Virus record (IMG/VR): IMGVR_UViG_3300028676_000003
Coordinates: 304,550 to 368,549 of that record
DNA length: 64,000 nt
Direction: 5' to 3' (one strand)
The translations under genes were made by a program, and so were the position numbers. The notes below the pieces were generated by a model that was not told the origin of the DNA, ran no database searches, and worked only from the letters and a program-made list of their open reading frames with translations. How positions within the stretch are numbered: the stretch's first letter is position 1; the number at the start of each line of letters is the position of its first letter. Positions 1-64,000 of the stretch are shown here, piece by piece.

Positions 1-2
1 GT

Positions 3-215
3 TTTACACTAGAAAAAGGTCAGCGGTTATTGAATGAACATAAAGCTAATATTTTGAAGCTTCATAGTAACCAAAGCTACGACAATTATGTTACTGGCGG
101 TGGAACAAATGTTACTGATAAACACTACGCTAACGAAGTTGAAAAACTAAGGAACTTAGGTCTTTATTGGGAATATGTCTATGAAGAAATCGAAATTCCA
201 ATTTATTACAAATAA
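3..215 (+). CDS. hypothetical protein, 5'-truncated by window edge
   Basis: frame open from position 3 to TAA 213-215. Confidence 0.6.
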   Translation, partial: FTLEKGQRLLNEHKANILKLHSNQSYDNYVTGGGTNVTDKHYANEVEKLRNLGLYWEYVYEEIEIPIYYK

Positions 216-216
216 G

Positions 217-585
217 ATGAAAGAAGAACATAAAGTTAAATTGGTAGATATGCTTGGTGAGGAAAAAGCCAATCTAATCTTCAAGCAAGTAGAAGACCAA
301 GCAAAGTTAAATGAAATTCACGAAAAGGCTAAAAAAGATGAAGAAGCAAGAATGGTTAATGCCATGATTGATAAGGGTTATCTTATAAGTGGTGAATACT
401 ATTCGGGCCACAGGTTCCGTGGGAAGCACGTAGCAATGTGGGATGGTCAAGATAATTGTTTTAGAACAATCAATTTCAAAATGGGAAGTTTTTTTGTTGA
501 AAAGTTACCTTATTTTGGAGACGTTGCAGATACAAATCAAGATGGTTTTATACCATTTGATAGGATTGAAAAAAGAAAAATCTAG
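217..585 (+). CDS. phage hypothetical protein
   Basis: ATG 217 just after upstream stop; HVAMWDG...F motif. Confidence 0.7.
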   Translation: MKEEHKVKLVDMLGEEKANLIFKQVEDQAKLNEIHEKAKKDEEARMVNAMIDKGYLISGEYYSGHRFRGKHVAMWDGQDNCFRTINFKMGSFFVEKLPYFGDVADTNQDGFIPFDRIEKRKI

Positions 586-590
586 AAATT

Positions 591-965
591 ATGAAATATA
601 CGTGGTTAGTTAAAAGAGTTAAAGCTGTTCAAGCCGTTAGAGATTATCTAGGTGTTGGTTATATTGAAGCAGTTTCAAAATACAATGAAATAATTGAGTT
701 TTTAGATGGAACCAAAAATTTGGAGAACGAGCATAATCTACATAATTCATCATTGGGTAGTATTGCTTTTGGTTTACGATATCGAGGAATCATTTCGTTT
801 GAAACACAAGATGATGTCGAGGATAAAAAAGAACAAGAAAGACAGACGATTATTTCTCATGAAAACAAAAAAGCTAAAGAATGGTTTGATAAACAAACTG
901 AGTTTGACCAAGAAATGATTAATCGTTTAATTAGAATGAATCAAGTAGGCCCAGCAATGGGGTAA
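591..965 (+). CDS. divergent bL12(L7/L12)-CTD-like protein, paralog 1
   Basis: VKAVQAVRDYLGVGYIEA; C-terminal helix shared with next two ORFs. Confidence 0.45.
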   Translation: MKYTWLVKRVKAVQAVRDYLGVGYIEAVSKYNEIIEFLDGTKNLENEHNLHNSSLGSIAFGLRYRGIISFETQDDVEDKKEQERQTIISHENKKAKEWFDKQTEFDQEMINRLIRMNQVGPAMG

Positions 966-982
966 AAAGAAAAATAATTAGT

Positions 983-1366
983 ATGGGACCAAAAGTAGAT
1001 TTAAGAGATTTTAAATGGGTTTTAGAAAGAACAAAAGCAATTGTTGCTATTGGTAAAGAAGAAGGCATGGGTCTTACGGTTGCCAAAAACACCTATGAGA
1101 AGATAAATGCGATTGTTGCTGATGGAATTTATTCAGTAGATTCTAACACACCTTTTGAGGACAGAAATTATATTTGTTTTTTGGAAAGACTAAAATATAG
1201 GGGTGTTTTGTCATATACTGAATGGGACTATCATAGGGAAGAACAAGCAGAACGTTATCGACTTGAAGAAGAAACACATGCCAAGGCTGTTAAGTGGATG
1301 AAATCACTAAGCAAAGAGGAACAAGAAATGGTACAAACACTAATGAATGGAATGATTCTTAGATAA
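983..1366 (+). CDS. divergent bL12-CTD-like protein, paralog 2
   Basis: TKAIVAIGKEEGMGLTVAK; shared C-terminal W..L....QEM..TL motif. Confidence 0.4.
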   Translation: MGPKVDLRDFKWVLERTKAIVAIGKEEGMGLTVAKNTYEKINAIVADGIYSVDSNTPFEDRNYICFLERLKYRGVLSYTEWDYHREEQAERYRLEEETHAKAVKWMKSLSKEEQEMVQTLMNGMILR

Positions 1367-1377
1367 AAACAAAAATT

Positions 1378-1761
1378 ATGGTAGCAATATTAATAACATA
1401 CAATAAATGGCTTACAGAGTCTAAGTTATTTGTAGTAAAAGAAGTGAAGATGTTCGCAGGAATTGGACTTAAAGAGGCCAAGGATTTTGTGGACGAAATT
1501 GATAATAACATCCGTTTGGGTAAAACTATTTCTATTGGAAAAGGGAGTGAAACACACGAAATACTAAAATTCTTAAAAGAGAAAGACTTACTTTCATTTG
1601 TGGAAGCTCATAAGACTGGGCTAAAGAAAGAAAATCATCGTGTGGTTGCTAAGCGTAGCAAGGAATATGATATAGCTAGGTCTTGGTTCGATTCTTTGCA
1701 CCCAAAGAAACAAGCTATGATTCAAACGCTAATAAACGAAGAAAATGGCATTTCAGGATAA
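1378..1761 (+). CDS. ribosomal protein L7/L12 C-terminal domain-like protein, paralog 3
   Basis: KLFVVKEVKMFAGIGLKEAKDFVD matches bL12 signature KxxVIKxVRxxTGLGLKEAKDLVE. Confidence 0.7.
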   Translation: MVAILITYNKWLTESKLFVVKEVKMFAGIGLKEAKDFVDEIDNNIRLGKTISIGKGSETHEILKFLKEKDLLSFVEAHKTGLKKENHRVVAKRSKEYDIARSWFDSLHPKKQAMIQTLINEENGISG

Positions 1762-2443
1762 ATACGGAAGAACCCTACATTTTGATTTTAGTCCTGGAAC
1801 TACATCGGATGATAGAATAAATACAGAATGGAGAGAGCAGGTACAGAAGTTTCCTAAGCTGATTCATACTGAGAAACTAGACGGAGAAAACTCTTGTCTA
1901 TCTCAATATGGTGTCTTTGCTAGGTCACATGCGGCACCTACACTACATCCATGGGCTAACCACTTGAAAGAGAAGCAATCAGTAATTCAACATGACCTAA
2001 AAAGCATGGATTTTGAAATATTTGGTGAAAACCTATATGCTTTACACTCAATCATTTACCCTGAACTTACAGCACATTTCTATGTGTTTGGAATTAGGGT
2101 CCTTGATAAGTGGCTTTCATGGGAAGAAACCAAGCAATGGGCTGGATTCTTTGATTTTCAAGTGGTTCCCGAATTGGGAATTCAAGATACAACTGAACCT
2201 GAACTAATAAAATCAAGGGTACTAGAATTAGGTAGTCAGCCAAGCGTATTTGGTTCACAACAAAATAATACTGACCCGCTTATTGATTGTACACGTGAAG
2301 GTATTGTAAGTAGGAATATAGACGAATACACAGTTGAAGGTTTCAAAGAGAATATCTTCAAATATGTGAGAAAAGACCACGTTCAAACGGACGTTCATTG
2401 GAGTAAAACAATAACAAGAGCAAGACTAATACACGAATACTAA
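1745..2443 (+). CDS. ATP-dependent RNA ligase (Rnl2-like)
   Basis: motif I TEKLDGEN, IFGENLY, FYVFGI, REGIV, FKYVR. Confidence 0.85.
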   Translation: MAFQDKYGRTLHFDFSPGTTSDDRINTEWREQVQKFPKLIHTEKLDGENSCLSQYGVFARSHAAPTLHPWANHLKEKQSVIQHDLKSMDFEIFGENLYALHSIIYPELTAHFYVFGIRVLDKWLSWEETKQWAGFFDFQVVPELGIQDTTEPELIKSRVLELGSQPSVFGSQQNNTDPLIDCTREGIVSRNIDEYTVEGFKENIFKYVRKDHVQTDVHWSKTITRARLIHEY

Positions 2444-2628
2444 TGTTAGAAATATTTTTAACCATTTATATGGTATTGATTTGTGGAATACTTTTAAATA
2501 TCTTAGCTGGAACAGCATTTGATAGTTATTATGATAGAAGCAAAAAAGGTTTTTTATTAGGATGTTCATTGCTAATAATAAGTTGGTTTATACATGGATT
2601 ATTAATTCTATGGGGACATGGGAATTAG
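2443..2628 (+). CDS. small membrane protein
   Basis: two hydrophobic segments; TAATG coupling. Confidence 0.65.
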   Translation: MLEIFLTIYMVLICGILLNILAGTAFDSYYDRSKKGFLLGCSLLIISWFIHGLLILWGHGN

Positions 2629-2851
2629 AAATCTAATTGGAGCGATTGCCTCAGCCCATCAACGAAATAAGACCAAACCAAGAGGTAAAGAGGAAAAAGA
2701 GGTTTTAGAGCCTGACCATACTGGTTTTGTCCCTTATACAAAAGGATGGAAAGAGAAGCACTTAGAATGGGCCAATGCTGGCTTATGTGGTGAGTGTGGT
2801 GAACCATCGGGTGATGAATTAGGTATTTGTAATGAATGCCGTTGGAGTTAA
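2618..2851 (+). CDS. small Zn-ribbon protein
   Basis: CGEC...CNEC. Confidence 0.6.
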   Translation: MGIRNLIGAIASAHQRNKTKPRGKEEKEVLEPDHTGFVPYTKGWKEKHLEWANAGLCGECGEPSGDELGICNECRWS

Positions 2852-2854
2852 ATC

Positions 2855-3181
2855 ATGGGAAAGAAAGAAATTCGTAGAGACTTCAGAAATGACGTTTTTA
2901 CAAGAGATAAAAATACCTGTAAAGTATGTGGTGAAGTCCGAGAGTTAAGTCTTTTGGATGCTCACCACATTACTGATAGAGGGGAGATGCCTAATGGTGG
3001 TTACGTCAAAGAAAATGGTATTACCGTTTGTAAGGAAGACTGCCATTTGAAGGTTGAATGGTTCCATATCACTGAAGGTAAAGAATGGGAAGAAGGACTT
3101 CACCCTGACGACTTGTATAAGATGATTGGTTCATCTAAGGAGTTGGCTATTCAAAAAAGTGAGAGATTGCTTGCGAGATAA
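2855..3181 (+). CDS. HNH endonuclease
   Basis: RDKNTCKVC...DAHHI...NGITVC..CH. Confidence 0.8.
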   Translation: MGKKEIRRDFRNDVFTRDKNTCKVCGEVRELSLLDAHHITDRGEMPNGGYVKENGITVCKEDCHLKVEWFHITEGKEWEEGLHPDDLYKMIGSSKELAIQKSERLLAR

Positions 3182-3193
3182 CTTAATAATTTG

Positions 3194-3201
3194 TACCTTT
3201 G
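3194..3201 (+). promoter_or_regulatory. Bacteroidota -7 promoter box TACCTTTG
   Basis: TTGC ~21 nt upstream; ATG 4 nt downstream. Confidence 0.7.
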
Positions 3202-3205
3202 TAAT

Positions 3206-3922
3206 ATGGAATTTAAAAAGAAAGAAATAATCGGAATGATTCACTTGGCTGGCCCTGATGTGGTTGAAAAAGCTATGGAAGAAATCAAAATATATGAGGA
3301 AGAAGGTCTTTCAGGTATCATCATTGAAAATTATCACGGTAATACCAGTGAAGTTTTGAAGGTATTATCTCGATTAGAGCATCAACCAACTAGTCTTAGT
3401 GTAGGTATTAATATTCTACCTAATGAGTTCGAATTTGCTTTTAAGCTTTGTGATGATTATGAGTTTATTGATTTCATTCAATTAGACTATATCGCTGGTG
3501 CTTATGCTATTGGAGACAAGGTAATTAAGCTTGATGCAGATAAATTTATTGAGTTATCGATGAACCACAGCAAGGTTGAGGTTTACGGTGGCGTTTGGCC
3601 TAAATATTATAAACCATTGAAAGATAGTGTTCTTAGCGTTGATTTATTTGATGCTGTTTTCCTTGGAAGTGCCGTTGTTGTAACTGGTGAAGGTACTGGT
3701 TATGAAACACCTCTTGATAAGGTGAAAGAATTTGCTACCCTAATTGATGGTAAGGCTCCGCTAATTGTTGGAGCAGGACTTACAGCTGAAAATGTTAAAG
3801 AGCAACTTGAATTTGCTCAAGGTGGTATTGTTGGTAGTGCTTTTAAACCTAACGGTCGAACTCAGCAAATGGTTGATAGAGACTTGGTTAAAGCTTTTAT
3901 GGACGAAGTAAAAAAACTATGA
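3206..3922 (+). CDS. btpA: BtpA/SgcQ-family TIM-barrel protein
   Basis: IIGMIHL, GIIIENY, VGINILPN, AVVVTGEGTG, GGIVGSAFK; true start ATG 3206 (track's TTG lies inside the promoter). Confidence 0.8.
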   Translation: MEFKKKEIIGMIHLAGPDVVEKAMEEIKIYEEEGLSGIIIENYHGNTSEVLKVLSRLEHQPTSLSVGINILPNEFEFAFKLCDDYEFIDFIQLDYIAGAYAIGDKVIKLDADKFIELSMNHSKVEVYGGVWPKYYKPLKDSVLSVDLFDAVFLGSAVVVTGEGTGYETPLDKVKEFATLIDGKAPLIVGAGLTAENVKEQLEFAQGGIVGSAFKPNGRTQQMVDRDLVKAFMDEVKKL

Positions 3923-3923
3923 T

Positions 3924-4424
3924 ATGGAATGTAAAACTATTAAGTTCGTTAAAAAAAATGGTGAAGCAGTAATAGTAAATAAAGTAAAATATCCTAATTT
4001 TTTTGAAGCTGAAGCTCAAGCAAATGGAATAAATACACAATCTAAGGTATTCACTAAAAGAATGGCTTATCATTGTAGTATTTGTGGTCATTATCACGTT
4101 GGAACTTCGATTGAAGCACTAAAGAAACCGAAACCCAAAGATAAAAAAATAAAGCTTATTGGTGGTATCAAGATGCCGAAGGTAGTTGGTAGTATTGATT
4201 TACGATTGTTTAATAATCCACAACCAAGAGTCAAAAAAGTGATGAATAGCGTTTATGTTAATCGAAAAATTTATCATTATATGATAAAGATTAAGATTGT
4301 TGAAGTAATCTGCCCTGATGGAAAGAAAAAAAGACCTAAAATTGATAAAATTCTTGGACAACAAAAAAAGCTTAACCAAAAAAAGATAATTGAATACATC
4401 TCTAAAGAGATAGCAAAAAAATAG
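3924..4424 (+). CDS. Zn-finger protein (AYxCxxCxxYHVG), paralog of 5550
   Basis: MAYHCSICGHYHVG; KVVGSIDL. Confidence 0.6.
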   Translation: MECKTIKFVKKNGEAVIVNKVKYPNFFEAEAQANGINTQSKVFTKRMAYHCSICGHYHVGTSIEALKKPKPKDKKIKLIGGIKMPKVVGSIDLRLFNNPQPRVKKVMNSVYVNRKIYHYMIKIKIVEVICPDGKKKRPKIDKILGQQKKLNQKKIIEYISKEIAKK

Positions 4425-4429
4425 AAATC

Positions 4430-5542
4430 ATGTGGAAGTTTAAGTATTACGATATAGAGAAGGGTCCTGATTGGACAGCAATTGAAAGGAATTGCGAGTG
4501 GTTTCGTGATATGAAAGACGTTCCACAAGACAAGATATGGCATGCCGAAGGTGATGTTCAAATCCATACAAAAATGGTTTGTGAAGCACTTATCCAATTG
4601 TCTGAATTTCAAGAACTTAGTGAAGAAAAGAAACACATTATGTTTACAGGTGCGCTTATGCACGACATAGAGAAACGTTCTACAACTACAACTGAGTTCA
4701 AGAATGACAGAGAGTGTATTATTGCTCCTAAGCATGCTGAAAGAGGTGAGAAAACAGCAAGAGAAATTCTTTATATGGATTTTGATTGTCCTTATCATTC
4801 TAGAGAACAAATCTGTAAGATTGTTAAGTGGCACGGGAAGCCTCTACACGATGCATCTAATAAGACACTTGCTAGACTAGCAACACAAGTTCAATTACCA
4901 TTTCTAGCAATGATTGCAAAGGCCGATATTCTTGGCCGTATTTGTACTGATGCTGAAGAACACTTGGAAAGAATTGAATTTTTCCAAATGCAAGCAGAAG
5001 ACATTGGTTGTTGGGGTCGTACAATGTACTTTCAAAATCAATTGATTGAATATGAAGCTTTAAAAACGGGTAATTTATATTCACATCGTTTTGATGATAC
5101 GAAGTTTGAGGTAATGATGATGTCCGCAATCCCAGGTTCAGGCAAAGACCACTACGTTAAGAATAACCTTCAAGGGTGGCCTGTAATCAGTCTTGACGAT
5201 ATTAGAGCTGAGCTTAAGGTTAAGCCTTTAGATAAAAAGGGTAACGGACAAGTGATTCAACTAGCTAAAAAGAGAGCTAAGGAACTAATGGCTAAGCATA
5301 CAAATTTTGTATGGAATGCCACAAATATAACTCAACAAATGAGAGGTCAGTTGATTGAGTTATTTGAAGAATATGGTGGAAAGGTAACAATTGTTTATAT
5401 TGAGGTCCCTTATAAGACTCTTATCAAGCAAAATAACGATAGAGAAGCGATAGTTCCTCAAAGTGTTATTGAAAAGATGATTAGAAAATGGGAACCACCT
5501 ATTCGTGAAGAAGCATATAGAATATTAACTTTTACAAATTAA
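4430..5542 (+). CDS. HD-domain + P-loop polynucleotide kinase (AAA_33-like) fusion
   Basis: HAEGDVQIHT, LMHDIEK, Walker A AIPGSGKD, WNATN. Confidence 0.8.
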   Translation: MWKFKYYDIEKGPDWTAIERNCEWFRDMKDVPQDKIWHAEGDVQIHTKMVCEALIQLSEFQELSEEKKHIMFTGALMHDIEKRSTTTTEFKNDRECIIAPKHAERGEKTAREILYMDFDCPYHSREQICKIVKWHGKPLHDASNKTLARLATQVQLPFLAMIAKADILGRICTDAEEHLERIEFFQMQAEDIGCWGRTMYFQNQLIEYEALKTGNLYSHRFDDTKFEVMMMSAIPGSGKDHYVKNNLQGWPVISLDDIRAELKVKPLDKKGNGQVIQLAKKRAKELMAKHTNFVWNATNITQQMRGQLIELFEEYGGKVTIVYIEVPYKTLIKQNNDREAIVPQSVIEKMIRKWEPPIREEAYRILTFTN

Positions 5543-5549
5543 ATATGAT

Positions 5550-5825
5550 ATGGAATGCACAACCAAACACATCAACCCTGTTAGTGGGTTAGAAGAAGAT
5601 AAACCTAAGAAACCGTTCAACACAAATGAACAAGCAATTTCACATGCTAAGTATGTAAATGGACTACCTGACAGAACCTACAAGGTTGTTGCCTATAAGT
5701 GCCCTGTTTGCTTCAAGTTTCATGTTGGACGTAATGGTAAACCACTCACCAAGAAGTATGTGGATAAAATAACAAAACCAAAGACATTCCAAGGGTTTAA
5801 AATTATTGGAAAAATTGAATTATGA
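5550..5825 (+). CDS. Zn-finger protein, paralog of 3924
   Basis: VAYKCPVCFKFHVG; KIIGKIEL. Confidence 0.6.
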   Translation: MECTTKHINPVSGLEEDKPKKPFNTNEQAISHAKYVNGLPDRTYKVVAYKCPVCFKFHVGRNGKPLTKKYVDKITKPKTFQGFKIIGKIEL

Positions 5826-6247
5826 TTGAAAAATTTAGAATTATATTTGTAACAGTTCTGTTAGTAGGACTATTTGCATATTCTATAAATGCTATACATT
5901 TCTTTATAAAGAATGACACATTTATTCATTATCAAGATTGTGGTAAGGTAGTAGGAAGTTCAAGTGAAGACAGACCAGTAAAACATGGAAGTGAAACTGA
6001 GTTTTATTTATTGATGCAATACGAAAAACAAGGCTTCAAAACTCAAGATGTTGGCGTTACAACCTATTACCAATACAAGGATGCTATCGGTAAGAAGCTA
6101 TGTTTTGAACAATCAGAACCAAATCCAGCGATATCAACGATATCCGACCACATTAAACATTTCCTAGGAGTTTTCTTTATAGTTGTTTACGTTATAGTTT
6201 TTTTGGTTATATTTATAGGATGGTGCGCAGGCGACCTGAAAATATAA
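5822..6247 (+). CDS. membrane protein with N- and C-terminal TM segments
   Basis: hydrophobic termini. Confidence 0.65.
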   Translation: MIEKFRIIFVTVLLVGLFAYSINAIHFFIKNDTFIHYQDCGKVVGSSSEDRPVKHGSETEFYLLMQYEKQGFKTQDVGVTTYYQYKDAIGKKLCFEQSEPNPAISTISDHIKHFLGVFFIVVYVIVFLVIFIGWCAGDLKI

Positions 6248-6272
6248 TAACGAAAAGATTTATAACATATGA

Positions 6273-6845
6273 ATGAATATTAAACAAAGACTTAGAGAGG
6301 TTTTATTAGAAGCCGAAAAAAAGGACCACAAACGAGAGTATGGTTGCCTTATGGTTTTCTTAGATGTTGACAAGAAAGCTTGGAAAGAATTACAAGATAT
6401 GATTGACAAGGACGACTTGTATACAGAAAAAGACGATGATGGTTATGGTCTAGAAGATAAACCACACGTTACAGTACTTTACGGACTTCATGGAGAGATT
6501 GAAGATAAGGAATTAGAGGTTGAAATCAATAAGATTACAGAACCTAAGATTTCTTTTAAGAATATTTCAACATTTGAGGCCGATAAGTATGATGTATTGA
6601 AATTTGATGTATCGAGTAGCGACTTGGTTAAACTTAACAAGAAATTCAAGGAATTTCCACATACTAGTACGTTCCCTAATTATCATCCTCATTGTACAAT
6701 TGCTTATCTGAAAAAGGGTGTTGCTGAAAAGTACATCAAAAAGGCTAAGGATTTGGTTAAGATGGATATGGAACCTGAAAAGGTTGTTTATTCTAAGGTT
6801 GATGGAACTGAGAAGAATTATAAAATAAATAAAAAAGAGGCTTAA
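6273..6845 (+). CDS. 2H phosphoesterase (T4 gp57B/Acb1-like)
   Basis: two HxT motifs (PHVTVLYG, PHCTIAY) and YGCLM N-terminal motif. Confidence 0.8.
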   Translation: MNIKQRLREVLLEAEKKDHKREYGCLMVFLDVDKKAWKELQDMIDKDDLYTEKDDDGYGLEDKPHVTVLYGLHGEIEDKELEVEINKITEPKISFKNISTFEADKYDVLKFDVSSSDLVKLNKKFKEFPHTSTFPNYHPHCTIAYLKKGVAEKYIKKAKDLVKMDMEPEKVVYSKVDGTEKNYKINKKEA

Positions 6846-6859
6846 CACCTCTTTTTTTT
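6831..6859. terminator. bidirectional intrinsic terminator
   Basis: AAAAAAGAGG-CTTAACA-CCTCTTTTTT between convergent genes. Confidence 0.8.
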
Positions 6860-7004
6860 ATTTACCTTGACCTTTGTTTTTCTTAAGATAGTTCTTAGAA
6901 CCTTTAAGTTTTGAGGCTTTTGATTTTGAGTGAACGCCTGGACGTTTCTTTCTTGTTTTGTGTACTTTTACACTTGTTGTAGTCCCTTTTGCTTTTGTTG
7001 CCAT
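6858..7004 (-). CDS. 48-aa Lys-rich basic protein ending GQGK
   Basis: ATG at 7004; KKRPGVHSK...SKNY...GQGK; shares terminator with 6273. Confidence 0.7.
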   Translation of the reverse strand: MATKAKGTTTSVKVHKTRKKRPGVHSKSKASKLKGSKNYLKKNKGQGK

Positions 7005-7019
7005 AGTATGTGTTTTTCT

Positions 7020-7027
7020 TATAAATA
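7020..7027 (-). promoter_or_regulatory. putative second-class (late?) promoter TATTTATA
   Basis: 15 nt upstream of ATG 7004; same motif before 19974, 54490, 62732. Confidence 0.4.
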
Positions 7028-7051
7028 CTTGCATACTTGGAAAAAAAATAG

Positions 7052-7059
7052 TACTTTTG
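7052..7059 (+). promoter_or_regulatory. Bacteroidota -7 box TACTTTTG
   Basis: TTGC at 7029 upstream. Confidence 0.7.
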
Positions 7060-7076
7060 TAAAAATAATTTAAAAT

Positions 7077-7397
7077 ATGAAAAATACAATTTACATTGAC
7101 ATTGACACAGACAGAGAACAAGTAATCCTTTTAGGAAAAGGAGCTGATTCTCCACCACCAACATCACCTGAAGAAGCCAAAGAAATGGTATTAAATGATG
7201 TTGAATGTATGACAGAAGCGTTGATATCACTGATGCATTTAGCACATGAAAATAAGTTTGGAGACAAAGAAGTTTTATTTGATGGTGTGATGAAAAAATT
7301 CTTCGATTATCGTAAAACATTCAATGTTGAAGTAGACATTGACCAACCAACAGAGCCTTCTGAAACAGAAGATAATACGAACGAAACTAATGAATAA
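7077..7397 (+). CDS. hypothetical acidic protein
   Basis: ORF behind promoter. Confidence 0.7.
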   Translation: MKNTIYIDIDTDREQVILLGKGADSPPPTSPEEAKEMVLNDVECMTEALISLMHLAHENKFGDKEVLFDGVMKKFFDYRKTFNVEVDIDQPTEPSETEDNTNETNE

Positions 7398-7588
7398 TGG
7401 ACGAATCAAGAAAGAAAGTGATTGCAACCATAAATTCATGCACGCAATTACAACACTTAGGAGCAACTAGAAAATTGGTATTCTTATACCTGAACAAATT
7501 TAATGGTCCTGCTTACGACAACAACTACAATGCGCTTATGCACATTTACGAAATTAAAAAACGAGAAATAATCAAAACAAATGGATAG
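7397..7588 (+). CDS. hypothetical protein
   Basis: TAATG-coupled ORF. Confidence 0.65.
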   Translation: MDESRKKVIATINSCTQLQHLGATRKLVFLYLNKFNGPAYDNNYNALMHIYEIKKREIIKTNG

Positions 7589-8399
7589 AACTATAAAAAA
7601 GATACAGAAGAATATATTTTACATGCTATTAGCAAACCCTGCTATATATTTGAAAGTATTGATTTATAGAACCGTTGGGATTGGTATTTTTACACTTTTC
7701 ATGGGGCTGACTATAAATTGGCTTGATTGGAACATATATACAATCCCAGCGTCTATGCATAGTCTTATCGGACTAGTAATTGGTTTACTCTTGGTTTTTA
7801 GAACCAACACAGCCTATGACCGTTGGTGGGAAGGTAGAAAGATGATTAGTGGGTTATGTCACGAAATTGACATGGTTTCAGCAAGACTATATGCTATGTC
7901 AGGCACTGAAAACGCTTATTCAATAGAAGGTTTCAGGTCTTCAACAGAGATGTTCTTAAAGAAGCTTCGAGATTTCCTTACAATCAACGAAGATGGTGAA
8001 AGTTCAAGTCAGTTTCATGCTTCGCAGAAGACAACGATAAAGAACGCTATGCTTGCCCTTAATGGAATGAATCAAGATAACATTCATGTTGCTGGCCTTA
8101 TGGCTTCGCTTAACAAGATGGTTGAATATTCAAATGCCTTGGAGAGAATCAAAAATACTCCAATTCCTTTATCTTATGTGTTTCACATCAAGATTAGTAT
8201 TTTCATATACTTGTTGTCATTACCGTTCGGTATTTTCCACGATTTAGAGCTATTTGCGGTACCATTGGTTATGTTGATATATTATATCATTGCGGGTGTA
8301 GAAATCATCAGTAACGAGATTGAAAATCCGTTTGCTGACGACCCGAATGACTTACCAACAAAAAAATTATTTGGCGTAATGCTTAAAACACTAGGATAA
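7581..8399 (+). CDS. bestrophin-family (YneE-like) anion channel
   Basis: LLVFRTNTAYDRWWEGR, ERIKNTPIP, EIENPF..DPNDLP; 4 TM segments. Confidence 0.9.
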   Translation: MDRTIKKIQKNIFYMLLANPAIYLKVLIYRTVGIGIFTLFMGLTINWLDWNIYTIPASMHSLIGLVIGLLLVFRTNTAYDRWWEGRKMISGLCHEIDMVSARLYAMSGTENAYSIEGFRSSTEMFLKKLRDFLTINEDGESSSQFHASQKTTIKNAMLALNGMNQDNIHVAGLMASLNKMVEYSNALERIKNTPIPLSYVFHIKISIFIYLLSLPFGIFHDLELFAVPLVMLIYYIIAGVEIISNEIENPFADDPNDLPTKKLFGVMLKTLG

Positions 8400-8584
8400 T
8401 GGGAACACTAAGAAAAGAAATACACGGAAATGAATTATATCTTTATAACGCCAAGGGCGAGTTAATCTTTAAGAGATGGCTTGACTTGGGATATTCAAAG
8501 GTATTTGATGTACAAGCGTATGGTAAAGATACACTAGTGAGTATCACTGATGAAGGAACAATTAAAAATAAACAAAATGGCTAA
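8399..8584 (+). CDS. hypothetical protein
   Basis: coupled ORF. Confidence 0.6.
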   Translation: MGTLRKEIHGNELYLYNAKGELIFKRWLDLGYSKVFDVQAYGKDTLVSITDEGTIKNKQNG

Positions 8585-8756
8585 AGAAAAAGTAACAATC
8601 AATCTTCGAGAAAAGTACAAAAAAGGCAGTGTTATCAATAAAAAGGAAATACTTCGTATGGTTACTGAGAACATTGATAAAATAACTATCGAATTGCGTG
8701 AAAGAACCGCATATTCAGATAACACAGAAGAAGTAGTAATTTCAATTAGATACTAA
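8577..8756 (+). CDS. hypothetical protein
   Basis: ATG 8577; coupled to folA. Confidence 0.6.
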   Translation: MAKEKVTINLREKYKKGSVINKKEILRMVTENIDKITIELRERTAYSDNTEEVVISIRY

Positions 8757-9271
8757 TGATAAAAATTATCGTGGCGGCATCGTCAAACCTAGTAATCGGT
8801 AAAGAGAATGATTTACCGTGGAATCTTCCAACAGATATGAAACACTTTAAAACGGTTACATCGGGCCATACGGTCCTAATGGGTCGTAAGTGTTGGGAAA
8901 GCATTCCAGCAAAATATCGTCCATTACCTAACAGAAAAAACATCGTTCTTACACGAAATACAGAGTATGTTGCTGAGGGAGCGCAAGTTGCGCATAACTT
9001 ACAAGATGTTCTTAAAAAGTATAAGAATTCAGATGAAACCCTTTTTGTTATTGGTGGAGCAGAAATCTATGATGAGTCATTTGAAATGGCTGATTATATG
9101 TTCTTCACACACATCTTCAATGAAGTGGATGGAGATATCAAATTAAATAAGTTAGATTTCCAAGATTGGGAAATGACAGATATAGACGATTTAGTAGAGG
9201 AAAACGGACTAAAATTTAGAATTGAATTTTATCAGAAAAAAAATCTGAAATCCGCTTGCAACCAAAGATAA
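8756..9271 (+). CDS. folA: dihydrofolate reductase
   Basis: VIGKENDLPWNLPTDMKHFK, VLMGRKCWESI, RPLPNRKNIVLT, FVIGGAEIY. Confidence 0.95.
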   Translation: MIKIIVAASSNLVIGKENDLPWNLPTDMKHFKTVTSGHTVLMGRKCWESIPAKYRPLPNRKNIVLTRNTEYVAEGAQVAHNLQDVLKKYKNSDETLFVIGGAEIYDESFEMADYMFFTHIFNEVDGDIKLNKLDFQDWEMTDIDDLVEENGLKFRIEFYQKKNLKSACNQR

Positions 9272-9278
9272 TAAATCG

Positions 9279-9286
9279 TACTTTTG
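9279..9286 (+). promoter_or_regulatory. Bacteroidota -7 box TACTTTTG
   Basis: TTGC at 9256. Confidence 0.7.
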
Positions 9287-9302
9287 TGTAATAGAAATTT
9301 AA

Positions 9303-9875
9303 ATGGCTAAAGAACGTAAAAGAGTCGAACCAAAGGTTGTTGAACAGCCTAAATCTAGAGCTAAGGAAAGAATCGTCCCAATTGAGACACCAAAAGCTGA
9401 ACCTAGAAAAAGGACCAAGATAGAACCGATTGAAGAAGTGATTCCAATCATTGAGGAAGAACCTATCAAACCTGAACCAAAGAAGAGGGTTAGAAAAGCA
9501 CCTGAACCAAAGCCTGAGCCTGTTAAAGAGGTTAAGCCTATTGTAAAGAAAGCTCCTAAGCCAGTGGTTAAGAAGGTTGAAGTTGTTGCTCCTGTGAAGA
9601 AGTTGACAAAGAAACAAATTGAAAAACAAATCGAGCAAGAAAAGGTTGACGTAAGCGTTCCTCAAGTAGCTCCTAAACGAAGTGATAATTTCATTATGGA
9701 TTCAACACCAAGTACCAAACGTTCGGAAGACAAATATCTAAGGATAGCAACAAATGCTCCTATGGATGAAAGAAAATTAATGTCAGATAAGGTAGCCAAA
9801 AATGAGGTAAGCCTTTCACATTATGCAATAGATGGTGAACTAGGATTTCACTATTATTTAGTAATTAAAAAATAA
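9303..9875 (+). CDS. protein with Pro/Lys/Glu-rich disordered N-terminus
   Basis: EPK/KPV low-complexity repeats, small C-terminal domain. Confidence 0.65.
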   Translation: MAKERKRVEPKVVEQPKSRAKERIVPIETPKAEPRKRTKIEPIEEVIPIIEEEPIKPEPKKRVRKAPEPKPEPVKEVKPIVKKAPKPVVKKVEVVAPVKKLTKKQIEKQIEQEKVDVSVPQVAPKRSDNFIMDSTPSTKRSEDKYLRIATNAPMDERKLMSDKVAKNEVSLSHYAIDGELGFHYYLVIKK

Positions 9876-9882
9876 AAACAAA

Positions 9883-10290
9883 ATGGGCTTAAAAGAGCAA
9901 CTTAATGCTGATTTTATTACAGCATTTAAACAAGGAGAAGCGGGAAGAGCAAAAAAGAACTTTTTAGGACTTCTTAAAGGAGAAATTCAAAACGAAGAAA
10001 CAAGAAACGGTGCAATAGTCGATTCTGATGAATTGGTTATGAGCGTTCTTAAAAGAATGGAAAAGTCTCTTAAGTTAGCTGATACTGCTCAAAATACAGA
10101 AGAATTAGGTTTCTTAGGCGCATACTTGCCAACAATGAAAACTGAAGCTGAATTGACTGAGATTATCTTGGAATACAAAGCTAGTGGTATAACAAACGTT
10201 GGTCAACTTATGGGTAAAATCAACAAAGATTACGAATGGGTGATTGATAACACAATTGTTATTAGAATTGCCCCACAACTTTTAAAATAA
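9883..10290 (+). CDS. GatB/YqeY-domain protein
   Basis: LKEQLNAD...A.K, LKGEIQNEE, E...L..YLP. Confidence 0.75.
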   Translation: MGLKEQLNADFITAFKQGEAGRAKKNFLGLLKGEIQNEETRNGAIVDSDELVMSVLKRMEKSLKLADTAQNTEELGFLGAYLPTMKTEAELTEIILEYKASGITNVGQLMGKINKDYEWVIDNTIVIRIAPQLLK

Positions 10291-10291
10291 A

Positions 10292-10882
10292 ATGAGAATA
10301 AAATTAGACCATCAAAACATTTGGTTCGCTTCAGACTTTCACTTTTGTCACGCTAATGTGATTAAATACGATGGGAGACCTTTCGAGAATGTTGAAGAAA
10401 TGAACCAAACCTTGATTGACAATTGGAACTCTAAGGTTAAAGATAATGATATAGTCTTCTATTTGGGAGACTTATCATTTGACCGAGATGGAGTTCGCAC
10501 ACAAGAGATTATCAAACAATTAAAAGGTAAGATTCACTTTATACTTGGGAACCATGATGATGAAAGAGTTATCCGTAAGATGGGTAGATTCGAGTCAGTT
10601 AGTGACTACATCAACTTAAGTGTTAAAGACGATGAAAACCCTAGAAAAAGACAAGACATAATGATGATGCACTACGCAATCCTTTCTTGGGATAAAGCAC
10701 ATCACGGAGCATGGCACTTACACGGCCACTCACACCAAAGTCTTGTAAAACAAACGCCTGAATACTACAAACGTAAGGTTTTGGATATGGGTTGTAACGG
10801 ATGGGATTATTCACCAGTTAGTTACGCTGAAATCAAAAAAATAATGGCTACGAAAGAAATTGAAAGCGTAGACCATCACTAA
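10292..10882 (+). CDS. calcineurin-like metallophosphoesterase
   Basis: SDFHFCH, LGDLS, LGNHD, HLHGHSH. Confidence 0.9.
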   Translation: MRIKLDHQNIWFASDFHFCHANVIKYDGRPFENVEEMNQTLIDNWNSKVKDNDIVFYLGDLSFDRDGVRTQEIIKQLKGKIHFILGNHDDERVIRKMGRFESVSDYINLSVKDDENPRKRQDIMMMHYAILSWDKAHHGAWHLHGHSHQSLVKQTPEYYKRKVLDMGCNGWDYSPVSYAEIKKIMATKEIESVDHH

Positions 10883-10902
10883 AAAACACAATAATTAAAT
10901 AT

Positions 10903-12318
10903 ATGAGTAAAGGCGAAAAAAAGAGTATTTCTATTGGAACGGAAACTGAAGGAGAAAAACTTAGACGATTACTAGGAATTACAGCTCCTAGCGAAAAGGT
11001 ATCAGCAACAAAAGGTATGAAAAATAAAATTCTACAAGAATTAATTCATGTTGATAAATTTTCAGTTGATGGTTTACCTGCACATATCCAATTGGATATT
11101 GATGAGGCGATAGTTTATGATGCAGAAGATGATGAAGAACCATATTTGGTTAACTCTTATTCAGAAGAAATCAGTTTTATCGAGTTTGCAATCATCAACG
11201 GATTCTTCCACGATGCTTACAAAAGAAAAACAAAAGAAATCAGAGTAACTGGTTACGGAACTACTGATAACATTGGTAGAATCGATTTCGGTGGTGGGTT
11301 TGATGTAACAAATTCATATTGGTTTAATGCGGTAATCGAAGGAGACGATAATGAATACTTCTTTCAAACAAAGATGTATATCGACGGCCGTGGAGACTTA
11401 AATAACCAATTCCACATCACTGCGAAAAAAGGTGTAAATCATCCTGATATGGTTGATTTGATGAAAAAAATGAAGATTGTTGCATTCAACAATTCTGAGT
11501 ACAAAGGACAATGTATCAAAGTTAAATTGAGAGAGGGTCGTTTTAAAGCAATCGAAATCATTGATATCGGAGAAGCTGGAAATGAGTTAATCTTGAATGC
11601 TACTCAAAGAAAATACGTTGATAGTTTTATCAATCGTGTTGGTAGAGGTAACTCAGCGAGATACTTGTTTAATGGTGAGCCTGGGACGGGGAAGACAGAA
11701 AGCATCCGTGAGATTGCAAGAAGTCTTATTCCTAATGTAACATTCATTATTCCTGACTTTGCTACATCACAAGACTTAACAAGCATCATGGAAGCTTGCG
11801 AAATTTTCGAAAATTCTGTAATCATCATGGATGATATTGACTTGTACTTAGGTTCAAGAGATAACGGAAGCTACACACGCTTACTTGGTGAGTTCTTATC
11901 ATTCTTCGATGGTGTTAAGAAACGTAAAATCAGCCTTTTAGCATCTACAAATGATAAAGGACTTGTTGATAAAGCGGCCGAGAGACCAGGACGTTTCAAC
12001 TTCACCCTTGATTTCACATTCCTTGATGAAGCGCAAATCGAGAAGGTTTGTAACATTCACTTGGATGAAAAATGGAGAGTTCAAGAAGTATACGATGCCC
12101 TTAGCGGAACCATCAACGGTAAAAAAGCTAAGATTACTGGTGCATTCATTGCTAACCTTGCTGATAACATCCGTGAAATGTCAGAAGATGATGAGAATTG
12201 GGATATCGAAGATACTGTGTCATTGATTACAGAATCTTATAAAGGTTTCTATTCAAGTCAGCTTGAAAAAGAGAAGAGTAACTTAGGGTTTTCACCCCAA
12301 AACTCAGGCTTAAGATAA
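10903..12318 (+). CDS. AAA+ ATPase
   Basis: GEPGTGKT, IIMDDID, STN, ERPGRF. Confidence 0.9.
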   Translation: MSKGEKKSISIGTETEGEKLRRLLGITAPSEKVSATKGMKNKILQELIHVDKFSVDGLPAHIQLDIDEAIVYDAEDDEEPYLVNSYSEEISFIEFAIINGFFHDAYKRKTKEIRVTGYGTTDNIGRIDFGGGFDVTNSYWFNAVIEGDDNEYFFQTKMYIDGRGDLNNQFHITAKKGVNHPDMVDLMKKMKIVAFNNSEYKGQCIKVKLREGRFKAIEIIDIGEAGNELILNATQRKYVDSFINRVGRGNSARYLFNGEPGTGKTESIREIARSLIPNVTFIIPDFATSQDLTSIMEACEIFENSVIIMDDIDLYLGSRDNGSYTRLLGEFLSFFDGVKKRKISLLASTNDKGLVDKAAERPGRFNFTLDFTFLDEAQIEKVCNIHLDEKWRVQEVYDALSGTINGKKAKITGAFIANLADNIREMSEDDENWDIEDTVSLITESYKGFYSSQLEKEKSNLGFSPQNSGLR

Positions 12319-12332
12319 AATGTTAAAAAAAG

Positions 12333-12366
12333 AATCCCGATAATTTGTTTTATCGGGATTTTTTTT
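12333..12366 (+). terminator. intrinsic terminator overlapping next promoter
   Basis: 11-bp stem AATCCCGATAA/TTATCGGGATT plus T-run. Confidence 0.8.
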
Positions 12367-12367
12367 A

Positions 12368-12375
12368 TACCTTTG
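12368..12375 (+). promoter_or_regulatory. Bacteroidota -7 box TACCTTTG
   Basis: TTG in terminator loop upstream. Confidence 0.7.
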
Positions 12376-12405
12376 CTCTATAATATTAACAAAACATATA
12401 AAAAA

Positions 12406-13422
12406 ATGGAAATTAAAACAGAACATAATCCTAAAGATTTTCAAGTTGGAGCGTTGGTTGGACGCTTTCACGTAGATGAATTACACATTGGTCACAGAGA
12501 ACTTATTGACCATGTTATCCAAAACCATAAAAAAGTAATTCTATTCTTAGGAGTTGCTAAAACAGTAGGTAGAAAAAATCCATTGGATTATGCCACTCGT
12601 AAAGCTATGATTCAGTTGGAATATCCTGATATCGTTATTCTTCCACTTGAAGATAAACGTTACAATACTGCTTGGGCCAGCAACTTAGACCATGCATTAA
12701 GCATTCCTTTCGGTGAGAAAAAAGCTCTTATTTATGGTAGCCGTGACTCATTCATTCCATCTTACAAAGAAGGAAAAGGTAGAAATAAAACCGTTGAATT
12801 AGAGCCAAGTGTTGACTATTCAGGAACTGCTGTAAGAGAAAAAATTGCTAGTGAAATAATTAATCATCCATTTTTTAGAGCTGGAATTATTTATTCAGTT
12901 TATGGTGAAAGAGCCAAAACGTTTCCAACAGTAGATATTTGTGCTTACAATGAGCAAGGACAAATCCTTTTGGCTAAGAAGCCTGATGAGAAGCTTTGGA
13001 GATTTGTTGGTGGATTCGTTGATAGAAATGATGGTTCTTATGAAATTGCCGCTAAACGTGAATTCTACGAGGAAACTGGTGGTGATGCCCGTTTAGGGGA
13101 AAAATTAAAATATATTTGCAGTCAAAGCGTTGATGATTGGAGATACCGTGATACAGAAAATGGAATCATGACAACTCTTTTCTTAGGTAGATATGCATTT
13201 GGACAAGCAGTTGCTTCAGATGATTTAGCAAATGGTGGTGACCTTCAATGGGTTGATATCAAAGATTTTAGTAATTTCGATGGAATTAGAACTAAAGTGA
13301 TGCCTGAACACAGAGACCTTATGACCAAATTGATTGATGCTGTTTACGAAGAAGGACTTATTCCAAACATTGGAACTAGACTTCCTGAAAGAGAAGGAAA
13401 TATCACGTATACTCAAGAGTAA
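12406..13422 (+). CDS. nadM: bifunctional NMN adenylyltransferase / ADP-ribose Nudix hydrolase (NadM-Nudix, NatV-like)
   Basis: GRFHVDELHIGH (HxGH), KNPL, YGSRDSF, SGT; Nudix box GGFVD.....AAKREFYEETG. Confidence 0.9.
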   Translation: MEIKTEHNPKDFQVGALVGRFHVDELHIGHRELIDHVIQNHKKVILFLGVAKTVGRKNPLDYATRKAMIQLEYPDIVILPLEDKRYNTAWASNLDHALSIPFGEKKALIYGSRDSFIPSYKEGKGRNKTVELEPSVDYSGTAVREKIASEIINHPFFRAGIIYSVYGERAKTFPTVDICAYNEQGQILLAKKPDEKLWRFVGGFVDRNDGSYEIAAKREFYEETGGDARLGEKLKYICSQSVDDWRYRDTENGIMTTLFLGRYAFGQAVASDDLANGGDLQWVDIKDFSNFDGIRTKVMPEHRDLMTKLIDAVYEEGLIPNIGTRLPEREGNITYTQE

Positions 13423-13446
13423 ATATAAACCAACTAAAAGAATCAT

Positions 13447-14064
13447 ATGAAAGTATTAGAATTACTTGGGATTAACCCAACAAAAGGAGAATTGGTTACA
13501 CTTACTGGTAAAACAGGACATGGAAGAACAAGTATGTTAGTTAAGATTGCTTGCGACTTGGCTAACGAAGGTAAGAGTGTATTGTTTATCAGCGATGAAT
13601 TAGCAATTCATCAAATAGCTGAAAAATGTACTCCATTATTAAAAATCGAGAACCCTAGATTTAAAGCTGTTAGAAGTGATTATCCAGTTGAAATTATTAC
13701 TGATTACTTCGCAGAAGAACAAGACATTGATGTTGTAGTTCTTGATGGTTACTTCGGTAACAAGACCAATTTCAGAGTTCTAGCGCAAAAACACGATACA
13801 TTAATCATAAATACAATTCAAATGAATAAAAGCGGATTTGTTACTGGAGATACAAGACCAATGATGACTTCTGATTGTGTAATTTCGGTTACAAGAATCA
13901 ATGGTAGCTTGACTTTATTGGATAAATTGAAAAATTTCTTCTTGTTTTGGAAACCTAAAAAAGTGGCTCCAAATACACAGTTGGCTTTGATTAAAAACCG
14001 TCATGGTAAACAAACGAAAACCGATATCAACTTCGATTTTCAAAGTTTACAAATAAAAAAGTAA
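13447..14064 (+). CDS. RecA/DnaB-like P-loop domain with degenerate Walker A
   Basis: GKTGHGRTS, LFISDE, VVVLDG, SD.VI, LIKNRHG. Confidence 0.6.
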   Translation: MKVLELLGINPTKGELVTLTGKTGHGRTSMLVKIACDLANEGKSVLFISDELAIHQIAEKCTPLLKIENPRFKAVRSDYPVEIITDYFAEEQDIDVVVLDGYFGNKTNFRVLAQKHDTLIINTIQMNKSGFVTGDTRPMMTSDCVISVTRINGSLTLLDKLKNFFLFWKPKKVAPNTQLALIKNRHGKQTKTDINFDFQSLQIKK

Positions 14065-14094
14065 AAAAAGCTTGTACGGTAAGATATTTTGTTG

Positions 14095-14102
14095 TACCTT
14101 TG
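14095..14102 (+). promoter_or_regulatory. Bacteroidota -7 box TACCTTTG
   Basis: CTTGT upstream. Confidence 0.7.
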
Positions 14103-14120
14103 TCATCTAAATAAAAAGAA

Positions 14121-14753
14121 ATGGACGAACATATTACTAGATTAGTTGACGTGATGGACACCATCAAACATGATGAAGTCACAATCCTAACTGGCCGAAA
14201 TGCTGGTGGGAAATCACTTATCAGAAAACAACTTGTTTTCCGTATTGCCAAAGCCCTAGATAAAGAACCTAAAAATGTCTTTATCCCAAGTGCTTCACAA
14301 GAGCTAAGAACCAAGTCACAGCCAAGTATGGGAGCATTGTCTTCTATTGGTCATGACTTAGAGTGGTTAGCTACTTCTGATAGTACTGTTCACAGCTTGG
14401 AGCAAGTATTCAAGTACCATACTGAAAAGGCAGACTATGTTATCATAGATGAACCTGAAATTGGTATTGGTGAAGAATTGCAATTAGGTATTGCTGATTA
14501 CCTTAATGAGGAAATCGCTAAGTTAAAAGCAATGGGTAAGGGTTGTTTGATTATCTGCCATAGCAGACTTATTGCTAAGAATGTAGTCCATGATACTTTC
14601 ATTAACTTGGAAGGTATGACTGAAGAGGAATGGTTAAATCGTGTTCCTCAAAAGATTTCAGTTGAAGATTTTAAAGCGTTTGCTACGGGATTATTCTCAG
14701 CAATCGGAGACAGAGAAAGAGAAAATAAAGAAAAACAAAAAGAACAAAACTAA
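14121..14753 (+). CDS. ABC-type ATPase domain protein
   Basis: GRNAGGKS, IIDEPEIG, IICHS. Confidence 0.75.
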   Translation: MDEHITRLVDVMDTIKHDEVTILTGRNAGGKSLIRKQLVFRIAKALDKEPKNVFIPSASQELRTKSQPSMGALSSIGHDLEWLATSDSTVHSLEQVFKYHTEKADYVIIDEPEIGIGEELQLGIADYLNEEIAKLKAMGKGCLIICHSRLIAKNVVHDTFINLEGMTEEEWLNRVPQKISVEDFKAFATGLFSAIGDRERENKEKQKEQN

Positions 14754-14754
14754 T

Positions 14755-16338
14755 ATGAGCGGACAAAGAAACCTTGCTAGAAGATTAGAAAGAGCTATCA
14801 ACACTGGGAATATGGATGCTATTAAAGCAATGCAAACTCACTTGTTGAAGGTCCTTGTAAAACCACAAAACCTTATCCTAGCCTCAGATGGTTATAAATA
14901 CTCACACCACAGATTCTATGGTGCTGAAATGACCAAAATGATTTCGTATTGCGAATCAAGAGGTGGGAAATTCTCAGAGACCGTATTCTACGGCCTACAA
15001 ATATTCCTTAAACAATACTTAGAAGGAATCGCTATCACAACAGAAGAAATTGACCAAGCACAAGAAATCCTTGGTAGTCAATTAGGTATCTTCGGCCGTG
15101 ATGATGTATTCGACAGAAGCAAATTTGACTATATCGTTGAAAAACACGGTGGTAAGCTTCCAATCGCTATAAAAGCTGTTCCTGAAGGAACGGTTGTAAA
15201 TACCAAAAATGTATTATTCGTTATTGAGAGTCTTGACGATAATTGTGCATGGTTAACCAATTTCTTAGAAAGCCTTTTGCTTCAAGTTTGGTACCCAATT
15301 ACGGTTGCTACACTTTCAAGAGAAGTGAAAAAAATCGTATTGAAAGCGTTCAATAAATGCACATCTTATGATGAAGCAACTATTGATTTCCTTGTTCAAT
15401 TCGTATTAAACGACTTCGGATTCCGTGGAACGTCAAGCGTTCAGTCTGCCAGTGTTGGTGGTTCTGCTCACTTGGTTAACTTTAGAGGTTCTGATACCGT
15501 TGTTGCTAGTGACTTGATTAGAGAAATGTACAATACCAATACCGTTTACGGCTTAAGTATTCCTGCTACAGAACACTCTATTATGACACTTAAAGGTGAA
15601 GAAGGAGAGCTTGATATGATGAGAAGAGTACTTACAACATTCCCTACAGGACTTGTTGCTTGCGTATCTGATTCATACAATATCTTTAGAGCATGTTCTC
15701 AGTATTGGGGTCAAGACTTGATTGATTTAATCTTGAGCAGACCTGCGACACCTGGAAACCAACTAGTTATCCGTCCTGATTCAGGTCACGTAATCAGAAC
15801 ACTTAAGGAAATCTTTAGTATCTTGTTTGACAAGTTCGGTTATACAGTAAATGAAAAAGGTTACAAGGTATTGCCACCACAAGTACGTGTAATTCAAGGT
15901 GATGGTGTTAACTTAAACTCAATCATTGAAATTTACCAAATGCTTGAAGACGAAAAGATTTCTCCTGAGAACTTAGCGTTAGGTATGGGTGGTAAATTGC
16001 TTCAAGCTGATATCGATAGAGATACACAAAACTTTGCTACAAAGGCTTGTTCTGCTATCGTTGACGGTAAAAAGGTTGATATTATCAAGTCACCAACAGA
16101 AATGGATGCTGATGGTAACATCAGTCAATCATTCAAAAAATCTAAAAAAGGTGAACTTAAATTGGTCTTAAATGACGATGGAAGAACATACAGAACAGTA
16201 ACGTCATTAGACGCTGAGTATGACCACGTTAAAGATGAATTGGTTCCAGTTTTCAGAATGGGTGAAATCCTTGTTGACTATGGATTTGAAGAAATCCGTG
16301 AGAGAGCAAGGGTAAAAGACTACGAATTGGTAGCATAA
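14755..16338 (+). CDS. nadV: nicotinamide phosphoribosyltransferase (NAMPT/NadV)
   Basis: SDGYKYSH, LNDFGFRG, SIPATEHS, VSDSY, VIRPDSG, IQGDG, GMGGKLLQ, KKSKKG; start ATG 14755. Confidence 0.92.
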   Translation: MSGQRNLARRLERAINTGNMDAIKAMQTHLLKVLVKPQNLILASDGYKYSHHRFYGAEMTKMISYCESRGGKFSETVFYGLQIFLKQYLEGIAITTEEIDQAQEILGSQLGIFGRDDVFDRSKFDYIVEKHGGKLPIAIKAVPEGTVVNTKNVLFVIESLDDNCAWLTNFLESLLLQVWYPITVATLSREVKKIVLKAFNKCTSYDEATIDFLVQFVLNDFGFRGTSSVQSASVGGSAHLVNFRGSDTVVASDLIREMYNTNTVYGLSIPATEHSIMTLKGEEGELDMMRRVLTTFPTGLVACVSDSYNIFRACSQYWGQDLIDLILSRPATPGNQLVIRPDSGHVIRTLKEIFSILFDKFGYTVNEKGYKVLPPQVRVIQGDGVNLNSIIEIYQMLEDEKISPENLALGMGGKLLQADIDRDTQNFATKACSAIVDGKKVDIIKSPTEMDADGNISQSFKKSKKGELKLVLNDDGRTYRTVTSLDAEYDHVKDELVPVFRMGEILVDYGFEEIRERARVKDYELVA

Positions 16339-16541
16339 TGAAAGTCGGTGAATCAACCAAGGTTTTGATTAGACTAGCATTGTTCAATACTAGGGTATTA
16401 AGGAATTATAACGACCTTAAGGTTTATTTCATACAATGCCCTAGACTAGAACAACTCTATCTAAATGAATTAACTGAGGTCATGAATGTTGTAACAGGAG
16501 TTGATTTTTCAATTGATGAAATTTTATATGAAACTAGGTAA
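16338..16541 (+). CDS. MxLG-family micro-protein (MKVGE)
   Basis: coupled to nadV. Confidence 0.55.
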   Translation: MKVGESTKVLIRLALFNTRVLRNYNDLKVYFIQCPRLEQLYLNELTEVMNVVTGVDFSIDEILYETR

Positions 16542-16737
16542 ACAAATTAGTTGGAACAACCTTCTTAGTCATGGTAGTGTTTTCAGTTTTAAATACTCAA
16601 CGAGAGATGCTGAAGGTTATATCGCTGACTATTGGCGGTCCTGTGCTAAAAACAAGATTTATCTTGTTGAATTACCTGAAACTGATGTAGTTACAATATC
16701 TATTGAAACTTTTTTTGAAAAAAATTTGGTAGATTAA
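16528..16737 (+). CDS. MxLG-family micro-protein (MKLGK)
   Basis: ATGAAACTAGGTAAA start, overlaps upstream stop. Confidence 0.6.
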   Translation: MKLGKQISWNNLLSHGSVFSFKYSTRDAEGYIADYWRSCAKNKIYLVELPETDVVTISIETFFEKNLVD

Positions 16738-16748
16738 AAAATTATTTG

Positions 16749-16756
16749 TACCTTTG
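16749..16756 (+). promoter_or_regulatory. Bacteroidota -7 box TACCTTTG
   Basis: upstream AAAATTTGGTAGATTA (16721-16736) identical to 62962-62977. Confidence 0.75.
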
Positions 16757-16814
16757 TACCTGTAATTAAAAATATAAACTCTTGGGCGAGACATAAAACC
16801 CAAATCTTAAAATT

Positions 16815-17717
16815 ATGAAGAAAATACTCTTTTTACTAGCAGTATTCACTGCGTTATTCACGTCATGTTCGACGGATGATGAAAACACATCAAGTGTTAA
16901 AACGGCAAGTGTAGCTTTGACAACTGAAACAGCTTCAGTAACAGGAAAACAAGTTAAAAAACCTGCAAGCATTCCTGCTTGGGTTGATGGGTTTTCTGTA
17001 AAAGCTAAATCAAATGTATACGCAAACTATGAAGTTTCGGATAACTATACATTTGACCAACAAAATGGTGCGACAAATATCATCTTGGACAACGTAGCAT
17101 TAGGAAGCAATACATTCACAGCTTCAACTACAACAAATTCAGCGCAATTTTATCAATTGACAAATTACACTGCAAGTGGAAATTCATTAGATGCTAAATT
17201 CTTAGCAGGATTAAACAACATTAAAGCAGACAATCCTTATGTAATCTACACAGGTCTTGTTCCAAATGCAAATGTTACTGATTCTAATGTTAATTTGGTT
17301 ACAATTCCAATGACTACAGTTTACGGTCGTATCTTATCAGTGTTTCAATTGAATCAAGCTCTTAAAAATGCAGGTTACCAAGCTAAGGTTACTGTAACTA
17401 TCACAAGTCCAGTTGCTGGTTCTAACTCAGCGTTAGATGCTACAACTAAAAATGACGAATTAGTTACATTCAAATGGAGCAATTTAAAATCTGTTGCAGG
17501 TGCCAAGGTAACTTACAAGGTTGAAGTATCTAAGATTAATTCTCAAAGTACAATTGTAAAAACTTACACATTGACTCAAGATATCTTAGCTTCTAAATCA
17601 ATCTCTTGTTACTACACTATTACAGACGATGGTATTGTGTTGAAAAATCCAAACCAAGGTTTAAGCTTAAGCTTCCAAGATTGGGAAGAAGTTAATTGTA
17701 ATGATTGCAATAACTAA
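16815..17717 (+). CDS. lipoprotein, probably surface-exposed, beta-rich
   Basis: signal peptide II LFTSC followed by acidic STDDE. Confidence 0.8.
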   Translation: MKKILFLLAVFTALFTSCSTDDENTSSVKTASVALTTETASVTGKQVKKPASIPAWVDGFSVKAKSNVYANYEVSDNYTFDQQNGATNIILDNVALGSNTFTASTTTNSAQFYQLTNYTASGNSLDAKFLAGLNNIKADNPYVIYTGLVPNANVTDSNVNLVTIPMTTVYGRILSVFQLNQALKNAGYQAKVTVTITSPVAGSNSALDATTKNDELVTFKWSNLKSVAGAKVTYKVEVSKINSQSTIVKTYTLTQDILASKSISCYYTITDDGIVLKNPNQGLSLSFQDWEEVNCNDCNN

Positions 17718-17738
17718 GTAAAAAAGAAGAAATAATCA

Positions 17739-17772
17739 AAAACCCTTATCTTTAATAGGTAAGGGTTTTTTT
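17739..17772 (+). terminator. intrinsic terminator
   Basis: AAAACCCTTA/TAAGGGTTTT stem plus T-run. Confidence 0.75.
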
Positions 17773-17783
17773 AAAACTACCAA

Positions 17784-18383
17784 ATGAAAAAATTACTATT
17801 ATTTTTCGCAGTGTTGTTTTCAGTTGCGTCATTCGCACAGGGTCCTGAGTTCGAAATTTATACAGGAATCGTAAACCCTAGAGCTGATAATACAACCCTT
17901 GGATATATGATTGGTCTTAATACAACACCACACTTATATCAAGTAGACAAAAACAATCCAAAAAAACAACGTGAGTACTTGAACAAGTACCTTATTGGAT
18001 TTGAATTCTCAGGTTACCAAACTAAGCCTGTAACAACTACCGTAGTAGGTCAAACACCTACGGCTCCTGTAACTGATTGTCAGTGTACCACAACACCAAT
18101 CGGTGGATTAGAGACTGACGGTACATACGTTTCAAAACAAGATATAACAGCCTTATCGCTGAATTTTGGAGTTGAAATATATAAAGGATGGTTTCTATTA
18201 GGTGGTGTTTCAAGCTATAAGCACAGAGACATTCTAAACAATGAAACACTAGACACTTACCGTAACACTTACATTGATGCAGGAGTAAAGAAATTCTTCC
18301 ATGTAGGACGAGTATTCTTATCACCAACATTTAAATTCAATCCTGAAGTAACAAGTTTCGGAATTGGATTCTCATACTTTTAA
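17784..18383 (+). CDS. outer-membrane beta-barrel-like protein
   Basis: signal peptide ...SFA/Q, alternating amphipathic strands, C-terminal GIGFSYF. Confidence 0.7.
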   Translation: MKKLLLFFAVLFSVASFAQGPEFEIYTGIVNPRADNTTLGYMIGLNTTPHLYQVDKNNPKKQREYLNKYLIGFEFSGYQTKPVTTTVVGQTPTAPVTDCQCTTTPIGGLETDGTYVSKQDITALSLNFGVEIYKGWFLLGGVSSYKHRDILNNETLDTYRNTYIDAGVKKFFHVGRVFLSPTFKFNPEVTSFGIGFSYF

Positions 18384-18385
18384 AT

Positions 18386-18583
18386 ATGAAGCTAGGAAAA
18401 CATATTGATTGGTTTTATTTCGAAGATTCTCTATTTAAAAGTCACTTCACACCTAGGCGTGAGGTATTAGATAGAGTAATGGAATATGTTAATAATAAAG
18501 ACCGTATGTCTACTCAAAGAAGACTAATGCTTGATATGGATTCTTGGCTTGATAATGAGTTTGAGTTAACCTTTAAAATATAA
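18386..18583 (+). CDS. MxLG-family micro-protein (MKLGK)
   Basis: ATGAAGCTAGGAAAA. Confidence 0.6.
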   Translation: MKLGKHIDWFYFEDSLFKSHFTPRREVLDRVMEYVNNKDRMSTQRRLMLDMDSWLDNEFELTFKI

Positions 18584-18593
18584 ATAAAAAACT

Positions 18594-19220
18594 ATGATAA
18601 CATTTTTAACATCAGCAACATTCATTTTGTTGTTCAGTATCATTTCAGCGATAATCATAATCGTCGCTTTAGAAATGGAAAGAGAGGGAGTAGCGAGTAC
18701 TTTCTTCTCATTAGCAATTGCCTTGGTATTATACGCACACAGTGCAGAAATACTAGCATTCCTCAGCGCAAACGTCTTAAATACCGTTTACTTTGCCGTA
18801 GGATATGTTATATTAGGCTTAGGTTGGTCGTTCTTAAGATGGAACGAAAAGGTAAAATCAGTCTTTAGAAAACTGAGAGAAAAGAGAGACAAATTCACGA
18901 GCGAATTTGGAAGACTTGACTTCGAAGAAAACCAAAAGAAGTTCAATGAAAAGATTAATTACGATTTCAAAGATGGTAATAACAAGGTCATTACAATTGA
19001 AAACAAAGATTCATTTGAGAAGGTTGTAACAAAGATTACTCCAAAGGGTATTGAGCATAAAGCTCTTATTGTATCTTGGATTTCTTATTGGCCTTTATCA
19101 ATCATCGGAACACTATTGAATAACCCATTCAGAAGATTCTTCAACATGGTTTATGAGTCAGTTTCAGGTTTCTATGATGAAATTGCTAAAAGACAAAAAA
19201 ATAACATCTTAAAGGACTAA
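18594..19220 (+). CDS. multi-pass membrane protein
   Basis: three N-terminal TM segments; WISYWP. Confidence 0.7.
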   Translation: MITFLTSATFILLFSIISAIIIIVALEMEREGVASTFFSLAIALVLYAHSAEILAFLSANVLNTVYFAVGYVILGLGWSFLRWNEKVKSVFRKLREKRDKFTSEFGRLDFEENQKKFNEKINYDFKDGNNKVITIENKDSFEKVVTKITPKGIEHKALIVSWISYWPLSIIGTLLNNPFRRFFNMVYESVSGFYDEIAKRQKNNILKD

Positions 19221-19222
19221 CA

Positions 19223-19426
19223 ATGAGAACAGTAAAGAACGAATATGGCGAAGAAATCCACATCAAATATGAAAATGATGAGCTTTATATTCACCATACT
19301 GACTGTACTGAAGACTTTGTGACTTTAGGACACTTTCTTTTCAATTGCTTTATCAACAACGAAGAATTAGTTTTACTATTCAAAACGATGGCTGAAATGC
19401 AAGCGGAAAGACTTAAAAACAAATAA
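19223..19426 (+). CDS. hypothetical protein
   Basis: tightly packed ORF. Confidence 0.6.
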   Translation: MRTVKNEYGEEIHIKYENDELYIHHTDCTEDFVTLGHFLFNCFINNEELVLLFKTMAEMQAERLKNK

Positions 19427-19427
19427 T

Positions 19428-19928
19428 ATGAAAGTATATCGTTACGAAGAATCAGTTGATGAAGTTTCAAACATACAAGGACCTTCTATATTTCTAGCGG
19501 GACCAACTGTTAGAGGAAATCAACCGCACTTAACGTCATGGCGTTTTGAAGCTATTGAAGAATTTAAACGACAAGGTTTCGAAGGAAGTCTTATCATCCC
19601 TGAATTTACTTCTAAGACTGAATCTGACAAAGGTAAAGAATGGATTCCGTTATGGGAGTCCAATGGTCTTAAAAAAGCTGATGTTATCTTGTTTTGGATT
19701 CCTAGAACAAGAGAATTAATTGCTTTAACAACCAATATGGAATTTGGTTTTTGGCAAGGCAAAGAGCCTCAAAAAATGGTTTATGGTAGACCTGACGATG
19801 CATATCGTATTGGTTATTTGGATGTGATGTGGAAAGCAGTCGCAAAAGAAGAAGGTACTTATGAACCGTTGATTTATAACACAATGGCCGATACTATTTC
19901 TGCCAGTATTAAAAAAGCCATGGTGTAA
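19428..19928 (+). CDS. nucleoside 2-deoxyribosyltransferase-like protein
   Basis: IFLAGPT, SWR, ILFWIPR, TTNMEFG. Confidence 0.75.
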   Translation: MKVYRYEESVDEVSNIQGPSIFLAGPTVRGNQPHLTSWRFEAIEEFKRQGFEGSLIIPEFTSKTESDKGKEWIPLWESNGLKKADVILFWIPRTRELIALTTNMEFGFWQGKEPQKMVYGRPDDAYRIGYLDVMWKAVAKEEGTYEPLIYNTMADTISASIKKAMV

Positions 19929-19954
19929 ATTATTGATTTTATTAGAATCCATGA

Positions 19955-19962
19955 TATTTATA
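19955..19962 (+). promoter_or_regulatory. putative second-class promoter TATTTATA
   Basis: 11 nt upstream of HNH ATG. Confidence 0.35.
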
Positions 19963-19973
19963 TTAAAAGATAT

Positions 19974-20510
19974 ATGGAAACTAAAAAATGTACTAAATGT
20001 GGTTTTGATAAACCAAAAGATGAATTTTTTAAACGTAAAAATTCTAAAGATGGTTGTAGGTCGCATTGTAAATTATGCGAAAAGAAATCTAATTCAGTTA
20101 GAGAGTCAAAATACTCAGAAATTCGTAAAGAATATCGTCAAGGTGAGACTTATAAGAATATAAAACGTGTTTATTATCTAAATAATAAAGATAAAATACT
20201 GAATGAAAACGCTCTATGGAGACAAACCTTCAAAGGGCGTTTATTATCATATAAACGAGCCGCAAAAAAAAGAAATATTATTTGGGGATTAACTGACGAA
20301 GAGTTTTTATCTTTTTGGCAATTATCATGTGATTATTGTGGTGATGAAATTGAAACTATTGGTATTGATAGGGTTGATAATTCTATTGGGTATAATATAG
20401 ATAATTGTAAACCTTGTTGTTCTGTTTGTAATAAAATGAAAATGGATTTAACAGAAACGGAGTTTATAAATAAAATAACAAAAATATTAAATAAATTAAA
20501 AAATGGTTAA
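19974..20510 (+). CDS. free-standing HNH-type (homing) endonuclease with N-terminal Zn ribbon
   Basis: KKCTKC...EF.K...KDG....CKLC; CDYCG, GIDRVDN..GY..DNC.PCC..CN. Confidence 0.85.
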   Translation: METKKCTKCGFDKPKDEFFKRKNSKDGCRSHCKLCEKKSNSVRESKYSEIRKEYRQGETYKNIKRVYYLNNKDKILNENALWRQTFKGRLLSYKRAAKKRNIIWGLTDEEFLSFWQLSCDYCGDEIETIGIDRVDNSIGYNIDNCKPCCSVCNKMKMDLTETEFINKITKILNKLKNG

Positions 20511-20961
20511 ATTTATTGATGGTGACTTGGTAAAACAATCATCAGAATTTGATGTAATAGCACATGGCGCAAATTGTTTTTGTACAATGGGTAGTGGTAT
20601 TGCACCACAAATTAAGCATAAGTTCCCTGAAGCCTACGCAGTTGACTGTGCTACAGTTAAAGGTGATGAAGCTAAGCTTGGAACAATTACTCATACAGTT
20701 GAGCAAAACGAACCGATTGTTGTTAACATCTACAGCCAATATGGGTTTAGTCGTCAACACGGTAAGATGGACTTAGACTACGATGCTTTGCGTTCAGGTT
20801 TAAGGCTTATGAAACAGAAGTTTTCAGGTAAAACCTTTGGACTACCTAAGATTGGGGCTGGACTTGCTGGTGGAGATTGGGACGTGATTATTAAAATCAT
20901 CGAAGAGGAAATGCGTGGCGAGTATGTAACGATTGTAAATTGGGTACCTGATGTTAACTAG
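20503..20961 (+). CDS. macro domain protein (ADP-ribose hydrolase-like)
   Basis: GDL, IAHGANCFCTMGSGIA, LPKIGAGLAGGDW. Confidence 0.9.
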   Translation: MVKFIDGDLVKQSSEFDVIAHGANCFCTMGSGIAPQIKHKFPEAYAVDCATVKGDEAKLGTITHTVEQNEPIVVNIYSQYGFSRQHGKMDLDYDALRSGLRLMKQKFSGKTFGLPKIGAGLAGGDWDVIIKIIEEEMRGEYVTIVNWVPDVN

Positions 20962-21709
20962 TAAAGAATTTATCTCACTAAGTCGTAAAGACTTGGTTGA
21001 TAGACTTAATAGTATTGTTAGTAATATCAAACCTAACGATAGTCCTGAAGGGATTAGACATAAGATGTTTGAATTGCTACAGAAAAATGTTGACTTCAAG
21101 ATTCGACAAGATACTTACAGCGGAAGCGAAATTAGCGGTGTTCTTGATGAACGCTTAAGATTTAGCTTGAAGGTCTCAACTAAGAAAGTTGGTGATAAGT
21201 TTGTTGTAGGTGGTTTTAAGATTTCAGAAATTACATACAGAATACCTCATTATAAGTTTAGTTTTGTTGATATCAATCAATGGACAATTAGGTTAGGCGA
21301 TAGCTTCTATACAACTGGAAAGCCAAATACAATCTATTTGACTCATTTAAGAAAACCTCTTAAAGAGTTATTAAATGTTGAGAAACTTATTGAACTTTCT
21401 GATGAACAAGAGCGAGTATTTGATAAGGATTATAAGGGTTTTTATTACTCATTATCTAAACAAATGGCCGATGGTGTAATTGAAAGACAATTCAGCAAGA
21501 TAACGGAATATGCATTTAAACGAATTAATGCTAAGAAAGAAGACTTAACGTTCTTCCCACAACCTTATCGTGATGAATTACCTGATGAAATGAATGCACT
21601 TGAAATATTTGACCAAATCTGTAAGGTTGTTGCATCAATAAATGCTAGTCTTATGGTTAAAGTCATAAAGGAAGAAATATTTAAGACACTCGATGGTGCA
21701 AGTAATTAA
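20951..21709 (+). CDS. hypothetical protein
   Basis: 252-aa ORF between the two macrodomain genes. Confidence 0.7.
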   Translation: MLTSKEFISLSRKDLVDRLNSIVSNIKPNDSPEGIRHKMFELLQKNVDFKIRQDTYSGSEISGVLDERLRFSLKVSTKKVGDKFVVGGFKISEITYRIPHYKFSFVDINQWTIRLGDSFYTTGKPNTIYLTHLRKPLKELLNVEKLIELSDEQERVFDKDYKGFYYSLSKQMADGVIERQFSKITEYAFKRINAKKEDLTFFPQPYRDELPDEMNALEIFDQICKVVASINASLMVKVIKEEIFKTLDGASN

Positions 21710-22133
21710 AGGCGATATCTTTGACTCTGATACTCAGACACTGGTTAACACTGTTAACTGCGTAGGAGTGATGGGAAAGGGTATCGCTTTGATATTTAAA
21801 CAAAAATATCCTAAGATGTTTGCCCGTTACAAAGAGCTTTGTGATAAGAAGCTGATAAAGGTTGGTAGCCTTTGGTTGTATAAAGCTGAAGCTCAGTGGG
21901 TTTTAAACTTCCCAACCAAGGACCATTGGAGAAATCCAAGTGAAATTGAATACTTGAAATTGGGCCTAAAGAGGTTTGTTGAGACTTATGAGGAAAAGGG
22001 AATAACAAGCATCTCATTTCCGTTGTTGGGAGCCAGCAATGGTGGACTTGACCCTGATGTTTCATTGAGACTTATGAAAGAATATTTAAAAGATGTAAAA
22101 ATTCCTGTTTTTATCTATGATAATCGAAAATAA
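21693..22133 (+). CDS. DarG-like macro domain protein
   Basis: LVNTVNCVGVMGKGIAL.FK, NFPTKDHWR, SISFPLLGASNGGL. Confidence 0.85.
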   Translation: MVQVIKGDIFDSDTQTLVNTVNCVGVMGKGIALIFKQKYPKMFARYKELCDKKLIKVGSLWLYKAEAQWVLNFPTKDHWRNPSEIEYLKLGLKRFVETYEEKGITSISFPLLGASNGGLDPDVSLRLMKEYLKDVKIPVFIYDNRK

Positions 22134-22138
22134 TTTAG

Positions 22139-22146
22139 TACCTTTG
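22139..22146 (+). promoter_or_regulatory. Bacteroidota -7 box TACCTTTG
   Basis: consensus match in intergenic gap. Confidence 0.6.
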
Positions 22147-22170
22147 CATAATAACTCTAAAAAGAAAGAT

Positions 22171-22449
22171 ATGCAAATAGATTGTAGACAAGACTTCATT
22201 GATTTAGGTTTCAAAGAACGTGGCAAATCTGCTAACGTTTGGAGTATTGAAATAAATGACTATACAACTATGGTTTGTCATTTTAGAAATGATAGTTGGT
22301 CGGTTGAGAATTGGTTGACTATTGAATTTGAACAAGGAAGCAAAAAACTTAAAAATAAATTCATCAAGTTTAACAACTTCGTAACAACAAAAGAAGAATT
22401 ATTGTTAATTGTTAATTTAATAATGAAAACCAATAAAAAACAAATATGA
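22171..22449 (+). CDS. hypothetical protein
   Basis: ATG 22171 behind promoter. Confidence 0.6.
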   Translation: MQIDCRQDFIDLGFKERGKSANVWSIEINDYTTMVCHFRNDSWSVENWLTIEFEQGSKKLKNKFIKFNNFVTTKEELLLIVNLIMKTNKKQI

Positions 22450-22889
22450 GTATAATAAAATCGATTTTAACAAATCATTTCGACTATAAGATAAAAAGAA
22501 ATTGGGACCGAACATATTGGGCCTTTGATATTCATGGTACAATCCTAAGACCTAACTATACATACGGCAACACGCCTGATGATTTTTACCCTTGGGCCAA
22601 AGAAACACTTCAACTTATTACGAAGTTACCTGATGTTGTTACATTTCTTTATACTTGTTCTCATCCGCACGAAATAGAAGAGTATATTAAGCTCTTCGCT
22701 TCATTTGATATTAAGTTCAATTATATCAATGAAAACCCTGAAGTTGAAACTGACCTTAAAGGTTACGGAAACTACGATAAGAAACCATATATGAACGTTT
22801 TGTTTGAAGACAAAGCTGGATTTGACCCTGAGAGTGATTGGGAGTTGGTTTATGATTTATTAACTGAAAAATATGGCTCAGCTACCTAG
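22446..22889 (+). CDS. HAD-like hydrolase
   Basis: AFDIHGTI, LYTCS, KPY..VLFEDKAGF. Confidence 0.75.
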   Translation: MSIIKSILTNHFDYKIKRNWDRTYWAFDIHGTILRPNYTYGNTPDDFYPWAKETLQLITKLPDVVTFLYTCSHPHEIEEYIKLFASFDIKFNYINENPEVETDLKGYGNYDKKPYMNVLFEDKAGFDPESDWELVYDLLTEKYGSAT

Positions 22890-23253
22890 AATAGGCGAAT
22901 ATAATAGATTCAGACAACACCGACACGAGTTGGCAGATATGGTCAAGATTGATATGGAATCAGATGAAGTTGTTTATGTTCACAAAACTGAAATAAAAAC
23001 ATTACTTTTAGAATATATCGAAAATGACTTGGATTATTTTTCTAAGAATGCATCTGACAATATCAAAAATGAATTCAGAGAAAGACTTGATACAAAACTC
23101 AAAGACATAGAATCAAGCCTAAATAGTGAAATCAACAAACAATTTGATAGACTTGCTGAACGAATAGTAACAGCAACTACAAATAGAATAATAGAAGCAG
23201 AAGTCAATCGAAGGGTTGATGAGAAGCTTCAAAAATTAAAAGAATTATTATAA
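22873..23253 (+). CDS. coiled-coil hypothetical protein
   Basis: helical heptad-like C-terminus. Confidence 0.6.
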   Translation: MAQLPRIGEYNRFRQHRHELADMVKIDMESDEVVYVHKTEIKTLLLEYIENDLDYFSKNASDNIKNEFRERLDTKLKDIESSLNSEINKQFDRLAERIVTATTNRIIEAEVNRRVDEKLQKLKELL

Positions 23254-23546
23254 TGAAAAGAATTTTAACACTAGTTGCATTTGGTATAATGTTTGCCTTG
23301 ATGCTAACAGGTTGCGCCGATGCGGCTCAAGTAACATGTACAAGCTCCACAGAACACATCTATGGATTTTGGGGTGGAACATGGCACGGAATGATAACTC
23401 TACCATCATTTATTGGTAGTCTTATTTGGGATGATGTTGCAATTTATGCAGTAAACAATAACGGTGCTTGGTACGATTTTGGATTCGTTGGTGGATTCTT
23501 CATCATGTTCAGGTTTGCAGTAGCAATATTAAAACTATTAAGATAA
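23253..23546 (+). CDS. lipoprotein / membrane protein
   Basis: LTGC lipobox; GFWGGTWHG, WYDFGF. Confidence 0.7.
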   Translation: MKRILTLVAFGIMFALMLTGCADAAQVTCTSSTEHIYGFWGGTWHGMITLPSFIGSLIWDDVAIYAVNNNGAWYDFGFVGGFFIMFRFAVAILKLLR

Positions 23547-24292
23547 TGACAAAGAAAAAAATAGCAGTATTTACTGGTGCTGGTGTTAGCAAGGAATCAG
23601 GGGTTGATACATTTAGAGATGCAAAAGACGGATTATGGGAAAACCATAAGATAGCTGATGTAGCAAGTATCACTGGTTGGTTTGCGGACCCAAGCAAGGT
23701 CTTAGGTTTCTACAATGAGAGAAGAAGACAATTACCTACAGTTCATCCAAACAAGGCCCACAGGCTTATTGCTGAACTAGAGAACTACTTTGATGTAACT
23801 GTTATCACACAAAATGTTGATGATTTACACGAAAGAGGTGGTTCAAACAATATTCTTCACTTGCATGGTGAATTAACCAAGGCGAAGAGTTCACACAGAA
23901 CTGGTAAGGCAGGTTACGATATAACTGATTCAGTTGACATTGGATATGAAGATATCAAATTAGGTGACCTTTGTGAAGAGAACAAAGCACAAATGAGACC
24001 TGACATTGTTTGGTTTGGTGAATATCCTTATATGGTAGATAGAGCTTATCAAGCAGTTAGAAATGCTGATATCTTGCTTATCATTGGAACAAGCCTTGAG
24101 ATAACATATACAATCGATATGCTACAGAATGCAAAAACTGATTGTGAAATTATCTATATCGACCCAAGTCCATCAACGATACTTGATAGATATAGCATGA
24201 ACGTTACGTATTTAAAAAAACCTGCGGTAGAAGGAGTTGGAGAAGTAGCAAATCGTTTGATGAACGAGGCTATGCTGAAAGAAGAGGAATAA
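23546..24292 (+). CDS. cobB: Sir2/CobB-family NAD-dependent deacylase
   Basis: TGAGVSKESG..TFRD, TQNVDDLHERGG, HLHGEL, RPDIVWFGE, IGTSL; start ATG 23546. Confidence 0.92.
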   Translation: MTKKKIAVFTGAGVSKESGVDTFRDAKDGLWENHKIADVASITGWFADPSKVLGFYNERRRQLPTVHPNKAHRLIAELENYFDVTVITQNVDDLHERGGSNNILHLHGELTKAKSSHRTGKAGYDITDSVDIGYEDIKLGDLCEENKAQMRPDIVWFGEYPYMVDRAYQAVRNADILLIIGTSLEITYTIDMLQNAKTDCEIIYIDPSPSTILDRYSMNVTYLKKPAVEGVGEVANRLMNEAMLKEEE

Positions 24293-24309
24293 TAACCAAA
24301 TAAATTAAT

Positions 24310-24663
24310 ATGGTTTATTTTAGAGACGGAGTATTACTATCAATTGGTAAGATACAAGACTTCGGAACATTCAAAAAAAGAGAATTTGTTCTGAAGACCC
24401 TTGATTACTACCCTGAAGAAATAAAGATGGAATTCATCAACGAAAATGTTGGAGTTCTTGATAAGTATTCAGTTGGTGAAAAGGTTACCTTAGCGTTCAC
24501 ATTAAAGGGAAACAAACATAACGGCAAACACTTCGTAAACATCAGAGCAGTCGCTATTGGCGAGTACGAAGGTGGACGAACAGAAGCCGAACTTAAGACG
24601 CTAGTCACTATGCACATTGATGTACAAGAGTTGATTAACGCAGGTAAAATAAGCGACAGATAA
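24310..24663 (+). CDS. DUF3127-like OB-fold protein
   Basis: KREFVL.T..YPE.I..EF, V.GEKVT..F.L.G, F.NI.A. Confidence 0.65.
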   Translation: MVYFRDGVLLSIGKIQDFGTFKKREFVLKTLDYYPEEIKMEFINENVGVLDKYSVGEKVTLAFTLKGNKHNGKHFVNIRAVAIGEYEGGRTEAELKTLVTMHIDVQELINAGKISDR

Positions 24664-24950
24664 TGGAAGTAACAGAAGAAGAAAGATTACAAGCTAAAGA
24701 ATTTTGGAACTCTTCGGATATAATGGCTAGAGAATACATTATTAATGAATATGCTACCTATTTGAATATCATTGGTGTTTATGAGGAAGATATAGAGATT
24801 TCTGAACATGATGCATTAGAGATAATGCAAATGGATTGGGAAACACTCATAAAATATGAAGGAGATTATCTACCTGATAGAATGCAAGCAAGTGATTTAG
24901 AAGAAAGTCTATATTATCATTTAGGACTAGCTGATTATAAAAAAGAATAA
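24663..24950 (+). CDS. acidic hypothetical protein
   Basis: coupled ORF. Confidence 0.6.
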   Translation: MEVTEEERLQAKEFWNSSDIMAREYIINEYATYLNIIGVYEEDIEISEHDALEIMQMDWETLIKYEGDYLPDRMQASDLEESLYYHLGLADYKKE

Positions 24951-24952
24951 AG

Positions 24953-25081
24953 ATGAAAATAACAAAATTATTACACGACAAAAAAAATAGAATAGCGAGA
25001 TTCGGTTTTGGTTTACATGACGGAGAATGGTTTATTCGAGTTGATTTATGGTGGTGTGGTTACAGATTAAAAAGCAAATAA
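24953..25081 (+). CDS. 42-aa hypothetical protein (not in ORF track)
   Basis: MKITKLLHDKKNRIARFGFGLHDGEWFIRVDLWWCGYRLKSK fills gap exactly. Confidence 0.5.
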   Translation: MKITKLLHDKKNRIARFGFGLHDGEWFIRVDLWWCGYRLKSK

Positions 25082-25082
25082 A

Positions 25083-25436
25083 ATGTCATTAGTAAGACTA
25101 GAATTAAAAGAAGAACACATCAAGTTACTTAAGCATCTAAGATGGAGCGTAAAAGATAACTTGATTCAAGGTATTTCAAACGATGAAGATGCTGTACCGT
25201 TCGGAGAAAATAACATATACGAGGCAATTGACTTGATTCTTAATGGAATGCCACCAGCATTTGACCCATTTGAAACTGAAGAACTGCCTGAGTATTCTGA
25301 GGAACAGAAAGCAGAATGGGATAAGTTATATGCTGAATTACCTACGGCCTTGGATATTATCTTATTCAACGGAAGCTTCGAATTGGGGAAATACAAGACC
25401 AAGTATCACGACAGACATTGGAAAAAAGAAAAATAA
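25083..25436 (+). CDS. phage hypothetical protein
   Basis: EHIKLL, PFGENN, ELPTALDIIL. Confidence 0.7.
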   Translation: MSLVRLELKEEHIKLLKHLRWSVKDNLIQGISNDEDAVPFGENNIYEAIDLILNGMPPAFDPFETEELPEYSEEQKAEWDKLYAELPTALDIILFNGSFELGKYKTKYHDRHWKKEK

Positions 25437-25440
25437 TTAA

Positions 25441-25477
25441 AATAACCTATCATTTATTTGGTAGGTTATTTTTTTTT
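25441..25477 (+). terminator. intrinsic terminator overlapping promoter
   Basis: AATAACCTA/TAGGTTATT stem plus T-run. Confidence 0.7.
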
Positions 25478-25480
25478 ATG

Positions 25481-25488
25481 TACCTTTG
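25481..25488 (+). promoter_or_regulatory. Bacteroidota -7 box TACCTTTG
   Basis: TTTGGTAG upstream. Confidence 0.75.
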
Positions 25489-25513
25489 TAGGGTAATAAT
25501 AAAATAAGACATT

Positions 25514-25849
25514 ATGGCTTACTTAGGTGAAACACCAATAGAAATTTCAGAAACTGAATTCAAAGACTTCACACCACAAGATTGGGCGTTGTATTACATT
25601 CAAATGTATGGTGGGTTTGATGGAGCACATCACAAAGATTGGGTACTTGACCAAGTAGCTAGAATTCTTCATGGCACACCACTAACTATGGTTGAAGCCA
25701 AATGGGACGACCATGAACCTGAATTACGATTCACTACTGTTGAACCACCATCTCAAGCTTATCTTGATTGGGTTTTAGCTATGAAAGGTGAGTACGATGA
25801 GGAAAATGACGAGTATGAGTATGGATATGATGAAGGAATTGCACCATGA
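25514..25849 (+). CDS. phage hypothetical protein
   Basis: YGGFDGAHHKDWVLDQVARIL. Confidence 0.7.
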   Translation: MAYLGETPIEISETEFKDFTPQDWALYYIQMYGGFDGAHHKDWVLDQVARILHGTPLTMVEAKWDDHEPELRFTTVEPPSQAYLDWVLAMKGEYDEENDEYEYGYDEGIAP

Positions 25850-26094
25850 CATACCTAACAGCCCTAGAAATAGCGAGTAACCATCCAAATGGTGATATCA
25901 AGATAATGGAAGGTCAAGATAAAGAAACTCTTAAATGGGCGGGTTTTATCTTCCTGATGAGAAATGGTGAGATTCATAAGCTTATGATATCTATGGAGCC
26001 AAGTGATATATGGGCGGGATTCGATACTCAAGAAGAAGCTACAACAAAAATGCAAGAGCTTATAGACTTTGCAATTAATTACGTTAACCCTTAA
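25846..26094 (+). CDS. hypothetical protein
   Basis: ATGA-coupled. Confidence 0.6.
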   Translation: MTYLTALEIASNHPNGDIKIMEGQDKETLKWAGFIFLMRNGEIHKLMISMEPSDIWAGFDTQEEATTKMQELIDFAINYVNP

Positions 26095-26103
26095 AACTAA
26101 ACA

Positions 26104-27078
26104 ATGTCACAATCAGTATTAGTATCACTTGACGGCCGTACAGAATTGGCCTTAAATATTATCAAAAGCGTTGCAAAACACTTTGGAGACCCAAACAATT
26201 ATGTCTTTTTAGACTTCGTTAATTCACAAAAATTCTCTGATGGAGAACTATGTGTGGATTATAAAAATTCTATTCGTGGAAAGCGAGTTTATATCCTTAC
26301 AAGTCCGAATACTTCAGACGAGATTATGAAAATGACTCTAGCGATAGATGCCGCTAAGAGAGCGGCCGCAAAGGAAATCATCGTAATTCTACCTTATTTC
26401 CCATATGCCCGTCAAGATAAAAAAGACCAAGCTCGTGGACCAATTGGAGCAACAATTATTTCAAAAATGATTCAAGTTCTTGGTGCTACAGGTATCATTA
26501 CATATGACTTACATGCTGACCAAATTCAAGGTTACTTTGATATTCCAGTAACTCACTTAGAAGGAAAGAATGTCTTTGATTCTTACATTGCTAAGATTGC
26601 TGATGAAGATACTGTTCTTTGTGGACCTGATGCAGGTTCTGCCAAGAGAGTTAAGAGAATGAAAGACCAATTACAAACATATCATAATACTTCACTTAAC
26701 ATTGTCATGTTAGACAAGAGCCGTAAAGAGGCAAATGTTATTGACGAAATGATTATCATTGGTGATGTAACTGGTAAGAACGTTATTATTGTTGATGATA
26801 TGGTTGATACCGCAGGGACACTATGTAAGGCGGCTGAGGTCCTAATGAATGCAGGTGCTAAGAGTGTAAGAGCCGTGATTAGTCATGGTGTTTTATCAGG
26901 TCCAGCTTATGATAGAATCGAAGCTAGTGTTTTAACTGAATTGGTTGTTAGTGATTCATTAGATGTTAAACCAAGTCCTAAGATTAAGGTAATTAGCGTT
27001 GAACAACAAATAGCATTTGCTATCTGTGCAATCAATAGTGATTCAAGTTATGAAGGACTAAGAAAAGAAAGATTCTAA
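26104..27078 (+). CDS. prs: ribose-phosphate pyrophosphokinase (PRPP synthetase) family
   Basis: FSDGE, PYFPYARQDK, DLHADQIQGYF, PDAGS, IIVDDMVDTAGT, HGVLSG. Confidence 0.92.
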   Translation: MSQSVLVSLDGRTELALNIIKSVAKHFGDPNNYVFLDFVNSQKFSDGELCVDYKNSIRGKRVYILTSPNTSDEIMKMTLAIDAAKRAAAKEIIVILPYFPYARQDKKDQARGPIGATIISKMIQVLGATGIITYDLHADQIQGYFDIPVTHLEGKNVFDSYIAKIADEDTVLCGPDAGSAKRVKRMKDQLQTYHNTSLNIVMLDKSRKEANVIDEMIIIGDVTGKNVIIVDDMVDTAGTLCKAAEVLMNAGAKSVRAVISHGVLSGPAYDRIEASVLTELVVSDSLDVKPSPKIKVISVEQQIAFAICAINSDSSYEGLRKERF

Positions 27079-27416
27079 TGGACTATATTAATATAATCGC
27101 AAGACTTATCTTATACATTGAAAATAATGATTTTAAGGTAATATTCCCATCAACTACACTTTCGGATGATATTAGCGGTCAAATCAATTATATGAGGAAG
27201 GACATTCATGTAAATGAAGATTCACCCGAAGAGGTTATGTATACACTTATACATGAAGCGGGTCATATGCTTTCTTATATTAGATTATTTGAACAACAAA
27301 AACAAAGACAACCTAGTAAGGAAAGGAGAGAATTATTCGCTTTACATTATGGTTGGAAGGTTATAAAGGACCTAGAATTACCCATTACGAAAGAAATGTG
27401 GAGACAAAACTGTTAA
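27078..27416 (+). CDS. HExxH metallopeptidase-like protein
   Basis: TLIHEAGH ... E..A. Confidence 0.55.
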   Translation: MDYINIIARLILYIENNDFKVIFPSTTLSDDISGQINYMRKDIHVNEDSPEEVMYTLIHEAGHMLSYIRLFEQQKQRQPSKERRELFALHYGWKVIKDLELPITKEMWRQNC

Positions 27417-27425
27417 TAAACAACA

Positions 27426-27818
27426 ATGGAAGATAAAGAAAAAGAAAAAGTAGAAAAGATTATTTGTGTTTTAAACACACATATAGATGAGTTAACCATA
27501 TCGGGTGATATGATTACTTATAAGAATTACGAGAAAGATGTGATTGATGATATCATCATGTTTTATCCAACAACAAAAATGTTTGGTAGAATCTACAAAC
27601 CTCGTACTGTATTTGGTATTCAAGTAGGTTCGAAAATTGAAACTGAGGCTAGGGTTGAAAAATATGCTCATTTATATGCTAGAATTGATGGTTATTCATT
27701 CGATGCTGATGTTGAATGGTCAATGCTTTCTGAACTTCACGAGAAGATGAGCAAGATTAAGGAAGATAAGTTTATTGAAGATTTAAACAAATTATGTGAT
27801 GGAGAACAAAAAGTTTAA
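27426..27818 (+). CDS. hypothetical protein
   Basis: ORF. Confidence 0.65.
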   Translation: MEDKEKEKVEKIICVLNTHIDELTISGDMITYKNYEKDVIDDIIMFYPTTKMFGRIYKPRTVFGIQVGSKIETEARVEKYAHLYARIDGYSFDADVEWSMLSELHEKMSKIKEDKFIEDLNKLCDGEQKV

Positions 27819-27939
27819 CTTAGAACCATCAGAGAACCAAGTTGACTTGTTCATTGTGTTATGTATCTTTTTACTAGCACTTAATGGATGTGACGGTTGG
27901 GGTTGGTTAATATTCATTTTATTCGTAAGAAACTCATGA
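27799..27939 (+). CDS. 46-aa membrane peptide (not in ORF track)
   Basis: MENKKFNL...FIVLCIFLLALNGCDGWGWLIFILFVRNS; ATGA-coupled to next gene. Confidence 0.5.
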   Translation: MENKKFNLEPSENQVDLFIVLCIFLLALNGCDGWGWLIFILFVRNS

Positions 27940-28235
27940 AAAAAGTAGCTATTGTAGTATTCATTCTAGGACTAATCATTCTATTATGGAGTTGTGATAA
28001 CAGAAAGCGACCAATAAAAGGTCCAACTGAAATCAATTGGCAAATAGAAGTAGACTATCTTGACAACGTGAAAGATACAATCTATCTTACAACACCTTAT
28101 AGTGAGTGTGATTGTTCGGGTGATGAACCTGAAATTGCAACCTATAATGGAATATCAACACTAAGGCTGAATTATAAAGATATAGCGAGCTATGTCAAAA
28201 CATTCAGAGTATTGTCTAAAAATAAAGTAAAATAA
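27936..28235 (+). CDS. lipoprotein
   Basis: MKKVAIVVFILGLIILLWSC; start ATG 27936. Confidence 0.7.
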   Translation: MKKVAIVVFILGLIILLWSCDNRKRPIKGPTEINWQIEVDYLDNVKDTIYLTTPYSECDCSGDEPEIATYNGISTLRLNYKDIASYVKTFRVLSKNKVK

Positions 28236-28236
28236 A

Positions 28237-28701
28237 ATGACAGAAAACGAGGAAATTCAAATATTAGAGCAAAGAATATCATTCAAAACGGCAGTCTTAT
28301 CAAAAGAACTAGGCTTCAATCAACTATGCGATACCCATTATTCTTATGGTGCTGGTGATAAAGAAGAACCTAAGACTGGAAACGTTTATCATGGTGGTTT
28401 CTACAACGCAATTACTGGATTTCCACGTCACTACAGAAATTCTGAGTTGGCTAATTGGGGGTTGCCTTATGGTGAATTTTCAAGTCCAACACAAGCATTT
28501 CTTAAAAGATGGCTTCGTGAAGTTCATAAGATAGAAATTAGTATCATTTGCTTTGATGGACAGTATCTTAAGTGTATCAAAGAAAATAGACAAAAAGCCA
28601 ATACCTATCGCCTAGACTATAAGGGAACATATGAAGAAGTTCTTGAAATGGCCTTATTTGAAGGTTTAGAATTATTGAAAAAACTATGCGAAGCAATTTA
28701 A
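28237..28701 (+). CDS. phage hypothetical protein
   Basis: PTQ..L..WLRE.H.I.I and YEE.LE.AL motifs. Confidence 0.65.
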   Translation: MTENEEIQILEQRISFKTAVLSKELGFNQLCDTHYSYGAGDKEEPKTGNVYHGGFYNAITGFPRHYRNSELANWGLPYGEFSSPTQAFLKRWLREVHKIEISIICFDGQYLKCIKENRQKANTYRLDYKGTYEEVLEMALFEGLELLKKLCEAI

Positions 28702-28883
28702 ACGTTGGAGATGAGGTAGTTAAGAATGAGGAGACCTGGATTCCGAATGATTTTGACTCTTGGGGTCGAGGTATCGGAATAGGAATCGTAGTTGAACCAC
28801 CGTTTCCTTTAGATGATGCTGTAGATGTTCGTTGGCCTGATGGTAGATGTTTTGAAGAAATAAACCAATTAATAAAAATATAA
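28686..28883 (+). CDS. small SH3-like hypothetical protein
   Basis: VGDEV...G.GIVV...V.VRW. Confidence 0.5.
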   Translation: MRSNLNVGDEVVKNEETWIPNDFDSWGRGIGIGIVVEPPFPLDDAVDVRWPDGRCFEEINQLIKI

Positions 28884-29674
28884 TGGGAAAAGTGAAATCA
28901 TTCAGCGACAGAATGAAAGAATATGAAAGCTGTTACAGTATCAAGGTACCGAACAGGTCATATATGATTGTCCGCTTGGATGGTGTAGGATTTAGCAAAT
29001 ACACCAAACAATTCGAGAAACCATTTGATGATATCTTGTCAAATGTAATGGATGCAACAGCAATTGAGCTGAGCAAAGCATTCAACCCTAAATTTGCTTA
29101 CACTCAATCTGATGAAATCAGTCTTGTTTTTACAACACTTGATAATATCGATGCCGAAATGATTTATGACGGTAAGATTCAGAAGATTGCTAGTATCTTC
29201 GCAGGTAAAGCCACTGCGGTATTCAATAAAAAGATGCTACAAATGCTTACTACTCTTAAGTATCGTGAAGACGAAATAATCGAAAAGATTAAAACAGTAG
29301 ACTTCAACGAGTTAGACGCATTTTTCGATGCAAGAGTATTCGTAATCCCTGACTTAACAGAGGTTTACAATTATTTTACTTGGAGACAGCAAGACTGTAC
29401 TCGTAATAGTATCAGTATGGCCGCTCATGCCCTTTTAAAAGGCAATATGACTGGTGTAAACGGTAAAGAGAAACAAGAAAGGCTATTTCAAGAAGCTGGT
29501 GTTAATTGGAACGATTACAAGACCAAGTATAAAAGAGGTACCGTTATTAAAAAATACGATTATACAATTGACGTTGAGGGTAGTGAATTACCTGCCAACA
29601 GAAGTAAATGGATTCCCGACTATGAGACTCCTATTTTTACTCAAGATAAGGAATATTTGCAAGCATTAATATAA
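28883..29674 (+). CDS. thg1: tRNA(His) guanylyltransferase Thg1-like (3'-5' polymerase)
   Basis: RMKEYE, RLDG..FSKYT, YTQSDEISL, FDAR, WRQQDC.RNSI. Confidence 0.9.
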   Translation: MGKVKSFSDRMKEYESCYSIKVPNRSYMIVRLDGVGFSKYTKQFEKPFDDILSNVMDATAIELSKAFNPKFAYTQSDEISLVFTTLDNIDAEMIYDGKIQKIASIFAGKATAVFNKKMLQMLTTLKYREDEIIEKIKTVDFNELDAFFDARVFVIPDLTEVYNYFTWRQQDCTRNSISMAAHALLKGNMTGVNGKEKQERLFQEAGVNWNDYKTKYKRGTVIKKYDYTIDVEGSELPANRSKWIPDYETPIFTQDKEYLQALI

Positions 29675-29694
29675 GTCTTGCAAATATATTCCAT

Positions 29695-29730
29695 TATTTT
29701 TGCATTGAAACGATTAATTTCGTTCCTTTG
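29695..29730 (+). promoter_or_regulatory. tandem -7-like boxes TATTTTTG (29695) and TTCCTTTG (29723)
   Basis: CTTGCA at 29677 and TTG at 29705 at matching spacing. Confidence 0.5.
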
Positions 29731-29761
29731 TACGAATAACAAAATACACACATAATACAAT

Positions 29762-31342
29762 ATGAAGTTTAAAGAAGTTACACAAGCAGACATTGATTAT
29801 GCTAGAGAGGTATACTTGAATAAAGATATGTCTTGGGATGATAGAATGAACCTGTTAATAACACACTTTGGAAAATCAGAAAGAACAGTCCGTAAATGGT
29901 GTTCTGAGAAGTTTAATTTCAAAGAAAAGTCAGAAGTTGAGCCTGAACAATACGTAAAAGCTAAAACTAAGACGCATGATGAAACAAAAAAACGTTTCAT
30001 TATAACATGGGCACAGAATAACACACCTGTCCATAAGAAGTTCCTTAAAAATATTAAGGAATACGCTAATTTTATTGATGCCGACATTCACGTTATTGCT
30101 GGTAGATATAAGAACCCAACAAGTGTTTGGACCAATAACCAAGAATCAGAAGAATTTTGGGCTGACGAAATACAAGACTATTTAGATGCCAACAGGCACG
30201 ATATTCACCAATTCGTTTCAATCCTATCTGATATCAAGGTTCAACCAACTGCTGTTAATCCAATGACTGGAATGCAAGCTCTTAGCGGTGTTAATTCATG
30301 TATCTTTGGTTCTCCGAAGGTACAGATGGAAATGATACCTGTATTGGATGGAAACAAGCCTAAGATGATGCTTACGACTGGTTCGATTACAAAAAAGAAT
30401 TATACTGATTCAAAATCAGGTAAGGTTGGAGATTTTCACCACACATTCGGATTTGCTATTGTTGAAATCAAAGATGATGAAACATTCTTTGTAAGACAAG
30501 TAACAGCCGATGATAGAAGTGGTTCATTTAGTGATTTATATAACAGAGTTGAAGACGGGAAGGTTACTAAGCTAGAGTCTATTTCTGCTATTGTTTTGGG
30601 TGATGTTCACTACGGCCACCACGACCAAAAGGTACTAGACGCTACAATGACATTTATGGATAAGCTTGTACCTGAGCATGTTATCTTGCACGATGTATTT
30701 GATGGAGATTCAATTAGTCACCACCAAATGAAAAATCCTTTTATCCAATATGGTAAAGAGATGGCAGGAACCAACGACTTGGCGAAAGAGGTTAACATAA
30801 TGATGGAAGGACTTGAAGCTTTTGAAAAGTTCAAGAACATTGTAATCGTTAGAAGTAATCACGATGATTTCTTAGACCGTTGGCTTATCAATGAAGATTG
30901 GAAAAAGCAACCAACCTATAAGAACTCTAGGTTATACATGAAGTATTCAGATATATTGTTAGAGCAATATGGTACGGATATGAATAATGTATTAGGTGTT
31001 ATTCCTAAGCTTATTAACGAGAAGTTCCCTGAGTATAAGACACTTGGAAGAAGTGCTTCTTATAAGGTTAAGGGTTGGGAATTAGGCCAACATGGAGACT
31101 TTGGAACAAACGGTAGCCGTGGTTCATTACTACAGTTCCGTAAATTGAATACAAAGATTATTGTTGGACATTATCATAGTCCTGGGAGAAAGGATGGTGC
31201 TATTGCTGTTGGAACGTCAACTCACTTACGAGTAGGTTACAACAACGGTCCAAGTTCATGGTTACAGTCACACGTAATCATACATAATGACGGTAGAGCG
31301 CAACATATCAATTTTATTGATGGAGAGTTCACCACTTTTTAA
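29762..31342 (+). CDS. HTH + calcineurin-like phosphoesterase/nuclease, T5 A1-like
   Basis: ITWAQNNT, TTGSITKKNY, FHH, LGDVH, HDVFDG, SNHDD, HGD.G.NGSRGS, GHYHS. Confidence 0.6.
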   Translation: MKFKEVTQADIDYAREVYLNKDMSWDDRMNLLITHFGKSERTVRKWCSEKFNFKEKSEVEPEQYVKAKTKTHDETKKRFIITWAQNNTPVHKKFLKNIKEYANFIDADIHVIAGRYKNPTSVWTNNQESEEFWADEIQDYLDANRHDIHQFVSILSDIKVQPTAVNPMTGMQALSGVNSCIFGSPKVQMEMIPVLDGNKPKMMLTTGSITKKNYTDSKSGKVGDFHHTFGFAIVEIKDDETFFVRQVTADDRSGSFSDLYNRVEDGKVTKLESISAIVLGDVHYGHHDQKVLDATMTFMDKLVPEHVILHDVFDGDSISHHQMKNPFIQYGKEMAGTNDLAKEVNIMMEGLEAFEKFKNIVIVRSNHDDFLDRWLINEDWKKQPTYKNSRLYMKYSDILLEQYGTDMNNVLGVIPKLINEKFPEYKTLGRSASYKVKGWELGQHGDFGTNGSRGSLLQFRKLNTKIIVGHYHSPGRKDGAIAVGTSTHLRVGYNNGPSSWLQSHVIIHNDGRAQHINFIDGEFTTF

Positions 31343-31350
31343 TTTTAACA

Positions 31351-31383
31351 AGGATAAGCAAGTTTAATCGCTTTGCTTATCCT
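31351..31383. other. 11-bp RNA hairpin without U-tract
   Basis: AGGATAAGCAA / TTGCTTATCCT. Confidence 0.5.
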
Positions 31384-31396
31384 CTAATAACTCATT

Positions 31397-31753
31397 ATGA
31401 AAAATTTTTTTAAAAATATTATGAAAAGTACTATCAAGATTAACGGAGTGACATTTCATGGTGATAATGTTAGCATAGTCAATAGCAAAATTATTATTGA
31501 CGGAAAAGACGTAACACCCGATTCAAAAACCATATCAATTCAAGTAGAAGGGAATATCGGTAATTTAAAAGTGGATGTTTGCGACAAGGTGTCAGTAACT
31601 GGAAATGTTACAAACCTAACTACAGTAAGTGGTGACGTAAGTGTTACTGGTGATGTAGGTCAAAACGTTCAATCTGTCTCAGGTGACGTAAAATGTAGTA
31701 ATATAGCGGGTAAAGTATCAACAATATCGGGAGATATTAAAAATAAAAAATAA
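31397..31753 (+). CDS. beta-solenoid-like protein with (T/S)VSGDV repeats
   Basis: TVSGDV, SVSGDV, TISGDI. Confidence 0.6.
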   Translation: MKNFFKNIMKSTIKINGVTFHGDNVSIVNSKIIIDGKDVTPDSKTISIQVEGNIGNLKVDVCDKVSVTGNVTNLTTVSGDVSVTGDVGQNVQSVSGDVKCSNIAGKVSTISGDIKNKK

Positions 31754-32211
31754 TGGCACAAGAAATCGAACGTAAATTTTTACTTGCAGAAGGAGCTACA
31801 AGTCCAGTATTTGGTGACTATATCAAACAAAAGCTTAGACAAGGCTACATTTCAGGGGACAAGGATAAAAACGTAAGAATCAGACTTACAGCTGATAAGG
31901 CTATCTTAGGTATCAAGTTTACCAATGAAGCAATTACAGATGAATATGAGTACGAAATCCCATACGCTGACGGTGAAGCTATCTATGCTAAAACTGAATG
32001 GAAGCTTGAAAAGAAACGTCTATCATTTGACATCAACAAGGTTCACTATGACCTAGACATTTATCCAAATGGATTACACATTGTTGAAGCTGAGTTTAAA
32101 ACTGTTGACCAAATGAACAAATGGGTTAAGCCTGATTGGATTGGTGAAGAAGTTTCAGGTCAATCAGAGTATTCAAATGTTGTATTAGCAAAAGAAAATC
32201 TTGAATTTTAA
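31753..32211 (+). CDS. CYTH-domain protein (triphosphatase/adenylate cyclase-like)
   Basis: EIERKFL, RQGY, VRIR, EYEYEIP, VEAEF, PDWIGEEVS..YSN. Confidence 0.88.
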   Translation: MAQEIERKFLLAEGATSPVFGDYIKQKLRQGYISGDKDKNVRIRLTADKAILGIKFTNEAITDEYEYEIPYADGEAIYAKTEWKLEKKRLSFDINKVHYDLDIYPNGLHIVEAEFKTVDQMNKWVKPDWIGEEVSGQSEYSNVVLAKENLEF

Positions 32212-33002
32212 TGGAAATAGTATCGCCTAATTACGGTGTCGTAAAGGTAGAAACCAATCCAACACCTGAAAAGACAAAAGAGTTTGCTACTCTAATTAGA
32301 AAACAAGTAAGCAAACAAACATTCAAAGAAAACAAAGGTAAGTTTGCCAATGAAATGTTTCATTTTGGTCTACGCTGGGGAAGAAGAACAGGTCTTATTC
32401 ATCCAATGCCGATTCAATCATTTAGTGGAAGGGGAGATTACTACGGTTATGATACTGTAGACCAAAATGGCAATGATTTACCATCACTTGAAGTCCTTGA
32501 ACCAATCATTAAAGAAATTGAAGCTCATTTAGGTATTGATATGACTGATTATGATAGTGTTATCGGTAACATTTACTTAGATAACCAATACATTTATCCT
32601 CATAGAGATACAACAGAGAGTGCGAGTGCTAGAAACTATCCAGTTATCGTTTATACTCTTGGAAATGACTCTAGCTTAGGTATTTGGGATTACAATGAAG
32701 GTAAGATTACCTTTGCTAACACCTACGATACAACGTACTTAGGTGGTGATTTAAAAGGACTAAACCCAACCAATGAAATTCTAACTAAAAACGGTACGAT
32801 TTATACGTTCGGAATGGAAGGAAAGGGTAGATTTGAGCTGACTCATTCAACTCCTTCATTAAGCAAGAAACCAATTGATTACCCAAAGCTTGTTTTACCT
32901 AACTTAGATGTTATAAGCAAGTATACAATAACTCTTACATTTAGAAGAGCAAAGGACTTGGATGAAAATACTCCAATCCGACCAAAGAAATTAGAAATAT
33001 GA
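32211..33002 (+). CDS. 2OG-Fe(II) dioxygenase, AlkB-like
   Basis: HRD (HxD), distal THS, terminal TLTFRR. Confidence 0.6.
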   Translation: MEIVSPNYGVVKVETNPTPEKTKEFATLIRKQVSKQTFKENKGKFANEMFHFGLRWGRRTGLIHPMPIQSFSGRGDYYGYDTVDQNGNDLPSLEVLEPIIKEIEAHLGIDMTDYDSVIGNIYLDNQYIYPHRDTTESASARNYPVIVYTLGNDSSLGIWDYNEGKITFANTYDTTYLGGDLKGLNPTNEILTKNGTIYTFGMEGKGRFELTHSTPSLSKKPIDYPKLVLPNLDVISKYTITLTFRRAKDLDENTPIRPKKLEI

Positions 33003-33433
33003 AAAAGAAATTACACGTTGATATGGATGGTGTTTTATGTAACTTTCATGGTGCATTCAGAAACAATCAATCATCAACAAATAAATTTCCTCAATCAAAA
33101 TGGGGGTTCTTCTCTACACTAGAACCAATAAAGGACGGTGTGGAAACAGTAAAGGAATTAATGGAACACTTTGATGTGTATATTCTTACAAGACCATCAG
33201 TTAAAAATCCATTATGTTATACTGAGAAAAGAATTTGGGTTGAGAATTATTTCGGATTAGAATTCTGTGAAAACCTTATCATGGCATGTGATAAAAGCAT
33301 GATTAAAGGAGACTATTTGATTGATGATACCACTGGTAACGGTCAATTGGAGTTCGAAGGTGAATTGATACAATTTGGAACACGTCAGTTCCCTGATTGG
33401 AAAACTGTTAAAGAATACTTACTAAGTAAATAA
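32999..33433 (+). CDS. 5'(3')-deoxyribonucleotidase (HAD)
   Basis: VDMDGVLCNF, LEPI, EKRIWV, GDYLIDD. Confidence 0.88.
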   Translation: MKKKLHVDMDGVLCNFHGAFRNNQSSTNKFPQSKWGFFSTLEPIKDGVETVKELMEHFDVYILTRPSVKNPLCYTEKRIWVENYFGLEFCENLIMACDKSMIKGDYLIDDTTGNGQLEFEGELIQFGTRQFPDWKTVKEYLLSK

Positions 33434-33439
33434 ATTACT

Positions 33440-34252
33440 ATGACTGAAAAACATCCAATTATCTTAGCTAGTGAAGCTACAGATATTGAAACATTTTTAA
33501 AATTACTCTTTCCTACTCAGTGGTACCCTATCATTGCTAGGATTATTGAAAGCGGAGCCAAGTTCCACCACGGAGACTGCAAATGGCTTATAGGTTGGTC
33601 CGACATTCCAAACACCAAAAAAATTGGTAAAACGGACCTAGAAACAGCACTTAAGACTTGTATGTTTAAGGTTCACGATTGTTTCCACCAACTTTGGGGA
33701 ATACCAATCACCAAGGACTTTAGTGAAGATGAGTTTTATATCTCTAAGAGAGCGCAAATGTGCGGTGAAATCAGTGTTCTTACAATGACTGAGTTTGTAT
33801 TCGCTAAGCACTTATGGGACACGTACCCTGAACTAAGAGACTACTTAGAAAAACGTAACGCTCTTAAGATGATGTTCGGAGTTTTCAAAGGCAAGACACC
33901 AGTTGAAATTGGAATGCGTCTTGATGATGTTCTTCATAAGCAACGTAGACCAAAATGGATGCGTGATGATGAAGCTTCAATGGCCTTTGCCGACGACTAT
34001 GTTCCTATGCTTGAAAAGGATAGACAGAACATTGACCACAATTGGGAAGTAATGAAGAAAGCCAATTGGGTTCCTGAGAATGCACCAAATATTAGGTATT
34101 CACCTAATATGGACGGTCTTGAGTTAACTATATGGATGCTAACAGATTTCTTCCATATGCTTAAGACTGACGACAAGATTGACTACGCACTTGCAGAGTT
34201 TAATCATCAAAGAAGACAAGCAATTAAAATACCTGAAGGATGGGTTTACTAA
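33440..34252 (+). CDS. hypothetical protein
   Basis: 270 aa; VHDCFHQ, possible metal ligands. Confidence 0.7.
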   Translation: MTEKHPIILASEATDIETFLKLLFPTQWYPIIARIIESGAKFHHGDCKWLIGWSDIPNTKKIGKTDLETALKTCMFKVHDCFHQLWGIPITKDFSEDEFYISKRAQMCGEISVLTMTEFVFAKHLWDTYPELRDYLEKRNALKMMFGVFKGKTPVEIGMRLDDVLHKQRRPKWMRDDEASMAFADDYVPMLEKDRQNIDHNWEVMKKANWVPENAPNIRYSPNMDGLELTIWMLTDFFHMLKTDDKIDYALAEFNHQRRQAIKIPEGWVY

Positions 34253-34256
34253 GATT

Positions 34257-35687
34257 ATGAGTGAATTAAAAAAATTATTACAGCAATACGTCGATAACCC
34301 TAAAAAGAAAAGCATTGCTAAAGACCATATGGGTAATCGTGGCTATATCAAAAAGGACTATTCTAGTTGGGATAAGTTACAACCAATGACCTTTGAAGAA
34401 ATGAAAGCTTATCGTACAGTAAACGGTATGGAATCAACGTTTAAACACGTTCCACCAGCTCTTTATAATAAGAGAATCAAGTTAGATGAGTTTGAATTGA
34501 TTTTTCAGAATAAATCAGAGTTCGTTGCTGATGAAAACAACAAAAATAACAAGGTTAACAATATCGGTTATAAACGTGAACACTACAATTGGAATATTCA
34601 ATGTAATGTAATACTTGTTTATCATGGGATTTATTCACGAATTGGAAGCTATTCAGATTCTATGAGTTATAGTGTTAAATATGTTGTTCCTGAACAAACA
34701 AATTGGGGTGATTGGTTAACCTTTACACCTGAAACACCGTATATTTTAGATGAAGATACATCATATCTTAGATTCAGTGAAGCTGTAGGTATTAGAGAAA
34801 TCATCAATGCAATCAATTTAGATGAAGTAGTTCTTGAAAATCAAAACATTGACTTTCAGCCTTGGTATTCATATGAATTTGATAGAGATTATAAACACTT
34901 AACCAAGTATACAGCTAAAGCTATTGATACTGAGTTCTTTATCAAATCTGAGATTAAAGATGGTATTTATAAGCCTGAACCTAAAACAATACAAGAAGTA
35001 ATTTATCCATACGGAAAATGTTTCAAGAAGGATTTATTAAATAAGTTAGGTGTTCATACAATTCAGTTGAGAACCAATGCTCATTATACTATCCAAGATT
35101 ATTTTGATATTCCAAAGGGATGTGTTATAAAGGCCGCAAAATCAGTAATTAAGGCTTATGGTTATGAGAAATATGCTGATGATACTGCTTTGGTTGAAGC
35201 TATAAACGCTGAGAAAAAAGCTGAAAAAGCTAAGCAGAAGACCCTTGAGTATAATAATCAATTTACTCTTATACAACATGGTAAGGTTATCATGGAGAAC
35301 AAGGATAAATACAAGATTATGGAATACTTGGAAAGGTTTTCAAGCAAAGATATTGATTCAACTGTTCTTGACACTATCAAACCACTATTTGATAATTTTG
35401 ATATTGAAACTTTCTATATTGGTTATTGGGGAACCTATGACAAATATGAAATGAGAGGTCATAAATGTGGATTCAATACTGAGGTTTATACCATAAACCT
35501 CAAGGAAATGGATAAAGAAGTTTTAGATGAAATTTGGGAACTTCACGATGCATCTATTCCTCATTTAGAAGACAAGGAAGTCGAATTAGCCTATGGTTGG
35601 TCCGACGATTATGTAGAATTACTAGGGGTTCGTAAGAATAAGAAGGGTAAATTAGAAACTTTTACAATTCCTTACGATTTAATGTAA
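34257..35687 (+). CDS. large hypothetical protein
   Basis: start ATG 34257 after upstream stop. Confidence 0.7.
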   Translation: MSELKKLLQQYVDNPKKKSIAKDHMGNRGYIKKDYSSWDKLQPMTFEEMKAYRTVNGMESTFKHVPPALYNKRIKLDEFELIFQNKSEFVADENNKNNKVNNIGYKREHYNWNIQCNVILVYHGIYSRIGSYSDSMSYSVKYVVPEQTNWGDWLTFTPETPYILDEDTSYLRFSEAVGIREIINAINLDEVVLENQNIDFQPWYSYEFDRDYKHLTKYTAKAIDTEFFIKSEIKDGIYKPEPKTIQEVIYPYGKCFKKDLLNKLGVHTIQLRTNAHYTIQDYFDIPKGCVIKAAKSVIKAYGYEKYADDTALVEAINAEKKAEKAKQKTLEYNNQFTLIQHGKVIMENKDKYKIMEYLERFSSKDIDSTVLDTIKPLFDNFDIETFYIGYWGTYDKYEMRGHKCGFNTEVYTINLKEMDKEVLDEIWELHDASIPHLEDKEVELAYGWSDDYVELLGVRKNKKGKLETFTIPYDLM

Positions 35688-35717
35688 AAAAGACTTGCAA
35701 GCAAAGAAATAAGTTAG

Positions 35718-35725
35718 TACCTTTG
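35718..35725 (+). promoter_or_regulatory. Bacteroidota -7 box TACCTTTG
   Basis: CTTGCA upstream; ATG 3 nt downstream. Confidence 0.75.
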
Positions 35726-35728
35726 TCT

Positions 35729-36121
35729 ATGAGTAATAAAATAGAGATTAACATCGATTTTGATGGGACATGTGTCACACATGATTATCCGAGAGTTGGA
35801 GCCGATATCGGTTCAGTTAAGGTCTTAAAGAGACTGGTAGACAAAGGACATAAGCTTATCTTATTTACAATGAGAAGCGAAAAAAATAATAGCCTTATTG
35901 ATGCTATCGAATGGTTTGGAATACATGAAATTCCCTTATATGGAATACAGTCAAATCCGACCCAAAAGCATTGGACTTCAAGTCCTAAAAGCTACGCACC
36001 ACTTATGATTGATGATTCAGCAATAGGTTGTCCGTTGAAGTATGACCCTGAGATATCACCAAGAAAATTTGTTGATTGGGAGAAGGTTGAAGCCATGCTA
36101 GAAGAACAAGGATTAATATGA
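35729..36121 (+). CDS. HAD-like hydrolase
   Basis: IDFDGT, LILFTMR, MIDD. Confidence 0.8.
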   Translation: MSNKIEINIDFDGTCVTHDYPRVGADIGSVKVLKRLVDKGHKLILFTMRSEKNNSLIDAIEWFGIHEIPLYGIQSNPTQKHWTSSPKSYAPLMIDDSAIGCPLKYDPEISPRKFVDWEKVEAMLEEQGLI

Positions 36122-36333
36122 AACTAGGACTACATCAAACGTTAGATAACTATACGATTAAAGAAAGACATAACACTAATTTTAGTATTATGATTAGTAA
36201 ATTGAATCAAGCTGTAGATGATTATTATGATGTTTGCTGTGAATATGGATTATTCCAAAGGTTTTATTTAGATATAATTCCGTTAACTATAAGCTTCAAT
36301 ATTGAAGATTCGATGAGAAATGAAATTAGGTAA
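36118..36333 (+). CDS. MxLG-family micro-protein (MKLGL)
   Basis: ATGAAACTAGGA. Confidence 0.6.
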   Translation: MKLGLHQTLDNYTIKERHNTNFSIMISKLNQAVDDYYDVCCEYGLFQRFYLDIIPLTISFNIEDSMRNEIR

Positions 36334-36532
36334 AAGACTATTCTGTGAAGATTACATAACAACCAATACACTATTCAAGGAATTTAGAAAAGATTTAAAT
36401 AGTGATTATGAATGGTTTGATTGGCGAATTCACTATCAAGTAAGAAGAGATATCGGTCGGAGATTATACAATATGCCACTAGCTCGTTCATTTGAAAGTA
36501 TAAAAACAAATTTCAAAGGGCTTTGGTGGTAA
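36320..36532 (+). CDS. MxLG-family micro-protein (MKLGK)
   Basis: ATGAAATTAGGTAAA supplies upstream stop. Confidence 0.6.
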   Translation: MKLGKRLFCEDYITTNTLFKEFRKDLNSDYEWFDWRIHYQVRRDIGRRLYNMPLARSFESIKTNFKGLWW

Positions 36533-36544
36533 AAAACAAAAACA

Positions 36545-36877
36545 ATGACAACAAAAGACAAAATAGGGTTTCCTGAATTTTTGGAAATCGAAAAGAAATT
36601 AGATATTCGTTACGGCCAAATTGTGGCAGTAGAACGAATCAATAAGAAAATGTTAAAATTAAGTGTTATCTTTGGTGAAGATGAAGCCGATGAAAAGACA
36701 GTTGTTACCAATATTGGTGGACAATACGATGAAGATGAATTACTTGCAGTAATGTTTCCATTCATTGTAAATCTTGAACCAGCTACAATTTCAGGTTTTG
36801 TAAGTGAAGCTATGATTATGCTTCCTAAGACCACTGAATTACACTTAGAACCTAGAATGGGCGCAACACTATTGTAA
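36545..36877 (+). CDS. tRNA-binding OB-fold (Trbp111/CsaA-like)
   Basis: LDIRYGQIV.VE, L.L.V, VNLEP..I.G..SEAMI. Confidence 0.8.
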   Translation: MTTKDKIGFPEFLEIEKKLDIRYGQIVAVERINKKMLKLSVIFGEDEADEKTVVTNIGGQYDEDELLAVMFPFIVNLEPATISGFVSEAMIMLPKTTELHLEPRMGATLL

Positions 36878-36878
36878 A

Positions 36879-37334
36879 ATGGCAAAGGTAGTTGCATCGG
36901 GTGTTTTTATCGTAAGAAAAGATAAGAAATTACTAATATGTCACCCAACACATCATGACAAGGACTTTTTCAGCATCCCGAAAGGAAAGGTAGAAAAAGG
37001 AGAGACATTTTTAGAAGGTGCGATACGTGAAACGTTTGAAGAAACAAACATTCAATTGAGTGGAAGTAATGATTTTCACGTATTTCCTTTAAAATCAGTG
37101 AACTATAAACATAATAAGAAGGTAATACATCCTTACTTATTTATTGAGAAGTCTTCATCTAAGATTAATTGGGATGAAGTGGAAATAAAATGTAATTCAA
37201 ATGTTCCTGAAGACCGTGGCGGTTTTCCTGAAATGGATGGTTTTAGATGGGTTGATTTAGAAGAGTCTCGTAAATTCTTGCATGATACACAAGTAGCTTG
37301 TATTGATTCAATTAACGAAATATTAAATAAATGA
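36879..37334 (+). CDS. Nudix hydrolase
   Basis: IPKGKVEKGETFLEGAIRETFEET; FPEMD...W. Confidence 0.9.
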   Translation: MAKVVASGVFIVRKDKKLLICHPTHHDKDFFSIPKGKVEKGETFLEGAIRETFEETNIQLSGSNDFHVFPLKSVNYKHNKKVIHPYLFIEKSSSKINWDEVEIKCNSNVPEDRGGFPEMDGFRWVDLEESRKFLHDTQVACIDSINEILNK

Positions 37335-37549
37335 CACTAGATTTACACGGGACCAAACACCAAGACGTTAGAGGCGTATTTGATACCTTTATGTTCACAG
37401 CAATGCAGTCTGATACTGTAGAAGTTACAATCATAACAGGCAATTCAACTTCAATGAAGAAGATTACCAATGAGTGTATCGAGGAATATGGATTTACCAT
37501 TCTTCCATTTGAACCTAATATGGGTAGCATTAAAATTGCAATTAAATGA
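37331..37549 (+). CDS. stand-alone Smr domain
   Basis: TLDLHG, IITGNS, N.G.I. Confidence 0.75.
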   Translation: MTLDLHGTKHQDVRGVFDTFMFTAMQSDTVEVTIITGNSTSMKKITNECIEEYGFTILPFEPNMGSIKIAIK

Positions 37550-37824
37550 CGGACATAACTAAAGTAATTCCACCTTGGTTTGTTTATATGTTACAGTGTT
37601 CTGACGGAACGTATTATACTGGAATAACAAACAACATTCAAAGAAGATTTATTGAACATAATGAATCTAAAAACAAAGGTGCGAAATACACAAGAACTCG
37701 AAGACCACTTAAGATTGTTTATACAACAGTATTTTTAACAAGAAGTGAAGCGAGCAAAGAAGAATATAGAATAAAAAGGCTCACAAGAGCGCAAAAAATA
37801 GAATTAATAAATAAAAACAAATAA
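37546..37824 (+). CDS. GIY-YIG nuclease (UPF0213-like)
   Basis: FVYML.CSDGTYYTGIT, R...HN..KGAKYT. Confidence 0.88.
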   Translation: MTDITKVIPPWFVYMLQCSDGTYYTGITNNIQRRFIEHNESKNKGAKYTRTRRPLKIVYTTVFLTRSEASKEEYRIKRLTRAQKIELINKNK

Positions 37825-39108
37825 ATGGCAGACGTAAAAAAAGTATGGAATGACGAAGGCGGTAGATTATACCTATCACATCCATCAAGAGAATTTCCTT
37901 TGTTGGAAAATGCAATCTACACAATTGGTGTAGACCAACACGGAAGATTTTTCCTTTCAAAATCTAGTGATGGATTCACTTTCGACTACAAAATCTATGG
38001 TCTTGAAACGAAATTGGTAGAAAGAGCGATTAAAACTTACAGAACGACAAAAGGAAACTTAGGTATCTTATTGAACGGTTTGAAAGGTACTGGTAAAACA
38101 GTAAGTTCTAAGATTATCGCTAATAAATTGGAGCAACCAATTATCCTTGTAGACACTAAGTACGATGGTGTTCAGTTCTTCTTGAACTCAATCACACAAG
38201 ACATTACTATCTTCATTGATGAGTACGAGAAGGTATTTGGTGAAGCGGCTGGAATGCTTACTATCATGGATGGTGCGTCTAACTCTCAACACCGTAGAGT
38301 ATTCTTATTAACTACAAACGAGTTGTATGTTGATAGAAACCTTATCCAAAGACCAGGACGTGTTCGTTACTTGAAAAAGTTCGACGACTTGAAACCTGAA
38401 ATCGTAGAAGAAATCATCGACGATTGCTTGATTCACAAACAATTCAAAGGTGAGTTGTTAACATTTATCTCAGCATTGGAAACAATCACTGTAGATATCG
38501 TTAAAGCGGTTATTAGTGAGGTTAACATCCACGAAGAAGGACCATCTGCATTCGAAGATATCTTTAACGTTAAGAAACTTAGCGGTAGATACAACGTTAT
38601 GATTAGAGATGAGAATAACGACATGGTTGAATTGGCTACAAGTGCCGCAATCTACCCAAGACCAACATTTGGCGACAGACACGTTGGACACCGTTTCGAG
38701 ATTGACAACCAAAACATTGGTACTATCTCAAGAGTAATCAATTGGACAACTGTTGAAGTTTCTCCTTTTGAAACATCTAAAGGTAAAAAATTAGGGTTTG
38801 ATAAACCAATCATCCTTAAAATGGTAGATGCCGATATTACAAACTCAACGTTTGCGTATGACGGTTACGGAGTTTCACTTTTGGGTGATACACCAAAACC
38901 TAAACAATCTAGCTTAGGTAAGTCTCTTTTAGAGAAGCTTGAGTCTGATAACGATGCATACTACAACGAAGATGGTGACGAAGTAGATTCTTCTCCACAA
39001 CCAGTGTCTGAAGCTTCTTATCAATTACAAGCTGAAAGTGCGGTTAAAGTAGCAAGCAACGGAGTAATCTCATTTGATTCAAGTGCAGGTACCCTTACAA
39101 AAGGATAA
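37825..39108 (+). CDS. AAA+ ATPase
   Basis: GLKGTGKT, IFIDEYEK, LTTN, RPGR. Confidence 0.88.
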   Translation: MADVKKVWNDEGGRLYLSHPSREFPLLENAIYTIGVDQHGRFFLSKSSDGFTFDYKIYGLETKLVERAIKTYRTTKGNLGILLNGLKGTGKTVSSKIIANKLEQPIILVDTKYDGVQFFLNSITQDITIFIDEYEKVFGEAAGMLTIMDGASNSQHRRVFLLTTNELYVDRNLIQRPGRVRYLKKFDDLKPEIVEEIIDDCLIHKQFKGELLTFISALETITVDIVKAVISEVNIHEEGPSAFEDIFNVKKLSGRYNVMIRDENNDMVELATSAAIYPRPTFGDRHVGHRFEIDNQNIGTISRVINWTTVEVSPFETSKGKKLGFDKPIILKMVDADITNSTFAYDGYGVSLLGDTPKPKQSSLGKSLLEKLESDNDAYYNEDGDEVDSSPQPVSEASYQLQAESAVKVASNGVISFDSSAGTLTKG

Positions 39109-39113
39109 AACTA

Positions 39114-39148
39114 AATGGTGTGTGGGTAAAACTACACACCGTTTCTAA
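39114..39148 (+). terminator. hairpin, probable terminator
   Basis: AATGGTGTGT/ACACACCGTT stem, weak T-tail. Confidence 0.55.
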
Positions 39149-39157
39149 TTTAAAGAA

Positions 39158-39634
39158 ATGAATAAAGCAATAGAAATACAAGCTCCAAATCAAGTTCCAT
39201 TGACACATGGCCTATATGTGTTCTTAGGTGGTTCTATTGAAATGGGTAAAGCTATAGAATGGCAAAAAGAGGTTATTGAAACTCTTAAGGATGAAAACAT
39301 TGTGTTTTTAAATCCTCGTAGAGATGATTGGAACTCTGAATGGACCCAAACCATAACTGACCCTAACTTTAATGAACAAGTTACTTGGGAATTAAAAAGA
39401 TTAGAAGAATCTGACTTTATTGTTATGGTTATTGACCCAAACACTATCTCACCAATTACTCTTTTAGAGATTGGACTTCACGCTAGAAGCGGAAAGATGA
39501 TTGTTTGTTGTCCTGATGGGTTTTTTAGAAAAGGAAATGTTGATGTTACTGGACATTTTTATGGATATCCAGTTGTTGAAACACTAGAAGAAGTAATAGA
39601 AGCAATTCGTGAAAAATTAAATGGCAAAAAGTAA
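39158..39634 (+). CDS. nucleoside 2-deoxyribosyltransferase-like protein, second copy
   Basis: VFLGGSIEMG, EWQ, NPRRDDW, QV.WEL, SPITLLEIG. Confidence 0.8.
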   Translation: MNKAIEIQAPNQVPLTHGLYVFLGGSIEMGKAIEWQKEVIETLKDENIVFLNPRRDDWNSEWTQTITDPNFNEQVTWELKRLEESDFIVMVIDPNTISPITLLEIGLHARSGKMIVCCPDGFFRKGNVDVTGHFYGYPVVETLEEVIEAIREKLNGKK

Positions 39635-40115
39635 AAGACAACACAAATTAAACACTGAGATTACAGCTAAAGAAGTTCGTGTAACTGACTTGGGTGTAGT
39701 AGCACTGGCAGTAGCTTTAAAAGAAGCTTCATCAAAGGAAATGGACCTTGTTCTTATCAATGAGAACGCAGTTCCACCAGTTTGTAAGATTATGAACTAT
39801 GAGAAGTTCATCTATGAGCAAAGCAAGAAACCTAAGAATAAGGGTCTTGATGTGAAAGAAATCAAATTGGGTCCTAATACGTCTGAAAATGACTTGGAGT
39901 ACCGTATCAAACACATGATTGATTTCTTGAAAAAGGGTCATAAGGTAAAGATAAGTCTTCAATTCAGAGGTCGTCAAATGCAACACATCAACATAGGACA
40001 AGAACAAATCCTAAAGCTAATGGTTGCAGTTGAAGAATTTGGAACAGCCGAGGCAATGCCTAAGTTAGAAGGAAAGAAAATGTTTGCTATGATTAAGCCA
40101 AAACCTAGCAAATAA
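39621..40115 (+). CDS. infC: translation initiation factor IF-3
   Basis: MDLVLI...PPVCKIMNYEKF.YE, KEIKL.P, FL.KG.KVK..L.FRGR. Confidence 0.92.
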   Translation: MAKSKRQHKLNTEITAKEVRVTDLGVVALAVALKEASSKEMDLVLINENAVPPVCKIMNYEKFIYEQSKKPKNKGLDVKEIKLGPNTSENDLEYRIKHMIDFLKKGHKVKISLQFRGRQMQHINIGQEQILKLMVAVEEFGTAEAMPKLEGKKMFAMIKPKPSK

Positions 40116-40117
40116 GG

Positions 40118-40146
40118 TTGACATAAATAAAAATTATGTTTATACT
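40118..40146 (+). promoter_or_regulatory. canonical TTGACA-17-TATACT promoter (overlaps -7-like TACTTGTG)
   Basis: exact hexamers with 17-nt spacer. Confidence 0.55.
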
Positions 40147-40151
40147 TGTGT

Positions 40152-40592
40152 ATGGAAGATTACATATACAACTATTTAACAGAGAATTTTAACGTTGAAA
40201 CCAGTCAGGTTGGAAACGATGGAATATATCGTTTAGACGACAAAAATACACACAAAACACCAATAGATGGGGATAAACTCGTAGCAGAGATTATCGCCAT
40301 TTTTGGCTTACAAGTAGAAGAGGTCTTACTTTTCATACATTTATGGAGCTGTAAGATAAAAAATGATATTGACTTAGATTTCTATTGGAAAAATAATTGG
40401 GAAGTTTTTCATAATGTAGAATTCCCAGTGGTTCATAGAGTTCATGCTACAACCATAGCTTCAGACCTTGTTCCTGTACAACCAATGTCTGCACCTAGTG
40501 ATATTCTTTACCATATTGAGACCATTGAACCTAAAGATACTCTTTATATCAAATATAAAAAGATACTTGAGGGATTACAACATATTTATTAA
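40152..40592 (+). CDS. hypothetical protein with T4 gp23 Gol-like segment
   Basis: FPVVHRVHATTIASDLVPVQPMSAP; N-terminal YL..NF motif shared with 45546 and 54091. Confidence 0.65.
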   Translation: MEDYIYNYLTENFNVETSQVGNDGIYRLDDKNTHKTPIDGDKLVAEIIAIFGLQVEEVLLFIHLWSCKIKNDIDLDFYWKNNWEVFHNVEFPVVHRVHATTIASDLVPVQPMSAPSDILYHIETIEPKDTLYIKYKKILEGLQHIY

Positions 40593-40622
40593 AAGATATT
40601 TGGCAAATCCAAATATTATTAA

Positions 40623-40630
40623 TACCTTTG
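40623..40630 (+). promoter_or_regulatory. Bacteroidota -7 box TACCTTTG
   Basis: TTTGGC upstream; ATG 3 nt downstream. Confidence 0.75.
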
Positions 40631-40633
40631 CAA

Positions 40634-41023
40634 ATGAAATTTAGAACGTATAAAACAAGAGAAGAGAAACTAAAGCAAACGCTTAAGGGACTTCTCTTAA
40701 ATAAAACAGTAAATCAAGATAATTTAGATGGAGTAATCAAGACTATCAATGACTACGAAAAGAATAACTTAGATACAATCGAAAAATTAAAGAAAGATAA
40801 GTTACTCGAAACAAAAAGAATAAGCGGTGCTTTAAAACAAACAATCAACGCTCATGGACCTATCACTAACAATCTTATTGGAAGTGCAACAAAACGAATC
40901 TATGGAGCCTTATTACATAAGCCTGAAAAGAGAACACATATAAACCTTGATATTGGTACATTTATCCTAATACTTATTGCAACAGTATTATTAACAGTCG
41001 CCAGTATCGTAATACTAATATAA
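40634..41023 (+). CDS. protein with C-terminal membrane anchor
   Basis: helical body plus terminal TM segment. Confidence 0.65.
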   Translation: MKFRTYKTREEKLKQTLKGLLLNKTVNQDNLDGVIKTINDYEKNNLDTIEKLKKDKLLETKRISGALKQTINAHGPITNNLIGSATKRIYGALLHKPEKRTHINLDIGTFILILIATVLLTVASIVILI

Positions 41024-41547
41024 TGAAAAAAATAAAAAAACTTGCTATTTTCGATTTTGACGGAACACTTGTTGACACTCCACTACCTGATATTGGGAGA
41101 CTTACGTATCAAGATAAGACGGGAAAAGCCTGGCCTCATGAGGGATGGTGGGGTAGAGAATTAAGCCTTGATATGGATATCTTTGATATGCCAATTGTTC
41201 CACAAGTAATTGAAGATTACCAAAAGGAGAAGTTAGAAGACTCTACTGCTCTAATTATGCTTACTGGTCGTATGACCAAGCTAAGGGATTCAGTTGTCAA
41301 GATTCTTGATTCACATAGTCTAGAATTTCATGAATATCACTACAACCGTGGTGGAGCTACTGAAGTTGCTAAGATTAAAACAATGGAACAACTTCTTGAA
41401 AAGTACCTTCATGTTGAAGAAATCGCAATGTGGGATGATAGAGAAGCGCATATCGCCATTTTTCAAAAATGGGGTGATGAACAAATCAGACAAGGAAATA
41501 TTAAGAGTTTCCAAATAACTCATATTCCAGCAGATAGACATAAATAA
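41023..41547 (+). CDS. Swiss-Army-knife RNA-repair-like HAD phosphatase
   Basis: IFDFDGTL..TP, WW, LTGR, MWDDR..H. Confidence 0.8.
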   Translation: MKKIKKLAIFDFDGTLVDTPLPDIGRLTYQDKTGKAWPHEGWWGRELSLDMDIFDMPIVPQVIEDYQKEKLEDSTALIMLTGRMTKLRDSVVKILDSHSLEFHEYHYNRGGATEVAKIKTMEQLLEKYLHVEEIAMWDDREAHIAIFQKWGDEQIRQGNIKSFQITHIPADRHK

Positions 41548-41551
41548 TACG

Positions 41552-41577
41552 AAAGCCACTGTTTTAGTGGCTTTTTT
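41552..41577 (+). terminator. intrinsic terminator
   Basis: AAAGCCACT/AGTGGCTTT plus T-run. Confidence 0.8.
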
Positions 41578-41602
41578 ATTTGCACAGAACCTAAATAAGT
41601 TG

Positions 41603-41610
41603 TACCTTTG
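41603..41610 (+). promoter_or_regulatory. Bacteroidota -7 box TACCTTTG
   Basis: TTTGCA upstream; ATG 3 nt downstream. Confidence 0.75.
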
Positions 41611-41613
41611 TAT

Positions 41614-41919
41614 ATGGATAAATATGAAAGACTAAAAGGAGAGTTAAGTGAAGTGAAACATGGGAAGATGAAAGCCTTTGGAAATTCCATGACACCCATA
41701 ATAAAAAGTGGGTCCCTGCTTACATTTAATTCTAAAGACAAATACGAAGTCAATGACATTGTATTTTGTAAGGTTAAAGGCCGATATATCGATGCTCATA
41801 AAATTATCAAGGTTGATGAACAAAAGGGTTATCTGATTGCTAATAACAAAGGACATGAAAATGGATGGACTAGAACCATCTTCGGTTATGTTGTTGAAGT
41901 AGAAGCTCCTAAGAAATGA
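41614..41919 (+). CDS. S24/S26 peptidase-like protein
   Basis: GNSM.P.I..G, DIV, HKI. Confidence 0.65.
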   Translation: MDKYERLKGELSEVKHGKMKAFGNSMTPIIKSGSLLTFNSKDKYEVNDIVFCKVKGRYIDAHKIIKVDEQKGYLIANNKGHENGWTRTIFGYVVEVEAPKK

Positions 41920-42074
41920 GACTAGGTAGAATAATAATCTCCTTTATTGAGACAAGAGAGATTGGTGATGATTTGAATCATCAAATCCTTGATAGAGTAA
42001 GTGTTTCTATTTGGGTTAGAAAACGAAAAAGCCTAATAGATGTAATAAAAATTAACCCAATTACTATATTATGA
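41916..42074 (+). CDS. MxLG-family micro-protein, 52 aa (MRLGR; not in track)
   Basis: ATGA overlap at both ends. Confidence 0.6.
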   Translation: MRLGRIIISFIETREIGDDLNHQILDRVSVSIWVRKRKSLIDVIKINPITIL

Positions 42075-42220
42075 AAATAGGTAAAATGATTGATTCAAAC
42101 GTTTCAAAAAGATGTATGGGTTATGAGATAGAGTCTCAAATGTTTAAGGAAGCTTCATCAGAAGTTTGGGGTCCTAGGATAACACGAGTATTTGAAATAA
42201 ATCGAATTAGATTTATATGA
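42071..42220 (+). CDS. MxLG-family micro-protein, 49 aa (MKIGK; not in track)
   Basis: ATGA overlap at both ends. Confidence 0.6.
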   Translation: MKIGKMIDSNVSKRCMGYEIESQMFKEASSEVWGPRITRVFEINRIRFI

Positions 42221-42378
42221 AACTAGGACTTAATGTATATGAAAAGGCTTACAAGGCTAAAACAAGCATCCATGATTTACTTTTAAGTGAAAGAATTGAA
42301 ATGCCTTGCTTTGGTATCTTAGAGTGGATAGAACAAACTAGTATGTTCGTCGCTATTCCTTTGGTTAGAATATTATAA
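42217..42378 (+). CDS. MxLG-family micro-protein, 53 aa (MKLGL; not in track)
   Basis: ATGAAACTAGGA. Confidence 0.6.
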   Translation: MKLGLNVYEKAYKAKTSIHDLLLSERIEMPCFGILEWIEQTSMFVAIPLVRIL

Positions 42379-42393
42379 TTTAAAATAAAGAAA

Positions 42394-42906
42394 ATGATTG
42401 ATAATTCAATAAGAGAAACACTATCTAAATTAGATGGTAATTATAAATTTAACGATTTGTTAACATTTATGGAAGACTCAGGTATAACCTTTTATGACAG
42501 AGGGTTAAACAATGCTTTGGGTCTTACAACACTTGATGGAATTTATTTAGATTTGAGTATGATGCGTTATTTTGGTGATAGGCTTACATTTTTTATTATC
42601 CTTCACGAAATAGCTCATTATAAGAGAATTGCGAGATACGGTGGTAATTGGTTGATTGAAAAATTAAGCGTTGCTGACTACGAAACGTTCCTAAATGGAA
42701 TTTATGAAGAAGAAATCATTGCAGATAGATATGCTTGTCAAATGTTCTATAGATTGAATAGAGATATTTATTTATGGAAACATACTCAACAATTAAACTT
42801 GGTTGAAAATCAAGAGAAGTATCAAGTTGCGGCAAATACGTATTACGGCAAGATTCAAAACGACGAAACAAAATACAGATTATTAATTGAACAGTTTATT
42901 AAATGA
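42394..42906 (+). CDS. HExxH metallopeptidase-like (ImmA/IrrE-like)
   Basis: ILHEIAH ... EE..AD.YA. Confidence 0.65.
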   Translation: MIDNSIRETLSKLDGNYKFNDLLTFMEDSGITFYDRGLNNALGLTTLDGIYLDLSMMRYFGDRLTFFIILHEIAHYKRIARYGGNWLIEKLSVADYETFLNGIYEEEIIADRYACQMFYRLNRDIYLWKHTQQLNLVENQEKYQVAANTYYGKIQNDETKYRLLIEQFIK

Positions 42907-43175
42907 AAAACCAACTAACGTTCTTTAAGATTATAAAAGGCATAGTTAAATTGCCAGTTTTACCAATTGTAATTATGATACCATTGTATTGTATTTACAA
43001 AATTCTGAAGAATACATCAAGAACAGAATTAGAAATAATGGCCGACAAGGGTGAGAGTTATTACACACCTGAAATGAGTAAGTATTGTAAAGATATTGTA
43101 GAGAAGTATCGAGTTGTACTAAACTGTACCGCTATAATACTTTGGTGTGTAATTTTAAATGCTGTTTTAAGATAA
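42903..43175 (+). CDS. membrane protein
   Basis: two hydrophobic segments. Confidence 0.6.
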   Translation: MKNQLTFFKIIKGIVKLPVLPIVIMIPLYCIYKILKNTSRTELEIMADKGESYYTPEMSKYCKDIVEKYRVVLNCTAIILWCVILNAVLR

Positions 43176-43508
43176 TGAGAAATAAAGGAATTAGCTGTGG
43201 TTCAACACCGCACGTAAGCAAAACTGGAAAGTGGCAAGGAGTATTCTACGATTCATCATTAAAGAAATCTATGCATTTAGGTTTTTTTTGATAATAAGTT
43301 AGAAGCTCAAAAGGTTGTTGATGATGCTGTATTTGAGTATTATTCAACAAGAAACTATCTTTTACCAAAAGGAATCACTCTGACTAAAAGCGAGAAAGTA
43401 TTTAGGTATACCGTAACAGTTCAGAACAAGACAGTCCATGTTGGTCAAGCCAAAAGGCTTAAAGATATACTAAAAATAAGATTAGATTTTATAACAGGTT
43501 TGTTATAA
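43175..43508 (+). pseudogene. AP2-domain DNA-binding protein interrupted by +1 frameshift in a T8 run
   Basis: KWQG.F.....HLGFF/DNKLEAQKVVD..; with T7 the gene is a 110-aa ORF. Confidence 0.6.
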
Positions 43509-43523
43509 AGAAAAAAGAAATAT

Positions 43524-45515
43524 ATGATTGAAATTAATGATATCCTACAAGGAAGAATTAGCGTTAATGCTAGTGGTTCTGCGTACTTGGTAAGCCCCGA
43601 TTTACCAAAAGACATTTATCTACACAAGTCTAACACTAACAAAGCGTTACACTTAGATACTGTAAAAATAAGAATAATTGAAGGTAAAGACAATAGTCGT
43701 AAACTTGAAGGTGAAGTAATAGAAATAGTTGAACGTTTTAGAACTGAGTTCGTTGGAGTAATCCAAATAAACGCTAAACATGCTTTCTTCATTCCTGATA
43801 GTAGAAAACTCATCAATGACTTCTTTATTCCAAAAGATAAATTGCTTGGAGCAACTGATGGACAAAAAGTAATTGTTAGACTTACTGAATGGAAAGACGA
43901 TGCCAAGAACCCTAACGGTGAAATTATCCGTATTCTTGGGAACGCTGGTGAACACGAAACTGAAATTCACGCTATCCTTGAAGAATATGGTTTACCATAT
44001 GACTTCGAAGAAGATGTACTTGCCGAAGCTAGAGCAATCCCTATTGAAATCCCACAAGCAGAAATTGACAAGCGTAGAGATATGCGTGATGTTATTACAT
44101 TCACTATCGACCCTGCTGATGCTAAGGATTTCGATGATGCTTTAAGTGTTGAATGGGTTAACGGTGAATTGTTCCTTGGTGTTCACATTGCCGATGTATC
44201 TCACTACTTAAGACCTGATACTGAATTAGATAAAGAAGCCTATGCAAGAGGAACAAGTGTTTATCTTGTTGATAGATGTGTGCCAATGCTTCCTGAGAAC
44301 TTATCAAACGGATTATGTTCGTTAAGACCACATGAAGATAAGTTATGTTTCTCAGCTGTATTCAAGTTGGACCATAACGGAAGTGTTCTTGAAGAGTGGT
44401 TTGGTAAAACAGTAATCAACTCTAATCATAGATTCTCTTATGAGCAAGCTCAAGAAATCATTGAAGCTGAAAAAGGTTCAACAACTCTTATTTACAAACC
44501 AAGAGGTAATGGTCCTTCAATAGGACCACACCACGAAGAAATTGCTAATGTTAACAAATGTTTCCAAGCAATTCGTGACTTGAACAAGATTGCTCAGAAG
44601 ATGCGTAAAGCTCGTCTTAAACATGGTGCCTTATCATTTGATAAACAAGAGGTTAAGTTTGACCTAGATGAAAACAATAAACCTATAGGTATCAAGTTTA
44701 AGACTGCTAAGGATTCTAACAAGCTTATTGAAGAATTTATGCTTCTAGCTAACAAGCATGTTGCACAATTCATCAATAAAAAGGAATTACCTAACGTAAA
44801 CAGGTCTCACGATAAACCTAACGAAGCTAAAGTAGAAGCTCTTAAGGAGTTTGTTAAGCAATTTGGGTATGAAGTGAAGAATTCTAGCCCTGAAGAGACT
44901 ACTAAGTCCCTTAATCAGTTGCTAAAAGACGTTAGAGGTACTGCCGAAGCTGATATGATTGATAATCTAGTAGTAAGAACAATGCAAAAAGCTACATATA
45001 GCACAAAAAACATTGGTCACTACGGTCTTGGGTTCAAAGATTACTCACATTTCACTTCTCCTATTAGAAGATATCCTGATGTAATCATTCATAGACTACT
45101 TGGAATGTATTTAGACACTGAAAGAGTATCTAAAACTGTTCCTAAGATAGAAAAGCTAGAAGGAAGATGCTTACATTTATCTGAAAGAGAGAAAAAAGCA
45201 CAAAAAGCGGAGCGTGATTCAATAAAATACATGCAATGTATCTATATGAGTGAGAATATTGGTAAGGTTTTCCAAGGAATTATCAGTTCTGTAACAGAAT
45301 ATGGTATTTTTGTAGAGATTTTAGAGAATAAATGCGAAGGACTTATCAAATTATCTAATATTGAAGGTGATGCTTATACAGTAGACATGAATAATTATAC
45401 TGTTAAAGGATATAACACTGGTAAAAAGCTTAGACTAGGTGATGTAGTACATGTAATTGTATCTAGTGTTGATATAGAGAAAAAAAATATCAATCTATCA
45501 TTGATTAATTTGTAG
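43524..45515 (+). CDS. rnr: ribonuclease R
   Basis: TIDP.DAKDFDDA, VHIADVSHY, RGTSVY, IEEFMLLAN, HFTSPIRRYPD, C-terminal S1. Confidence 0.95.
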   Translation: MIEINDILQGRISVNASGSAYLVSPDLPKDIYLHKSNTNKALHLDTVKIRIIEGKDNSRKLEGEVIEIVERFRTEFVGVIQINAKHAFFIPDSRKLINDFFIPKDKLLGATDGQKVIVRLTEWKDDAKNPNGEIIRILGNAGEHETEIHAILEEYGLPYDFEEDVLAEARAIPIEIPQAEIDKRRDMRDVITFTIDPADAKDFDDALSVEWVNGELFLGVHIADVSHYLRPDTELDKEAYARGTSVYLVDRCVPMLPENLSNGLCSLRPHEDKLCFSAVFKLDHNGSVLEEWFGKTVINSNHRFSYEQAQEIIEAEKGSTTLIYKPRGNGPSIGPHHEEIANVNKCFQAIRDLNKIAQKMRKARLKHGALSFDKQEVKFDLDENNKPIGIKFKTAKDSNKLIEEFMLLANKHVAQFINKKELPNVNRSHDKPNEAKVEALKEFVKQFGYEVKNSSPEETTKSLNQLLKDVRGTAEADMIDNLVVRTMQKATYSTKNIGHYGLGFKDYSHFTSPIRRYPDVIIHRLLGMYLDTERVSKTVPKIEKLEGRCLHLSEREKKAQKAERDSIKYMQCIYMSENIGKVFQGIISSVTEYGIFVEILENKCEGLIKLSNIEGDAYTVDMNNYTVKGYNTGKKLRLGDVVHVIVSSVDIEKKNINLSLINL

Positions 45516-45545
45516 AAATAGAGTATATTAGGTAAAAATTTACTT

Positions 45546-46331
45546 ATGATTACTGAAGATACATTTATACTAGATTACTTAGAAAGAAACTTTATTGTTA
45601 GTACAAGCGAATACCACTATTATGTGACTGAAGCGATACCTCAACTAGAACTAAATAAAACATATACCTTTGCTACGTTCCAACAATACTATGAAAAGTT
45701 GTTTACCAAGTCTACTATGTATGTTTTCAATACATGGTTTGAACAGAAAACTAGTGCTTTAGTAAAGGAATTAGAAGACTACGTTGATACGCTTGAAAAT
45801 ACTGATGGTGGACTAGCTATGCTTGATAAGATTATCACTAGGTTTAAAAACCCAAATGGTGTTATTAAATATCATGATAGTTTTATTATGAATTTTTTCG
45901 ATAAGTACTACAGAAAAAAATGGCTTATACCAATGCTTAATGAGCTTAAGGAAACATTTCTTTCCTCACATGGAAAGAGTGCCAGCATGCTTGCAATCGT
46001 AGATAATAAGTTAGAATTCGATACAGAGAGACATAGAGACTATGCTTTCTCATACATAAATGAATGGTATTCAGATGAGATTCTCGGACAACAAATAACT
46101 GCGTTGTTCCGAGAATTTGTCGTTACACTAGGTGAGCGAAATTGGAAGATAACTTGGGTTGGTCATGGACCTGTAACCAAGGAAATAATCGAAGCTCATT
46201 TTAAAGATGAAACTGATTTTCAAAAGAAACTTGTAATGATGAAATTCAACCAATGGTACGAACTAGCAATCATTGAAGCCTCTGAAAGACAGATAAAACA
46301 CAATTTTAATACTGGTTTGTTTGGATATTAA
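45546..46331 (+). CDS. hypothetical protein (YL..NF family)
   Basis: FILDYLERNF. Confidence 0.65.
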   Translation: MITEDTFILDYLERNFIVSTSEYHYYVTEAIPQLELNKTYTFATFQQYYEKLFTKSTMYVFNTWFEQKTSALVKELEDYVDTLENTDGGLAMLDKIITRFKNPNGVIKYHDSFIMNFFDKYYRKKWLIPMLNELKETFLSSHGKSASMLAIVDNKLEFDTERHRDYAFSYINEWYSDEILGQQITALFREFVVTLGERNWKITWVGHGPVTKEIIEAHFKDETDFQKKLVMMKFNQWYELAIIEASERQIKHNFNTGLFGY

Positions 46332-46343
46332 AAAAACATTGTG

Positions 46344-46351
46344 TACCTTTG
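46344..46351 (+). promoter_or_regulatory. Bacteroidota -7 box TACCTTTG
   Basis: TTTGG upstream. Confidence 0.7.
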
Positions 46352-46371
46352 TAATCTAAATACTTAATAAT

Positions 46372-47364
46372 ATGTTTAAAGAAGTTAAAACAATTCAAAG
46401 TTCAGATGAGAATGTTATGAAGCTTGTTTTTGAAAAAGACAACGCTGTAGCTGAAGCAGTATTATACAAATATCCTACCTACGAAGAAAGAACAGTTATC
46501 TGTTGCTCAACTCAAAGCGGTTGTCCTGTAGGTTGTAGATTTTGTGGTGCAGGTGATTACTTCGTAAGGTCACTAAAAGCAGATGAGATAGTTTATCAAG
46601 TAGACTATTGTCTTGAAAGTCAAGGTATTGATGCTTCAAAAATTGAAAAGTTCCAAATCATGGTTATGTCAATGGGTGAACCCCTATTAAACTTCAAGGA
46701 GCTTGAAATCGCATTTGATATTCTTTATGCGAAATACCCTAATGCTAAGTTGCTTATTAGTTCAATCGGCCCACGTGTTGATTATGAACCAATCATGAAA
46801 ATGTGTGAAAGAATCCCTACTGTTGGATTACAATTCTCGGTTCATGAAAGCACTGATGAAAGCAGAGACAAGCTTATTCCTTTTAAAGCAAAATTAACTC
46901 TTAAAGAGATTTCTGAGGTTGGTGAGGTATTCCTAATCAGAACTGGAAGAAAGCCTTACTTCAACTATTGCGCTCACGAGCATAATTCTAGTGAAGAAGA
47001 TGCTAAAAGAATTGGTGAGTTGTTTAACCCTGATGTTTTCGAAGCAACCATTAGTGTTGTGTGTGAACGTGAGGAAAGCATTGCGGCCGCTAACGTAAGA
47101 CAAAGAGAGCTTGCAAGTACCTTTATGGATAATCTAAACAACTTAGGTTTCTCAACAAGAATGTTTGACCCAGCTGGTCAAGATGATATTGGTGGTGGAT
47201 GTGGTCAATTATGGTTTGTTCAATCTTGGATGGAACAGAATCAACACTTGGCTAAGAAGTCTGTAGGTTTTGGAATGGATGTTATTCATGCTCCTACTGC
47301 AACTAATTTGCTACAACAACAAATCCAAGAAGCTATTGCTGTTACTAACTCTTTAATTCAATAA
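46372..47364 (+). CDS. RlmN/Cfr-like radical SAM RNA methyltransferase
   Basis: CCSTQSGCPVGCRFC, MSMGEPLLN, DIGGGCGQL. Confidence 0.8.
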   Translation: MFKEVKTIQSSDENVMKLVFEKDNAVAEAVLYKYPTYEERTVICCSTQSGCPVGCRFCGAGDYFVRSLKADEIVYQVDYCLESQGIDASKIEKFQIMVMSMGEPLLNFKELEIAFDILYAKYPNAKLLISSIGPRVDYEPIMKMCERIPTVGLQFSVHESTDESRDKLIPFKAKLTLKEISEVGEVFLIRTGRKPYFNYCAHEHNSSEEDAKRIGELFNPDVFEATISVVCEREESIAAANVRQRELASTFMDNLNNLGFSTRMFDPAGQDDIGGGCGQLWFVQSWMEQNQHLAKKSVGFGMDVIHAPTATNLLQQQIQEAIAVTNSLIQ

Positions 47365-47366
47365 AA

Positions 47367-48833
47367 ATGAATTTACTAGATAAACTAAAGAATTATTTTC
47401 TTTACGCTGATAAATACAAGACTGACTCAGAAGCAGTTATTATCGCATGTTACTTCAACCCACAAAACAATCCTTACAGACTTGAAGCTTTCAATAAGTT
47501 TTATGAGTCTATCAAGCACTTGAACCATCGTATCGTTGAATGTGTGATTGGTGACGCTATGCCACAATTACCTGTTACTCCGTCGATTGCAAGGGTTAAT
47601 ACCAAGGATTTGTTATGGCACAAAGAAGCACTTTTAAATGGTATTATCAAAACTCTACCTAAGAAGTTCAAGTATGTGTTTTGGTTAGATACTGATGTAT
47701 TATTTACCAATAATGATTGGCTTATCCAAGGTGTTGAAGAATTGAAATACAACAATATCATTCAACCATTTGAGTATTGTATTCACTTGGAAGAAGGAGA
47801 AACTAAGCCTAGTTTTGATGTTGCCTTTGAACGCAAGTTTGTTTCAAACCCTGCAATCAGACACCAAAGCATTTGGAGAAGCTTCTGTGCTAATCATCGT
47901 ACAACTGATTTCTCAGATGATACAAACTACGACAAGCACGGTCACGTTGGCTTCGCTTGGGGTGCAAGACGTGAAATCCTTGACAGCATGCCACTTTATG
48001 ATAAAGCACTTATCGGTGGAGCGGACCATATCATTGCTCATGCTTCGGCAGGTCAAATTGGTCACTCTTGTCTTATGAAGTCTTTTACTGAAGATATTGA
48101 TGCTGTTAACGAATGGTGTGAAGATTTTGATTTGCTTATCAATGGTAAGATTAGCTATGTTAAAGGTGACTTGTATCACTTATGGCACGGTGACGTTGCA
48201 AAGCGTCAGTATTTAAAACGTGTTCAAGAGTTTACACCAAAGGCCAAGAAGATTACTAAGAAAGACGAAAACGGACTCTATGTTGCTGACCAATTGGAAG
48301 GTGACAAATACGTTAACGAATACTTTGACCAACGTGAACCTAAGTTTCCAAAGGTTGATACTTCATTCGGTAAGTTATATCCACATGCTCAAGGGTTGCC
48401 AAGTCCAACATTTGATGAATTGATGAGAGAAAGAACTGAGAGATTATATGGCCCAAAAGATTCAAAAATAGAAATAAATAAACCTAAGAAGGAGAAATCT
48501 ATTGGTAGTCCATTTACCCGACCAACAAAACCAACTCATCCAAGACCCATAGATGCTAATATCTCACGTCAAGAATATGTTGAGATACCACAGGATGAAT
48601 TTGGTATTGACCTTACTGACTTTGTTGAAGCAATTATCATTGAAGAGGTTATTGATGATATTTTCAGTGACCCATCAACTGAGTTTGAAAACGGACAAAA
48701 CCAAGAAACTGGATTCGAAGATGGATTTGGTGGCGGTGGTTTCAGCGGTGGTGGTTCAGGTGGAGATTGGAATGAGCCAACACAAGATAATAACGATACT
48801 CAAGACTACACAAGTAGCGACAATTTTTCATAA
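47367..48833 (+). CDS. glycosyltransferase-like domain with low-complexity Gly-rich tail
   Basis: WHKEALLN, WLDTDVLF (DxD), HLWHG; C-terminal GFGGGGFSGGGSGGDW. Confidence 0.55.
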   Translation: MNLLDKLKNYFLYADKYKTDSEAVIIACYFNPQNNPYRLEAFNKFYESIKHLNHRIVECVIGDAMPQLPVTPSIARVNTKDLLWHKEALLNGIIKTLPKKFKYVFWLDTDVLFTNNDWLIQGVEELKYNNIIQPFEYCIHLEEGETKPSFDVAFERKFVSNPAIRHQSIWRSFCANHRTTDFSDDTNYDKHGHVGFAWGARREILDSMPLYDKALIGGADHIIAHASAGQIGHSCLMKSFTEDIDAVNEWCEDFDLLINGKISYVKGDLYHLWHGDVAKRQYLKRVQEFTPKAKKITKKDENGLYVADQLEGDKYVNEYFDQREPKFPKVDTSFGKLYPHAQGLPSPTFDELMRERTERLYGPKDSKIEINKPKKEKSIGSPFTRPTKPTHPRPIDANISRQEYVEIPQDEFGIDLTDFVEAIIIEEVIDDIFSDPSTEFENGQNQETGFEDGFGGGGFSGGGSGGDWNEPTQDNNDTQDYTSSDNFS

Positions 48834-49513
48834 TGAGAATATTAACAATTAGTGACACTCATAATAAACATAAACAAATCCCATCGGCTTATATAGATAA
48901 TGTCGATGGGAATTTTGATATGATAATACATGCAGGTGACTTTACTGTTGGCGGGTTTCAATTAGAAGCAATAGAATTCCTAGAATGGTTTAGCAAGCTA
49001 CCATTTGAACATAAGATTCTTATCGCTGGAAATCACGACTTCTATTTTGATGAAGCACCTGAATATGCGATAGAAGCCCTGCTTGCACAATACCCTCAGA
49101 TTACCTATTTAAACGACTCAGGTTGTGAGATAAATGGGTTTAAGATTTGGGGTTCACCAATAACTCTTTATTTCCATAATTACGCATTTAACAAGCTTCC
49201 TTGGGACATAAATGAACATTGGGACATGATACCTGATAATACTGATATTCTTGTCACACACGGCCCTATTTGGAGTTATTTGGATTTGATTGATGAAGGT
49301 TATAATAAGGGTTGTGATAGACTACTTGAACACTTGCCAAGGCTCAAGGACCTTAAATTGGTTGTTCACGGACATATCCATGAGGGATATGGGACCGCTG
49401 TAACACCTGAAGGAGTAATGATTGTGAATGCAAGTGTTCTTAACAGACATAACATAATGTGGAACGCACCAATAGGTGTAGAAATAACCAAAAAAGATGG
49501 AAGCGAAGACTAA
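48833..49513 (+). CDS. metallophosphoesterase (MPPED/239FB-like)
   Basis: ISDTH, HAGDF, AGNHD, THGP, HGHIHE. Confidence 0.9.
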   Translation: MRILTISDTHNKHKQIPSAYIDNVDGNFDMIIHAGDFTVGGFQLEAIEFLEWFSKLPFEHKILIAGNHDFYFDEAPEYAIEALLAQYPQITYLNDSGCEINGFKIWGSPITLYFHNYAFNKLPWDINEHWDMIPDNTDILVTHGPIWSYLDLIDEGYNKGCDRLLEHLPRLKDLKLVVHGHIHEGYGTAVTPEGVMIVNASVLNRHNIMWNAPIGVEITKKDGSED

Positions 49514-49871
49514 AAAAGAAGTAATAATAAGACTAATGATGGGTAATTATTGGGCACCAACTGAGAATTTGTTGTTCTTGCTTGAACGTGATTTATACAC
49601 CAAGTTTTTCAAGTGTCCTACAAGCATCTTTATATTTGGTATATTAGAGACTTGTCCTCATTTGAGTATTGGTGGGAAACCAGTTGAATTGAGTCTTGAG
49701 GACCTGAAAGAACTGATACCTGAAATCTTATCAGATATGAATGGTTTTGAAACTACCTTTGCTGATGAAGATTGGCAGAACCTAGAAATCATATCAAGTG
49801 TTGATGGGAACTTTGTTAAAAAGAAACTAAACACTACCAAGGCTTATATGATGGAGTTTTTTGAAGATTAA
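49497..49871 (+). CDS. hypothetical protein
   Basis: ORF. Confidence 0.6.
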   Translation: MEAKTKKEVIIRLMMGNYWAPTENLLFLLERDLYTKFFKCPTSIFIFGILETCPHLSIGGKPVELSLEDLKELIPEILSDMNGFETTFADEDWQNLEIISSVDGNFVKKKLNTTKAYMMEFFED

Positions 49872-49883
49872 ATACTTAAAATT

Positions 49884-50222
49884 ATGAATAGAAAAGACGC
49901 AAAGATTATTGCACAAACGATTTCACTAGCACAACTAGCTGATATGTTTAAAAACGCCAAGGCTGGAATTACAGATTGGAAACAACCAAGTAAGGTTAAC
50001 AAATCAATCACAAAAGGAACCGCTTGGAACGTTTTAACCCAAGGTTTCATTGGTGAAAGCACGATGATTACTTCACCGTCATTAATGGCTAAGAAAAACA
50101 TGATTCATGAATTTGGAGACTTCTTGCCTGAAGAAATAAAATTGGTTAAGCTTAAACCTAAAAAGGGTGATATAGCAATTGTACATCAAGAACCAAAATT
50201 TACAAAGTTTTTCGGAGAATAA
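49884..50222 (+). CDS. hypothetical protein
   Basis: ORF; HEFG, HQEP. Confidence 0.65.
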   Translation: MNRKDAKIIAQTISLAQLADMFKNAKAGITDWKQPSKVNKSITKGTAWNVLTQGFIGESTMITSPSLMAKKNMIHEFGDFLPEEIKLVKLKPKKGDIAIVHQEPKFTKFFGE

Positions 50223-50246
50223 CTTGTATATGTGAAAAAGGTTTAG

Positions 50247-50254
50247 TACCTTTG
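50247..50254 (+). promoter_or_regulatory. Bacteroidota -7 box TACCTTTG driving a non-coding region
   Basis: CTTG at 50223; no ORF for ~350 nt downstream. Confidence 0.75.
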
Positions 50255-50257
50255 TAA

Positions 50258-50590
50258 TGCGATTTTAGTCAGTTTGGGAACTGGCAGGGGCGGTGGGAGT
50301 CACGCCATTAGAAATTTACTTTTCAGATAGAAAGTTAATGATGTGGTATGCGCACTTACGGCCAGTATACGTCTGGTCGAAAAGTCCTCTGTGATTCGAT
50401 AAGCAAGGACAGACAAAACTAGTAGGTATAAAATCCTATGTACCGCAGTCTATTAGAGGACTATTTAACAACTATCCATCCATTTTGGGGTGTTCATCCA
50501 TCTAAAGATGATATGAAATGTTAGCATACACGGAAAAGGTGACTAACACGTGGGGTTCGAATCCCCACTATGCTACTATAATGCGCATTA
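50258..50590 (+). ncRNA. unclassified structured RNA with 3' tRNA-like T-arm/acceptor element
   Basis: GC-enriched, several stems; GTGGGG-TTCGAAT-CCCCAC; TAGCATA/TATGCTA; ends can pair (TAATGCG/CGCATTA). Confidence 0.65.
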
Positions 50591-50603
50591 ATTAACTTAA
50601 AAA

Positions 50604-51299
50604 ATGAAAATTTTAGCCCTAGGCGATACACATGGACGTGTATTATGGAAAGATATTGTTCAAAAAGAACAAGACTACGACAAAATCATCTTTATTGGTG
50701 ACTATTTTGACTCTCGTGAAGGTGTTTCACCACAAACACAACTTGAAAACTTCAGAGATATCCTTGAATTCAAGAAAAATAACATGGATAAAGTAGTTTT
50801 ATTACTAGGAAACCACGATTTTCACTACTTAAAAGAAGCGCAAGAGAAATATTCTCAGTATCAAATGCCAATGTTCAACCTTTTTAACGATGAAATACAA
50901 CCTGCGGTTGAATATTCACTTGTTCAAGTGTGTTTTGTACATGGTAATTACGTTTTTACACATGCTGGTGTTACAAAAACTTGGGCTACCGACTATAATA
51001 TCGATATAAATGACCTAGAGAACTCAATAAATACTCTTTTATTGGAGAATCCTAGTGCTTTTAGGTTCCATATGGGTACAAATTTCAGTAATAGTGGAGA
51101 TGATAAGGACCAATCACCTATATGGGTGCGTATTCCGTCCTTATTAGCAGACCCCCTACCTGAAGTAACCTATATAGTAGGACATACTACACTACTAGAG
51201 CTTACTATGATACAAAACCTTATAGGTATAGATACCCTAGGTACTACAGGGGAATACCTCATTATTGAAGACAACGTGCCAAGAGCAGAAAAATTATAA
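50604..51299 (+). CDS. calcineurin-like metallophosphoesterase
   Basis: LGDTHG, IGDYFD, LGNHD, THAG, VGHT. Confidence 0.9.
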   Translation: MKILALGDTHGRVLWKDIVQKEQDYDKIIFIGDYFDSREGVSPQTQLENFRDILEFKKNNMDKVVLLLGNHDFHYLKEAQEKYSQYQMPMFNLFNDEIQPAVEYSLVQVCFVHGNYVFTHAGVTKTWATDYNIDINDLENSINTLLLENPSAFRFHMGTNFSNSGDDKDQSPIWVRIPSLLADPLPEVTYIVGHTTLLELTMIQNLIGIDTLGTTGEYLIIEDNVPRAEKL

Positions 51300-51301
51300 A
51301 T

Positions 51302-51490
51302 ATGGATATAGGTAAAAGGATTGACGGTGATATAGGCATAGGTAAAATTCGTAATCGTCTATCTGATGAATCAACAAGACAGGTTATTTACTCTCTTGAT
51401 ATCGATGTTTTCACTGATTTCTTTAACGAATTATACGATGTTGAAGAAATAACGTTAATTATTGAAGAATCATTTGGAATATCAATTTAA
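51302..51490 (+). CDS. MxLG-family micro-protein (MDIGK)
   Basis: ATGGATATAGGTAAA. Confidence 0.55.
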   Translation: MDIGKRIDGDIGIGKIRNRLSDESTRQVIYSLDIDVFTDFFNELYDVEEITLIIEESFGISI

Positions 51491-51495
51491 TTTAT

Positions 51496-51503
51496 TACCT
51501 TTG
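51496..51503 (+). promoter_or_regulatory. Bacteroidota -7 box TACCTTTG
   Basis: TTTGG upstream. Confidence 0.7.
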
Positions 51504-51514
51504 TAATCTAAATA

Positions 51515-51865
51515 ATGAACAACATGAAAAAAACACTTATAATTTTAAGCATAATAGCACTTGTTAGCTGTAAAAAGGTACCTAACAATGAACAGACCCT
51601 TGTAATTACTGTTGACGAATACAATCGTCTTAAAGATGGAACAGCTGTTTCATACCCGAAGCCATTCGAATATATCGATTATGATGATTTGATTGAAAAT
51701 GGTAAGAGTGGTATTGTCTTAGGTACTGATGGACATGAATTTATTGTGAATAAAAAAGGTTTTGATAGAGAAACTTTTGTTCATTCTCCTGAGTGTCCAA
51801 AGTGCGAAGCTAAGCTTAAAGAAATCATCTATCAAATTACCAAAGAAAAAGATTCAATAAAATGA
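51515..51865 (+). CDS. lipoprotein, paralog A
   Basis: LVSC lipobox; GTDGHEF, HSPECPKC. Confidence 0.7.
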   Translation: MNNMKKTLIILSIIALVSCKKVPNNEQTLVITVDEYNRLKDGTAVSYPKPFEYIDYDDLIENGKSGIVLGTDGHEFIVNKKGFDRETFVHSPECPKCEAKLKEIIYQITKEKDSIK

Positions 51866-52224
51866 GAAAACTATTAATCGCAGTGGCTTTATTAAGCCTT
51901 ATTGGTTGTAGAGAAGAAGATGATAGAACAACAAACAGCGTCACTATCAGCAAAGAAGAATACAATCAACTCAGAAATACAAATGCTGATTACCCTAAAC
52001 ACTTTGACCTTATTGGTTATTCAAGGTTTAATGGTTATGAAAATGCAATCATTATGGGTTCTGATGGTCATGAATACCTTATAACTAGAAGTGGTTATAA
52101 CAATGAATCTCAGAATCACTATATTGAATGTAAGAAATGCATGGCGAAAGAACAACGTATTGAAGAATTATTGATGGAGATTATCAAAAACACATCAAAA
52201 GACTCTACAAGTGTTGTTAGGTAA
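51862..52224 (+). CDS. lipoprotein, paralog B
   Basis: LIGC lipobox; GSDGHEY, HYIECKKC. Confidence 0.7.
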   Translation: MRKLLIAVALLSLIGCREEDDRTTNSVTISKEEYNQLRNTNADYPKHFDLIGYSRFNGYENAIIMGSDGHEYLITRSGYNNESQNHYIECKKCMAKEQRIEELLMEIIKNTSKDSTSVVR

Positions 52225-52381
52225 AGTAGTCACTACTGTAACAATCAGTCATATGCTTGATTTCATTGCAATCTTACCATCAACGGAAAGAAAGAGTCTT
52301 ACAGTTATTGCAGGTAGAGACACTTGGAAAATTGTAATCGATGCTGTTAATATAGGAATAATAACTAGAATAAAATACTAA
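52211..52381 (+). CDS. MxLG-family micro-protein, 56 aa, GTG start (MLLGK; not in track)
   Basis: GTGTTGTTAGGTAAA; stop overlaps smpB ATG. Confidence 0.5.
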   Translation: MLLGKVVTTVTISHMLDFIAILPSTERKSLTVIAGRDTWKIVIDAVNIGIITRIKY

Positions 52382-52821
52382 TGAAAAGCGTAGCTAAAAA
52401 CAAAAGAGCATATTTCGATTACGAAATTCTCGAAAAATATACAGCAGGGATTCAACTACAAGGTTCAGAAGTTAAATCAATCAAGGCTGGAAAAACATCA
52501 ATAGCTGAGGCTTATTGTTATGTCCACGAAGGTGAACTTTTCATCAAAGGAATGCATGTAACTGAACACAAAGAAGGCGGTAAGTACTATAATCACGAAC
52601 CTTTTAGAGATAAGAAGCTTCTTATGAAGAAGAAAGAAATCGCTAACTTGGACGAAAATGTTGGCCGTAAAGGCTTGACTATTGTACCACTTGACGTTAT
52701 ATTATCTAACACTGGTTTCGTAAAGATAGAAATTGGATTAGCTAAAGGAAAACATAATTATGACAAGCGTAACTCTTTGAAAGAGAAAGACTTGAAACGT
52801 GAAATTGAACGAAATTCGTAA
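52381..52821 (+). CDS. smpB: SsrA-binding protein
   Basis: NKRAYFDYEI, AGI.L.GSEVKS, HEP.R.KKLL, GLTIVP, AKGK..YDKR. Confidence 0.95.
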   Translation: MKSVAKNKRAYFDYEILEKYTAGIQLQGSEVKSIKAGKTSIAEAYCYVHEGELFIKGMHVTEHKEGGKYYNHEPFRDKKLLMKKKEIANLDENVGRKGLTIVPLDVILSNTGFVKIEIGLAKGKHNYDKRNSLKEKDLKREIERNS

Positions 52822-52825
52822 AGCT

Positions 52826-53161
52826 ATGAAAATAAGAAGCGTTGTTACTTCAACATTACATTTTGTTGAAGCTGATGGGTTAGAGTATGTAAGAAGTCAA
52901 TTCATCAGATATGGTGAGACTGTTGTTACATGGAAAAGAAATTTTGATTGGAAAGAGGCCATTAGTGGTAAGATTCTCAGTAATGTAGAATTGGAAACAT
53001 TATTTGCAAGTCAATTCATTCAACATTTCAAAGAAGAAAGTGAGAATATGAGTGATGTAGACGACTTTACAACAAAGCCTCTACCACCTAAATCACAACT
53101 TCTTAAAGAGGGAGTACCACCACCGCCAAGAGATGGTGGAGACACAGTAGTTAAAAATTAA
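52826..53161 (+). CDS. hypothetical protein
   Basis: likely start ATG 52826 after smpB stop. Confidence 0.6.
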   Translation: MKIRSVVTSTLHFVEADGLEYVRSQFIRYGETVVTWKRNFDWKEAISGKILSNVELETLFASQFIQHFKEESENMSDVDDFTTKPLPPKSQLLKEGVPPPPRDGGDTVVKN

Positions 53162-53179
53162 TTTAAAATATATTATTAC

Positions 53180-54091
53180 ATGAAACAAATCAAAATTTCG
53201 CATAAACTTACTGATAGAAGTAACGAAGCTTTTAAACAATACTTAAGAGAAATTGCGGATATAGAACCTTTTACCCCTGAAGAAGAATTGGTTTGCGCTC
53301 AAAAAGCCTTTGCTGGTGATAAAAAAGCACAAAAAGAATTAGCGAAAAGAAACCTACGTTTCGTTGTGAGTGTTGCTAAGCAATACGTTACAGATTCTTT
53401 ATATCTATCTGACCTAGTGGAAGAAGGAAACATTGGAATCCTTATTGCGGCTGAAAAGTTTGACCCAAGCAAAGGATATAAGTTTATTTCGTTTGCTGTA
53501 TGGTGGATTAGAAAGATAATCCTTGAACACATTGCCAAGCATGGTAAGATTGTTCGTTTACCTGCCAATAAGCTTAACGCAATGTCAAAGCTTGATAAAC
53601 AATTTGCAGAATTGGAACAAAAGACTGGTCGTAAGGTAGATGTAATGGAAGTTATTGCCGAGTTTGGTAGCAACTCCGATGCCTACAATACCCAACAAGA
53701 CGAGTTTAAGGAGTTTATGTTCTTGGATTCATTAGGTTCAATGAACACAGATTCGCTAGACCGTCAGATTGGTAATGAAGACAACGGTGGAACTAGTACC
53801 CTTGCTGAGATGATGAGTGATGATATGTTTAAATCTACAGACCACTTAATCACAGACAAGAACATCATCGATGAAATCAATATTGCTCTTGAAACACTTA
53901 AGCCTCGTGAGAAGAGAATCATTGAATCATTCTTTGGTTTAAATGACCAAAAGGTTATGACACTTAAGGAATTAGGTGAAGATGATGGAATCAGAGTAAC
54001 ACGTGAAATGGTTCGTCAAATTAAAAATAAGACGCTTAAAGCGTTACAAAATAATCCTAGGATTAGACAAGCATATGAGTCAATGAACTAA
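53180..54091 (+). CDS. rpoD: sigma-70 factor, Bacteroidota RpoD-like (no region 1.1)
   Basis: YLREI, NLRFVVSVAKQY, DL..EGNIG..AAEKFD..KG.KFISFAVWWIR, TL.E.G...TRE.VRQI. Confidence 0.9.
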   Translation: MKQIKISHKLTDRSNEAFKQYLREIADIEPFTPEEELVCAQKAFAGDKKAQKELAKRNLRFVVSVAKQYVTDSLYLSDLVEEGNIGILIAAEKFDPSKGYKFISFAVWWIRKIILEHIAKHGKIVRLPANKLNAMSKLDKQFAELEQKTGRKVDVMEVIAEFGSNSDAYNTQQDEFKEFMFLDSLGSMNTDSLDRQIGNEDNGGTSTLAEMMSDDMFKSTDHLITDKNIIDEINIALETLKPREKRIIESFFGLNDQKVMTLKELGEDDGIRVTREMVRQIKNKTLKALQNNPRIRQAYESMN

Positions 54092-54411
54092 TGAAAGAAA
54101 TCATACACAAATTTTTAACAGATAACTTCTATATGGATTTATCTACCTTTTCTTCTTATTGCCTGAAAGAGTCAGGTAATCATAATAGTATTTATTTAAA
54201 ACTAATATACAATAAGTTAGGTAAAATATTTGGGTATGAGCCTGACAGTGATGAATTGATTGATATTGTCTCAGAATGGAACACCCAACAAATCGCTATA
54301 CTAACCCGTAAGATTAACCATATAAAGTACAGGTTGTATAGCGATACTGGTTCTGATAAGGTGGAATTAGATGAGATGTGCAAGCTTATTAAAGAATTTG
54401 AATTTGAGTAA
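54091..54411 (+). CDS. hypothetical protein (YL..NF family)
   Basis: IIHKFLTDNF. Confidence 0.6.
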   Translation: MKEIIHKFLTDNFYMDLSTFSSYCLKESGNHNSIYLKLIYNKLGKIFGYEPDSDELIDIVSEWNTQQIAILTRKINHIKYRLYSDTGSDKVELDEMCKLIKEFEFE

Positions 54412-54463
54412 TAAGCGGTGTACACATTTGTGTACATAGAGTGTTTTTTTATGCTAAACTAGA

Positions 54464-54471
54464 TATTTATA
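54464..54471 (+). promoter_or_regulatory. putative second-class promoter TATTTATA
   Basis: 18 nt upstream of ATG 54490. Confidence 0.4.
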
Positions 54472-54489
54472 ATAAAGAAAACACATCAG

Positions 54490-54888
54490 ATGGAAAAAAA
54501 TATAATCAAAGAAAAGTTAAGAGAATCTTTATTCAGTCGTATTAAAGAGACTAACAAGACTAGCGGAGAACAACACCCGCAAGAGCATAAAGATGAAGAA
54601 GGAACAGGGAATGGAACCTTTAACGACTTAGATAAGGAAGAGAAAAAGAAAGTTCAAACCCTTACAAAGAAAATCAAGAACGCAACACAAGGACCAAGCA
54701 AGTTACTTAAGTTATCTCAAGTAATGGATGCGGCTGGTGTAGGTGATGCAGACAATGCTACTGACAGGTCAGCAATCGGTAAGGCCGTATCAGGTAAGCC
54801 TGATGCAGACGGTAAGATTAGACACTTGAATGTAAAGCAAGCTAACGCCATGGGGAAAGTCGTAGACAACCCTGTTGCATTTAAATAA
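54490..54888 (+). CDS. hypothetical protein with IKxxLRExL N-terminal tag
   Basis: IKEKLRESL resembles IKQRLREVL of the 2H protein. Confidence 0.7.
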   Translation: MEKNIIKEKLRESLFSRIKETNKTSGEQHPQEHKDEEGTGNGTFNDLDKEEKKKVQTLTKKIKNATQGPSKLLKLSQVMDAAGVGDADNATDRSAIGKAVSGKPDADGKIRHLNVKQANAMGKVVDNPVAFK

Positions 54889-54893
54889 TACAC

Positions 54894-54923
54894 AAAAGCC
54901 TCGAAGAAATTCGAGGTTTTTTT
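54894..54923. terminator. bidirectional intrinsic terminator
   Basis: AAAAGCCTCGAA-GAAA-TTCGAGGTTTTTTT between convergent genes. Confidence 0.8.
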
Positions 54924-55098
54924 ATACATCTATTTTATGTGTGTTGGGAATTTTTGAATATACTGTAGTCCACATATCTTTTATTTTATATCTAACTAAT
55001 ACATGAATGATTTTATTGACTTCAACCCTAACTTCTTTACAAACAACGTTATCAACAGCGTCTGAGAAATCATCATATAATTCTTTACCTAAATCCAT
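54922..55098 (-). CDS. MxLG-family micro-protein (MDLGK)
   Basis: ATG at 55098 with its own promoter. Confidence 0.6.
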   Translation of the reverse strand: MDLGKELYDDFSDAVDNVVCKEVRVEVNKIIHVLVRYKIKDMWTTVYSKIPNTHKIDV

Positions 55099-55116
55099 AT
55101 TAATAAGTTTAAGTTG

Positions 55117-55124
55117 CAAAGGTA
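55117..55124 (-). promoter_or_regulatory. Bacteroidota -7 box TACCTTTG (minus strand)
   Basis: divergent from the trpS promoter. Confidence 0.7.
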
Positions 55125-55180
55125 CTACTTTATTTTGGAAATAAAAACTAAAAAGGTTTTTTTATTCGAAAAAGTTTTCA

Positions 55181-55188
55181 TACCTTTG
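55181..55188 (+). promoter_or_regulatory. Bacteroidota -7 box TACCTTTG
   Basis: upstream of trpS. Confidence 0.65.
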
Positions 55189-55211
55189 TTGTCTAATTAA
55201 TATAAAACGAT

Positions 55212-56186
55212 ATGGCAAAGATACTTACTGGTATTCAAAGTACTGGAACACCACACTTAGGCAATCTATTAGGTGCTATTATTCCCGCTATTGAACTATC
55301 GAATAACCCTGATAATGAATCTTATTTATTCATTGCTGATTTACACTCAGTTACACAAATTAAAGATGGTGAAACCCTTAGAGAAAATACCTTTAGTACT
55401 GCCTGTGCTTGGTTAGCTTGTGGTTTGGACCCAAATAATGTTACCTTTTACAGACAATCAGATGTTCCTCAAACTACTGAACTAAATTGGTATTTGAATT
55501 GTTTCTTTCCATATCAACGATTAAGACTAGCTCATTCATTTAAAGACAAATCTGATAGGCTTGAAGATGTTAACGCTGGATTATTCACATATCCAATGCT
55601 TATGTCAGCTGATATCCTTTTATATGATGCTGAGATTGTTCCTGTTGGTAAGGACCAATTACAACATTTAGAGTTTACACGTGATGTAGCTACCAAGTTT
55701 AACCATCAAATGGGTGAAACTTTTGTTATACCTAGACCTAATGTTCAAGGAGAGACACAGACAATCATAGGTATAAATGGTTCTAAAATGAGTAAATCAG
55801 CCAACAATACTATCAACATATTCGCCAGTGATAAGGATTTATATAAACAAATCATGAGTATTGAAACTGATAGTACACCACTTGAAGAACCTAAGAACCC
55901 TGATACTTGTAATGTATTTAAATTATGCTCATACCTTGCAAGTGAGGAAGAACTTGAATCGCTTAGATTCAAATATTTAGCAGGTGATTATGGTTATGGG
56001 CATGCAAAAAAATATTTATACATTCTTATACTTATGAAATTTGAATCAGAAAGAGAAAAGTATAATTATTATATCAATAATCCTGATGTTGTTAATAATT
56101 TGTTATTAGAAGGAGCTGAAAAAGCTAAGCTAGTTGCCAATACTACACTAGGAAGAGTTAGAGAAAAATTAGGTTTTAACAAATAA
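55212..56186 (+). CDS. trpS: tryptophanyl-tRNA synthetase
   Basis: TGIQSTG.PHLGN (HIGH), YPMLM.ADIL, VPVGKDQ.QH.E, KMSKS. Confidence 0.96.
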   Translation: MAKILTGIQSTGTPHLGNLLGAIIPAIELSNNPDNESYLFIADLHSVTQIKDGETLRENTFSTACAWLACGLDPNNVTFYRQSDVPQTTELNWYLNCFFPYQRLRLAHSFKDKSDRLEDVNAGLFTYPMLMSADILLYDAEIVPVGKDQLQHLEFTRDVATKFNHQMGETFVIPRPNVQGETQTIIGINGSKMSKSANNTINIFASDKDLYKQIMSIETDSTPLEEPKNPDTCNVFKLCSYLASEEELESLRFKYLAGDYGYGHAKKYLYILILMKFESEREKYNYYINNPDVVNNLLLEGAEKAKLVANTTLGRVREKLGFNK

Positions 56187-56193
56187 TAAAAAC

Positions 56194-56403
56194 ATGAAAA
56201 AAGTAACAATAGCATTTTATTTATTAGCAGTATTATCATTCTTTGTATCAGTATTCTTTGCTGTTCTTGATAATGATAAGTACTCACTAATTGCATTAGG
56301 TGCATCTATCCTATTAGGTGGAATTAGCACCATTCTTACAAGTATATTCAAGTTGAATAAGATTGTAACCATAATCCGAAATCAAGATGAAAAATCAAAG
56401 TAA
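56194..56403 (+). CDS. small membrane protein
   Basis: 2 TM segments. Confidence 0.65.
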   Translation: MKKVTIAFYLLAVLSFFVSVFFAVLDNDKYSLIALGASILLGGISTILTSIFKLNKIVTIIRNQDEKSK

Positions 56404-56593
56404 TACACTAGAGAGACAAAGAAAACTCTATCGGGTCCTGACACTTATATTATGTATTCAGTTCTTTGTCTTTTTCACTTTAGGGTGCTTAACCAACAAT
56501 GATGTGTTTTTATACATTAGCTTTGCAGTAACCTTTGTTATTGCTGTCTTTATCGGAATCATTCACTTAACAACCAAATACGATGAAATCTAA
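56387..56593 (+). CDS. small membrane protein
   Basis: 2 TM segments. Confidence 0.65.
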   Translation: MKNQSNTLERQRKLYRVLTLILCIQFFVFFTLGCLTNNDVFLYISFAVTFVIAVFIGIIHLTTKYDEI

Positions 56594-56912
56594 CAAAATA
56601 ACTCCATCAATGATACTTCTTACTGACTCATATAAAGTGAGTCATTATATGTTCCATGAGCCTAAAATTGAAACAGAAATTACTGTTGAAGCTCGACAGA
56701 CCATAGAAGAACTTAGTGAACGTTTTCAACAAGAAGCTCAAAGACGAATGGGTTTCATTCATTTTACTGATGAACAGATTTTTGCTAATCTAACAGAAAG
56801 ACCCTTGATGATTATTCCTGATTTAGGACAAATTCATGATAAGATGGAAGAGTCCAAAGGACCAGGTTTAACTGGCCTTGACGAGCTTTTAGACTTTCTT
56901 GACGGTAGATAA
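56583..56912 (+). CDS. protein starting with NAMPT N-terminal motif
   Basis: ILLTDSYKVSHY, then unrelated sequence. Confidence 0.55.
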   Translation: MKSNKITPSMILLTDSYKVSHYMFHEPKIETEITVEARQTIEELSERFQQEAQRRMGFIHFTDEQIFANLTERPLMIIPDLGQIHDKMEESKGPGLTGLDELLDFLDGR

Positions 56913-56969
56913 GTGAAAAAAATTCCTGGATTTTAACAGAAAATGTTTGGTGGTTTCATTTATTCTTTT

Positions 56970-56977
56970 TACCTTTG
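56970..56977 (+). promoter_or_regulatory. Bacteroidota -7 box TACCTTTG
   Basis: TTTGG upstream. Confidence 0.75.
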
Positions 56978-57005
56978 TACTATAATAATTCTAAAACATT
57001 TAATT

Positions 57006-57392
57006 ATGGTAGTAAATATTAATGATGTAACTCTTACTAACGAGTTACTTGAAAAACATGAAGTAACTCTAAGTAGTGGTGCTTCATTAAAGAGTATTCG
57101 TAATAAGTTTTATGATAAGTATACACTAATTGATTTTAGTGGTGTTGACCCAAGCAAGATTGACCTTACTGGACTTGATAAAAGACTAGTTCAAAATATT
57201 ATTAACAATGGATTAGATAAGATTGACAATCGTGAATTCTTCGGAATGGTTTTTAAGTATATTGAATATCCTAACGAAGAACTTTTATGGAACTACCTAG
57301 TTGATTGTCATTTGATTTCAGATAGTGTTTACCAAAACAACACTTATGATGAAAACTTAGATATCTTATTTAAAAACCGTAAAAAAGACTAA
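57006..57392 (+). CDS. hypothetical protein
   Basis: ATG 57006 behind promoter. Confidence 0.65.
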   Translation: MVVNINDVTLTNELLEKHEVTLSSGASLKSIRNKFYDKYTLIDFSGVDPSKIDLTGLDKRLVQNIINNGLDKIDNREFFGMVFKYIEYPNEELLWNYLVDCHLISDSVYQNNTYDENLDILFKNRKKD

Positions 57393-57394
57393 TT

Positions 57395-57598
57395 ATGGCA
57401 AATCATACAATTGAATTGAACTTTCTGATTGATTATCAATCAACAGAAAAAGTCTTATATGCCAGTTCTTCAACTGAAAAGAAAAAGCTTTATATTACTC
57501 TTAGAGGTAGTTATGAGGTTTGGCATAAAGGAGAATTGATTTTAGAAACAATACAACCTTTTATGGCCGTTGAAAAATATAACGAAATAGAAAAGTAA
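57395..57598 (+). CDS. hypothetical protein
   Basis: ORF. Confidence 0.6.
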   Translation: MANHTIELNFLIDYQSTEKVLYASSSTEKKKLYITLRGSYEVWHKGELILETIQPFMAVEKYNEIEK

Positions 57599-57599
57599 C

Positions 57600-58346
57600 A
57601 TGGGAACAGTAGTAGAAAAGATTCACGATTTAGAATACGACGAATTAACAACTCTTGGAGTTGTTGAACAAGATGCTGATTTAACAGCAGTCTTTAGAAC
57701 TGAAATCGGAATGCCTTTTAGCGTTCTTTATACAATACAAAAGAAAGGTCAATTCAACGATGAAACCAAGGAAATCCTAAGACTTATCTTTGAAAAAATC
57801 ATTCTTACAAAACAAGACCTTATCAACAAATACATCAAACTTGGCGGTTTCGAACCAATTCCAAGCAAGGAAGTTGACGAGCAGTTGCTTGAAGGTTTCG
57901 ATGATGCTGTAGAAGAAGTAGAAGAAGTTCTTCAAGAAGAGAAAGTTGTGGAATATAAGAATCCATCAAGTGAAATGGTAAAGGATGCTGAGAAACCAGT
58001 AATGGTTAAATTCAAGGTAACCAAATCAACACCAAAACAGCCTTCTAAAGCAAAAACTACACCAAAGGTAGAGGAAGATATCAAAATAGAAATTCCTCGC
58101 AGATACGGTAAGAAAAACATCCTTGCTGATATCGAAGCACAAGGTGGAAAACCTACGCTATGTCAAACTGCGTTATTGCAGTTGAATGACCTTAAAAATA
58201 TCGTTGTTATCTTAAATAATAAAGGTATCAAAGACATTCACACTAAAGATAAGGACCTATTGACTAGTGAAGAGTATAGAGAAATAATCGGAACAATCAA
58301 ACTTCTGAAAAGAAGACTTGACCCAATAATCAAAAAACGAGTATGA
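57600..58346 (+). CDS. hypothetical protein
   Basis: 248-aa ORF. Confidence 0.7.
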   Translation: MGTVVEKIHDLEYDELTTLGVVEQDADLTAVFRTEIGMPFSVLYTIQKKGQFNDETKEILRLIFEKIILTKQDLINKYIKLGGFEPIPSKEVDEQLLEGFDDAVEEVEEVLQEEKVVEYKNPSSEMVKDAEKPVMVKFKVTKSTPKQPSKAKTTPKVEEDIKIEIPRRYGKKNILADIEAQGGKPTLCQTALLQLNDLKNIVVILNNKGIKDIHTKDKDLLTSEEYREIIGTIKLLKRRLDPIIKKRV

Positions 58347-58498
58347 TGGAAAACATGATGAAGTTTAGAATGTACCTTTTAGGTATCATTTGTGGTGTAT
58401 GTTTGCCAAGTGTAATACGTGGAAACTATGGTTATCCATTGGGTATCTTGATTCTGACACTTATTGTTGTAATCCTTAATTTTAAATCAGAAGACTAA
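58343..58498 (+). CDS. 51-aa membrane peptide (not in track)
   Basis: coupled; two hydrophobic segments. Confidence 0.5.
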   Translation: MMENMMKFRMYLLGIICGVCLPSVIRGNYGYPLGILILTLIVVILNFKSED

Positions 58499-58617
58499 TG
58501 GAGTATTTCGCAATACCACTAGCAATTCTTGCACTATTTGTAGGTCTTGCCTTATTGTTACATGGGTTTCCAAGTATCAAAATCACAAAAAAATATTATA
58601 ACAAAGATAAAAAGTAA
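58498..58617 (+). CDS. 39-aa membrane peptide (not in track)
   Basis: MEYFAIPLAILALFVGLALLLHGFP...; TAATG-coupled. Confidence 0.5.
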   Translation: MEYFAIPLAILALFVGLALLLHGFPSIKITKKYYNKDKK

Positions 58618-58620
58618 ATT

Positions 58621-58833
58621 ATGAAAACAGCTGACGGTTACGTTGTAGATGGATTTAGAAGATTACCTAATCCAAAATTTAATGTTAATGGTGAACAAAT
58701 TTTTGAAGGAACAATTATCGATGTTCCAATGAAGGACGGGTCCGTTGTGGACCAATACACGACTTGGGATAAATATGGTCGATGCGCTTCGCATGACCGA
58801 GTAGACTGCTACGTTGATGTATCAGGACTCTAA
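58621..58833 (+). CDS. hypothetical protein
   Basis: ORF. Confidence 0.6.
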   Translation: MKTADGYVVDGFRRLPNPKFNVNGEQIFEGTIIDVPMKDGSVVDQYTTWDKYGRCASHDRVDCYVDVSGL

Positions 58834-58838
58834 AACGT

Positions 58839-58875
58839 AAAATCCATATAATCATTAGGTTATATGGATTTTTTT
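58839..58875 (+). terminator. intrinsic terminator overlapping promoter
   Basis: AAAATCCATATA/TATATGGATTTT. Confidence 0.75.
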
Positions 58876-58878
58876 ATT

Positions 58879-58886
58879 TACCTTTG
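58879..58886 (+). promoter_or_regulatory. Bacteroidota -7 box TACCTTTG
   Basis: consensus match. Confidence 0.6.
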
Positions 58887-58908
58887 TTGCAATATAAAAA
58901 TATTGATT

Positions 58909-59109
58909 ATGAAACAAGATTTATTCCTTTGGTTAATAATGGTAGTTCTTATGCATGTCTATAGATTTGCTGAACTATGTCAGTATACTGATATTAAAAC
59001 ATTTAAGGATTATGTAAACTTAAATGGTAAAACAGTATTCTACCTAATCGTAGCAACTCAAATACTTGCGTTCGCTGGATTTGAACTATTAAAAACAACA
59101 TCTAAATAA
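58909..59109 (+). CDS. small membrane protein
   Basis: ATG 58909; 2 TM segments. Confidence 0.6.
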   Translation: MKQDLFLWLIMVVLMHVYRFAELCQYTDIKTFKDYVNLNGKTVFYLIVATQILAFAGFELLKTTSK

Positions 59110-59115
59110 AATAAT

Positions 59116-59439
59116 ATGGATAAATTAACAAACTTAGAAAAGGTAAACGCTTATACTGTAAACATATCAGTTGATGAATATGATTGTAAAGATACTGGCC
59201 TATATAACACCCACGCTATTGCTACTGAAAAAGCTAAACGTGCAGGTTGGTATGGAAGTGACGGAACTGTTAAGCAACTAGAGAATATCTACGTTGATGA
59301 TGAAGGGATTCTTTATAGTGTTAACAAGCTAGGAATGTTTACTGACGTAAAAGAAGCCAAAGATAAGGAGCTTCTTGAATCTATTCAATCCAAGCTAACC
59401 CCTGAAGAATTGGAGTTTGCGAAAAAAGTTTTAAAATAA
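59116..59439 (+). CDS. phage hypothetical protein
   Basis: GWYGSDG; KLTPEE. Confidence 0.65.
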   Translation: MDKLTNLEKVNAYTVNISVDEYDCKDTGLYNTHAIATEKAKRAGWYGSDGTVKQLENIYVDDEGILYSVNKLGMFTDVKEAKDKELLESIQSKLTPEELEFAKKVLK

Positions 59440-59474
59440 TTCCAGGAAAACTTGCAGGAACCAGGATTTATCCC

Positions 59475-59482
59475 TACCTTTG
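59475..59482 (+). promoter_or_regulatory. Bacteroidota -7 box TACCTTTG
   Basis: CTTGCA upstream. Confidence 0.78.
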
Positions 59483-59506
59483 TACTATCAAATTAAAACA
59501 AGTATT

Positions 59507-59794
59507 ATGAAAAACTTATATATTACAAAACAGAGATTCTTAGAGTGGTATTACGAAGATGGTGAAGGTACTACTGAATATGAGTCACTACGTCTTGAAT
59601 TAGCTGAAAAGGTAATTGAAAGACTTAAAGAAGGGAATTCGGCTACCATAACAACAGAAGAAATCTTCAACGATATGTGTAACCAAAAAGCAATAAGACT
59701 TTATTTTTGTGTTGGTTACGATGAAGATACTGACAGAAACGATTTTGAATTGCAAGATTGTGGGTTTGAATATACATTAACTTTAATTGACTAA
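59507..59794 (+). CDS. hypothetical protein
   Basis: ATG 59507. Confidence 0.65.
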   Translation: MKNLYITKQRFLEWYYEDGEGTTEYESLRLELAEKVIERLKEGNSATITTEEIFNDMCNQKAIRLYFCVGYDEDTDRNDFELQDCGFEYTLTLID

Positions 59795-59797
59795 ATC

Positions 59798-60328
59798 ATG
59801 GAAAATACTAGACAAATAGAAATCGCAGATTTAACTAACTTACTTTTACAACGTGACGTGGTATTTGCTGAGAATAAAAGCAGATTGGACTACGGAATGA
59901 TTGGGTTAGTAACCAACAAAAAAGGTACTGCCTTGGTAATCTATCAAAAAACATTTTATGTATACGATAGTAACTTTGCCTTGAATCCTGATGCTTTAAG
60001 AATGATTAGTCTTATTCAAAGCCTTTTCAAAGAAATCACTAGAGACGAAAAGAATCGTCCAACACCAGTAATAATTGGTAGTTATGATACATCAACACCA
60101 TACTTAGACATTTATGCCAGTGTTGATGCTGAGACTTACGGAAAGAGTATTGGTGATATTATGTCCTATTCAGTTGATGGTGTTAATCATTCAGATAATG
60201 AACACCGTATGACTGATGAAGATGATTACAATGTCAACATTAGAATCTTAAAAAGAGACTTTGAAGAATTTGTTAAATACACAAATTTTTGTGACACTAA
60301 ATCAGTAATTTTCGATAAAGAAAACTAA
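59798..60328 (+). CDS. hypothetical protein
   Basis: ORF. Confidence 0.65.
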   Translation: MENTRQIEIADLTNLLLQRDVVFAENKSRLDYGMIGLVTNKKGTALVIYQKTFYVYDSNFALNPDALRMISLIQSLFKEITRDEKNRPTPVIIGSYDTSTPYLDIYASVDAETYGKSIGDIMSYSVDGVNHSDNEHRMTDEDDYNVNIRILKRDFEEFVKYTNFCDTKSVIFDKEN

Positions 60329-60338
60329 ATAAAACAAT

Positions 60339-60755
60339 ATGAATGATGCCTTAATAAAATTAGCAGAATATCTAAAGACTGATGAAGGTAAAGCTTCAAC
60401 AAAAGCCTATGGAGAAAAGCTTAAGCGTGAATACGATAACAAACAGAAATGGATTAACAAGTTCAAAGCGTATTTTGAAACGCTTAGCGACGACGAATTC
60501 AATGCGTTTATCGACCGTTTTGCAGTTTGGGATAAGAAGATAACCGATTACTATTACGATGTTAAGCATTGTGAAACCAATACAAGACTATTCTATATTC
60601 TTTTCAAGCTTGCTGAGGAACATGGAACTGAGAATGACGAACAAGGAGACTTCTTGGCAGGTTCATTCAAATACCGAACAGTTGACTTCAAATTGTATTG
60701 TGGTCAAGGTTGTTACTACACGTTAACTCGTGATGGAAAAAGTGTCTATAAATAA
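60339..60755 (+). CDS. hypothetical protein
   Basis: ORF; CGQG. Confidence 0.65.
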   Translation: MNDALIKLAEYLKTDEGKASTKAYGEKLKREYDNKQKWINKFKAYFETLSDDEFNAFIDRFAVWDKKITDYYYDVKHCETNTRLFYILFKLAEEHGTENDEQGDFLAGSFKYRTVDFKLYCGQGCYYTLTRDGKSVYK

Positions 60756-60790
60756 ATGTTAAATAACTTGCAAGGTCCAGGTTTTCTACC

Positions 60791-60798
60791 TACCTTTG
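60791..60798 (+). promoter_or_regulatory. Bacteroidota -7 box TACCTTTG
   Basis: CTTGCA upstream. Confidence 0.78.
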
Positions 60799-60818
60799 TA
60801 CTCTAAATAAAATATATC

Positions 60819-61076
60819 ATGCAAAACTTTGAACACATATCAAAAGAAAGAAAAGGTGTTAGACTTACAGTAACACCAACAAGGATTACTCTTAAGACAC
60901 CAATTGAGTTTACCCAAGCTGAGGTTGAACAAGCTAAGAAAATAGCGTTGAATGTCGCTGAAAAGATGGGTAGCATTACTCAATCATGGAGAGGTGAACT
61001 TCAAGCTTCTAGTGTACGTTTACACACTGATGCTAAGGGTAAAAATAGAAGATATCAAACAATAAGATTCGAATAA
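60819..61076 (+). CDS. hypothetical protein
   Basis: ORF behind promoter. Confidence 0.65.
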   Translation: MQNFEHISKERKGVRLTVTPTRITLKTPIEFTQAEVEQAKKIALNVAEKMGSITQSWRGELQASSVRLHTDAKGKNRRYQTIRFE

Positions 61077-61423
61077 TGAATAAAGTACAGATGATTGAGC
61101 TTTTGAAATTCAGAGGAATTACGGAGCTAAATAAAGGAGAAAGCGTTGCTGACGCTATTGCTCGTTCAGGCGGTGAGCCAACTCTACAAGAAATGGTTAT
61201 TGCTAATGAGAACGCAATGAAGTTCTACATTGGAAAATATCAAGTTGAAGAGAACTTGGGGAGACACCTGGCCTCTTCGTTGGAGATTGCAAATGCTAGA
61301 ATTGAGAAATTGGAAGACGATAATCTATTCTTACAATGCTTAAGAGAAGCAGGTGTTGACAATTGGAGTGGATATTCTCACGCACAAGACCTTAAGGATG
61401 AATATGATAGCTCAGAAGAATAA
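61076..61423 (+). CDS. phage hypothetical protein
   Basis: L.EAGVDNW.GY motif. Confidence 0.7.
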   Translation: MNKVQMIELLKFRGITELNKGESVADAIARSGGEPTLQEMVIANENAMKFYIGKYQVEENLGRHLASSLEIANARIEKLEDDNLFLQCLREAGVDNWSGYSHAQDLKDEYDSSEE

Positions 61424-61464
61424 AAAACTTTATTTATTTACTTGCAAATGTCGAAAAAAATCCG

Positions 61465-61472
61465 TACCTTTG
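61465..61472 (+). promoter_or_regulatory. Bacteroidota -7 box TACCTTTG
   Basis: CTTGCA at 61441. Confidence 0.78.
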
Positions 61473-61541
61473 TATATAATATAAAATTAATAATATTAAA
61501 AAATAATTTATAATATATTTGTTTATTATAATAAAATATAT

Positions 61542-61549
61542 TATCTTTG
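61542..61549 (+). promoter_or_regulatory. second tandem -7 box TATCTTTG
   Basis: TTTG upstream. Confidence 0.65.
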
Positions 61550-61573
61550 TACTTTAATTTAACAACAAATATT

Positions 61574-61885
61574 ATGAAAACTACTTCAAGAAAATTATAT
61601 ACAGTGAGCGGGTTATACTCTATACTCAACCATGCGAAAACGCTAGAGTTACTTTGTGAGTTAACAGATATCAACTACGAACTTGAATTAGTTAAAAGAA
61701 AGTTGATGTATGAGTTCAAAGAAAATGATGTTCAAGCTCAACAACTAATTGATGATGTTGAATTAAAACAATACTACGTTGGTAAAAACATCGAAACTGC
61801 AAAAGATGTTCTATTAATCCACGAATCAAAGCTTATTCAACGCAGAGTATGTTTCGGTTTAAATGTTGAAATTCCATTGAACTAA
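61574..61885 (+). CDS. hypothetical protein
   Basis: ATG 61574. Confidence 0.65.
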   Translation: MKTTSRKLYTVSGLYSILNHAKTLELLCELTDINYELELVKRKLMYEFKENDVQAQQLIDDVELKQYYVGKNIETAKDVLLIHESKLIQRRVCFGLNVEIPLN

Positions 61886-62193
61886 TGGAAGACTCAACTA
61901 AAATAAAAGTTAAGGATTTTTGGTCCTGTGAATCATGTAATATCAACTCCAATACTAAAGGTAGAATGATACCTTGTCCTAGAGGCGGGTGTGATGCTGA
62001 GGTAGCAGGACAGATAACCATAACAACAGAACTTAAGTTGTTCGAGGTTCCTAAAAAGGAAGTTACACCTGAATCAATGCTTCAAGACATTATGAAAATA
62101 ACAGGTTTAACCCGTGAAGAAGCATTTGAAAAAACAATTGAAATGGGTAAGTTGCTAGATGCAATGAAGGATATGGACTCTAACTCTATTTAA
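61885..62193 (+). CDS. Zn-ribbon protein
   Basis: CESC...CPRGGC. Confidence 0.65.
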   Translation: MEDSTKIKVKDFWSCESCNINSNTKGRMIPCPRGGCDAEVAGQITITTELKLFEVPKKEVTPESMLQDIMKITGLTREEAFEKTIEMGKLLDAMKDMDSNSI

Positions 62194-62204
62194 AATAATA
62201 AATT

Positions 62205-62489
62205 ATGGAACAGCACGTAGAAAATAAAAACGAGGTAGAAATTGCAATTTCTTTGATAACTACAATAATTAATTCAGCAACTAAATTAGATAGTATGTTG
62301 TCAGATAGCTTAAAATTAGCTGTTGACCACCACAACAAAAACACTAGTGATACTGAATTTAAAACACCACATTTAGAATCAAACAAAGACTTGCAAAAAG
62401 CATTAGGTGAATTATTTAACAATGCAAGTTTAAAACATATTGTTGTTGCAGGTATTAAATATTCAGGTATCGATAAAATAGAAATTTAA
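62205..62489 (+). CDS. hypothetical protein
   Basis: ORF. Confidence 0.6.
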   Translation: MEQHVENKNEVEIAISLITTIINSATKLDSMLSDSLKLAVDHHNKNTSDTEFKTPHLESNKDLQKALGELFNNASLKHIVVAGIKYSGIDKIEI

Positions 62490-62492
62490 AAA

Positions 62493-62732
62493 CTATTTAA
62501 AGTAAGGTTTAAGGACCAATTCTAAAGCATTATGCAAGTTATCTTCAAGGAGCTTAGCTTCTTTTTCATCAAGGTTTAAATCAAAAGGAATCTCAACGGT
62601 AATTGAAACCTTATTATCACTTATTTTCGTATCATAGATAGCACCATCAGTTTGACACTCAGTCTTTACTGCTTCGTTGACTACTTTAAAGTTCTTAAAC
62701 ATATCTATGTGTTCTCTAATTGAATTTCTCAT
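62493..62732 (-). CDS. hypothetical protein
   Basis: fills gap; own TATTTATA motif. Confidence 0.65.
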   Translation of the reverse strand: MRNSIREHIDMFKNFKVVNEAVKTECQTDGAIYDTKISDNKVSITVEIPFDLNLDEKEAKLLEDNLHNALELVLKPYFK

Positions 62733-62743
62733 ATCTTTTTAAT

Positions 62744-62751
62744 TATAAATA
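62744..62751 (-). promoter_or_regulatory. putative second-class promoter TATTTATA
   Basis: 11 nt upstream of ATG 62732. Confidence 0.4.
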
Positions 62752-62760
62752 TCAAACATT

Positions 62761-62943
62761 ATGACAAAATTACAAGCGTATGCCTCATTAGTATTAGTTT
62801 TATTCGGTGGATTCAATATTGGCCTTAAGGTAGCTATGTTACATTATGGTGACCATGTAGAGCCGTTCAGTTGGGTATTAGCTATCACATTTACAGCGTT
62901 ATTTTGTGTTGTTGCGGTAGAGAATATTAAAAAATTAAAATAA
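62761..62943 (+). CDS. small membrane protein
   Basis: 2 TM segments. Confidence 0.6.
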   Translation: MTKLQAYASLVLVLFGGFNIGLKVAMLHYGDHVEPFSWVLAITFTALFCVVAVENIKKLK

Positions 62944-62989
62944 ATTGAAAAAACCTGGTCTAAAATTTGGTAGATTAGAATATATGTGT

Positions 62990-62997
62990 TACCTTTG
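62990..62997 (+). promoter_or_regulatory. Bacteroidota -7 box TACCTTTG
   Basis: AAAATTTGGTAGATTA upstream. Confidence 0.78.
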
Positions 62998-63028
62998 TAC
63001 TATCAAATAATCTAAAACACATTTCAAG

Positions 63029-63529
63029 ATGAAAAAGAATACAGCAATATTAGACACACATACTAAATTAATCAAATTTGATTTCAACGGTACCGAATAT
63101 ACTGTTGACTTAAAAGAAGGAGACTTAGAAGATAATTGGAATTCTATCGTAGACAAAAATCAAGTAATATGGGATTTCAATTTTACATGGGAACATGAAG
63201 TTGGTGAGAAACCTTATTTGACAATTCATAGTCTTGAGTTTGTTAATGGTAATTATCAAAAAGACTACAAGAATGATACCAGTATCAAAATCGTTGAAAC
63301 CGTTGGTAACAGAAGCTTTTATTTCGATGATAAAGACTTCGTATATAACTACAAGTTGAAAGCGTATTTTGAAGTATTCAACGGAAAGGATGAAGTAGTT
63401 CTTAAAACGAAGAGTCTTAACAGAGCTTCGGATGAAACAGTAAATCTTAAGACGTTCAAGCAAGACCCAAATGGTTATGTTATCGCAACGGACTTAGAAG
63501 GAGCAAAACTTAATTTATCATCTAAATAA
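63029..63529 (+). CDS. hypothetical protein
   Basis: ORF behind promoter. Confidence 0.65.
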   Translation: MKKNTAILDTHTKLIKFDFNGTEYTVDLKEGDLEDNWNSIVDKNQVIWDFNFTWEHEVGEKPYLTIHSLEFVNGNYQKDYKNDTSIKIVETVGNRSFYFDDKDFVYNYKLKAYFEVFNGKDEVVLKTKSLNRASDETVNLKTFKQDPNGYVIATDLEGAKLNLSSK

Positions 63530-63535
63530 TCAGTC

Positions 63536-64000
63536 ATGAAAATCGAATTAAAGAATATCAAGGTTAACTTAGCATTTAGTGAAGAAACAACTTGTTTTAC
63601 TGCCGACATTTATGTAAATGGAAAGAAAGCAGGATATGCCAAGAATAGTGGACATGGTGGTTGTACTGATTACAGACCATACGATGCTCAACACGGAATT
63701 TTAAACGATGCAAACGATTACTTGAAAACACTTCCAAGTACTCCTTATACATTCGGTGGAACAACTATCGAAATTGAAAGCAATCTTGAAAACTTCATTG
63801 ATAATGCTGTTGAAGCTTATCTTGAAAAGAAAGAAGATACCAAGGTTAAAAAGAAAATTGAAAAGCTTTGCCTAACACACCTTGTTTTTGGTGACCTTGA
63901 AAAAGGAACATACAGAAAGATAGGTTATGCAAACACCTCAATTGAGGACCTTAAGAAACGTCCTGACGCTGATAAGCACATTCAAAAGCTTATTGATACT
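63536..64000 (+). CDS. hypothetical protein, 3'-truncated by window edge
   Basis: MKIELKNIK...SEETTCFTADIY.NG...N.GHGG; no stop before window end. Confidence 0.7.
   Translation, partial: MKIELKNIKVNLAFSEETTCFTADIYVNGKKAGYAKNSGHGGCTDYRPYDAQHGILNDANDYLKTLPSTPYTFGGTTIEIESNLENFIDNAVEAYLEKKEDTKVKKKIEKLCLTHLVFGDLEKGTYRKIGYANTSIEDLKKRPDADKHIQKLIDT

What the first reader, a model, noticed from the sequence alone, without database searches (positions are those of the whole stretch)
16338..55098. Dispersed family of 11 hypervariable micro-ORFs sharing an ATG-NNN-NTA-GGW start junction
Seen: ORFs of 49-71 aa at 16338, 16528, 18386, 36118, 36320, 41916, 42071, 42217, 51302, 52211 and 55098(-) all start M-x-[LIV]-G and are otherwise dissimilar; four are below the ORF-track cutoff. 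In 10 of 11 the third codon is NTA (CTA x5, TTA x3, ATA x2), so TAGG is conserved at DNA level. The junction ...TAGGTAA has stops in both alternative frames and supplies the upstream gene's stop at 16541, 36333 and 52224. Members sit in tandem runs (2, 2, 3), often at operon ends. Inference: a cassette-like system of small effectors whose shared 5' motif is a recombination/insertion site, an RNA-level translational control site or a short targeting peptide. I cannot name a described equivalent.
Basis: partly seen in the sequence, partly recalled or inferred. Interest (0 to 1): 0.75.

Follow-up and report, generated by a model that had tools for sequence, protein, structure and literature searches.

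The report
Hundred-copy small-protein family in jumbo phage
The eleven mini-genes are real and are outliers of a family of about 110 small, fast-changing proteins that fills a 21-kb tandem array in a 369-kb peat-soil phage; all begin Met-Lys-Leu-Gly-Lys, whole genes are gained and lost between strains, and no function is known.

Summary
Observation confirmed and much enlarged. All 11 ORFs exist as described. The window is the right end of a 368,549-bp phage contig. The same contig carries about 95 more members in one tandem array (12,656-33,884), about 110 in all.

Members are real genes. Orthologues in a soil strain give dN/dS of 0.13-0.27 for the best-kept cassettes and 0.40 overall. Genes overlap by 4, 10 or 14 nt, and the motif itself supplies the upstream stop.

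The array changes cassette by cassette. Of 31 cassettes in the soil strain, 19 have orthologues and 12 do not, and breakpoints fall at the start motif. The window members occupy variable slots in a conserved backbone.

Related phages carry the same start followed by (D/N)-S-V-x tetrapeptide repeats. These are predicted as one long helix, and the same repeats occur in phage DUF6745 proteins.

TAGG is not universal. Other lineages use GCY or any Leu codon, so the conserved unit is the peptide M-K-Φ-G-K-x-I. In this phage, wobble A follows partly from a general A-rich, Shine-Dalgarno-free start region (72% expected, 96% seen).

There is no integrase, attC-like repeat, Rfam, Pfam or PHROG match, and no paper. 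Function is unknown; an early anti-host or anti-defence role is inferred only.

The parts
16338..16541 (+). Family member, 67 aa, MKVGE. Codon 3 is GTC, the only window member without NTA. Its stop is the TAA of the next member's GGTAAA (14-nt overlap).
16528..16737 (+). Family member, 69 aa, MKLGKQI; start ATGAAACTAGGTAAA.
18386..18583 (+). Solitary family member, 65 aa, MKLGKHI. No homologue other than itself among 5.8 billion proteins.
36118..36333 (+). Family member, 71 aa, MKLGL. It has an ATGA overlap with the upstream 132-aa gene and ends ..NEIR in the next member's GGTAAA. It lies in a variable slot between backbone genes.
36320..36532 (+). Family member, 70 aa, MKLGKRL. Weak body similarity to array member 13711. 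AF2 with 8 paralogues predicts helices 11-50 and 53-69 at low confidence (pLDDT 63.5).
41916..42074 (+). First of a run of three, 52 aa, MRLGR. Follows a Peptidase S24-like ORF (41608-41919).
42071..42220 (+). Second of the run of three, 49 aa, MKIGK; ATGA overlaps on both sides.
42217..42378 (+). Third of the run of three, 53 aa, MKLGL.
51302..51490 (+). Solitary family member, 62 aa, MDIGKRI.
52211..52381 (+). Probable member with a GTG start (GTGTTGTTAGGTAAA), 56 aa. Its GGTAAA supplies the stop of the upstream 120-aa ORF at 52224.
54922..55098 (-). The only minus-strand member, 58 aa, MDLGKEL. It fills a gap between + strand genes.
54899..54916 (-). Terminator-like hairpin followed by a T-run, directly behind the minus-strand member.

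Best explanation
The 11 ORFs are scattered members of one very large, fast-evolving family of small (48-84 aa), probably alpha-helical phage proteins. The family has about 110 copies in this 369-kb phage, and about 95 of them form one same-strand tandem array just beyond the window's end.

Origin (inferred from relatives). The family derives from proteins made of the leader M-K-(L/I/V/A)-G-K-x-I followed by (D/N)-S-V-x tetrapeptide repeats. This is the same repeat module found in phage DUF6745 proteins. In this phage the bodies have diverged beyond recognition while the leader is kept.

Why the start looks conserved at DNA level. Three layers add up:
1. Protein-level selection on the leader fixes ATG, the T of codon 3 and GG.
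2. The phage starts translation without Shine-Dalgarno sequences, from A-rich, unstructured start regions. That pushes wobble positions of codons 2-8 towards A, hence NTA, GGA and AAA.
3. Genes are packed for termination-reinitiation coupling. The motif puts stops in both other frames (ATGA and TAG in +1, the TAA of GGTAAA in +2), so an upstream cassette in either of the other two frames ends on its neighbour's start.

Consequence. The 15-25 nt identical at every junction is a ready substrate for unequal or microhomology recombination. That duplicates, deletes or swaps whole cassettes in frame and seeds copies into variable slots elsewhere, including the window.

Shown: the family, that it is coding and under purifying selection, the junction anatomy, the SD-free A-rich starts, and cassette-wise turnover.

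Inferred: the recombination mechanism, early expression, and an anti-host or anti-defence role for the proteins.
For: Family size and array:
- 122 pattern hits in the contig; 108 + strand ORFs of 48-84 aa starting M-x-[LIVM]-G.

Coding:
- A collinear orthologous array in a soil strain (L194) gives dN/dS of 0.13-0.27 for the best-conserved cassettes and 0.40 over 1212 codons.

Junctions:
- Overlaps are -4 (48 cases), -10 (12) and -14 (10); no junction has both genes in the same frame.
- The C-termini ..W[IN] and ..NEIR follow from these overlaps.

Translation:
- SD-like words upstream of long genes occur in 1.2% against 7% at random positions. Start regions are G-depleted and A-rich at -14..-8, -5 and -3. 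This resembles Bacteroidetes start regions (PMC6847099).
- Wobble A is raised in codons 2-8 of all genes.
- Starts fold much more weakly than gene middles: -2.1 against -5.0 kcal/mol, p = 8e-14.

Peptide rather than DNA:
- L037 uses ATG AAA GCY GGT AAA; L115 uses CTC, CTG, CTT, CTA and TTA.

Origin:
- G002, G001, L104, L092 and L109 carry the leader plus period-4 repeats. L104 mixes repeat bodies and unique bodies.
- An HMM of the repeat bodies ranks 9 G000 members above every decoy.
- The profile finds 2417 proteins, the best being repeat + DUF6745 proteins.
- A weak DUF6745 homologue and its conserved companion gene lie directly before the array.
- AF2 predicts a single helix, residues 3-58, pLDDT 88.

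Turnover:
- 12 of 31 L194 cassettes have no G000 counterpart, at least 12 G000 cassettes are absent from L194, and one extra cassette sits exactly at a junction.
- 12 of 32 alignment breakpoints fall within -8..+15 nt of a start (p = 4e-4).
- Window members occupy variable slots.
- The family is absent from five relatives, three of them complete genomes.
Against: - Wobble A at codon 3 is 96% in the family against 72% at codon 3 of other genes (p = 5e-12). The ramp alone therefore does not explain it.
- The out-of-frame-stop idea is not specifically supported: TAG is kept equally whether or not ATGA already supplies a +1 stop (82/86 against 18/19).
- Paralogues are not independent samples.
- No expression, proteomic or host data exist.
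- The homodimer prediction gave no answer.
- The structure of a window member is of low confidence.
- The DUF6745 match in G000 is below Pfam's cut-off.
- The host phylum is inferred only from start-region features.
Confidence: 0.6

Rival explanations
1. The leader M-K-L-G-K-x-I is an address tag. It would send many unrelated small proteins to one destination, such as the prohead for co-injection, a phage compartment, or a chaperone or protease, as the capsid targeting sequence does for the T4 internal proteins.
For: The leader is conserved as a peptide across lineages that use different codons, on bodies that are otherwise unrelated. [quoted passage not shown] Most members are basic, median pI 9.55.
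Against: There is no conserved cleavage residue after the leader in the start logo. More than 100 cargoes per phage has no precedent. The genes lie in an early-type, same-strand region beside NAD-salvage, nuclease and T5 A1-like genes. No virion data exist. This rival is compatible with the best explanation rather than opposed to it.
Confidence: 0.25
2. The motif is a DNA site for dedicated site-specific recombination, so the array is an integron-like cassette store.
For: Cassettes lie in one orientation, appear to lack promoters, and show whole-cassette indels with breakpoints at the motif. Copies occur in variable slots.
Against: No tyrosine integrase in the genome, with all 14 control genomes positive. 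The only recurrent repeat is the 16-25-nt junction; there are no attC-like inverted repeats. Lineage L037 forms arrays without TAGG. Ordinary unequal crossing-over at 15-25 nt of identity is enough to explain the data.
Confidence: 0.12
3. TAGG(W) is an RNA-level signal: a regulator or nuclease site, or an internal Shine-Dalgarno-like pause or loading site that controls translation of each cassette.
For: Wobble A at codon 3 exceeds the general ramp, 96% against 72%. An invariant GG sits in otherwise G-depleted start regions. AGGA and AGGT are Shine-Dalgarno core words (own knowledge).
Against: GGG and GGC are not depleted at codon 4: 14 of 131 against 7.7% genome usage. Relatives keep the peptide with other codons. 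The phage avoids SD words upstream of its genes, and Bacteroidia ribosomes do not read SD (PMC7797042, abstract seen). No Rfam match and no local structure.
Confidence: 0.12
4. The ORFs are not genes, and the array is non-coding repetitive DNA that happens to stay open.
For: No homologues with a known function. Several other metagenome hits to the same word pair are plainly non-coding tandem repeats.
Against: About 100 consecutive open frames of 48-84 codons lie on one strand with start-stop overlaps. Orthologues give dN/dS of 0.13-0.27. The start regions match those of the phage's other genes.
Confidence: 0.03

Closest known systems
Hyperplastic regions of T4-type phages with PeSL cassettes (Arbiol et al. 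2010, PMC2839356; Comeau et al. 2014, PMC4122927)
   Same: Clusters of small, non-essential ORFan genes in phage early regions. A short conserved motif at every gene boundary. Insertions, deletions and replacements between close relatives occur at those motifs.
   Different: A PeSL is an intergenic sigma-70 promoter plus a stem-loop terminator, so each ORF is its own transcription unit and the ORFs are unrelated to each other. Here the shared motif is the first 12-25 nt of the coding sequence, no promoter or terminator motif recurs, genes overlap (ATGA), and the ORFs are paralogues sharing a leader peptide.
T4 internal proteins sharing a capsid targeting sequence (PMC3012670)
   Same: Diverse small proteins that share only a short conserved N-terminal sequence and lie in a variable locus. 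They are thought to counter host defences.
   Different: The T4 sequence is about 10 residues and is removed by the prohead protease (own knowledge). There are about three such proteins per phage, not about 110. Here no cleavage motif is seen and there is no evidence of packaging.
Phage proteins with (D/N)-S-V-(R/W/G) tetrapeptide repeats and a C-terminal Pfam DUF6745 domain (uncharacterised)
   Same: The small proteins of G002, G001 and L104 are made of the same period-4 repeat. A weak DUF6745 homologue and its companion gene directly precede the G000 array.
   Different: The small proteins lack the DUF6745 domain and the N-terminal domain, and have their own M-K-L-G-K leader. The G000 bodies have lost the repeat. 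No function is known for DUF6745.
Integron cassette arrays
   Same: Long one-way arrays of small ORFs without evident promoters, with cassette-wise gain and loss.
   Different: No integrase, no attC, and no space between cassettes. The boundary is a coding motif.
Tandem multigene expansions of large DNA viruses ('genomic accordions', ASFV multigene families; own knowledge)
   Same: Tandem amplification followed by divergence of host-interaction genes, with copy number differing between strains.
   Different: Those are eukaryotic viruses with larger proteins and far fewer copies per family. No comparable case of about 100 copies in a phage was found in the literature searches run here.

Membership tests
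PeSL regulatory cassettes (T4-type hyperplastic regions) | Conserved sigma-70-like early promoter at each cassette boundary | tested here: not met
   The logo of 110 starts has no conserved upstream hexamers. Promoter-like sites in the array number 57 against 65.7 expected.
PeSL regulatory cassettes (T4-type hyperplastic regions) | Stem-loop terminator at each boundary | tested here: not met
   Only 7 terminator-like sites in 12.5 kb of array, three of them behind non-family islands. Genes overlap by 4-14 nt.
PeSL regulatory cassettes (T4-type hyperplastic regions) | Indels and replacements between close relatives occur at the conserved boundary motif | tested here: met
   L194 against G000 shows whole-cassette differences. 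12 of 32 breakpoints lie at starts, p = 4e-4.
T4-type internal proteins with a capsid targeting sequence | Shared N-terminal peptide on otherwise unrelated small proteins | tested here: met
   The M-K-(L/I/V/A)-G-K-x-I leader is shared, while 94 of 108 bodies are BLASTP singletons.
T4-type internal proteins with a capsid targeting sequence | Prohead-protease cleavage motif ending the leader | tested here: not met
   No conserved Glu or other fixed residue after position 7 in the start logo or the sequences.
T4-type internal proteins with a capsid targeting sequence | Proteins packaged in the virion and injected | not testable with these tools
   Needs virion proteomics.
Integron gene cassettes | IntI tyrosine recombinase beside the array | tested here: not met
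   PF00589 finds nothing in the 369-kb genome, with 14 of 14 controls positive.
Integron gene cassettes | attC imperfect inverted repeat at each cassette's 3' end | tested here: not met
   No recurrent inverted repeats; only the 16-25-nt direct junction motif recurs.
Pfam DUF6745 proteins | DUF6745 domain above the gathering score | tested here: not met
   The small ORFs have no Pfam hit. The neighbouring 336-aa ORF scores 16-17.7 bits against a cut-off of 27.
Pfam DUF6745 proteins | (D/N)-S-V-x tetrapeptide repeat tract | tested here: met
   Met for the relatives G002, G001, L104 and L092. For G000 only a faint remnant is left.
Known RNA families (Rfam 15) | Match at the gathering score | tested here: not met
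   0 matches in the window, L007 and L008.

The most novel reading that the evidence does not exclude
A jumbo phage keeps a library of more than 100 different small helical proteins, all carrying one seven-residue N-terminal address. They are encoded as translationally coupled cassettes whose shared junction lets whole genes be duplicated, lost and swapped in frame. This would be a phage-borne, recombination-driven repertoire of anti-host or anti-defence binders, comparable in logic to integron cassette stores or the T4 internal proteins but built differently and far larger.
Probability: 0.25. Interest if true: 0.85.

Novelty: new variant of a known kind. Interest (0 to 1): 0.68.

Why it matters
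About one in six + strand ORFs of this phage, some 5% of its DNA, belongs to a single family that is absent from Pfam and PHROGs and from every paper found by the literature searches run here. Yet the ESM Atlas and metagenomes hold many viral clusters like it.

The family gives a clean natural system for three questions:
- How multigene families expand and turn over in phages, because the cassettes have exact in-frame junctions.
- How polycistronic messages are translated without Shine-Dalgarno sequences.
- What the uncharacterised DUF6745 tetrapeptide-repeat module does.

If the proteins prove to be counter-defence factors, the array would be a large, ready-made catalogue of them.

Tried and rejected
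- **Alternative genetic code.** Reading TGA or TAG as sense barely changes the long ORFs, and only about 10 weak candidates carry in-frame TAG. Rejected, although the phage carries an amber-suppressor tRNA.
- **Shared fold by sequence.** All-against-all BLASTP and iterated HMMs unite only 8 of 108 bodies.
- **Family libraries and literature.** Pfam and PHROGs on window members and on repeat-type relatives gave only noise. Searches for MKLGK, the repeat strings and DUF6745 found no paper.
- **Near-identical phages.** None in the phage collection.
- **Word-index protein searches.** These returned only the query itself, for a repeat-type protein and for window ORF 18386.
- **Tandem-pair DNA pattern in metagenomes and prokaryote genomes.** Most hits are chance or unrelated non-coding tandem repeats (L047, L050, L053, L080, L084). 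No true array was found in any prokaryote genome.
- **Homodimer prediction.** No answer.
- **dN/dS among G000 paralogues.** Saturated and uninformative; the orthologue comparison replaced it.
- **Need for TAG as a stop.** No difference between ATGA and ATGG members.


Full report
**1.

All 11 ORFs are present with the stated coordinates, lengths and first residues.
- Ten have NTA as codon 3: CTA x5, TTA x3, ATA x2. The exception, 16338, has GTC.
- 52211 starts with GTG, not ATG.
- The TAA inside GGTAAA ends the upstream ORF at 16541, 36333 and 52224.

ATGNNNNTAGGW occurs 12 times in the window against 4.8 expected, and nine of those are starts of 49-71-aa ORFs. Among non-overlapping + strand ORFs of the window, 8 of 29 small ones and 0 of 94 larger ones start M-x-[LIVM]-G (p = 4e-6).

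**2. The window shows only the fringe of the family**

The window is bases 304,550-368,549 of a single 368,549-bp virus contig with 33.6% GC. It comes from a peat metagenome.

The whole contig has 122 pattern matches. About 95 lie in one dense + strand array at 12,656-33,884. If the genome is circular or circularly permuted, which was not tested, the array would lie about 13 kb past the window's end.

With any wobble base allowed at codon 3, there are 108 + strand ATG ORFs of 48-84 aa starting M-x-[LIVM]-G. Adding the GTG and minus-strand members and a few that have lost Gly4 (MKLI.., MKLV.., MILK..) gives about 110-115 genes and about 18 kb. Other scattered copies lie at 8,759, at 226,043 and 226,845, and at 237,473 and 237,625, the last two between tRNA genes.

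Three short islands of non-family genes interrupt the array. Each ends in a terminator-like hairpin, after which the array resumes.

**3. They are genes**

About 100 consecutive open frames on one strand with start-stop overlaps are not expected by chance in 34% GC DNA.

The direct test is an orthologous array from a soil metagenome (L194, 6,412 bp, 31 cassettes). Nineteen cassettes have collinear G000 orthologues at 29-92% amino-acid identity. dN/dS is 0.13-0.27 for the best conserved and 0.40 over 1212 concatenated codons.

Bodies are nevertheless very diverse:
- With residues 1-7 removed, 94 of 108 are BLASTP singletons.
- HMM iteration unites only 8.
- Window ORF 18386 has no homologue but itself among 5.8 billion proteins.
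- Most members are basic (median pI 9.55), while 25 are acidic.

**4. Anatomy of the junction**

Distances between neighbours are quantised.

| Overlap | Junctions | Upstream stop | Resulting upstream C-terminus |
|---|---|---|---|
| -4 | 48 | TGA of ATGA | - |
| -10 | 12 | the motif's TAG | ..W-[I/N] |
| -14 | 10 | TAA of GGTAAA | ..N-E-I-R |

No junction has the two genes in the same frame. Family stops are TGA 57, TAA 30 and TAG 21, whereas about 90% of long genes end in TAA.

Upstream of the ATG there is no conserved promoter, Shine-Dalgarno or hairpin signal, only A-richness. This fits long polycistronic messages read by termination-reinitiation. That reading is an inference; there are no expression data.

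**5. How this phage starts translation**

- SD-like words upstream of 323 long genes are depleted: 1.2% against 7% at random positions.
- G is at 5-10% from -20 to -1, and A peaks at -14..-8, -5 and -3. This pattern is described for Bacteroidetes, which lack SD sequences and use A at -3 and low mRNA structure (PMC6847099).
- All genes show an A-rich wobble ramp in codons 2-8.
- 50-nt windows centred on family starts fold far more weakly than gene middles: -2.1 against -5.0 kcal/mol, p = 8e-14.

The host phylum is inferred from these features only.

**6. Is TAGG a DNA-level signal?**

For a nucleotide-level constraint:
- In G000 the wobble base of codon 3 is A in 103 of 107 members, while the first base of that codon varies (TTA 53, CTA 36, ATA 23, GTA 4).
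- In gene bodies NTA makes up only 36% of Leu, Ile and Val codons. At codon 3 of non-family genes it already reaches 72%.
- The family's 96% still exceeds that (p = 5e-12, though paralogues are not independent).

Against a nucleotide-level constraint:
- GGG and GGC are not avoided at codon 4.
- TAG is kept equally whether or not ATGA already gives a +1 stop.
- Other lineages keep the peptide with other codons. L037 has ATG AAA GCY GGT AAA AAC ATT (MKAGKNI). L115 uses CTC, CTG, CTT, CTA and TTA. L104 has ATT in 6 of 22.

The conserved unit is therefore the peptide M-K-(L/I/V/A)-G-K-x-I. TAGG is its encoding in very A-rich start regions, possibly reinforced by the value of a +1-frame stop. That last point is unproven.

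**7. Relatives and origin**

A scan for two motif copies 150-180 nt apart found two arrays in IMG/VR.
- G002 is a 69-kb fragment with at least 41 copies at its end. It is a true relative: its ATPase is 64% identical to the window's.
- G001 is a 161-kb record with about 10 copies.

There the proteins are MILGKSIKDKV followed by 8-20 repeats of (D/N)-S-V-(R/W/S/Y), ending PKIKE or PKIKL.

Metagenomes add L104, L092/L108, L109 (N-Q-V-x repeats) and L115. L104 holds repeat-type and unique-type bodies side by side, which bridges the two forms.

Links between the repeat type and G000:
- An HMM of the repeat bodies ranks nine G000 members, one of them window ORF 41916, above all of three-fold more numerous decoys.
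- G000 bodies keep a faint period-4 hydrophobic signal.

Structure and wider family:
- AF2 with 43 sequences predicts one helix, residues 3-58, pLDDT 88.
- Window ORF 36320 is predicted helical but at low confidence.
- The profile finds 2417 proteins at E <= 1e-3 among 1.84 billion. The best are 200-600-aa proteins built of an N-domain, the same repeats and a Pfam DUF6745 domain. One of them lies in a phage replication module.
- In G000 a 336-aa weak DUF6745 homologue without repeats, and its conserved 128-aa companion, lie directly before the array.
- The ESM Atlas lists many virus-only clusters without Pfam families that resemble the repeat-type protein.
- No true array was found in prokaryote genomes.

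**8. Cassette dynamics**

Five relatives, three of them complete genomes of 362-482 kb, have only background counts of the motif.

Around the window's ATPase and nuclease the gene order is conserved in seven relatives. The family members at 36118/36320 and at 41916-42217 fill slots that hold a different small ORF or nothing in the others, including G002.

L194 against G000:
- 12 of 31 cassettes have no G000 counterpart.
- At least 12 G000 cassettes are missing from L194.
- One extra 177-nt cassette sits exactly between the orthologues of 26996 and 27199.
- dS ranges from 0.04 to 1.2 between neighbouring cassettes, so their histories are mosaic.

When contigs of that soil sample are laid on 6 kb of the array, 12 of 32 ends of alignable pieces fall within -8..+15 nt of a cassette start (p = 4e-4).

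The same sample shares 28% of 31-mers with window 36000-42400. That implies roughly 96% identity if its coverage is complete. Alignable array patches are 86-88% identical. The array therefore evolves faster than the backbone.

G000 has no tyrosine integrase. The only recurrent repeat in the array is the 16-25-nt junction. General or microhomology recombination at the junction is the simplest mechanism; this is an inference.

**9. Mechanism and rivals**

Best supported: a paralogous family of small helical proteins in translationally coupled cassettes. The shared start is a conserved leader peptide written in the phage's A-rich, SD-free start code, and its identity at every junction drives in-frame cassette turnover.

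The surrounding region is all on one strand. It holds NAD-salvage genes, a nuclease, ATPases and a T5 A1-like 'DNA transfer' protein, so early expression and a host-takeover or counter-defence role are plausible but not shown.

Rivals:
- The address-tag reading (T4 capsid-targeting analogue, PMC3012670) is compatible and untested.
- A dedicated recombination site and an RNA control element are each disfavoured by specific tests.
- 'Not genes' is rejected.

**10. Comparison with known systems, and novelty**

The closest described architecture is the PeSL-bounded ORFan cassettes of T4-type hyperplastic regions (PMC2839356, PMC4122927). The behaviour at gene boundaries is the same. The kind of boundary differs, being coding rather than promoter plus terminator, and here the genes are paralogues.

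The family is not in Pfam, PHROGs or Rfam and appears in no paper found. I rate it a new variant of a known kind: tandem multigene expansion with cassette shuffling in a phage variable region. It is unusual for its size, its leader and its junction design.

**Limits.** There are no expression, host or protein data. Host, timing and function are inferred. Several statistics treat paralogues as independent.

Noticed in passing
G000:C1:228804-228879 (outside the window); tRNA block at about 225-302 kb: The phage carries 62 tRNA genes, one of them with anticodon CUA (an amber suppressor). About 90% of long genes end in TAA. No convincing in-frame TAG recoding was found.
   Followed up: partly
whole genome; window gene starts: Gene starts lack Shine-Dalgarno words (1.2% against 7% at random positions). 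They are G-poor and A-rich at -14..-8, -5 and -3, as in Bacteroidota. This is the only host clue.
   Followed up: partly
G000:C1:11167-12177 and 12222-12608 (L038): A weak DUF6745 homologue without the repeat tract and a 128-aa companion gene lie directly before the array. The same gene pair occurs in an unrelated phage contig (L040), where the DUF6745 protein carries the tetrapeptide repeats.
   Followed up: partly
window 41608-41919: A 103-aa Peptidase S24-like (LexA/UmuD-type) ORF lies directly upstream of the run of three family members.
   Followed up: no
window 12373-13422 and 14641-16338: An NMN-adenylyltransferase/Nudix-like ORF and a nicotinamide phosphoribosyltransferase form an NAD-salvage pair. 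The first family pair starts at the transferase's stop codon.
   Followed up: no
window 29762-31342: A 526-aa ORF matches the PHROG 'DNA transfer protein' with a metallophosphoesterase region (T5 A1-like). This fits an early region.
   Followed up: no
G000:C1:237473-237819: Two family members are inserted between tRNA genes (tRNA-Asn at 237373-237460 and a CAU-anticodon tRNA at 237823-237897).
   Followed up: no
L050, L053, L080, L084, L047 (metagenome loci): Unrelated non-coding tandem repeats of 12-57 nt contain ATGAAAYTAGG and produce false hits. L047 is a 12-nt microsatellite that reads MRLGMKLG.
   Followed up: partly
L194 (Logan SRR29208549 contig) against G000:C1:25756-32625: Synonymous divergence differs 30-fold between neighbouring orthologous cassettes (dS 0.04 to 1.2). 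This suggests recombination among diverged strains inside the array.
   Followed up: partly
window 20050, 43271, 49616(-): Three matches to ATGNNNNTAGGW are not family members: one is an internal Met of a 178-aa ORF, and the other two open frames of only 6 and 26 codons.
   Followed up: yes

What the first reader, a model, noticed from the sequence alone, without database searches (positions are those of the whole stretch)
40152..40592. Gol-peptide-like capsid motif inside a small non-capsid protein
Seen: FPVVHRVHATTIASDLVPVQPMSAP (40422-40502) in a 146-aa ORF. It aligns without gaps to the T4 gp23 Gol region as I recall it (AVMGMVRRAIPNLIAFDICGVQPMNSPTG): about 10 identities, including IA.D...VQPM..P. 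Known: Gol binds EF-Tu and activates the Lit protease, and major capsid proteins trigger several defences. Inference: a stand-alone capsid mimic acting as decoy for capsid-sensing immunity or as an EF-Tu binder. It follows infC and has the window's only TTGACA-17-TATACT promoter.
Basis: partly seen in the sequence, partly recalled or inferred. Interest (0 to 1): 0.72.

Follow-up and report, generated by a model that had tools for sequence, protein, structure and literature searches.

The report
Small phage protein mimicking capsid segments
A 146-residue protein of an uncultured 369-kb peat phage has a conserved domain of unknown fold followed by a floppy tail that copies the most conserved stretch of the major capsid protein (the T4 'Gol' segment). 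It belongs to a large undescribed family whose tails are patchworks of capsid and head-protease pieces, which looks like deliberate mimicry of head proteins, though its function is untested.

Summary
ORF 40152-40592 (146 aa) carries at residues 86-126 a segment homologous to the Gol region of gp23-type major capsid proteins (MCPs). It shares 15 of 36 residues with this phage's own MCP (E 4e-7) and 10 with T4 gp23 96-122.

It is not an isolated curiosity. The gene is one of at least 166 cluster representatives of small proteins, seen only in metagenomes. They share an orphan N-terminal domain of about 85 aa and a tail predicted to be disordered.

The tails are mosaics of the most conserved blocks of head proteins: MCP N-arm (Gol), MCP propeptide, MCP C-terminus and the N-terminal half of the prohead protease.

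A paralogue elsewhere in this genome carries the MCP spine-helix block. In another phage the two types are adjacent genes whose stop and start codons overlap.

The gene always follows infC in its clade. It evolves much faster than its neighbours and than the MCP, and it has a Bacteroidota-type promoter abutting the ATG.

The 'stand-alone capsid mimic' reading is supported. The partner (EF-Tu, an immune sensor or the assembly machinery) is untested; the one co-fold job gave no answer. No description was found in the literature searched.

The parts
40118..40149 (+). Promoter-like element. It reads as TTGACA-N17-TATACT, or equally as a Bacteroidota-type TTG-N20-TATACTTG. The -10/-7 box ends 3-5 nt before the ATG, so the mRNA would be leaderless or nearly so.
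   Evidence: Exact match is unique in the window. It is conserved in L005 and replaced by TTTACT-N17-TACAAT in L006-L009. The paralogue P0009 has the same architecture, TTGACT-N17-TATATT-TGTGT-ATGGAA. It belongs to a class of 21 such sites in the genome. No transcript data: no RNA run was listed.
40152..40592 (+). CDS of the 146-aa protein P0001, including the TAA stop.
   Evidence: Orthologues sit at the same syntenic position in 17 or more contigs. dN/dS is 0.28 against a 93%-identical relative.
40152..40406 (+). N-terminal domain, residues 1-85. It is a conserved orphan alpha-beta-beta-alpha-alpha domain, with the hallmark Y-x-YL...VGNDGIY...IF...W...DLxFYW.
   Evidence: AF2 pLDDT is about 80 and about 90 in relative P0104. 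It is the shared module of at least 166 cluster representatives. It is homologous to the N-domain of the P0009 family (hhalign 94.5%, E 7.8e-8). No match in Pfam, NCBIfam or the fold libraries.
40407..40529 (+). MCP-derived segment, residues 86-126. It is homologous to own-MCP residues 70-105 and to T4 gp23 96-137, which includes the Gol peptide region 93-122.
   Evidence: The region has pLDDT below 50, so it is predicted disordered on its own.
40530..40589 (+). Short C-terminal helix, residues 127-146. It is cut short by a TAA relative to orthologues, which continue with ...NIYYRILGLFKNN.
   Evidence: Comparison with L095/L015 and P0003. After the stop the same frame still reads KIFGKSKYY.
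40599..40633 (+). Promoter-like element of the downstream gene: TTTG ... TACCTTTG, then 3 nt, then the ATG at 40634. In orthologues this DNA lies inside the 3' end of the family gene and produces the apparent peptide motifs 'RIFGIFKN' and 'YLHISNYNTTFV'.
39621..40115 (+). infC (translation initiation factor IF3), the invariant upstream neighbour.
   Evidence: Pfam IF3_N and IF3_C. Adjacent in all 12 IMG/VR loci and in L005-L009 and L120.
40634..41023 (+). 129-aa protein with a C-terminal hydrophobic anchor, the invariant downstream neighbour. No family match.
54091..54411 (+). Second copy of the N-domain in the window: a 106-aa protein with no MCP-like tail.
   Evidence: Family HMM E 7e-9. N-domain HMM E 1.1e-9.

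Best explanation
Shown.
- P0001 is a two-part protein: a conserved globular N-terminal domain of unknown fold, and a C-terminal tail predicted to be disordered.
- The tail presents a copy of the most conserved linear block of gp23-type MCPs, the block that in T4 is the Gol peptide.
- It belongs to a large, fast-evolving family found only in metagenomes. The tails of the family string together conserved blocks of head proteins: MCP N-arm, propeptide, spine helix and C-terminus, and the N-half of the prohead protease.
- The gene lies in an accessory translation/RNA-repair region behind its own host-type promoter, not in the head module.

Inferred.
- The protein works by molecular mimicry of newly made, not yet assembled head proteins.
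- The tail occupies the site on a cellular factor that normally binds this block of the nascent MCP. The N-domain supplies a second activity: blocking, tethering or modifying that factor.
- The only binder of this block with experimental backing is EF-Tu (domains II-III, GDP form, in T4). EF-Tu plus MCP is what Lit and Avs7 survey.
- My preferred reading is therefore a counter-defence decoy or competitor at the EF-Tu/MCP-sensor interface, made before or alongside the MCP.
For: Homology and its conservation.

Tail disorder: pLDDT below 50 in P0001, and in the MCP-derived pieces of relative P0104. This fits a linear motif that folds on a partner.

Mosaic tails. Fragments match the own MCP propeptide (E 7e-11) and C-terminus (E 1.2e-10). 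They also match the head maturation protease, phrog_207, at E 1.6e-6.

Paralogues and pairing. P0009 carries MCP residues 369-427 behind the same N-domain and the same promoter architecture. In L107 the two types are adjacent genes with overlapping stop and start codons.

Conflict-type evolution.
- Orthologues are 36-52% identical, against 55-79% for IF3, about 70% for RNase R and 80-86% for the MCP.
- Tail content differs between orthologues at the same locus.
- There is a recombination patch over the motif.

Neighbourhood: NUDIX, Smr, GIY-YIG, AAA, nucleoside deoxyribosyltransferase-like, IF3, HAD_SAK_1 (RNA repair) and RNase R.

The motif keeps the residues conserved across all gp23-type MCPs rather than the own MCP's lineage-specific ones: 17-23 of 36 against 12-17 of 36. 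That is expected if the partner is a conserved cellular protein.

Background. [quoted passage not shown] Avs7 senses newly made MCP together with EF-Tu, and several Avs families sense MCPs (preprint 10.64898/2026.01.04.697583).
Against: - No interaction has been shown.
- A tail that keeps the activating motif could trigger a Lit-like sensor instead of blocking it.
- EF-Tu binding does not explain the protease, propeptide and C-terminal fragments in relatives.
- The time of expression is unknown: there is only a promoter-like sequence, and no RNA run was listed.
- The host is unknown and probably Bacteroidota, where no Lit- or Avs7-type capsid sensing has been documented to my knowledge.
- Being nearer to a consensus than to one sequence is partly a statistical effect.
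- Disorder in AF2 models built from shallow alignments (7 and 12 rows) is weak evidence.
Confidence: 0.35

Rival explanations
1. Assembly-directed mimic. The head-protein blocks let the small proteins dock on the phage's own prohead machinery (scaffold core, protease or unassembled MCP). They could regulate or delay assembly or protease activation. They could carry the N-domain into the prohead as cargo, as a capsid-targeting sequence does. Or they could act as dominant-negative poisons of the heads of competing gp23-type phages.
For: - The retained pieces are those used in assembly. The propeptide ends exactly at the L-x-E protease site in P0046, P0099 and P0104.
- The three MCP pieces kept are the pre-E-loop strand, the post-E-loop strand plus spine helix, and the C-terminal strands. 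These correspond to the three segments of the HK97 P domain (established knowledge of the fold, my inference).
- Protease fragments keep the NRNGRxY, GELDHP and GVSSR motifs.
- The N-arm type and spine-helix type occur as an overlapping adjacent gene pair in L107.
- The own MCP has departed from the canonical motif (VQAM, FFVP) while the small proteins keep VQPM and LDF. That would fit self-immunity to a poison aimed at rival phages.
Against: - The gene lies far from the head module (344.7 kb against 88-92 kb), among translation and RNA-metabolism genes.
- It has a host-type promoter of the same class as many non-structural small genes.
- It evolves far faster than the MCP and shows no covariation with it.
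- AF2 does not fold the MCP pieces into a P-domain-like unit.
Confidence: 0.27
2. Chaperone targeting. The Gol-containing N-terminal part of gp23 has been reported to direct proteins to GroEL (Snyder and Tarkowski 2005, from my own knowledge; not in the searchable library). The tail would deliver the N-domain to the host chaperonin, or compete for it, so tuning folding capacity for the 66-kDa MCP.
For: - The tail is the homologue of the gp23 region involved.
- The tails are unfolded core segments of two proteins, the kind of thing chaperones bind.
- The phage encodes no Cpn10/gp31-like co-chaperonin detectable by Pfam.
Against: - Chaperonin binding is not sequence-specific enough to explain near-invariant D-L-V-x-V-Q-P-M...P.
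- There is no direct evidence.
- The literature basis rests on memory only.
Confidence: 0.1
3. Domesticated debris. The functional unit is the N-domain. The tails are remnants of head-gene fragments captured by illegitimate or homing-endonuclease-driven recombination and serve only as linkers or spacers that also hold the downstream promoter.
For: - Homing endonuclease genes are inserted at variable places around the locus (L097, L100-L102).
- There is patchy recombination within the gene.
- N-domain-only paralogues exist.
- Two tail 'motifs' turned out to be DNA-level promoter elements.
- P0001 has lost its last 9 or so codons.
Against: - Neutral remnants would decay uniformly. Instead the same residues that are conserved in real MCPs stay conserved in 110 divergent tails (V 95%, P 96%, P+6 98%).
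- Nucleotide identity to the own MCP gene is only 59%, so gene conversion is not refreshing them.
- dN/dS in the motif is 0.16.
Confidence: 0.1
4. Chance resemblance of a short hydrophobic peptide to gp23, with no common origin.
For: Taken alone, P0001 is below Pfam's gathering score (21.1 against 24.4 bits). Against the PDB the family profile reaches only E 0.07.
Against: - Pairwise E is 4e-7 against the own MCP.
- The family HMM hits the own MCP at 9e-11.
- 102 of 142 relatives match Pfam Gp23, down to 3.8e-19.
- Relatives carry further, independent MCP and protease blocks.
Confidence: 0.01

Closest known systems
Gol peptide of T4 gp23 (residues 93-122), with EF-Tu and the Lit protease of prophage e14
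   Same: The tail segment is the sequence homologue of this region: it aligns to T4 gp23 96-137. Like the 29-residue Gol peptide, it is a linear stretch that need not be part of a folded capsid protein. Gol binds EF-Tu domains II/III and is the most conserved part of gp23 (PMC3014915).
   Different: In T4, Gol is an internal part of the capsid protein itself, not a separate gene product. Here it hangs on an unrelated domain, is made from its own promoter, and is found in a phage of a probably Bacteroidota host. Neither EF-Tu binding nor any Lit-like response was tested.
gp23/gp24-type major capsid and vertex proteins (Pfam PF07068, HK97 fold)
   Same: Shares about 40 residues of the N-arm/first P-domain strand. 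Paralogue P0009 shares the E-loop return strand and spine helix. Relatives share the propeptide and C-terminal strands.
   Different: No A domain, no insertion domain and no complete P domain. It is 146 aa against 608 aa, is predicted disordered, and lies outside the head module. It is not a capsid protein.
T4 internal proteins and Alt with their capsid-targeting sequence
   Same: Small non-structural cargo joined to a short peptide that relates it to the prohead core and protease. Some relatives end exactly at an L-x-E protease-site motif.
   Different: The T4 targeting sequence is a 10-residue N-terminal peptide unrelated to gp23. Here the head-derived part is C-terminal, 40-150 residues long and copied from MCP and protease. 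Packaging was not tested. This comparison rests on my own knowledge of T4.
Viral pseudosubstrate and decoy mimics (poxvirus K3L copying eIF2alpha; phage Ocr copying DNA), and satellite capsid-redirecting proteins that are MCP homologues (PICI Ccm)
   Same: A truncated, fast-evolving copy of a protein that something else recognises. It keeps the contact residues and drops the rest.
   Different: Those mimic a host molecule or a helper phage's whole fold. Here a phage copies short blocks of its own kind of head proteins. No target is known. This comparison is from my own knowledge, not from a tool.
phrog_12830 (128-position PHROG labelled 'major head protein')
   Same: The weak match covers part of the N-domain and the motif: residues 33-120 to profile positions 40-126, E 0.041. 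Two relatives match at 1e-4. It may be a small-protein family of the same design.
   Different: The match is too weak to claim membership. No GenBank phage showed the N-domain by tblastn.

Membership tests
Gp23-type major capsid protein (Pfam PF07068, HK97 fold) | Score at or above the Pfam gathering threshold over most of the 376-position profile | tested here: not met
   21.1 bits against a cut-off of 24.4. Only profile positions 4-44 are matched.
Gp23-type major capsid protein (Pfam PF07068, HK97 fold) | Complete HK97 fold: N-arm, E-loop, P domain with spine helix, and A domain | tested here: not met
   146 aa. Only 36-41 residues align to the 608-aa own MCP. That stretch is predicted disordered. 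No fold match to capsid proteins.
Gol-type peptide (functional class defined in T4) | Sequence homologous to gp23 residues 93-122 | tested here: met
   The family profile aligns to T4 gp23 96-137. 10 identities for P0001 against the T4 sequence printed. Consensus comparison.
Gol-type peptide (functional class defined in T4) | Binds EF-Tu domains II-III and thereby licenses Lit cleavage | not testable with these tools
Host EF-Tu is unknown. This needs pull-down, ITC or a Lit assay.
New family: N-domain plus head-protein-mimic tail | N-terminal domain of about 85 aa with Y-x-YL ... IF ... W ... FYW | tested here: met
   Profile search: 166 representatives at E<=1e-10, P0001's cluster representative (P0002, 93% identical) top at 1.1e-68. 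N-domain HMM E 1.4e-33.
New family: N-domain plus head-protein-mimic tail | C-terminal tail beginning with the MCP N-arm block FP..RV...TI..DLVxVQPM..P.G.L.Y.DY | tested here: met
   Present in P0001 and in 110 of 155 listed members.
New family: N-domain plus head-protein-mimic tail | Conserved position between infC and a small C-terminally anchored protein (within this phage clade) | tested here: met
   All 12 IMG/VR loci and L005-L009 and L120.
T4 gp21-type prohead protease (Peptidase_S77 / phrog_207) | NRNGRxY, GELDHP and GVSSRG motifs within a domain of about 200 aa | tested here: not met
   P0001 has none. The own protease finds no second copy in the genome. Relatives carry only a shortened N-terminal half.
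Phage anti-defence decoy | Expressed early, binds and neutralises a host sensor | tested here: inconclusive
   Only a host-type promoter-like sequence is available. No RNA run was listed. No PADLOC search or anti-defence library comparison was run. Binding is not testable here.
Capsid-targeted internal protein (T4 IP/Alt type) | Short N-terminal targeting peptide removed by the prohead protease; present in virions | tested here: inconclusive
   The N-terminus is a folded domain, not a targeting peptide. The head-derived part is C-terminal. No proteomics exist for this uncultured phage.

The most novel reading that the evidence does not exclude
Large gp23-type phages of soil and water carry a dispersed set of small 'self-mimic' genes. 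Each presents conserved linear blocks of the phage's head proteins (MCP propeptide, Gol/N-arm, spine helix, C-terminus, and prohead protease) on a common orphan domain. These would act as baits that neutralise whatever in the cell watches for newly made head proteins: EF-Tu-linked sensors of the Lit/Avs7 kind, satellites, or rival phages. This would be a new class of counter-defence based on copying the phage's own molecular patterns.
Probability: 0.3. Interest if true: 0.85.

Novelty: categorically new. Interest (0 to 1): 0.74.

Why it matters
Bacterial immunity is now known to watch for conserved phage structural proteins: Lit with the Gol peptide and EF-Tu, CapRel, and Avs7/8/10 for MCPs. 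How phages answer, other than by point mutation of proteins that can hardly change, is largely open.

A widespread family that copies exactly those unchangeable blocks onto a separate, fast-evolving small protein would be a direct candidate answer.

It would also give a handle on an old question: why the Gol region binds EF-Tu at all.

Even if the function proves to be assembly control or inter-phage interference, the design has no described precedent in the literature I could search. That design is an orphan domain plus a patchwork of head-protein core segments, in several paralogues per genome.

It is also a practical warning for annotation. These proteins are picked up as 'Gp23 / major head protein' by Pfam and PHROGs, although they are not capsid proteins.

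Tried and rejected
- **Co-fold of P0001 with paralogue P0009.** This tested a 'split mini P-domain'. The result was no answer, score 0.00, controls not run. It is no evidence either way.
- **Autonomous fold of the MCP pieces.** In P0104 the N-arm and C-terminal blocks come out disordered (pLDDT below 50). Only the N-domain and the propeptide helices are confident. The idea that the pieces form a P-domain on their own is not supported.
- **Fold searches.** Both models found nothing above noise in PDB by Foldseek, PDB by VIA wide, BFVD or AFDB clusters. The ESM Atlas look-up was uninformative.
- **N-domain versus MCP propeptide.** A local likeness (TSQVGNDGIY against TSGQVGNIGL) prompted an hhalign test. 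Probability was 0.3%, so it was rejected.
- **Recent DNA duplication or gene conversion from the MCP gene.** Rejected: 59% nucleotide identity, 53% at third positions.
- **Diversity-generating retroelement as the cause of the divergence patch.** Rejected: the substitutions are not adenine-specific.
- **Other tblastn 'MCP-like' spots in the genome.** They fall in a tape-measure-like protein and a ClpB-like protein and are chance.
- **Hits of P0001 in GenBank phages.** All are real MCPs (RsoM2USA and RAS14 'hypothetical' proteins of 411 and 462 aa) or spurious (a phosphoglycerate kinase in a 'Listeria phage' contig). N-domain queries found nothing.
- **First IMG/VR scan.** It was swamped by true MCPs.
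- **Tail motifs 'YLHISNYNTTFV' and 'NIYxRIFGIFKN'.** These are not head-derived. They encode the -33 and -7 boxes of the downstream gene's promoter.
- **Expression data.** No RNA sequencing run was listed, and read laying was not used.
- **Phage-encoded partners.** Neither a Cpn10/gp31-like gene nor an EF-Tu gene was found in the phage.
- **Literature.** Searches for capsid decoys or mimics in phages returned nothing relevant.

Full report
**Setting.** The window is the last 64 kb (304550-368549) of a 368,549-bp IMG/VR virus record, 33.6% G+C. The record is found in peat, soil and freshwater metagenomes. The phage has a gp23-type major capsid protein (MCP) of 608 aa at 90626-92452 and a T4 gp21-type prohead protease at 88450-89181. 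Its MCP is closest to uncultured huge phages and, among cultured ones, to Flavobacterium phage 'immuto'. Recurrent TTG-N19-TAnnTTTG boxes in front of genes match the Bacteroidota promoter consensus (established knowledge), so the host is probably of that phylum.

- ORF 40152-40592 encodes 146 aa. The quoted peptide is residues 91-115 (40422-40496).
- Pfam's Gp23 model matches residues 86-126 at E 2.4e-4, just under its curated threshold.
- The phage's own MCP matches at 15/36 identities, E 4e-7.
- A family HMM finds the own MCP at 9e-11.
- The only solved structures hit by the family profile are T4 gp23, residues 96-137, which covers the Gol region.

**It is a family, not a one-off.**
- A word-index search found six relatives.
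- A profile search of 1.84 billion cluster representatives found 966 hits at E<=1e-3 and 166 at E<=1e-10. Every one of the 150 best hits listed is 71-250 aa long.
- The relatives share an N-terminal domain of about 85 residues. AF2 models it with fair to good confidence as alpha-beta-beta-alpha-alpha.
- This domain has no match in Pfam, NCBIfam or four structure libraries. It is not related to the MCP propeptide.
- The region after it is predicted disordered.
- In 110 of 155 listed members the tail begins with the block FP..RV.A.TI..DLVxVQPM.AP.G.L.YLDY.Y.
- That consensus agrees with the consensus of 74 true MCPs at about 20 of 36 positions. V, P and P+6 are conserved at 95-98%.
- 102 of 142 members match Pfam Gp23, down to E 3.8e-19.

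**The tails are patchworks of head-protein blocks.** After the N-arm block, different members continue in different ways.
- Some carry the MCP C-terminal block GYVFAPYIP...ITSRYA..VNPNFY. P0104 matches own-MCP residues 540-596 at E 1.2e-10.
- Some carry the MCP propeptide block KW..SGLLDGL...LYE.Q..QLLE. P0099 matches own-MCP residues 15-58 at E 7e-11. Several of these stop exactly at the L-x-E motif that T4-type proteases cut (T4 knowledge).
- Some carry a shortened N-terminal half of the prohead protease with NRNGRVY, GELDHP and GVSSRK. This matches phrog_207 at 1.6e-6 and the own protease at 1.2e-5.
- Two further apparent tail motifs are DNA-level features: the -33 and -7 boxes of the downstream gene's promoter lying inside the 3' end of the ORF.

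P0001 itself has only the N-arm block and a short helix. A TAA removes the last nine or so codons that orthologues have.

**Paralogues carry other MCP pieces.**
- In this genome a 209-aa protein at about 260.3 kb (P0009) matches MCP residues 369-427, the E-loop return strand and spine helix, at 39% identity and E 1e-8.
- Its N-terminal part is homologous to the P0001 N-domain (hhalign 94.5%, E 7.8e-8).
- Its gene has the same start architecture, TTGAC(A/T)-N17-TATA(C/T)T-TGTGT-ATGGAA.
- Two more copies have the N-domain only. One is in the window at 54091-54411.
- In a more distant phage (L107), a spine-helix-type gene and an N-arm/C-terminus/propeptide-type gene are adjacent with overlapping stop and start codons. 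This suggests the two types act together.
- Related genomes also hold a stand-alone propeptide-like ORF and a C-terminal-block ORF.
- Within G000, a screen of all small ORFs against all large ones found these two MCP cases and only two other local likenesses.

**Context and evolution.**
- In its clade the gene always sits between infC and a small C-terminally anchored protein. The block around it holds NUDIX, Smr, GIY-YIG, AAA, nucleoside deoxyribosyltransferase-like, HAD_SAK_1 (RNA repair), Peptidase_S24-like and RNase R genes.
- Orthologues are only 36-52% identical. IF3 is 55-79% identical, RNase R about 70% and the MCP 80-86%.
- Tail composition differs between orthologues at the same locus.
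- Against a 93%-identical relative, 16 of the 20 nucleotide substitutions fall in nt 273-370, the motif and the few codons after it. The 85-codon N-domain has no synonymous change, although IF3 next door has dS 0.23. This is a recombination patch.
- Homing endonuclease genes are inserted at variable places nearby.
- Selection on the motif is purifying: dN/dS 0.16 in the motif and 0.28 overall.
- The MCP's own Gol-equivalent block is essentially invariant in four related genomes and has lineage-specific residues (VQAM, NMPIG, FFVP).
- The small proteins do not follow these residues. They keep the generic gp23 consensus: 17-23 of 36 against 12-17 of 36 to the own MCP.
- Nucleotide identity to the own MCP gene is 59%, so the likeness is old and is maintained at the protein level.

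**What it most likely does.** The shown facts are these:
- an orphan domain plus a disordered tail;
- a tail made of the least changeable blocks of head proteins;
- several paralogues per genome;
- fast evolution with recombination;
- a location in an accessory region behind a host-type promoter.

They fit molecular mimicry of newly made head proteins. The only documented binder of the Gol block is EF-Tu, and Gol is the most conserved part of gp23 (PMC3014915). EF-Tu together with MCP is what Lit and Avs7 respond to, and several other Avs families sense MCP monomers (preprint 10.64898/2026.01.04.697583).

I therefore rank first a decoy or competitor acting at that interface, at 0.35. An assembly-directed role comes second at 0.27. 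That role could be regulation, targeting into the prohead, or poisoning of rival gp23-type phages. Chaperone targeting and 'domesticated debris' follow at 0.1 each. Chance is excluded.

The co-fold of P0001 with P0009 gave no answer, and no transcript data were available.

**Comparison with the known.** The protein is not a capsid protein: it fails the Pfam threshold and lacks the fold. It is not a protease. It cannot yet be filed as an anti-defence protein.

It is a sequence homologue of the Gol peptide placed in a new setting. No GenBank phage carries the N-domain, no curated family covers it, and the literature searches returned no description.

I rate the family and its design as categorically new, with the function open.

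Noticed in passing
window 54091-54411 (+): A 106-aa protein with the same N-terminal domain as P0001 but no MCP-like tail (HMM E 1e-9). A fourth copy lies outside the window at G000 64112-63762 (-).
   Followed up: partly
window 3206, 35729, 40152, 40634, 41614, 51515 (gene starts); 21 sites genome-wide: A class of genes whose ATG lies close behind a Bacteroidota-type promoter (TTG-N17-21-TA(c/t)cTTTG), usually 3-5 nt behind but 11 nt at 51515. The short spacing implies leaderless or near-leaderless mRNAs. Several of these genes encode small proteins. The phage also encodes its own IF3, a factor that in E. coli discriminates against leaderless starts (my knowledge).
   Followed up: partly
window 36879-45515: A conserved block of translation, RNA-repair and nucleotide genes: NUDIX, Smr, a 92-aa GIY-YIG protein, AAA ATPase, nucleoside deoxyribosyltransferase-like, IF3, HAD_SAK_1, Peptidase_S24-like and a 663-aa RNase R/RNB protein. 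It is syntenic in at least 17 metagenomic contigs.
   Followed up: partly
window 40590-40619: The TAA that ends P0001 replaces a Tyr codon of orthologues. The same frame continues KIFGKSKYY, which resembles their ...YRILGLFKNN ending. So the last nine or so codons were lost recently. The 93%-identical relative L120 shares this.
   Followed up: yes
window 40424-40521 compared with L120 3273-3370: Between two otherwise near-identical genes, 16 of 20 substitutions cluster in the 100 nt covering the capsid-like motif and the codons just after it, while the first 270 nt have no synonymous change. This is a recombination patch or a swapped cassette.
   Followed up: partly
window 51269-51487 (+): A 62-aa ORF shares 20/51 residues (E 7e-7 pairwise) with residues 70-118 of an 801-aa repeat-rich, tail-fibre-like protein at G000 122950-125364. 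It may be another small ORF carrying a piece of a structural protein.
   Followed up: no
G000 65089-65439 and 150639-152141 (outside the window): A 113-aa protein and a 492-aa protein next to the tape-measure-like gene share an N-terminal motif, KKL.ITE.Q..RL.Q.IVE (19/41 identities). It may be a shared targeting or docking peptide.
   Followed up: no
G000 302528-303163 (just upstream of the window): A GIY-YIG homing endonuclease gene directly after a tRNA-like sequence, with the same TTGACT-N17-TATATT promoter type. Related endonuclease genes are inserted at different places around the infC locus in L097 and L100-L102.
   Followed up: no
L117 (G002 685-888) and L118 (G004 59403-59549): Related phages carry a roughly 60-aa ORF that is little more than an MCP propeptide copy (next to a tRNA-like sequence), and a roughly 115-aa ORF ending in the MCP C-terminal block, at other loci.
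   Followed up: partly
G000 88450-89181 (own prohead protease, residues 40-82): The protease's N-terminal stretch PFINEIKKLDGGNRLAIVEPLIVFVVLQKYGILNRNGRIYP aligns loosely with the MCP N-arm block followed by NRNGRxY in family tails (BLAST alignments). Whether MCP and protease share an ancient N-terminal motif was not tested.
   Followed up: no

Follow-up and report, generated by a model that had tools for sequence, protein, structure and literature searches.

The window analysed here is the 64-kb end (C1:304550-368549) of a virus record of 368,549 bp, rated complete by CheckV, and every gene in the window lies on the + strand. The record is found in public runs from peat, groundwater, soil and freshwater metagenomes, and in INPHARED the Lak megaphages and an uncultured phage of 636 kb come nearest, with only 31-38% identity in the neighbouring protein. 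The largest ORF-free gap on the + strand of the window (50223-50603 at ORF cut-offs of 40 and 50 aa) is located between two metallophosphoesterase genes (Table 1). The ORFs within this gap are 20-38 aa long and were judged not credible, and its GC content of 0.39-0.40 is above the 0.342 of the window, so an earlier note on this DNA had described the gap correctly in both respects. The phage is rich in functions related to tRNA: ARAGORN finds 62 tRNAs (C1:49566-302525), and the genome also carries a full-length tmRNA (C1:223383-223753; 66 bits against a threshold of 47) with the G3:U70 pair, a CCA-adding enzyme (C1:230731) and two RNA ligases of the PF09414 (Rnl2-type) family (C1:306408 and C1:253976). 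No RtcB was found in the phage genome, and no Ro60/TROVE domain in the complete 368-kb record.

Table 1. Coordinates of the genes around the ORF-free gap and of the parts of the RNA encoded in it (window numbering).
Feature	Position	Strand	Remarks
RNase R	43524-45515	+	~5 kb upstream of RNA
Radical-SAM protein	46372-47364	+	
Metallophosphoesterase 1	48833-49513	+	
Phage-type promoter	50224-50256	+	recurrent motif; same motif upstream of orthologous RNA in relatives
Leader hairpin 1	50268-50285	+	stem 50268-74/50279-85, 7 bp; loop UGGG
Leader hairpin 2	50289-50306	+	5 bp, bulged A50302; 7-nt loop UGGGAGU
Mature RNA body	50316-50576	+	261 templated nt + CA; 5' end U50316; 3' end A50575(N73)-C50576(C74)-C-A
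Four-way junction core	50343-50446	+	model R1, pair counts, L154, window compared with L049
H1	50343-48/50441-46	+	long-range helix enclosing three hairpins
H2	50360-65/50373-78	+	four invariant pairs, two covarying
H3	50384-88,90,91/50404-10	+	local hairpin
Single strand GACAAAAC	50412-19	+	invariant in family, consensus AAUCAAAACC
H4	50423-26/50435-38	+	about 5 bp, 7-nt loop; abuts 3' strand of H1
H5	50447-50/50459-62	+	stem varies, pairing kept (by inspection)
H6	50477-81/50488-92	+	stem varies, pairing kept (by inspection)
H7	50495-98/50507-10	+	stem varies, pairing kept (by inspection)
3' tRNA-like minihelix	50522-50576	+	T-arm and acceptor, covarying completely across family
Acceptor 5' strand	50522/23-28	+	AGCAUA at 50523-28
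Variable linker	50529-49	+	21 nt in window
7:66 pair	G50550:C50568	+	
T-stem 49-53/61-65	50551-55/50563-67	+	UGGGG/CCCCA
T-loop	50556-62	+	UUCGAAU
Acceptor 3' strand, positions 66-72	50568-74	+	CUAUGCU
A73	50575	+	pairable with U50522 (-1:73)
C74	50576	+	
Metallophosphoesterase 2	50604-51299	+	directly downstream of RNA element
SmpB	52381-52821	+	1.8 kb downstream of RNA
Sigma-70 factor	53180-54091	+	
Class I Trp/Tyr-type synthetase	55212-56186	+	

The gap contains a -35-like TTGTAT (50224-29), a 17-nt spacer and a -10-like TACCTT (50247-52) that lies inside GTACCTTTGTA (50246-56). A consensus promoter had been reported at this place; a promoter-like element is indeed present upstream of the RNA, but it does not have the textbook sigma-70 consensus, and a generic sigma-70 scan did not flag it. 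Its form, TTGnnn-N17-TACCTT(TGTA), is the phage's own: GTACCTTTGTA occurs genome-wide in 72 copies on the + strand and 16 on the - strand, the motif also lies upstream of the tmRNA and several tRNA clusters, and the same promoter motif heads the orthologous RNA in the related contigs L010, L015, L051, L052 and L054 (below). Judged from the sequence, transcription probably starts near 50259.

Two hairpins follow, both of them upstream of the mature 5' end at U50316 (below). The first is kept in L047, L051, L052, L054 and L015, with 100% of its alignment cells paired in 6 relatives and one pair showing a two-sided change; the stem named in the earlier note is thus conserved, but it belongs to the leader that is removed and not to the mature RNA. 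The second hairpin retains pairing with changed sequence (GGCGG/C-CGCC in the window, UGCAG/CUGCA in L015 and ACAG/CUGU in L052 and L054), a comparison in which two pairs were covered by the formal covariation count and the rest was made by eye, and it is followed by a conserved ATTAGA (50307-12). A second promoter at 50316 was considered and rejected because the hairpins upstream of that position covary as RNA.

Relatives of the locus were located in IMG/VR and in JGI metagenomes by way of contigs with genes for homologues of SmpB and of the flanking phosphoesterase. The order RNase R - p261 - p488 - phosphoesterase 1 - non-coding stretch - phosphoesterase 2 - SmpB - sigma factor is kept in six contigs. 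L049, a ~90% strain, has an orthologue of the RNA in the same layout as the window, and orthologues are also present in the non-coding stretch of L047, L051, L052 and L054, where several ORFs lie between the RNA and the phosphoesterase gene. In L015, L010 and L068 the RNA core is found within 2-2.4 kb ORF-free blocks that also hold odd tRNA-like genes, and L037 and L038, reached through the phosphoesterase, likewise have the core in non-coding blocks of 2 kb. L065 (= L074, a 362-kb phage), L059 and L070, which were located with a degenerate pattern, carry the RNA as well, and within the DNA fetched for L059 and L070 there is neither smpB nor the phosphoesterase gene. L016-L018 have the synteny, and the covariance model of the core (R1, below) gives no match in them. 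A looser pattern search of IMG/VR yielded at least one new member, the distant L154, which is not near smpB and scores 42 bits with R1 (E ~2e-6), although it was not among the sequences from which R1 was built. The family so assembled has 12 members in related jumbo phages and one distant member, in ~9 independent lineages. Outside these contigs, blastn of the element against 50,697 phage records gave no match, the exact T-arm/acceptor pattern was not found in IMG/VR, a hairpin-1 pattern search returned chance matches only, and none of the 46 pattern matches in a scan of GTDB genomes was confirmed by R1. We found no description of such an RNA in Rfam or in the literature searched; it belongs to an undescribed family that is found in a clade of giant phages.

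The 5' part of the RNA forms a cloverleaf-like four-way junction, in which the long-range helix H1 encloses the hairpins H2, H3 and H4. RNAalifold on a MAFFT alignment returned two hairpins only, and H1 and H3 were set by hand and then counted; R1 was built from the 12 sequences with the H1-H4 structure. The model scores 89-140 bits on all 12, as expected since these sequences built it; the window scores 89.5 bits and has a single copy in its genome. The window has the features that define the family, namely the H1-H4 junction with the AAUCAAAAC strand, then a T-arm/acceptor helix ending in N73-C74. The hairpin loops of the core are near-invariant across the family, and H2, which the earlier note had already recognized, combines invariant with covarying pairs. 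In the core 92.7% of the cells are paired, compared with 31-43% when the 3' partners are slid by 1-3 columns, two-sided changes occur in 16 of the 25 core pairs, and none of 500 shuffles reaches the observed pairing score; the alignment used for these counts was fitted to R1, and the figures are somewhat inflated. We nevertheless judge the pairing signal to be real because of the slid controls and because of the independent L154, which keeps H1 with a different sequence (UAUGAUU/GGUCAUA) together with H2, H4 and the AAUCAAAACC strand. The covariation with homologues from related phages that had been proposed as a check is present. G:U pairs are frequent in H1-H3, and the + strand is therefore the RNA strand.

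The comparison of the window with L049 serves as an internal check: their flanking proteins are 96-99% identical, and their RNAs differ at 42 positions, by two 1-nt indels and by paired substitutions. Twelve of the substitutions fall in modelled helices and all of the pairs still form; four are full double compensations (two in H1, one in H4 and one in H7). Compensatory changes between strains whose flanking proteins are this similar indicate selection on the structure. The single-sequence folding energy deviates mildly from that of shuffled sequences (z = -2.1 on the + strand and -2.4 on the - strand), and alone it proves little. Downstream of the core, the pairing of H5-H7 (50447-50510) is retained by inspection across L049, L047, L051, L052 and L054, for example as GUC/GAC changed to ACC/GGU in H5 and CAUC/GAUG changed to CACC/GGUG in H7.

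Three other pairings that had been suggested for this RNA do not survive the comparison. An 8-bp complement, 50383-90/50455-62, exists in the window and appears in its centroid fold, but L049 breaks it with a C:A, and the family supports the hairpins 50384-91/50404-10 and 50447-50/50459-62 instead. The helix 50346-51/50524-29 has no support beyond the window's lineage, and the same is true of the two mutually exclusive folds that had been proposed. The termini, 50255-61/50584-90, fall beyond the ends of the mature RNA (50316-50576), and their pairing is not kept in relatives. RNase P RNA was considered as a candidate on account of a GAAAGUCC-like string at 50381-88, and was rejected since relatives do not conserve the string.

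The 3' part of the RNA is a tRNA-like minihelix, and the T-arm and the acceptor-like stem (50522-28/50569-75) that the earlier note had seen both covary completely across the family. Counted from the T-loop UUCGAAU, the positions follow the canonical tRNA numbering. The T-stem is paired 5/5 in all 12 members, and the acceptor is paired 7/7 in ten members and 6/7 in the window, with a different sequence in each lineage. Pairing of -1 with 73 is possible in 11 of the 12 members (U:A eight times, G:C twice and A:U once). Position 3:70 is C3:G70 in the window and G:C or A:U in the relatives. The linker between the acceptor 5' strand and the T-stem is 6 nt long in the RNA of a near-identical strain (X13, below), 21 nt in the window, 34-52 nt in L059 and L070, where it contains a normal-looking D-arm, and 132-146 nt elsewhere; a standard anticodon arm was found in none of the 12 members. 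The core is the conserved part of the RNA and the 3' module its variable part, and in L154 an ordinary tRNA ~100 nt downstream of the core replaces the 3' module. Position 74 is C in 12/12 members and CCA is templated in none, so that the absence of a templated CCA, of G3:U70 and of an anticodon arm had all been read correctly. The same rule, a templated C74 without the CA, holds for 62 of the 63 T-arm genes in the phage tRNA region and for the tmRNA.

Is this RNA made, and where does it begin and end? The expression evidence is one assembled contig of a near-identical strain in one environmental RNA library, a groundwater metatranscriptome (X13). This library contains 34% of the sampled words of 50240-50600 and 12% of those of 49900-50900, which places essentially all of the X13 words inside the RNA element. 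They belong to a single 278-nt contig with a depth of 10.8, and the depth over the flanking genes, the phosphoesterase gene included, is 0. Positions 1-178 of the contig correspond to 50384-50576 (with two substitutions and with 15 nt, 50529-43, missing) and are followed by CA, and positions 181-278 correspond to 50316-50413; the junction therefore reads ...UAUGCUAC + CA + UUACUUUU. The first 30 nt of the contig recur as its last 30 nt, which is how a cycle shows itself in a k=31 graph; the cycle is 248 nt long. The RNA covered is only 50316-50576, and its first nucleotide, U50316, lies 4 nt after the conserved ATTAGA. The extra CA gives A73-C-C-A at the canonical distance from the T-loop, and we interpret it as CCA completion on a trimmed transcript. 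The non-templated CA fixes the 3' end and the junction fixes the 5' end at U50316, so that the matured RNA is ~263 nt long, shorter than the ~330 nt of the earlier estimate. The presence of covariation, the lack of a matching Rfam family and an RNA-library contig confined to the element bear out the earlier proposal of a novel ncRNA.

Another contig of this study, a DNA contig (X7), continues colinearly through 50576 into the phosphoesterase gene; both X13 substitutions (50483 and 50499, which fall in loops) occur in it, and it has A instead of C at 50577 and is without the 15-nt gap. The 15-nt difference removes exactly the linker hairpin CAC-GGAAAAG-GUG plus AC, and it may be a strain indel. 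The junction could be mimicked by a tandem DNA duplication in the X13 strain or by a strain variant with a different 5' end at which CA is templated. The head-to-tail join itself is either a ligase-sealed circle (5'-phosphate plus 3'-OH) or the product of end-to-end template switching by reverse transcriptase, between which contigs cannot separate; under either reading the joined ends are the ends of a discrete RNA. That the RNA is naturally circular, with an Rnl2-type phage ligase joining the 3'-OH of the added CCA to the 5'-phosphate on U50316 after leader removal, is a tentative suggestion to which we give about one chance in four. Such a circle would be resistant to 3' exonucleases, including the phage's own RNase R, and would be an unusual natural circular RNA for a prokaryotic virus. 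It would add a new way in which circular RNA is made in bacteria and phages, and would put the CCA end to a new use.

Searches for known RNAs gave little. ARAGORN reports neither a tRNA nor a tmRNA in the window, and there is no Rfam match at gathering thresholds; at E <=10 the window gives a 15-nt tmRNA T-loop match of 12 bits (threshold 47) and a 15.7-bit mascRNA-menRNA match. When all 4227 Rfam models were run on the window and L010-L018 only tRNA was matched, and there was no ROOL, GOLLD, group I or II intron or self-cleaving ribozyme. These searches are among those that the earlier note had called for; they give no confident match to a known family, and its statement that the RNA is neither a tRNA nor a canonical tmRNA stands. 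A tRNA would have an anticodon stem-loop and a D-arm, and here the gap from acceptor to T-stem is 21 nt (6 in the X13 RNA). A tRNA split by an intron, with the leader hairpins as its 5' half, was rejected because there is no acceptor 5' strand before hairpin 1, and also because the full acceptor pairs locally in every relative. A Y RNA or YrlA is contradicted by a record that contains no TROVE domain and by the lack of an Rfam match.

We consider it probable that the locus is a gene for a stable phage ncRNA, of this undescribed family, whose minihelix is a handle for tRNA end-maturation and whose core is the effector. The RNA would be transcribed from one of the phage's own promoters, and a ~55-nt leader with its two conserved hairpins would then be cut off to give the mature 5' end at U50316. 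The leader hairpins and ATTAGA may mark the 5' processing site, where the single-stranded, AU-rich sequence is of a kind that a nuclease of the RNase E or RNase Y type could cut. The 3' end of the transcript would be trimmed and its A73-C-C-A completed by a CCA-adding enzyme, such as the one that the phage encodes, as for the phage tRNAs and tmRNA. The acceptor/T-arm minihelix presumably recruits the tRNA end-maturation enzymes and defines and protects the 3' end, a role that would involve neither decoding nor tagging. The conserved four-way junction is the likely effector, and what it binds is probably a protein or an RNA with a part in tRNA biology or translation. It is always placed among tRNA and tRNA-like genes and is itself tRNA-like in topology, which suggests that its partner belongs to tRNA metabolism or to the ribosome. 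Part of the RNA population may perhaps be ligated into a 5'-3' circle by one of the two Rnl2-type ligases.

A CCA-tailed acceptor/T-arm helix that lacks a decoding part could instead be a decoy that absorbs defence enzymes acting on the acceptor end (toxSAS pyrophosphokinases, MenT-type nucleotidyltransferases) and so spares the tRNAs. The literature documents both toxins of defence systems by which the CCA end is modified and phage tRNAs that escape defences directed at tRNA (PMC11559606, PMC10435456, PMC11555353), and the phage invests heavily in such functions, with its 62 tRNAs, tmRNA, SmpB, RNase R and CCA-adding enzyme. Each lineage nevertheless has its own acceptor sequence, so that the RNA does not mimic one particular tRNA, and the best-conserved part of the RNA is the 5' core, which a decoy does not need; we regard this explanation as improbable. 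The earlier suggestion of a decoy against anticodon nucleases is unlikely because the anticodon arm is absent.

The molecule could also be a dimeric precursor, with the full-length RNA an intermediate from which RNase P or RNase Z separates the core and the minihelix. Minihelices are RNase P substrates, in relatives the locus lies inside tRNA-like gene arrays, and in L154 a normal tRNA follows the core; if RNase P normally makes this separation, the full-length form could be a precursor and not the active species. Against this, the RNA contig runs through the acceptor 5' strand without a break, and its junction joins the CCA end to 50316 and not to 50523, so CCA-tailed full-length molecules exist. 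The -1:73 pairing possible in 11 of the 12 members, moreover, extends the helix over the would-be RNase P site, and a minihelix of 54 nt (or 39 nt) has no obvious use alone, which leaves this reading a small chance. Of the maturation through a 3' mini-tRNA that the earlier note envisaged, the 3' side is thus supported by the non-templated CA, and release of the mini-tRNA by RNase P is not shown because the RNA keeps its 5' extension at the acceptor stem.

Is the RNA a partner of the phage SmpB, as the earlier note proposed in the form of a degenerate tmRNA? A second, reduced trans-translation RNA or an SmpB sponge might be expected to have a T-arm and an acceptor with CCA, and the RNA does have the UUCGAAU loop, a 5-bp T-stem and the non-templated CA after C74; smpB also follows the RNA at a distance of 1.8 kb and RNase R precedes it by 5 kb, in an order kept in six related contigs. 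This association is synteny within one clade only, and L059, L070 and L154 have the RNA without a nearby smpB. The genome carries a full canonical tmRNA with G3:U70 elsewhere, whereas the RNA has C3:G70, its termini are not paired (the acceptor 5' strand is 206 nt downstream of the 5' end at 50316, and not terminal), inspection of the relatives shows no conserved tag frame, and the tmRNA model recognizes nothing beyond the T-loop (12 bits). The idea therefore seems to us very unlikely, and we favour the stable ncRNA with an end-maturation handle over it. Finally, a cis-acting 5' leader of the metallophosphoesterase mRNA, suggested by the gene directly downstream, or a functionless, decaying remnant of the tRNA-like arrays present at the same spot in relatives is hardly credible, since the X13 RNA signal ends at 50576 with the phosphoesterase gene at depth 0, several ORFs intervene in L047, L051, L052 and L054, the RNA is also found in other gene contexts, and the compensatory changes between strains with 96-99% identical flanking proteins argue for selection on the structure.

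The purpose of the large sets of tRNA and translation genes in giant phages is debated. The RNA described here is conserved and expressed, and is neither a tRNA nor a tmRNA, yet it is probably finished by the same machinery. Since its ends are placed exactly, its core is described by a covariance model and a conserved module stands beside a variable one, it is a defined object for tests, and it opens the questions of phage tRNA mimicry beyond decoding and of phage CCA-adding enzymes and RNA ligases that act on non-tRNA substrates.

Mimicry of tRNA by ncRNAs is already known from tmRNA, YrlA, mascRNA and viral tRNA-like structures. We found no described counterpart for the combination seen here, namely a cloverleaf-like 5' domain, an anticodon-less minihelix with an internal 5' strand, an 8-bp acceptor helix, post-transcriptional CCA, a head-to-tail joined form and restriction to a clade of giant phages. 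The phage-encoded RNA resembles tmRNA (RF00023) in its T-arm and acceptor helix, in having only C74 templated with CCA completed post-transcriptionally, and in a gene neighbourhood with smpB and RNase R, and differs from it in the internal position of its acceptor 5' strand and in lacking G3:U70, a tag frame and the pseudoknot set. The Y RNA-like YrlA of bacteria and phages is an ncRNA built of modules, one of which mimics tRNA with a T-arm and a D-like loop (bioRxiv 10.1101/312249). In contrast to the 3' module described here, the YrlA domain is internal, closed and without a CCA end, and the phage genome is without Ro60/TROVE and RtcB. The T4 species 1 and 2 RNAs (rnaC/rnaD) are small stable RNAs of unknown function that lie among tRNA genes and are matured by tRNA enzymes; they are shorter than the RNA described here, and we know of no head-to-tail form of them. 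In mascRNA/MALAT1, the tRNA-like-miRNA transcripts of murine gammaherpesvirus 68 and the 3' structures of plant viruses, a tRNA shape recruits end-processing and CCA addition, and the 15.7-bit mascRNA-menRNA match is due to this shared shape. The tRNA-like piece is cut away from the MALAT1 and herpesvirus transcripts, whereas it stays as the 3' end of the phage RNA; in the tRNA-like structures of plant RNA viruses, as here, the 5' strand continues into a long upstream RNA. These modules belong to eukaryotic cells or viruses, while the RNA described here is encoded by a DNA phage and carries a conserved cloverleaf-like domain.

Many tRNA-like genes of 92-216 nt in the whole phage record, and in contigs L010, L015 and L017 of related phages, combine long insertions with a good acceptor stem and a good T-arm; their scores against the Rfam tRNA model are 34-43 bits, and most of them are missed by ARAGORN. 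Arrays of such genes adjoin the structured RNA in the relatives; the genes could contain introns, have extended arms or be further mimics. Among the T-arm-bearing genes between positions 224000 and 303000 of the record, C74 is templated and then followed by A or T in 62 of 63, and only one gene templates CCA; the phage encodes a CCA-adding enzyme.

The small hairpin in the linker of the structured RNA's minihelix (15 nt) is missing from the RNA contig of the groundwater metatranscriptome run X13; run X7 of that study has a DNA contig that contains it. The difference reflects either a strain indel or removal at the RNA level. In contig L050, from a strain, the downstream phosphoesterase is at least 90% identical, and the DNA immediately upstream of it, as far as the contig reaches, is coding sequence that bears no relation to the RNA; this coding DNA may be an inserted gene.

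The promoter-like motif TTGnnn-N17-TACCTT(TGTA) lies upstream of many ORFs as well as of the tmRNA and the tRNA clusters. Counted genome-wide on both strands as GTACCTTTGTA with at most one mismatch, it has 72 plus-strand and 16 minus-strand copies, and the phage sigma factor may be its reader. A direct repeat, TAATGCG, occurs just 3' of the RNA's promoter and again just 3' of the RNA end, where the second copy is included in the palindrome TAATGCGCATTA. A perfect TATAAT overlapped by that copy may be the promoter of the phosphoesterase gene. The gene order of the surrounding RNA-metabolism block is kept across related phages.

Positions of the features discussed (window, or contig as named; C1, whole phage record)
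Feature	Position
Motif copies (examples)	window 50246-50256; C1:223304; C1:224620
TAATGCG copies	window 50255-50261; 50579-50585
TATAAT	window 50577-50582
Linker hairpin	window 50529-50543
RNA-metabolism block (RNase R, radical-SAM protein, two metallophosphoesterases, SmpB, sigma-70 factor, Trp/Tyr-type synthetase)	window 43524-56186
Phage sigma factor	window 53180-54091
RNA ligase	window 1745-2443
'Swiss army knife' RNA-repair HAD domain	window 41023-41547
Insertion-bearing tRNA-like genes, phage	C1:48944-49035; 235425-235516; 278912-279058; 279732-279861; 297099-297314
Insertion-bearing tRNA-like genes, relatives	L010 1900-3000; L015 3030-3160, 4590-5260; L017 2268-2989
CCA-adding enzyme	C1:230731-231099
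tmRNA	C1:223383-223753
CUA tRNA	C1:228804-228879
Coding DNA upstream of phosphoesterase	L050 1-553

One tRNA called by ARAGORN has the anticodon CUA and the label Pyl. It may be an amber suppressor, a hint that stop codons are reassigned in part of the genome. The phage tmRNA received no ARAGORN call; it is canonical, scoring 66 bits, with G3:U70 and only C74 templated.
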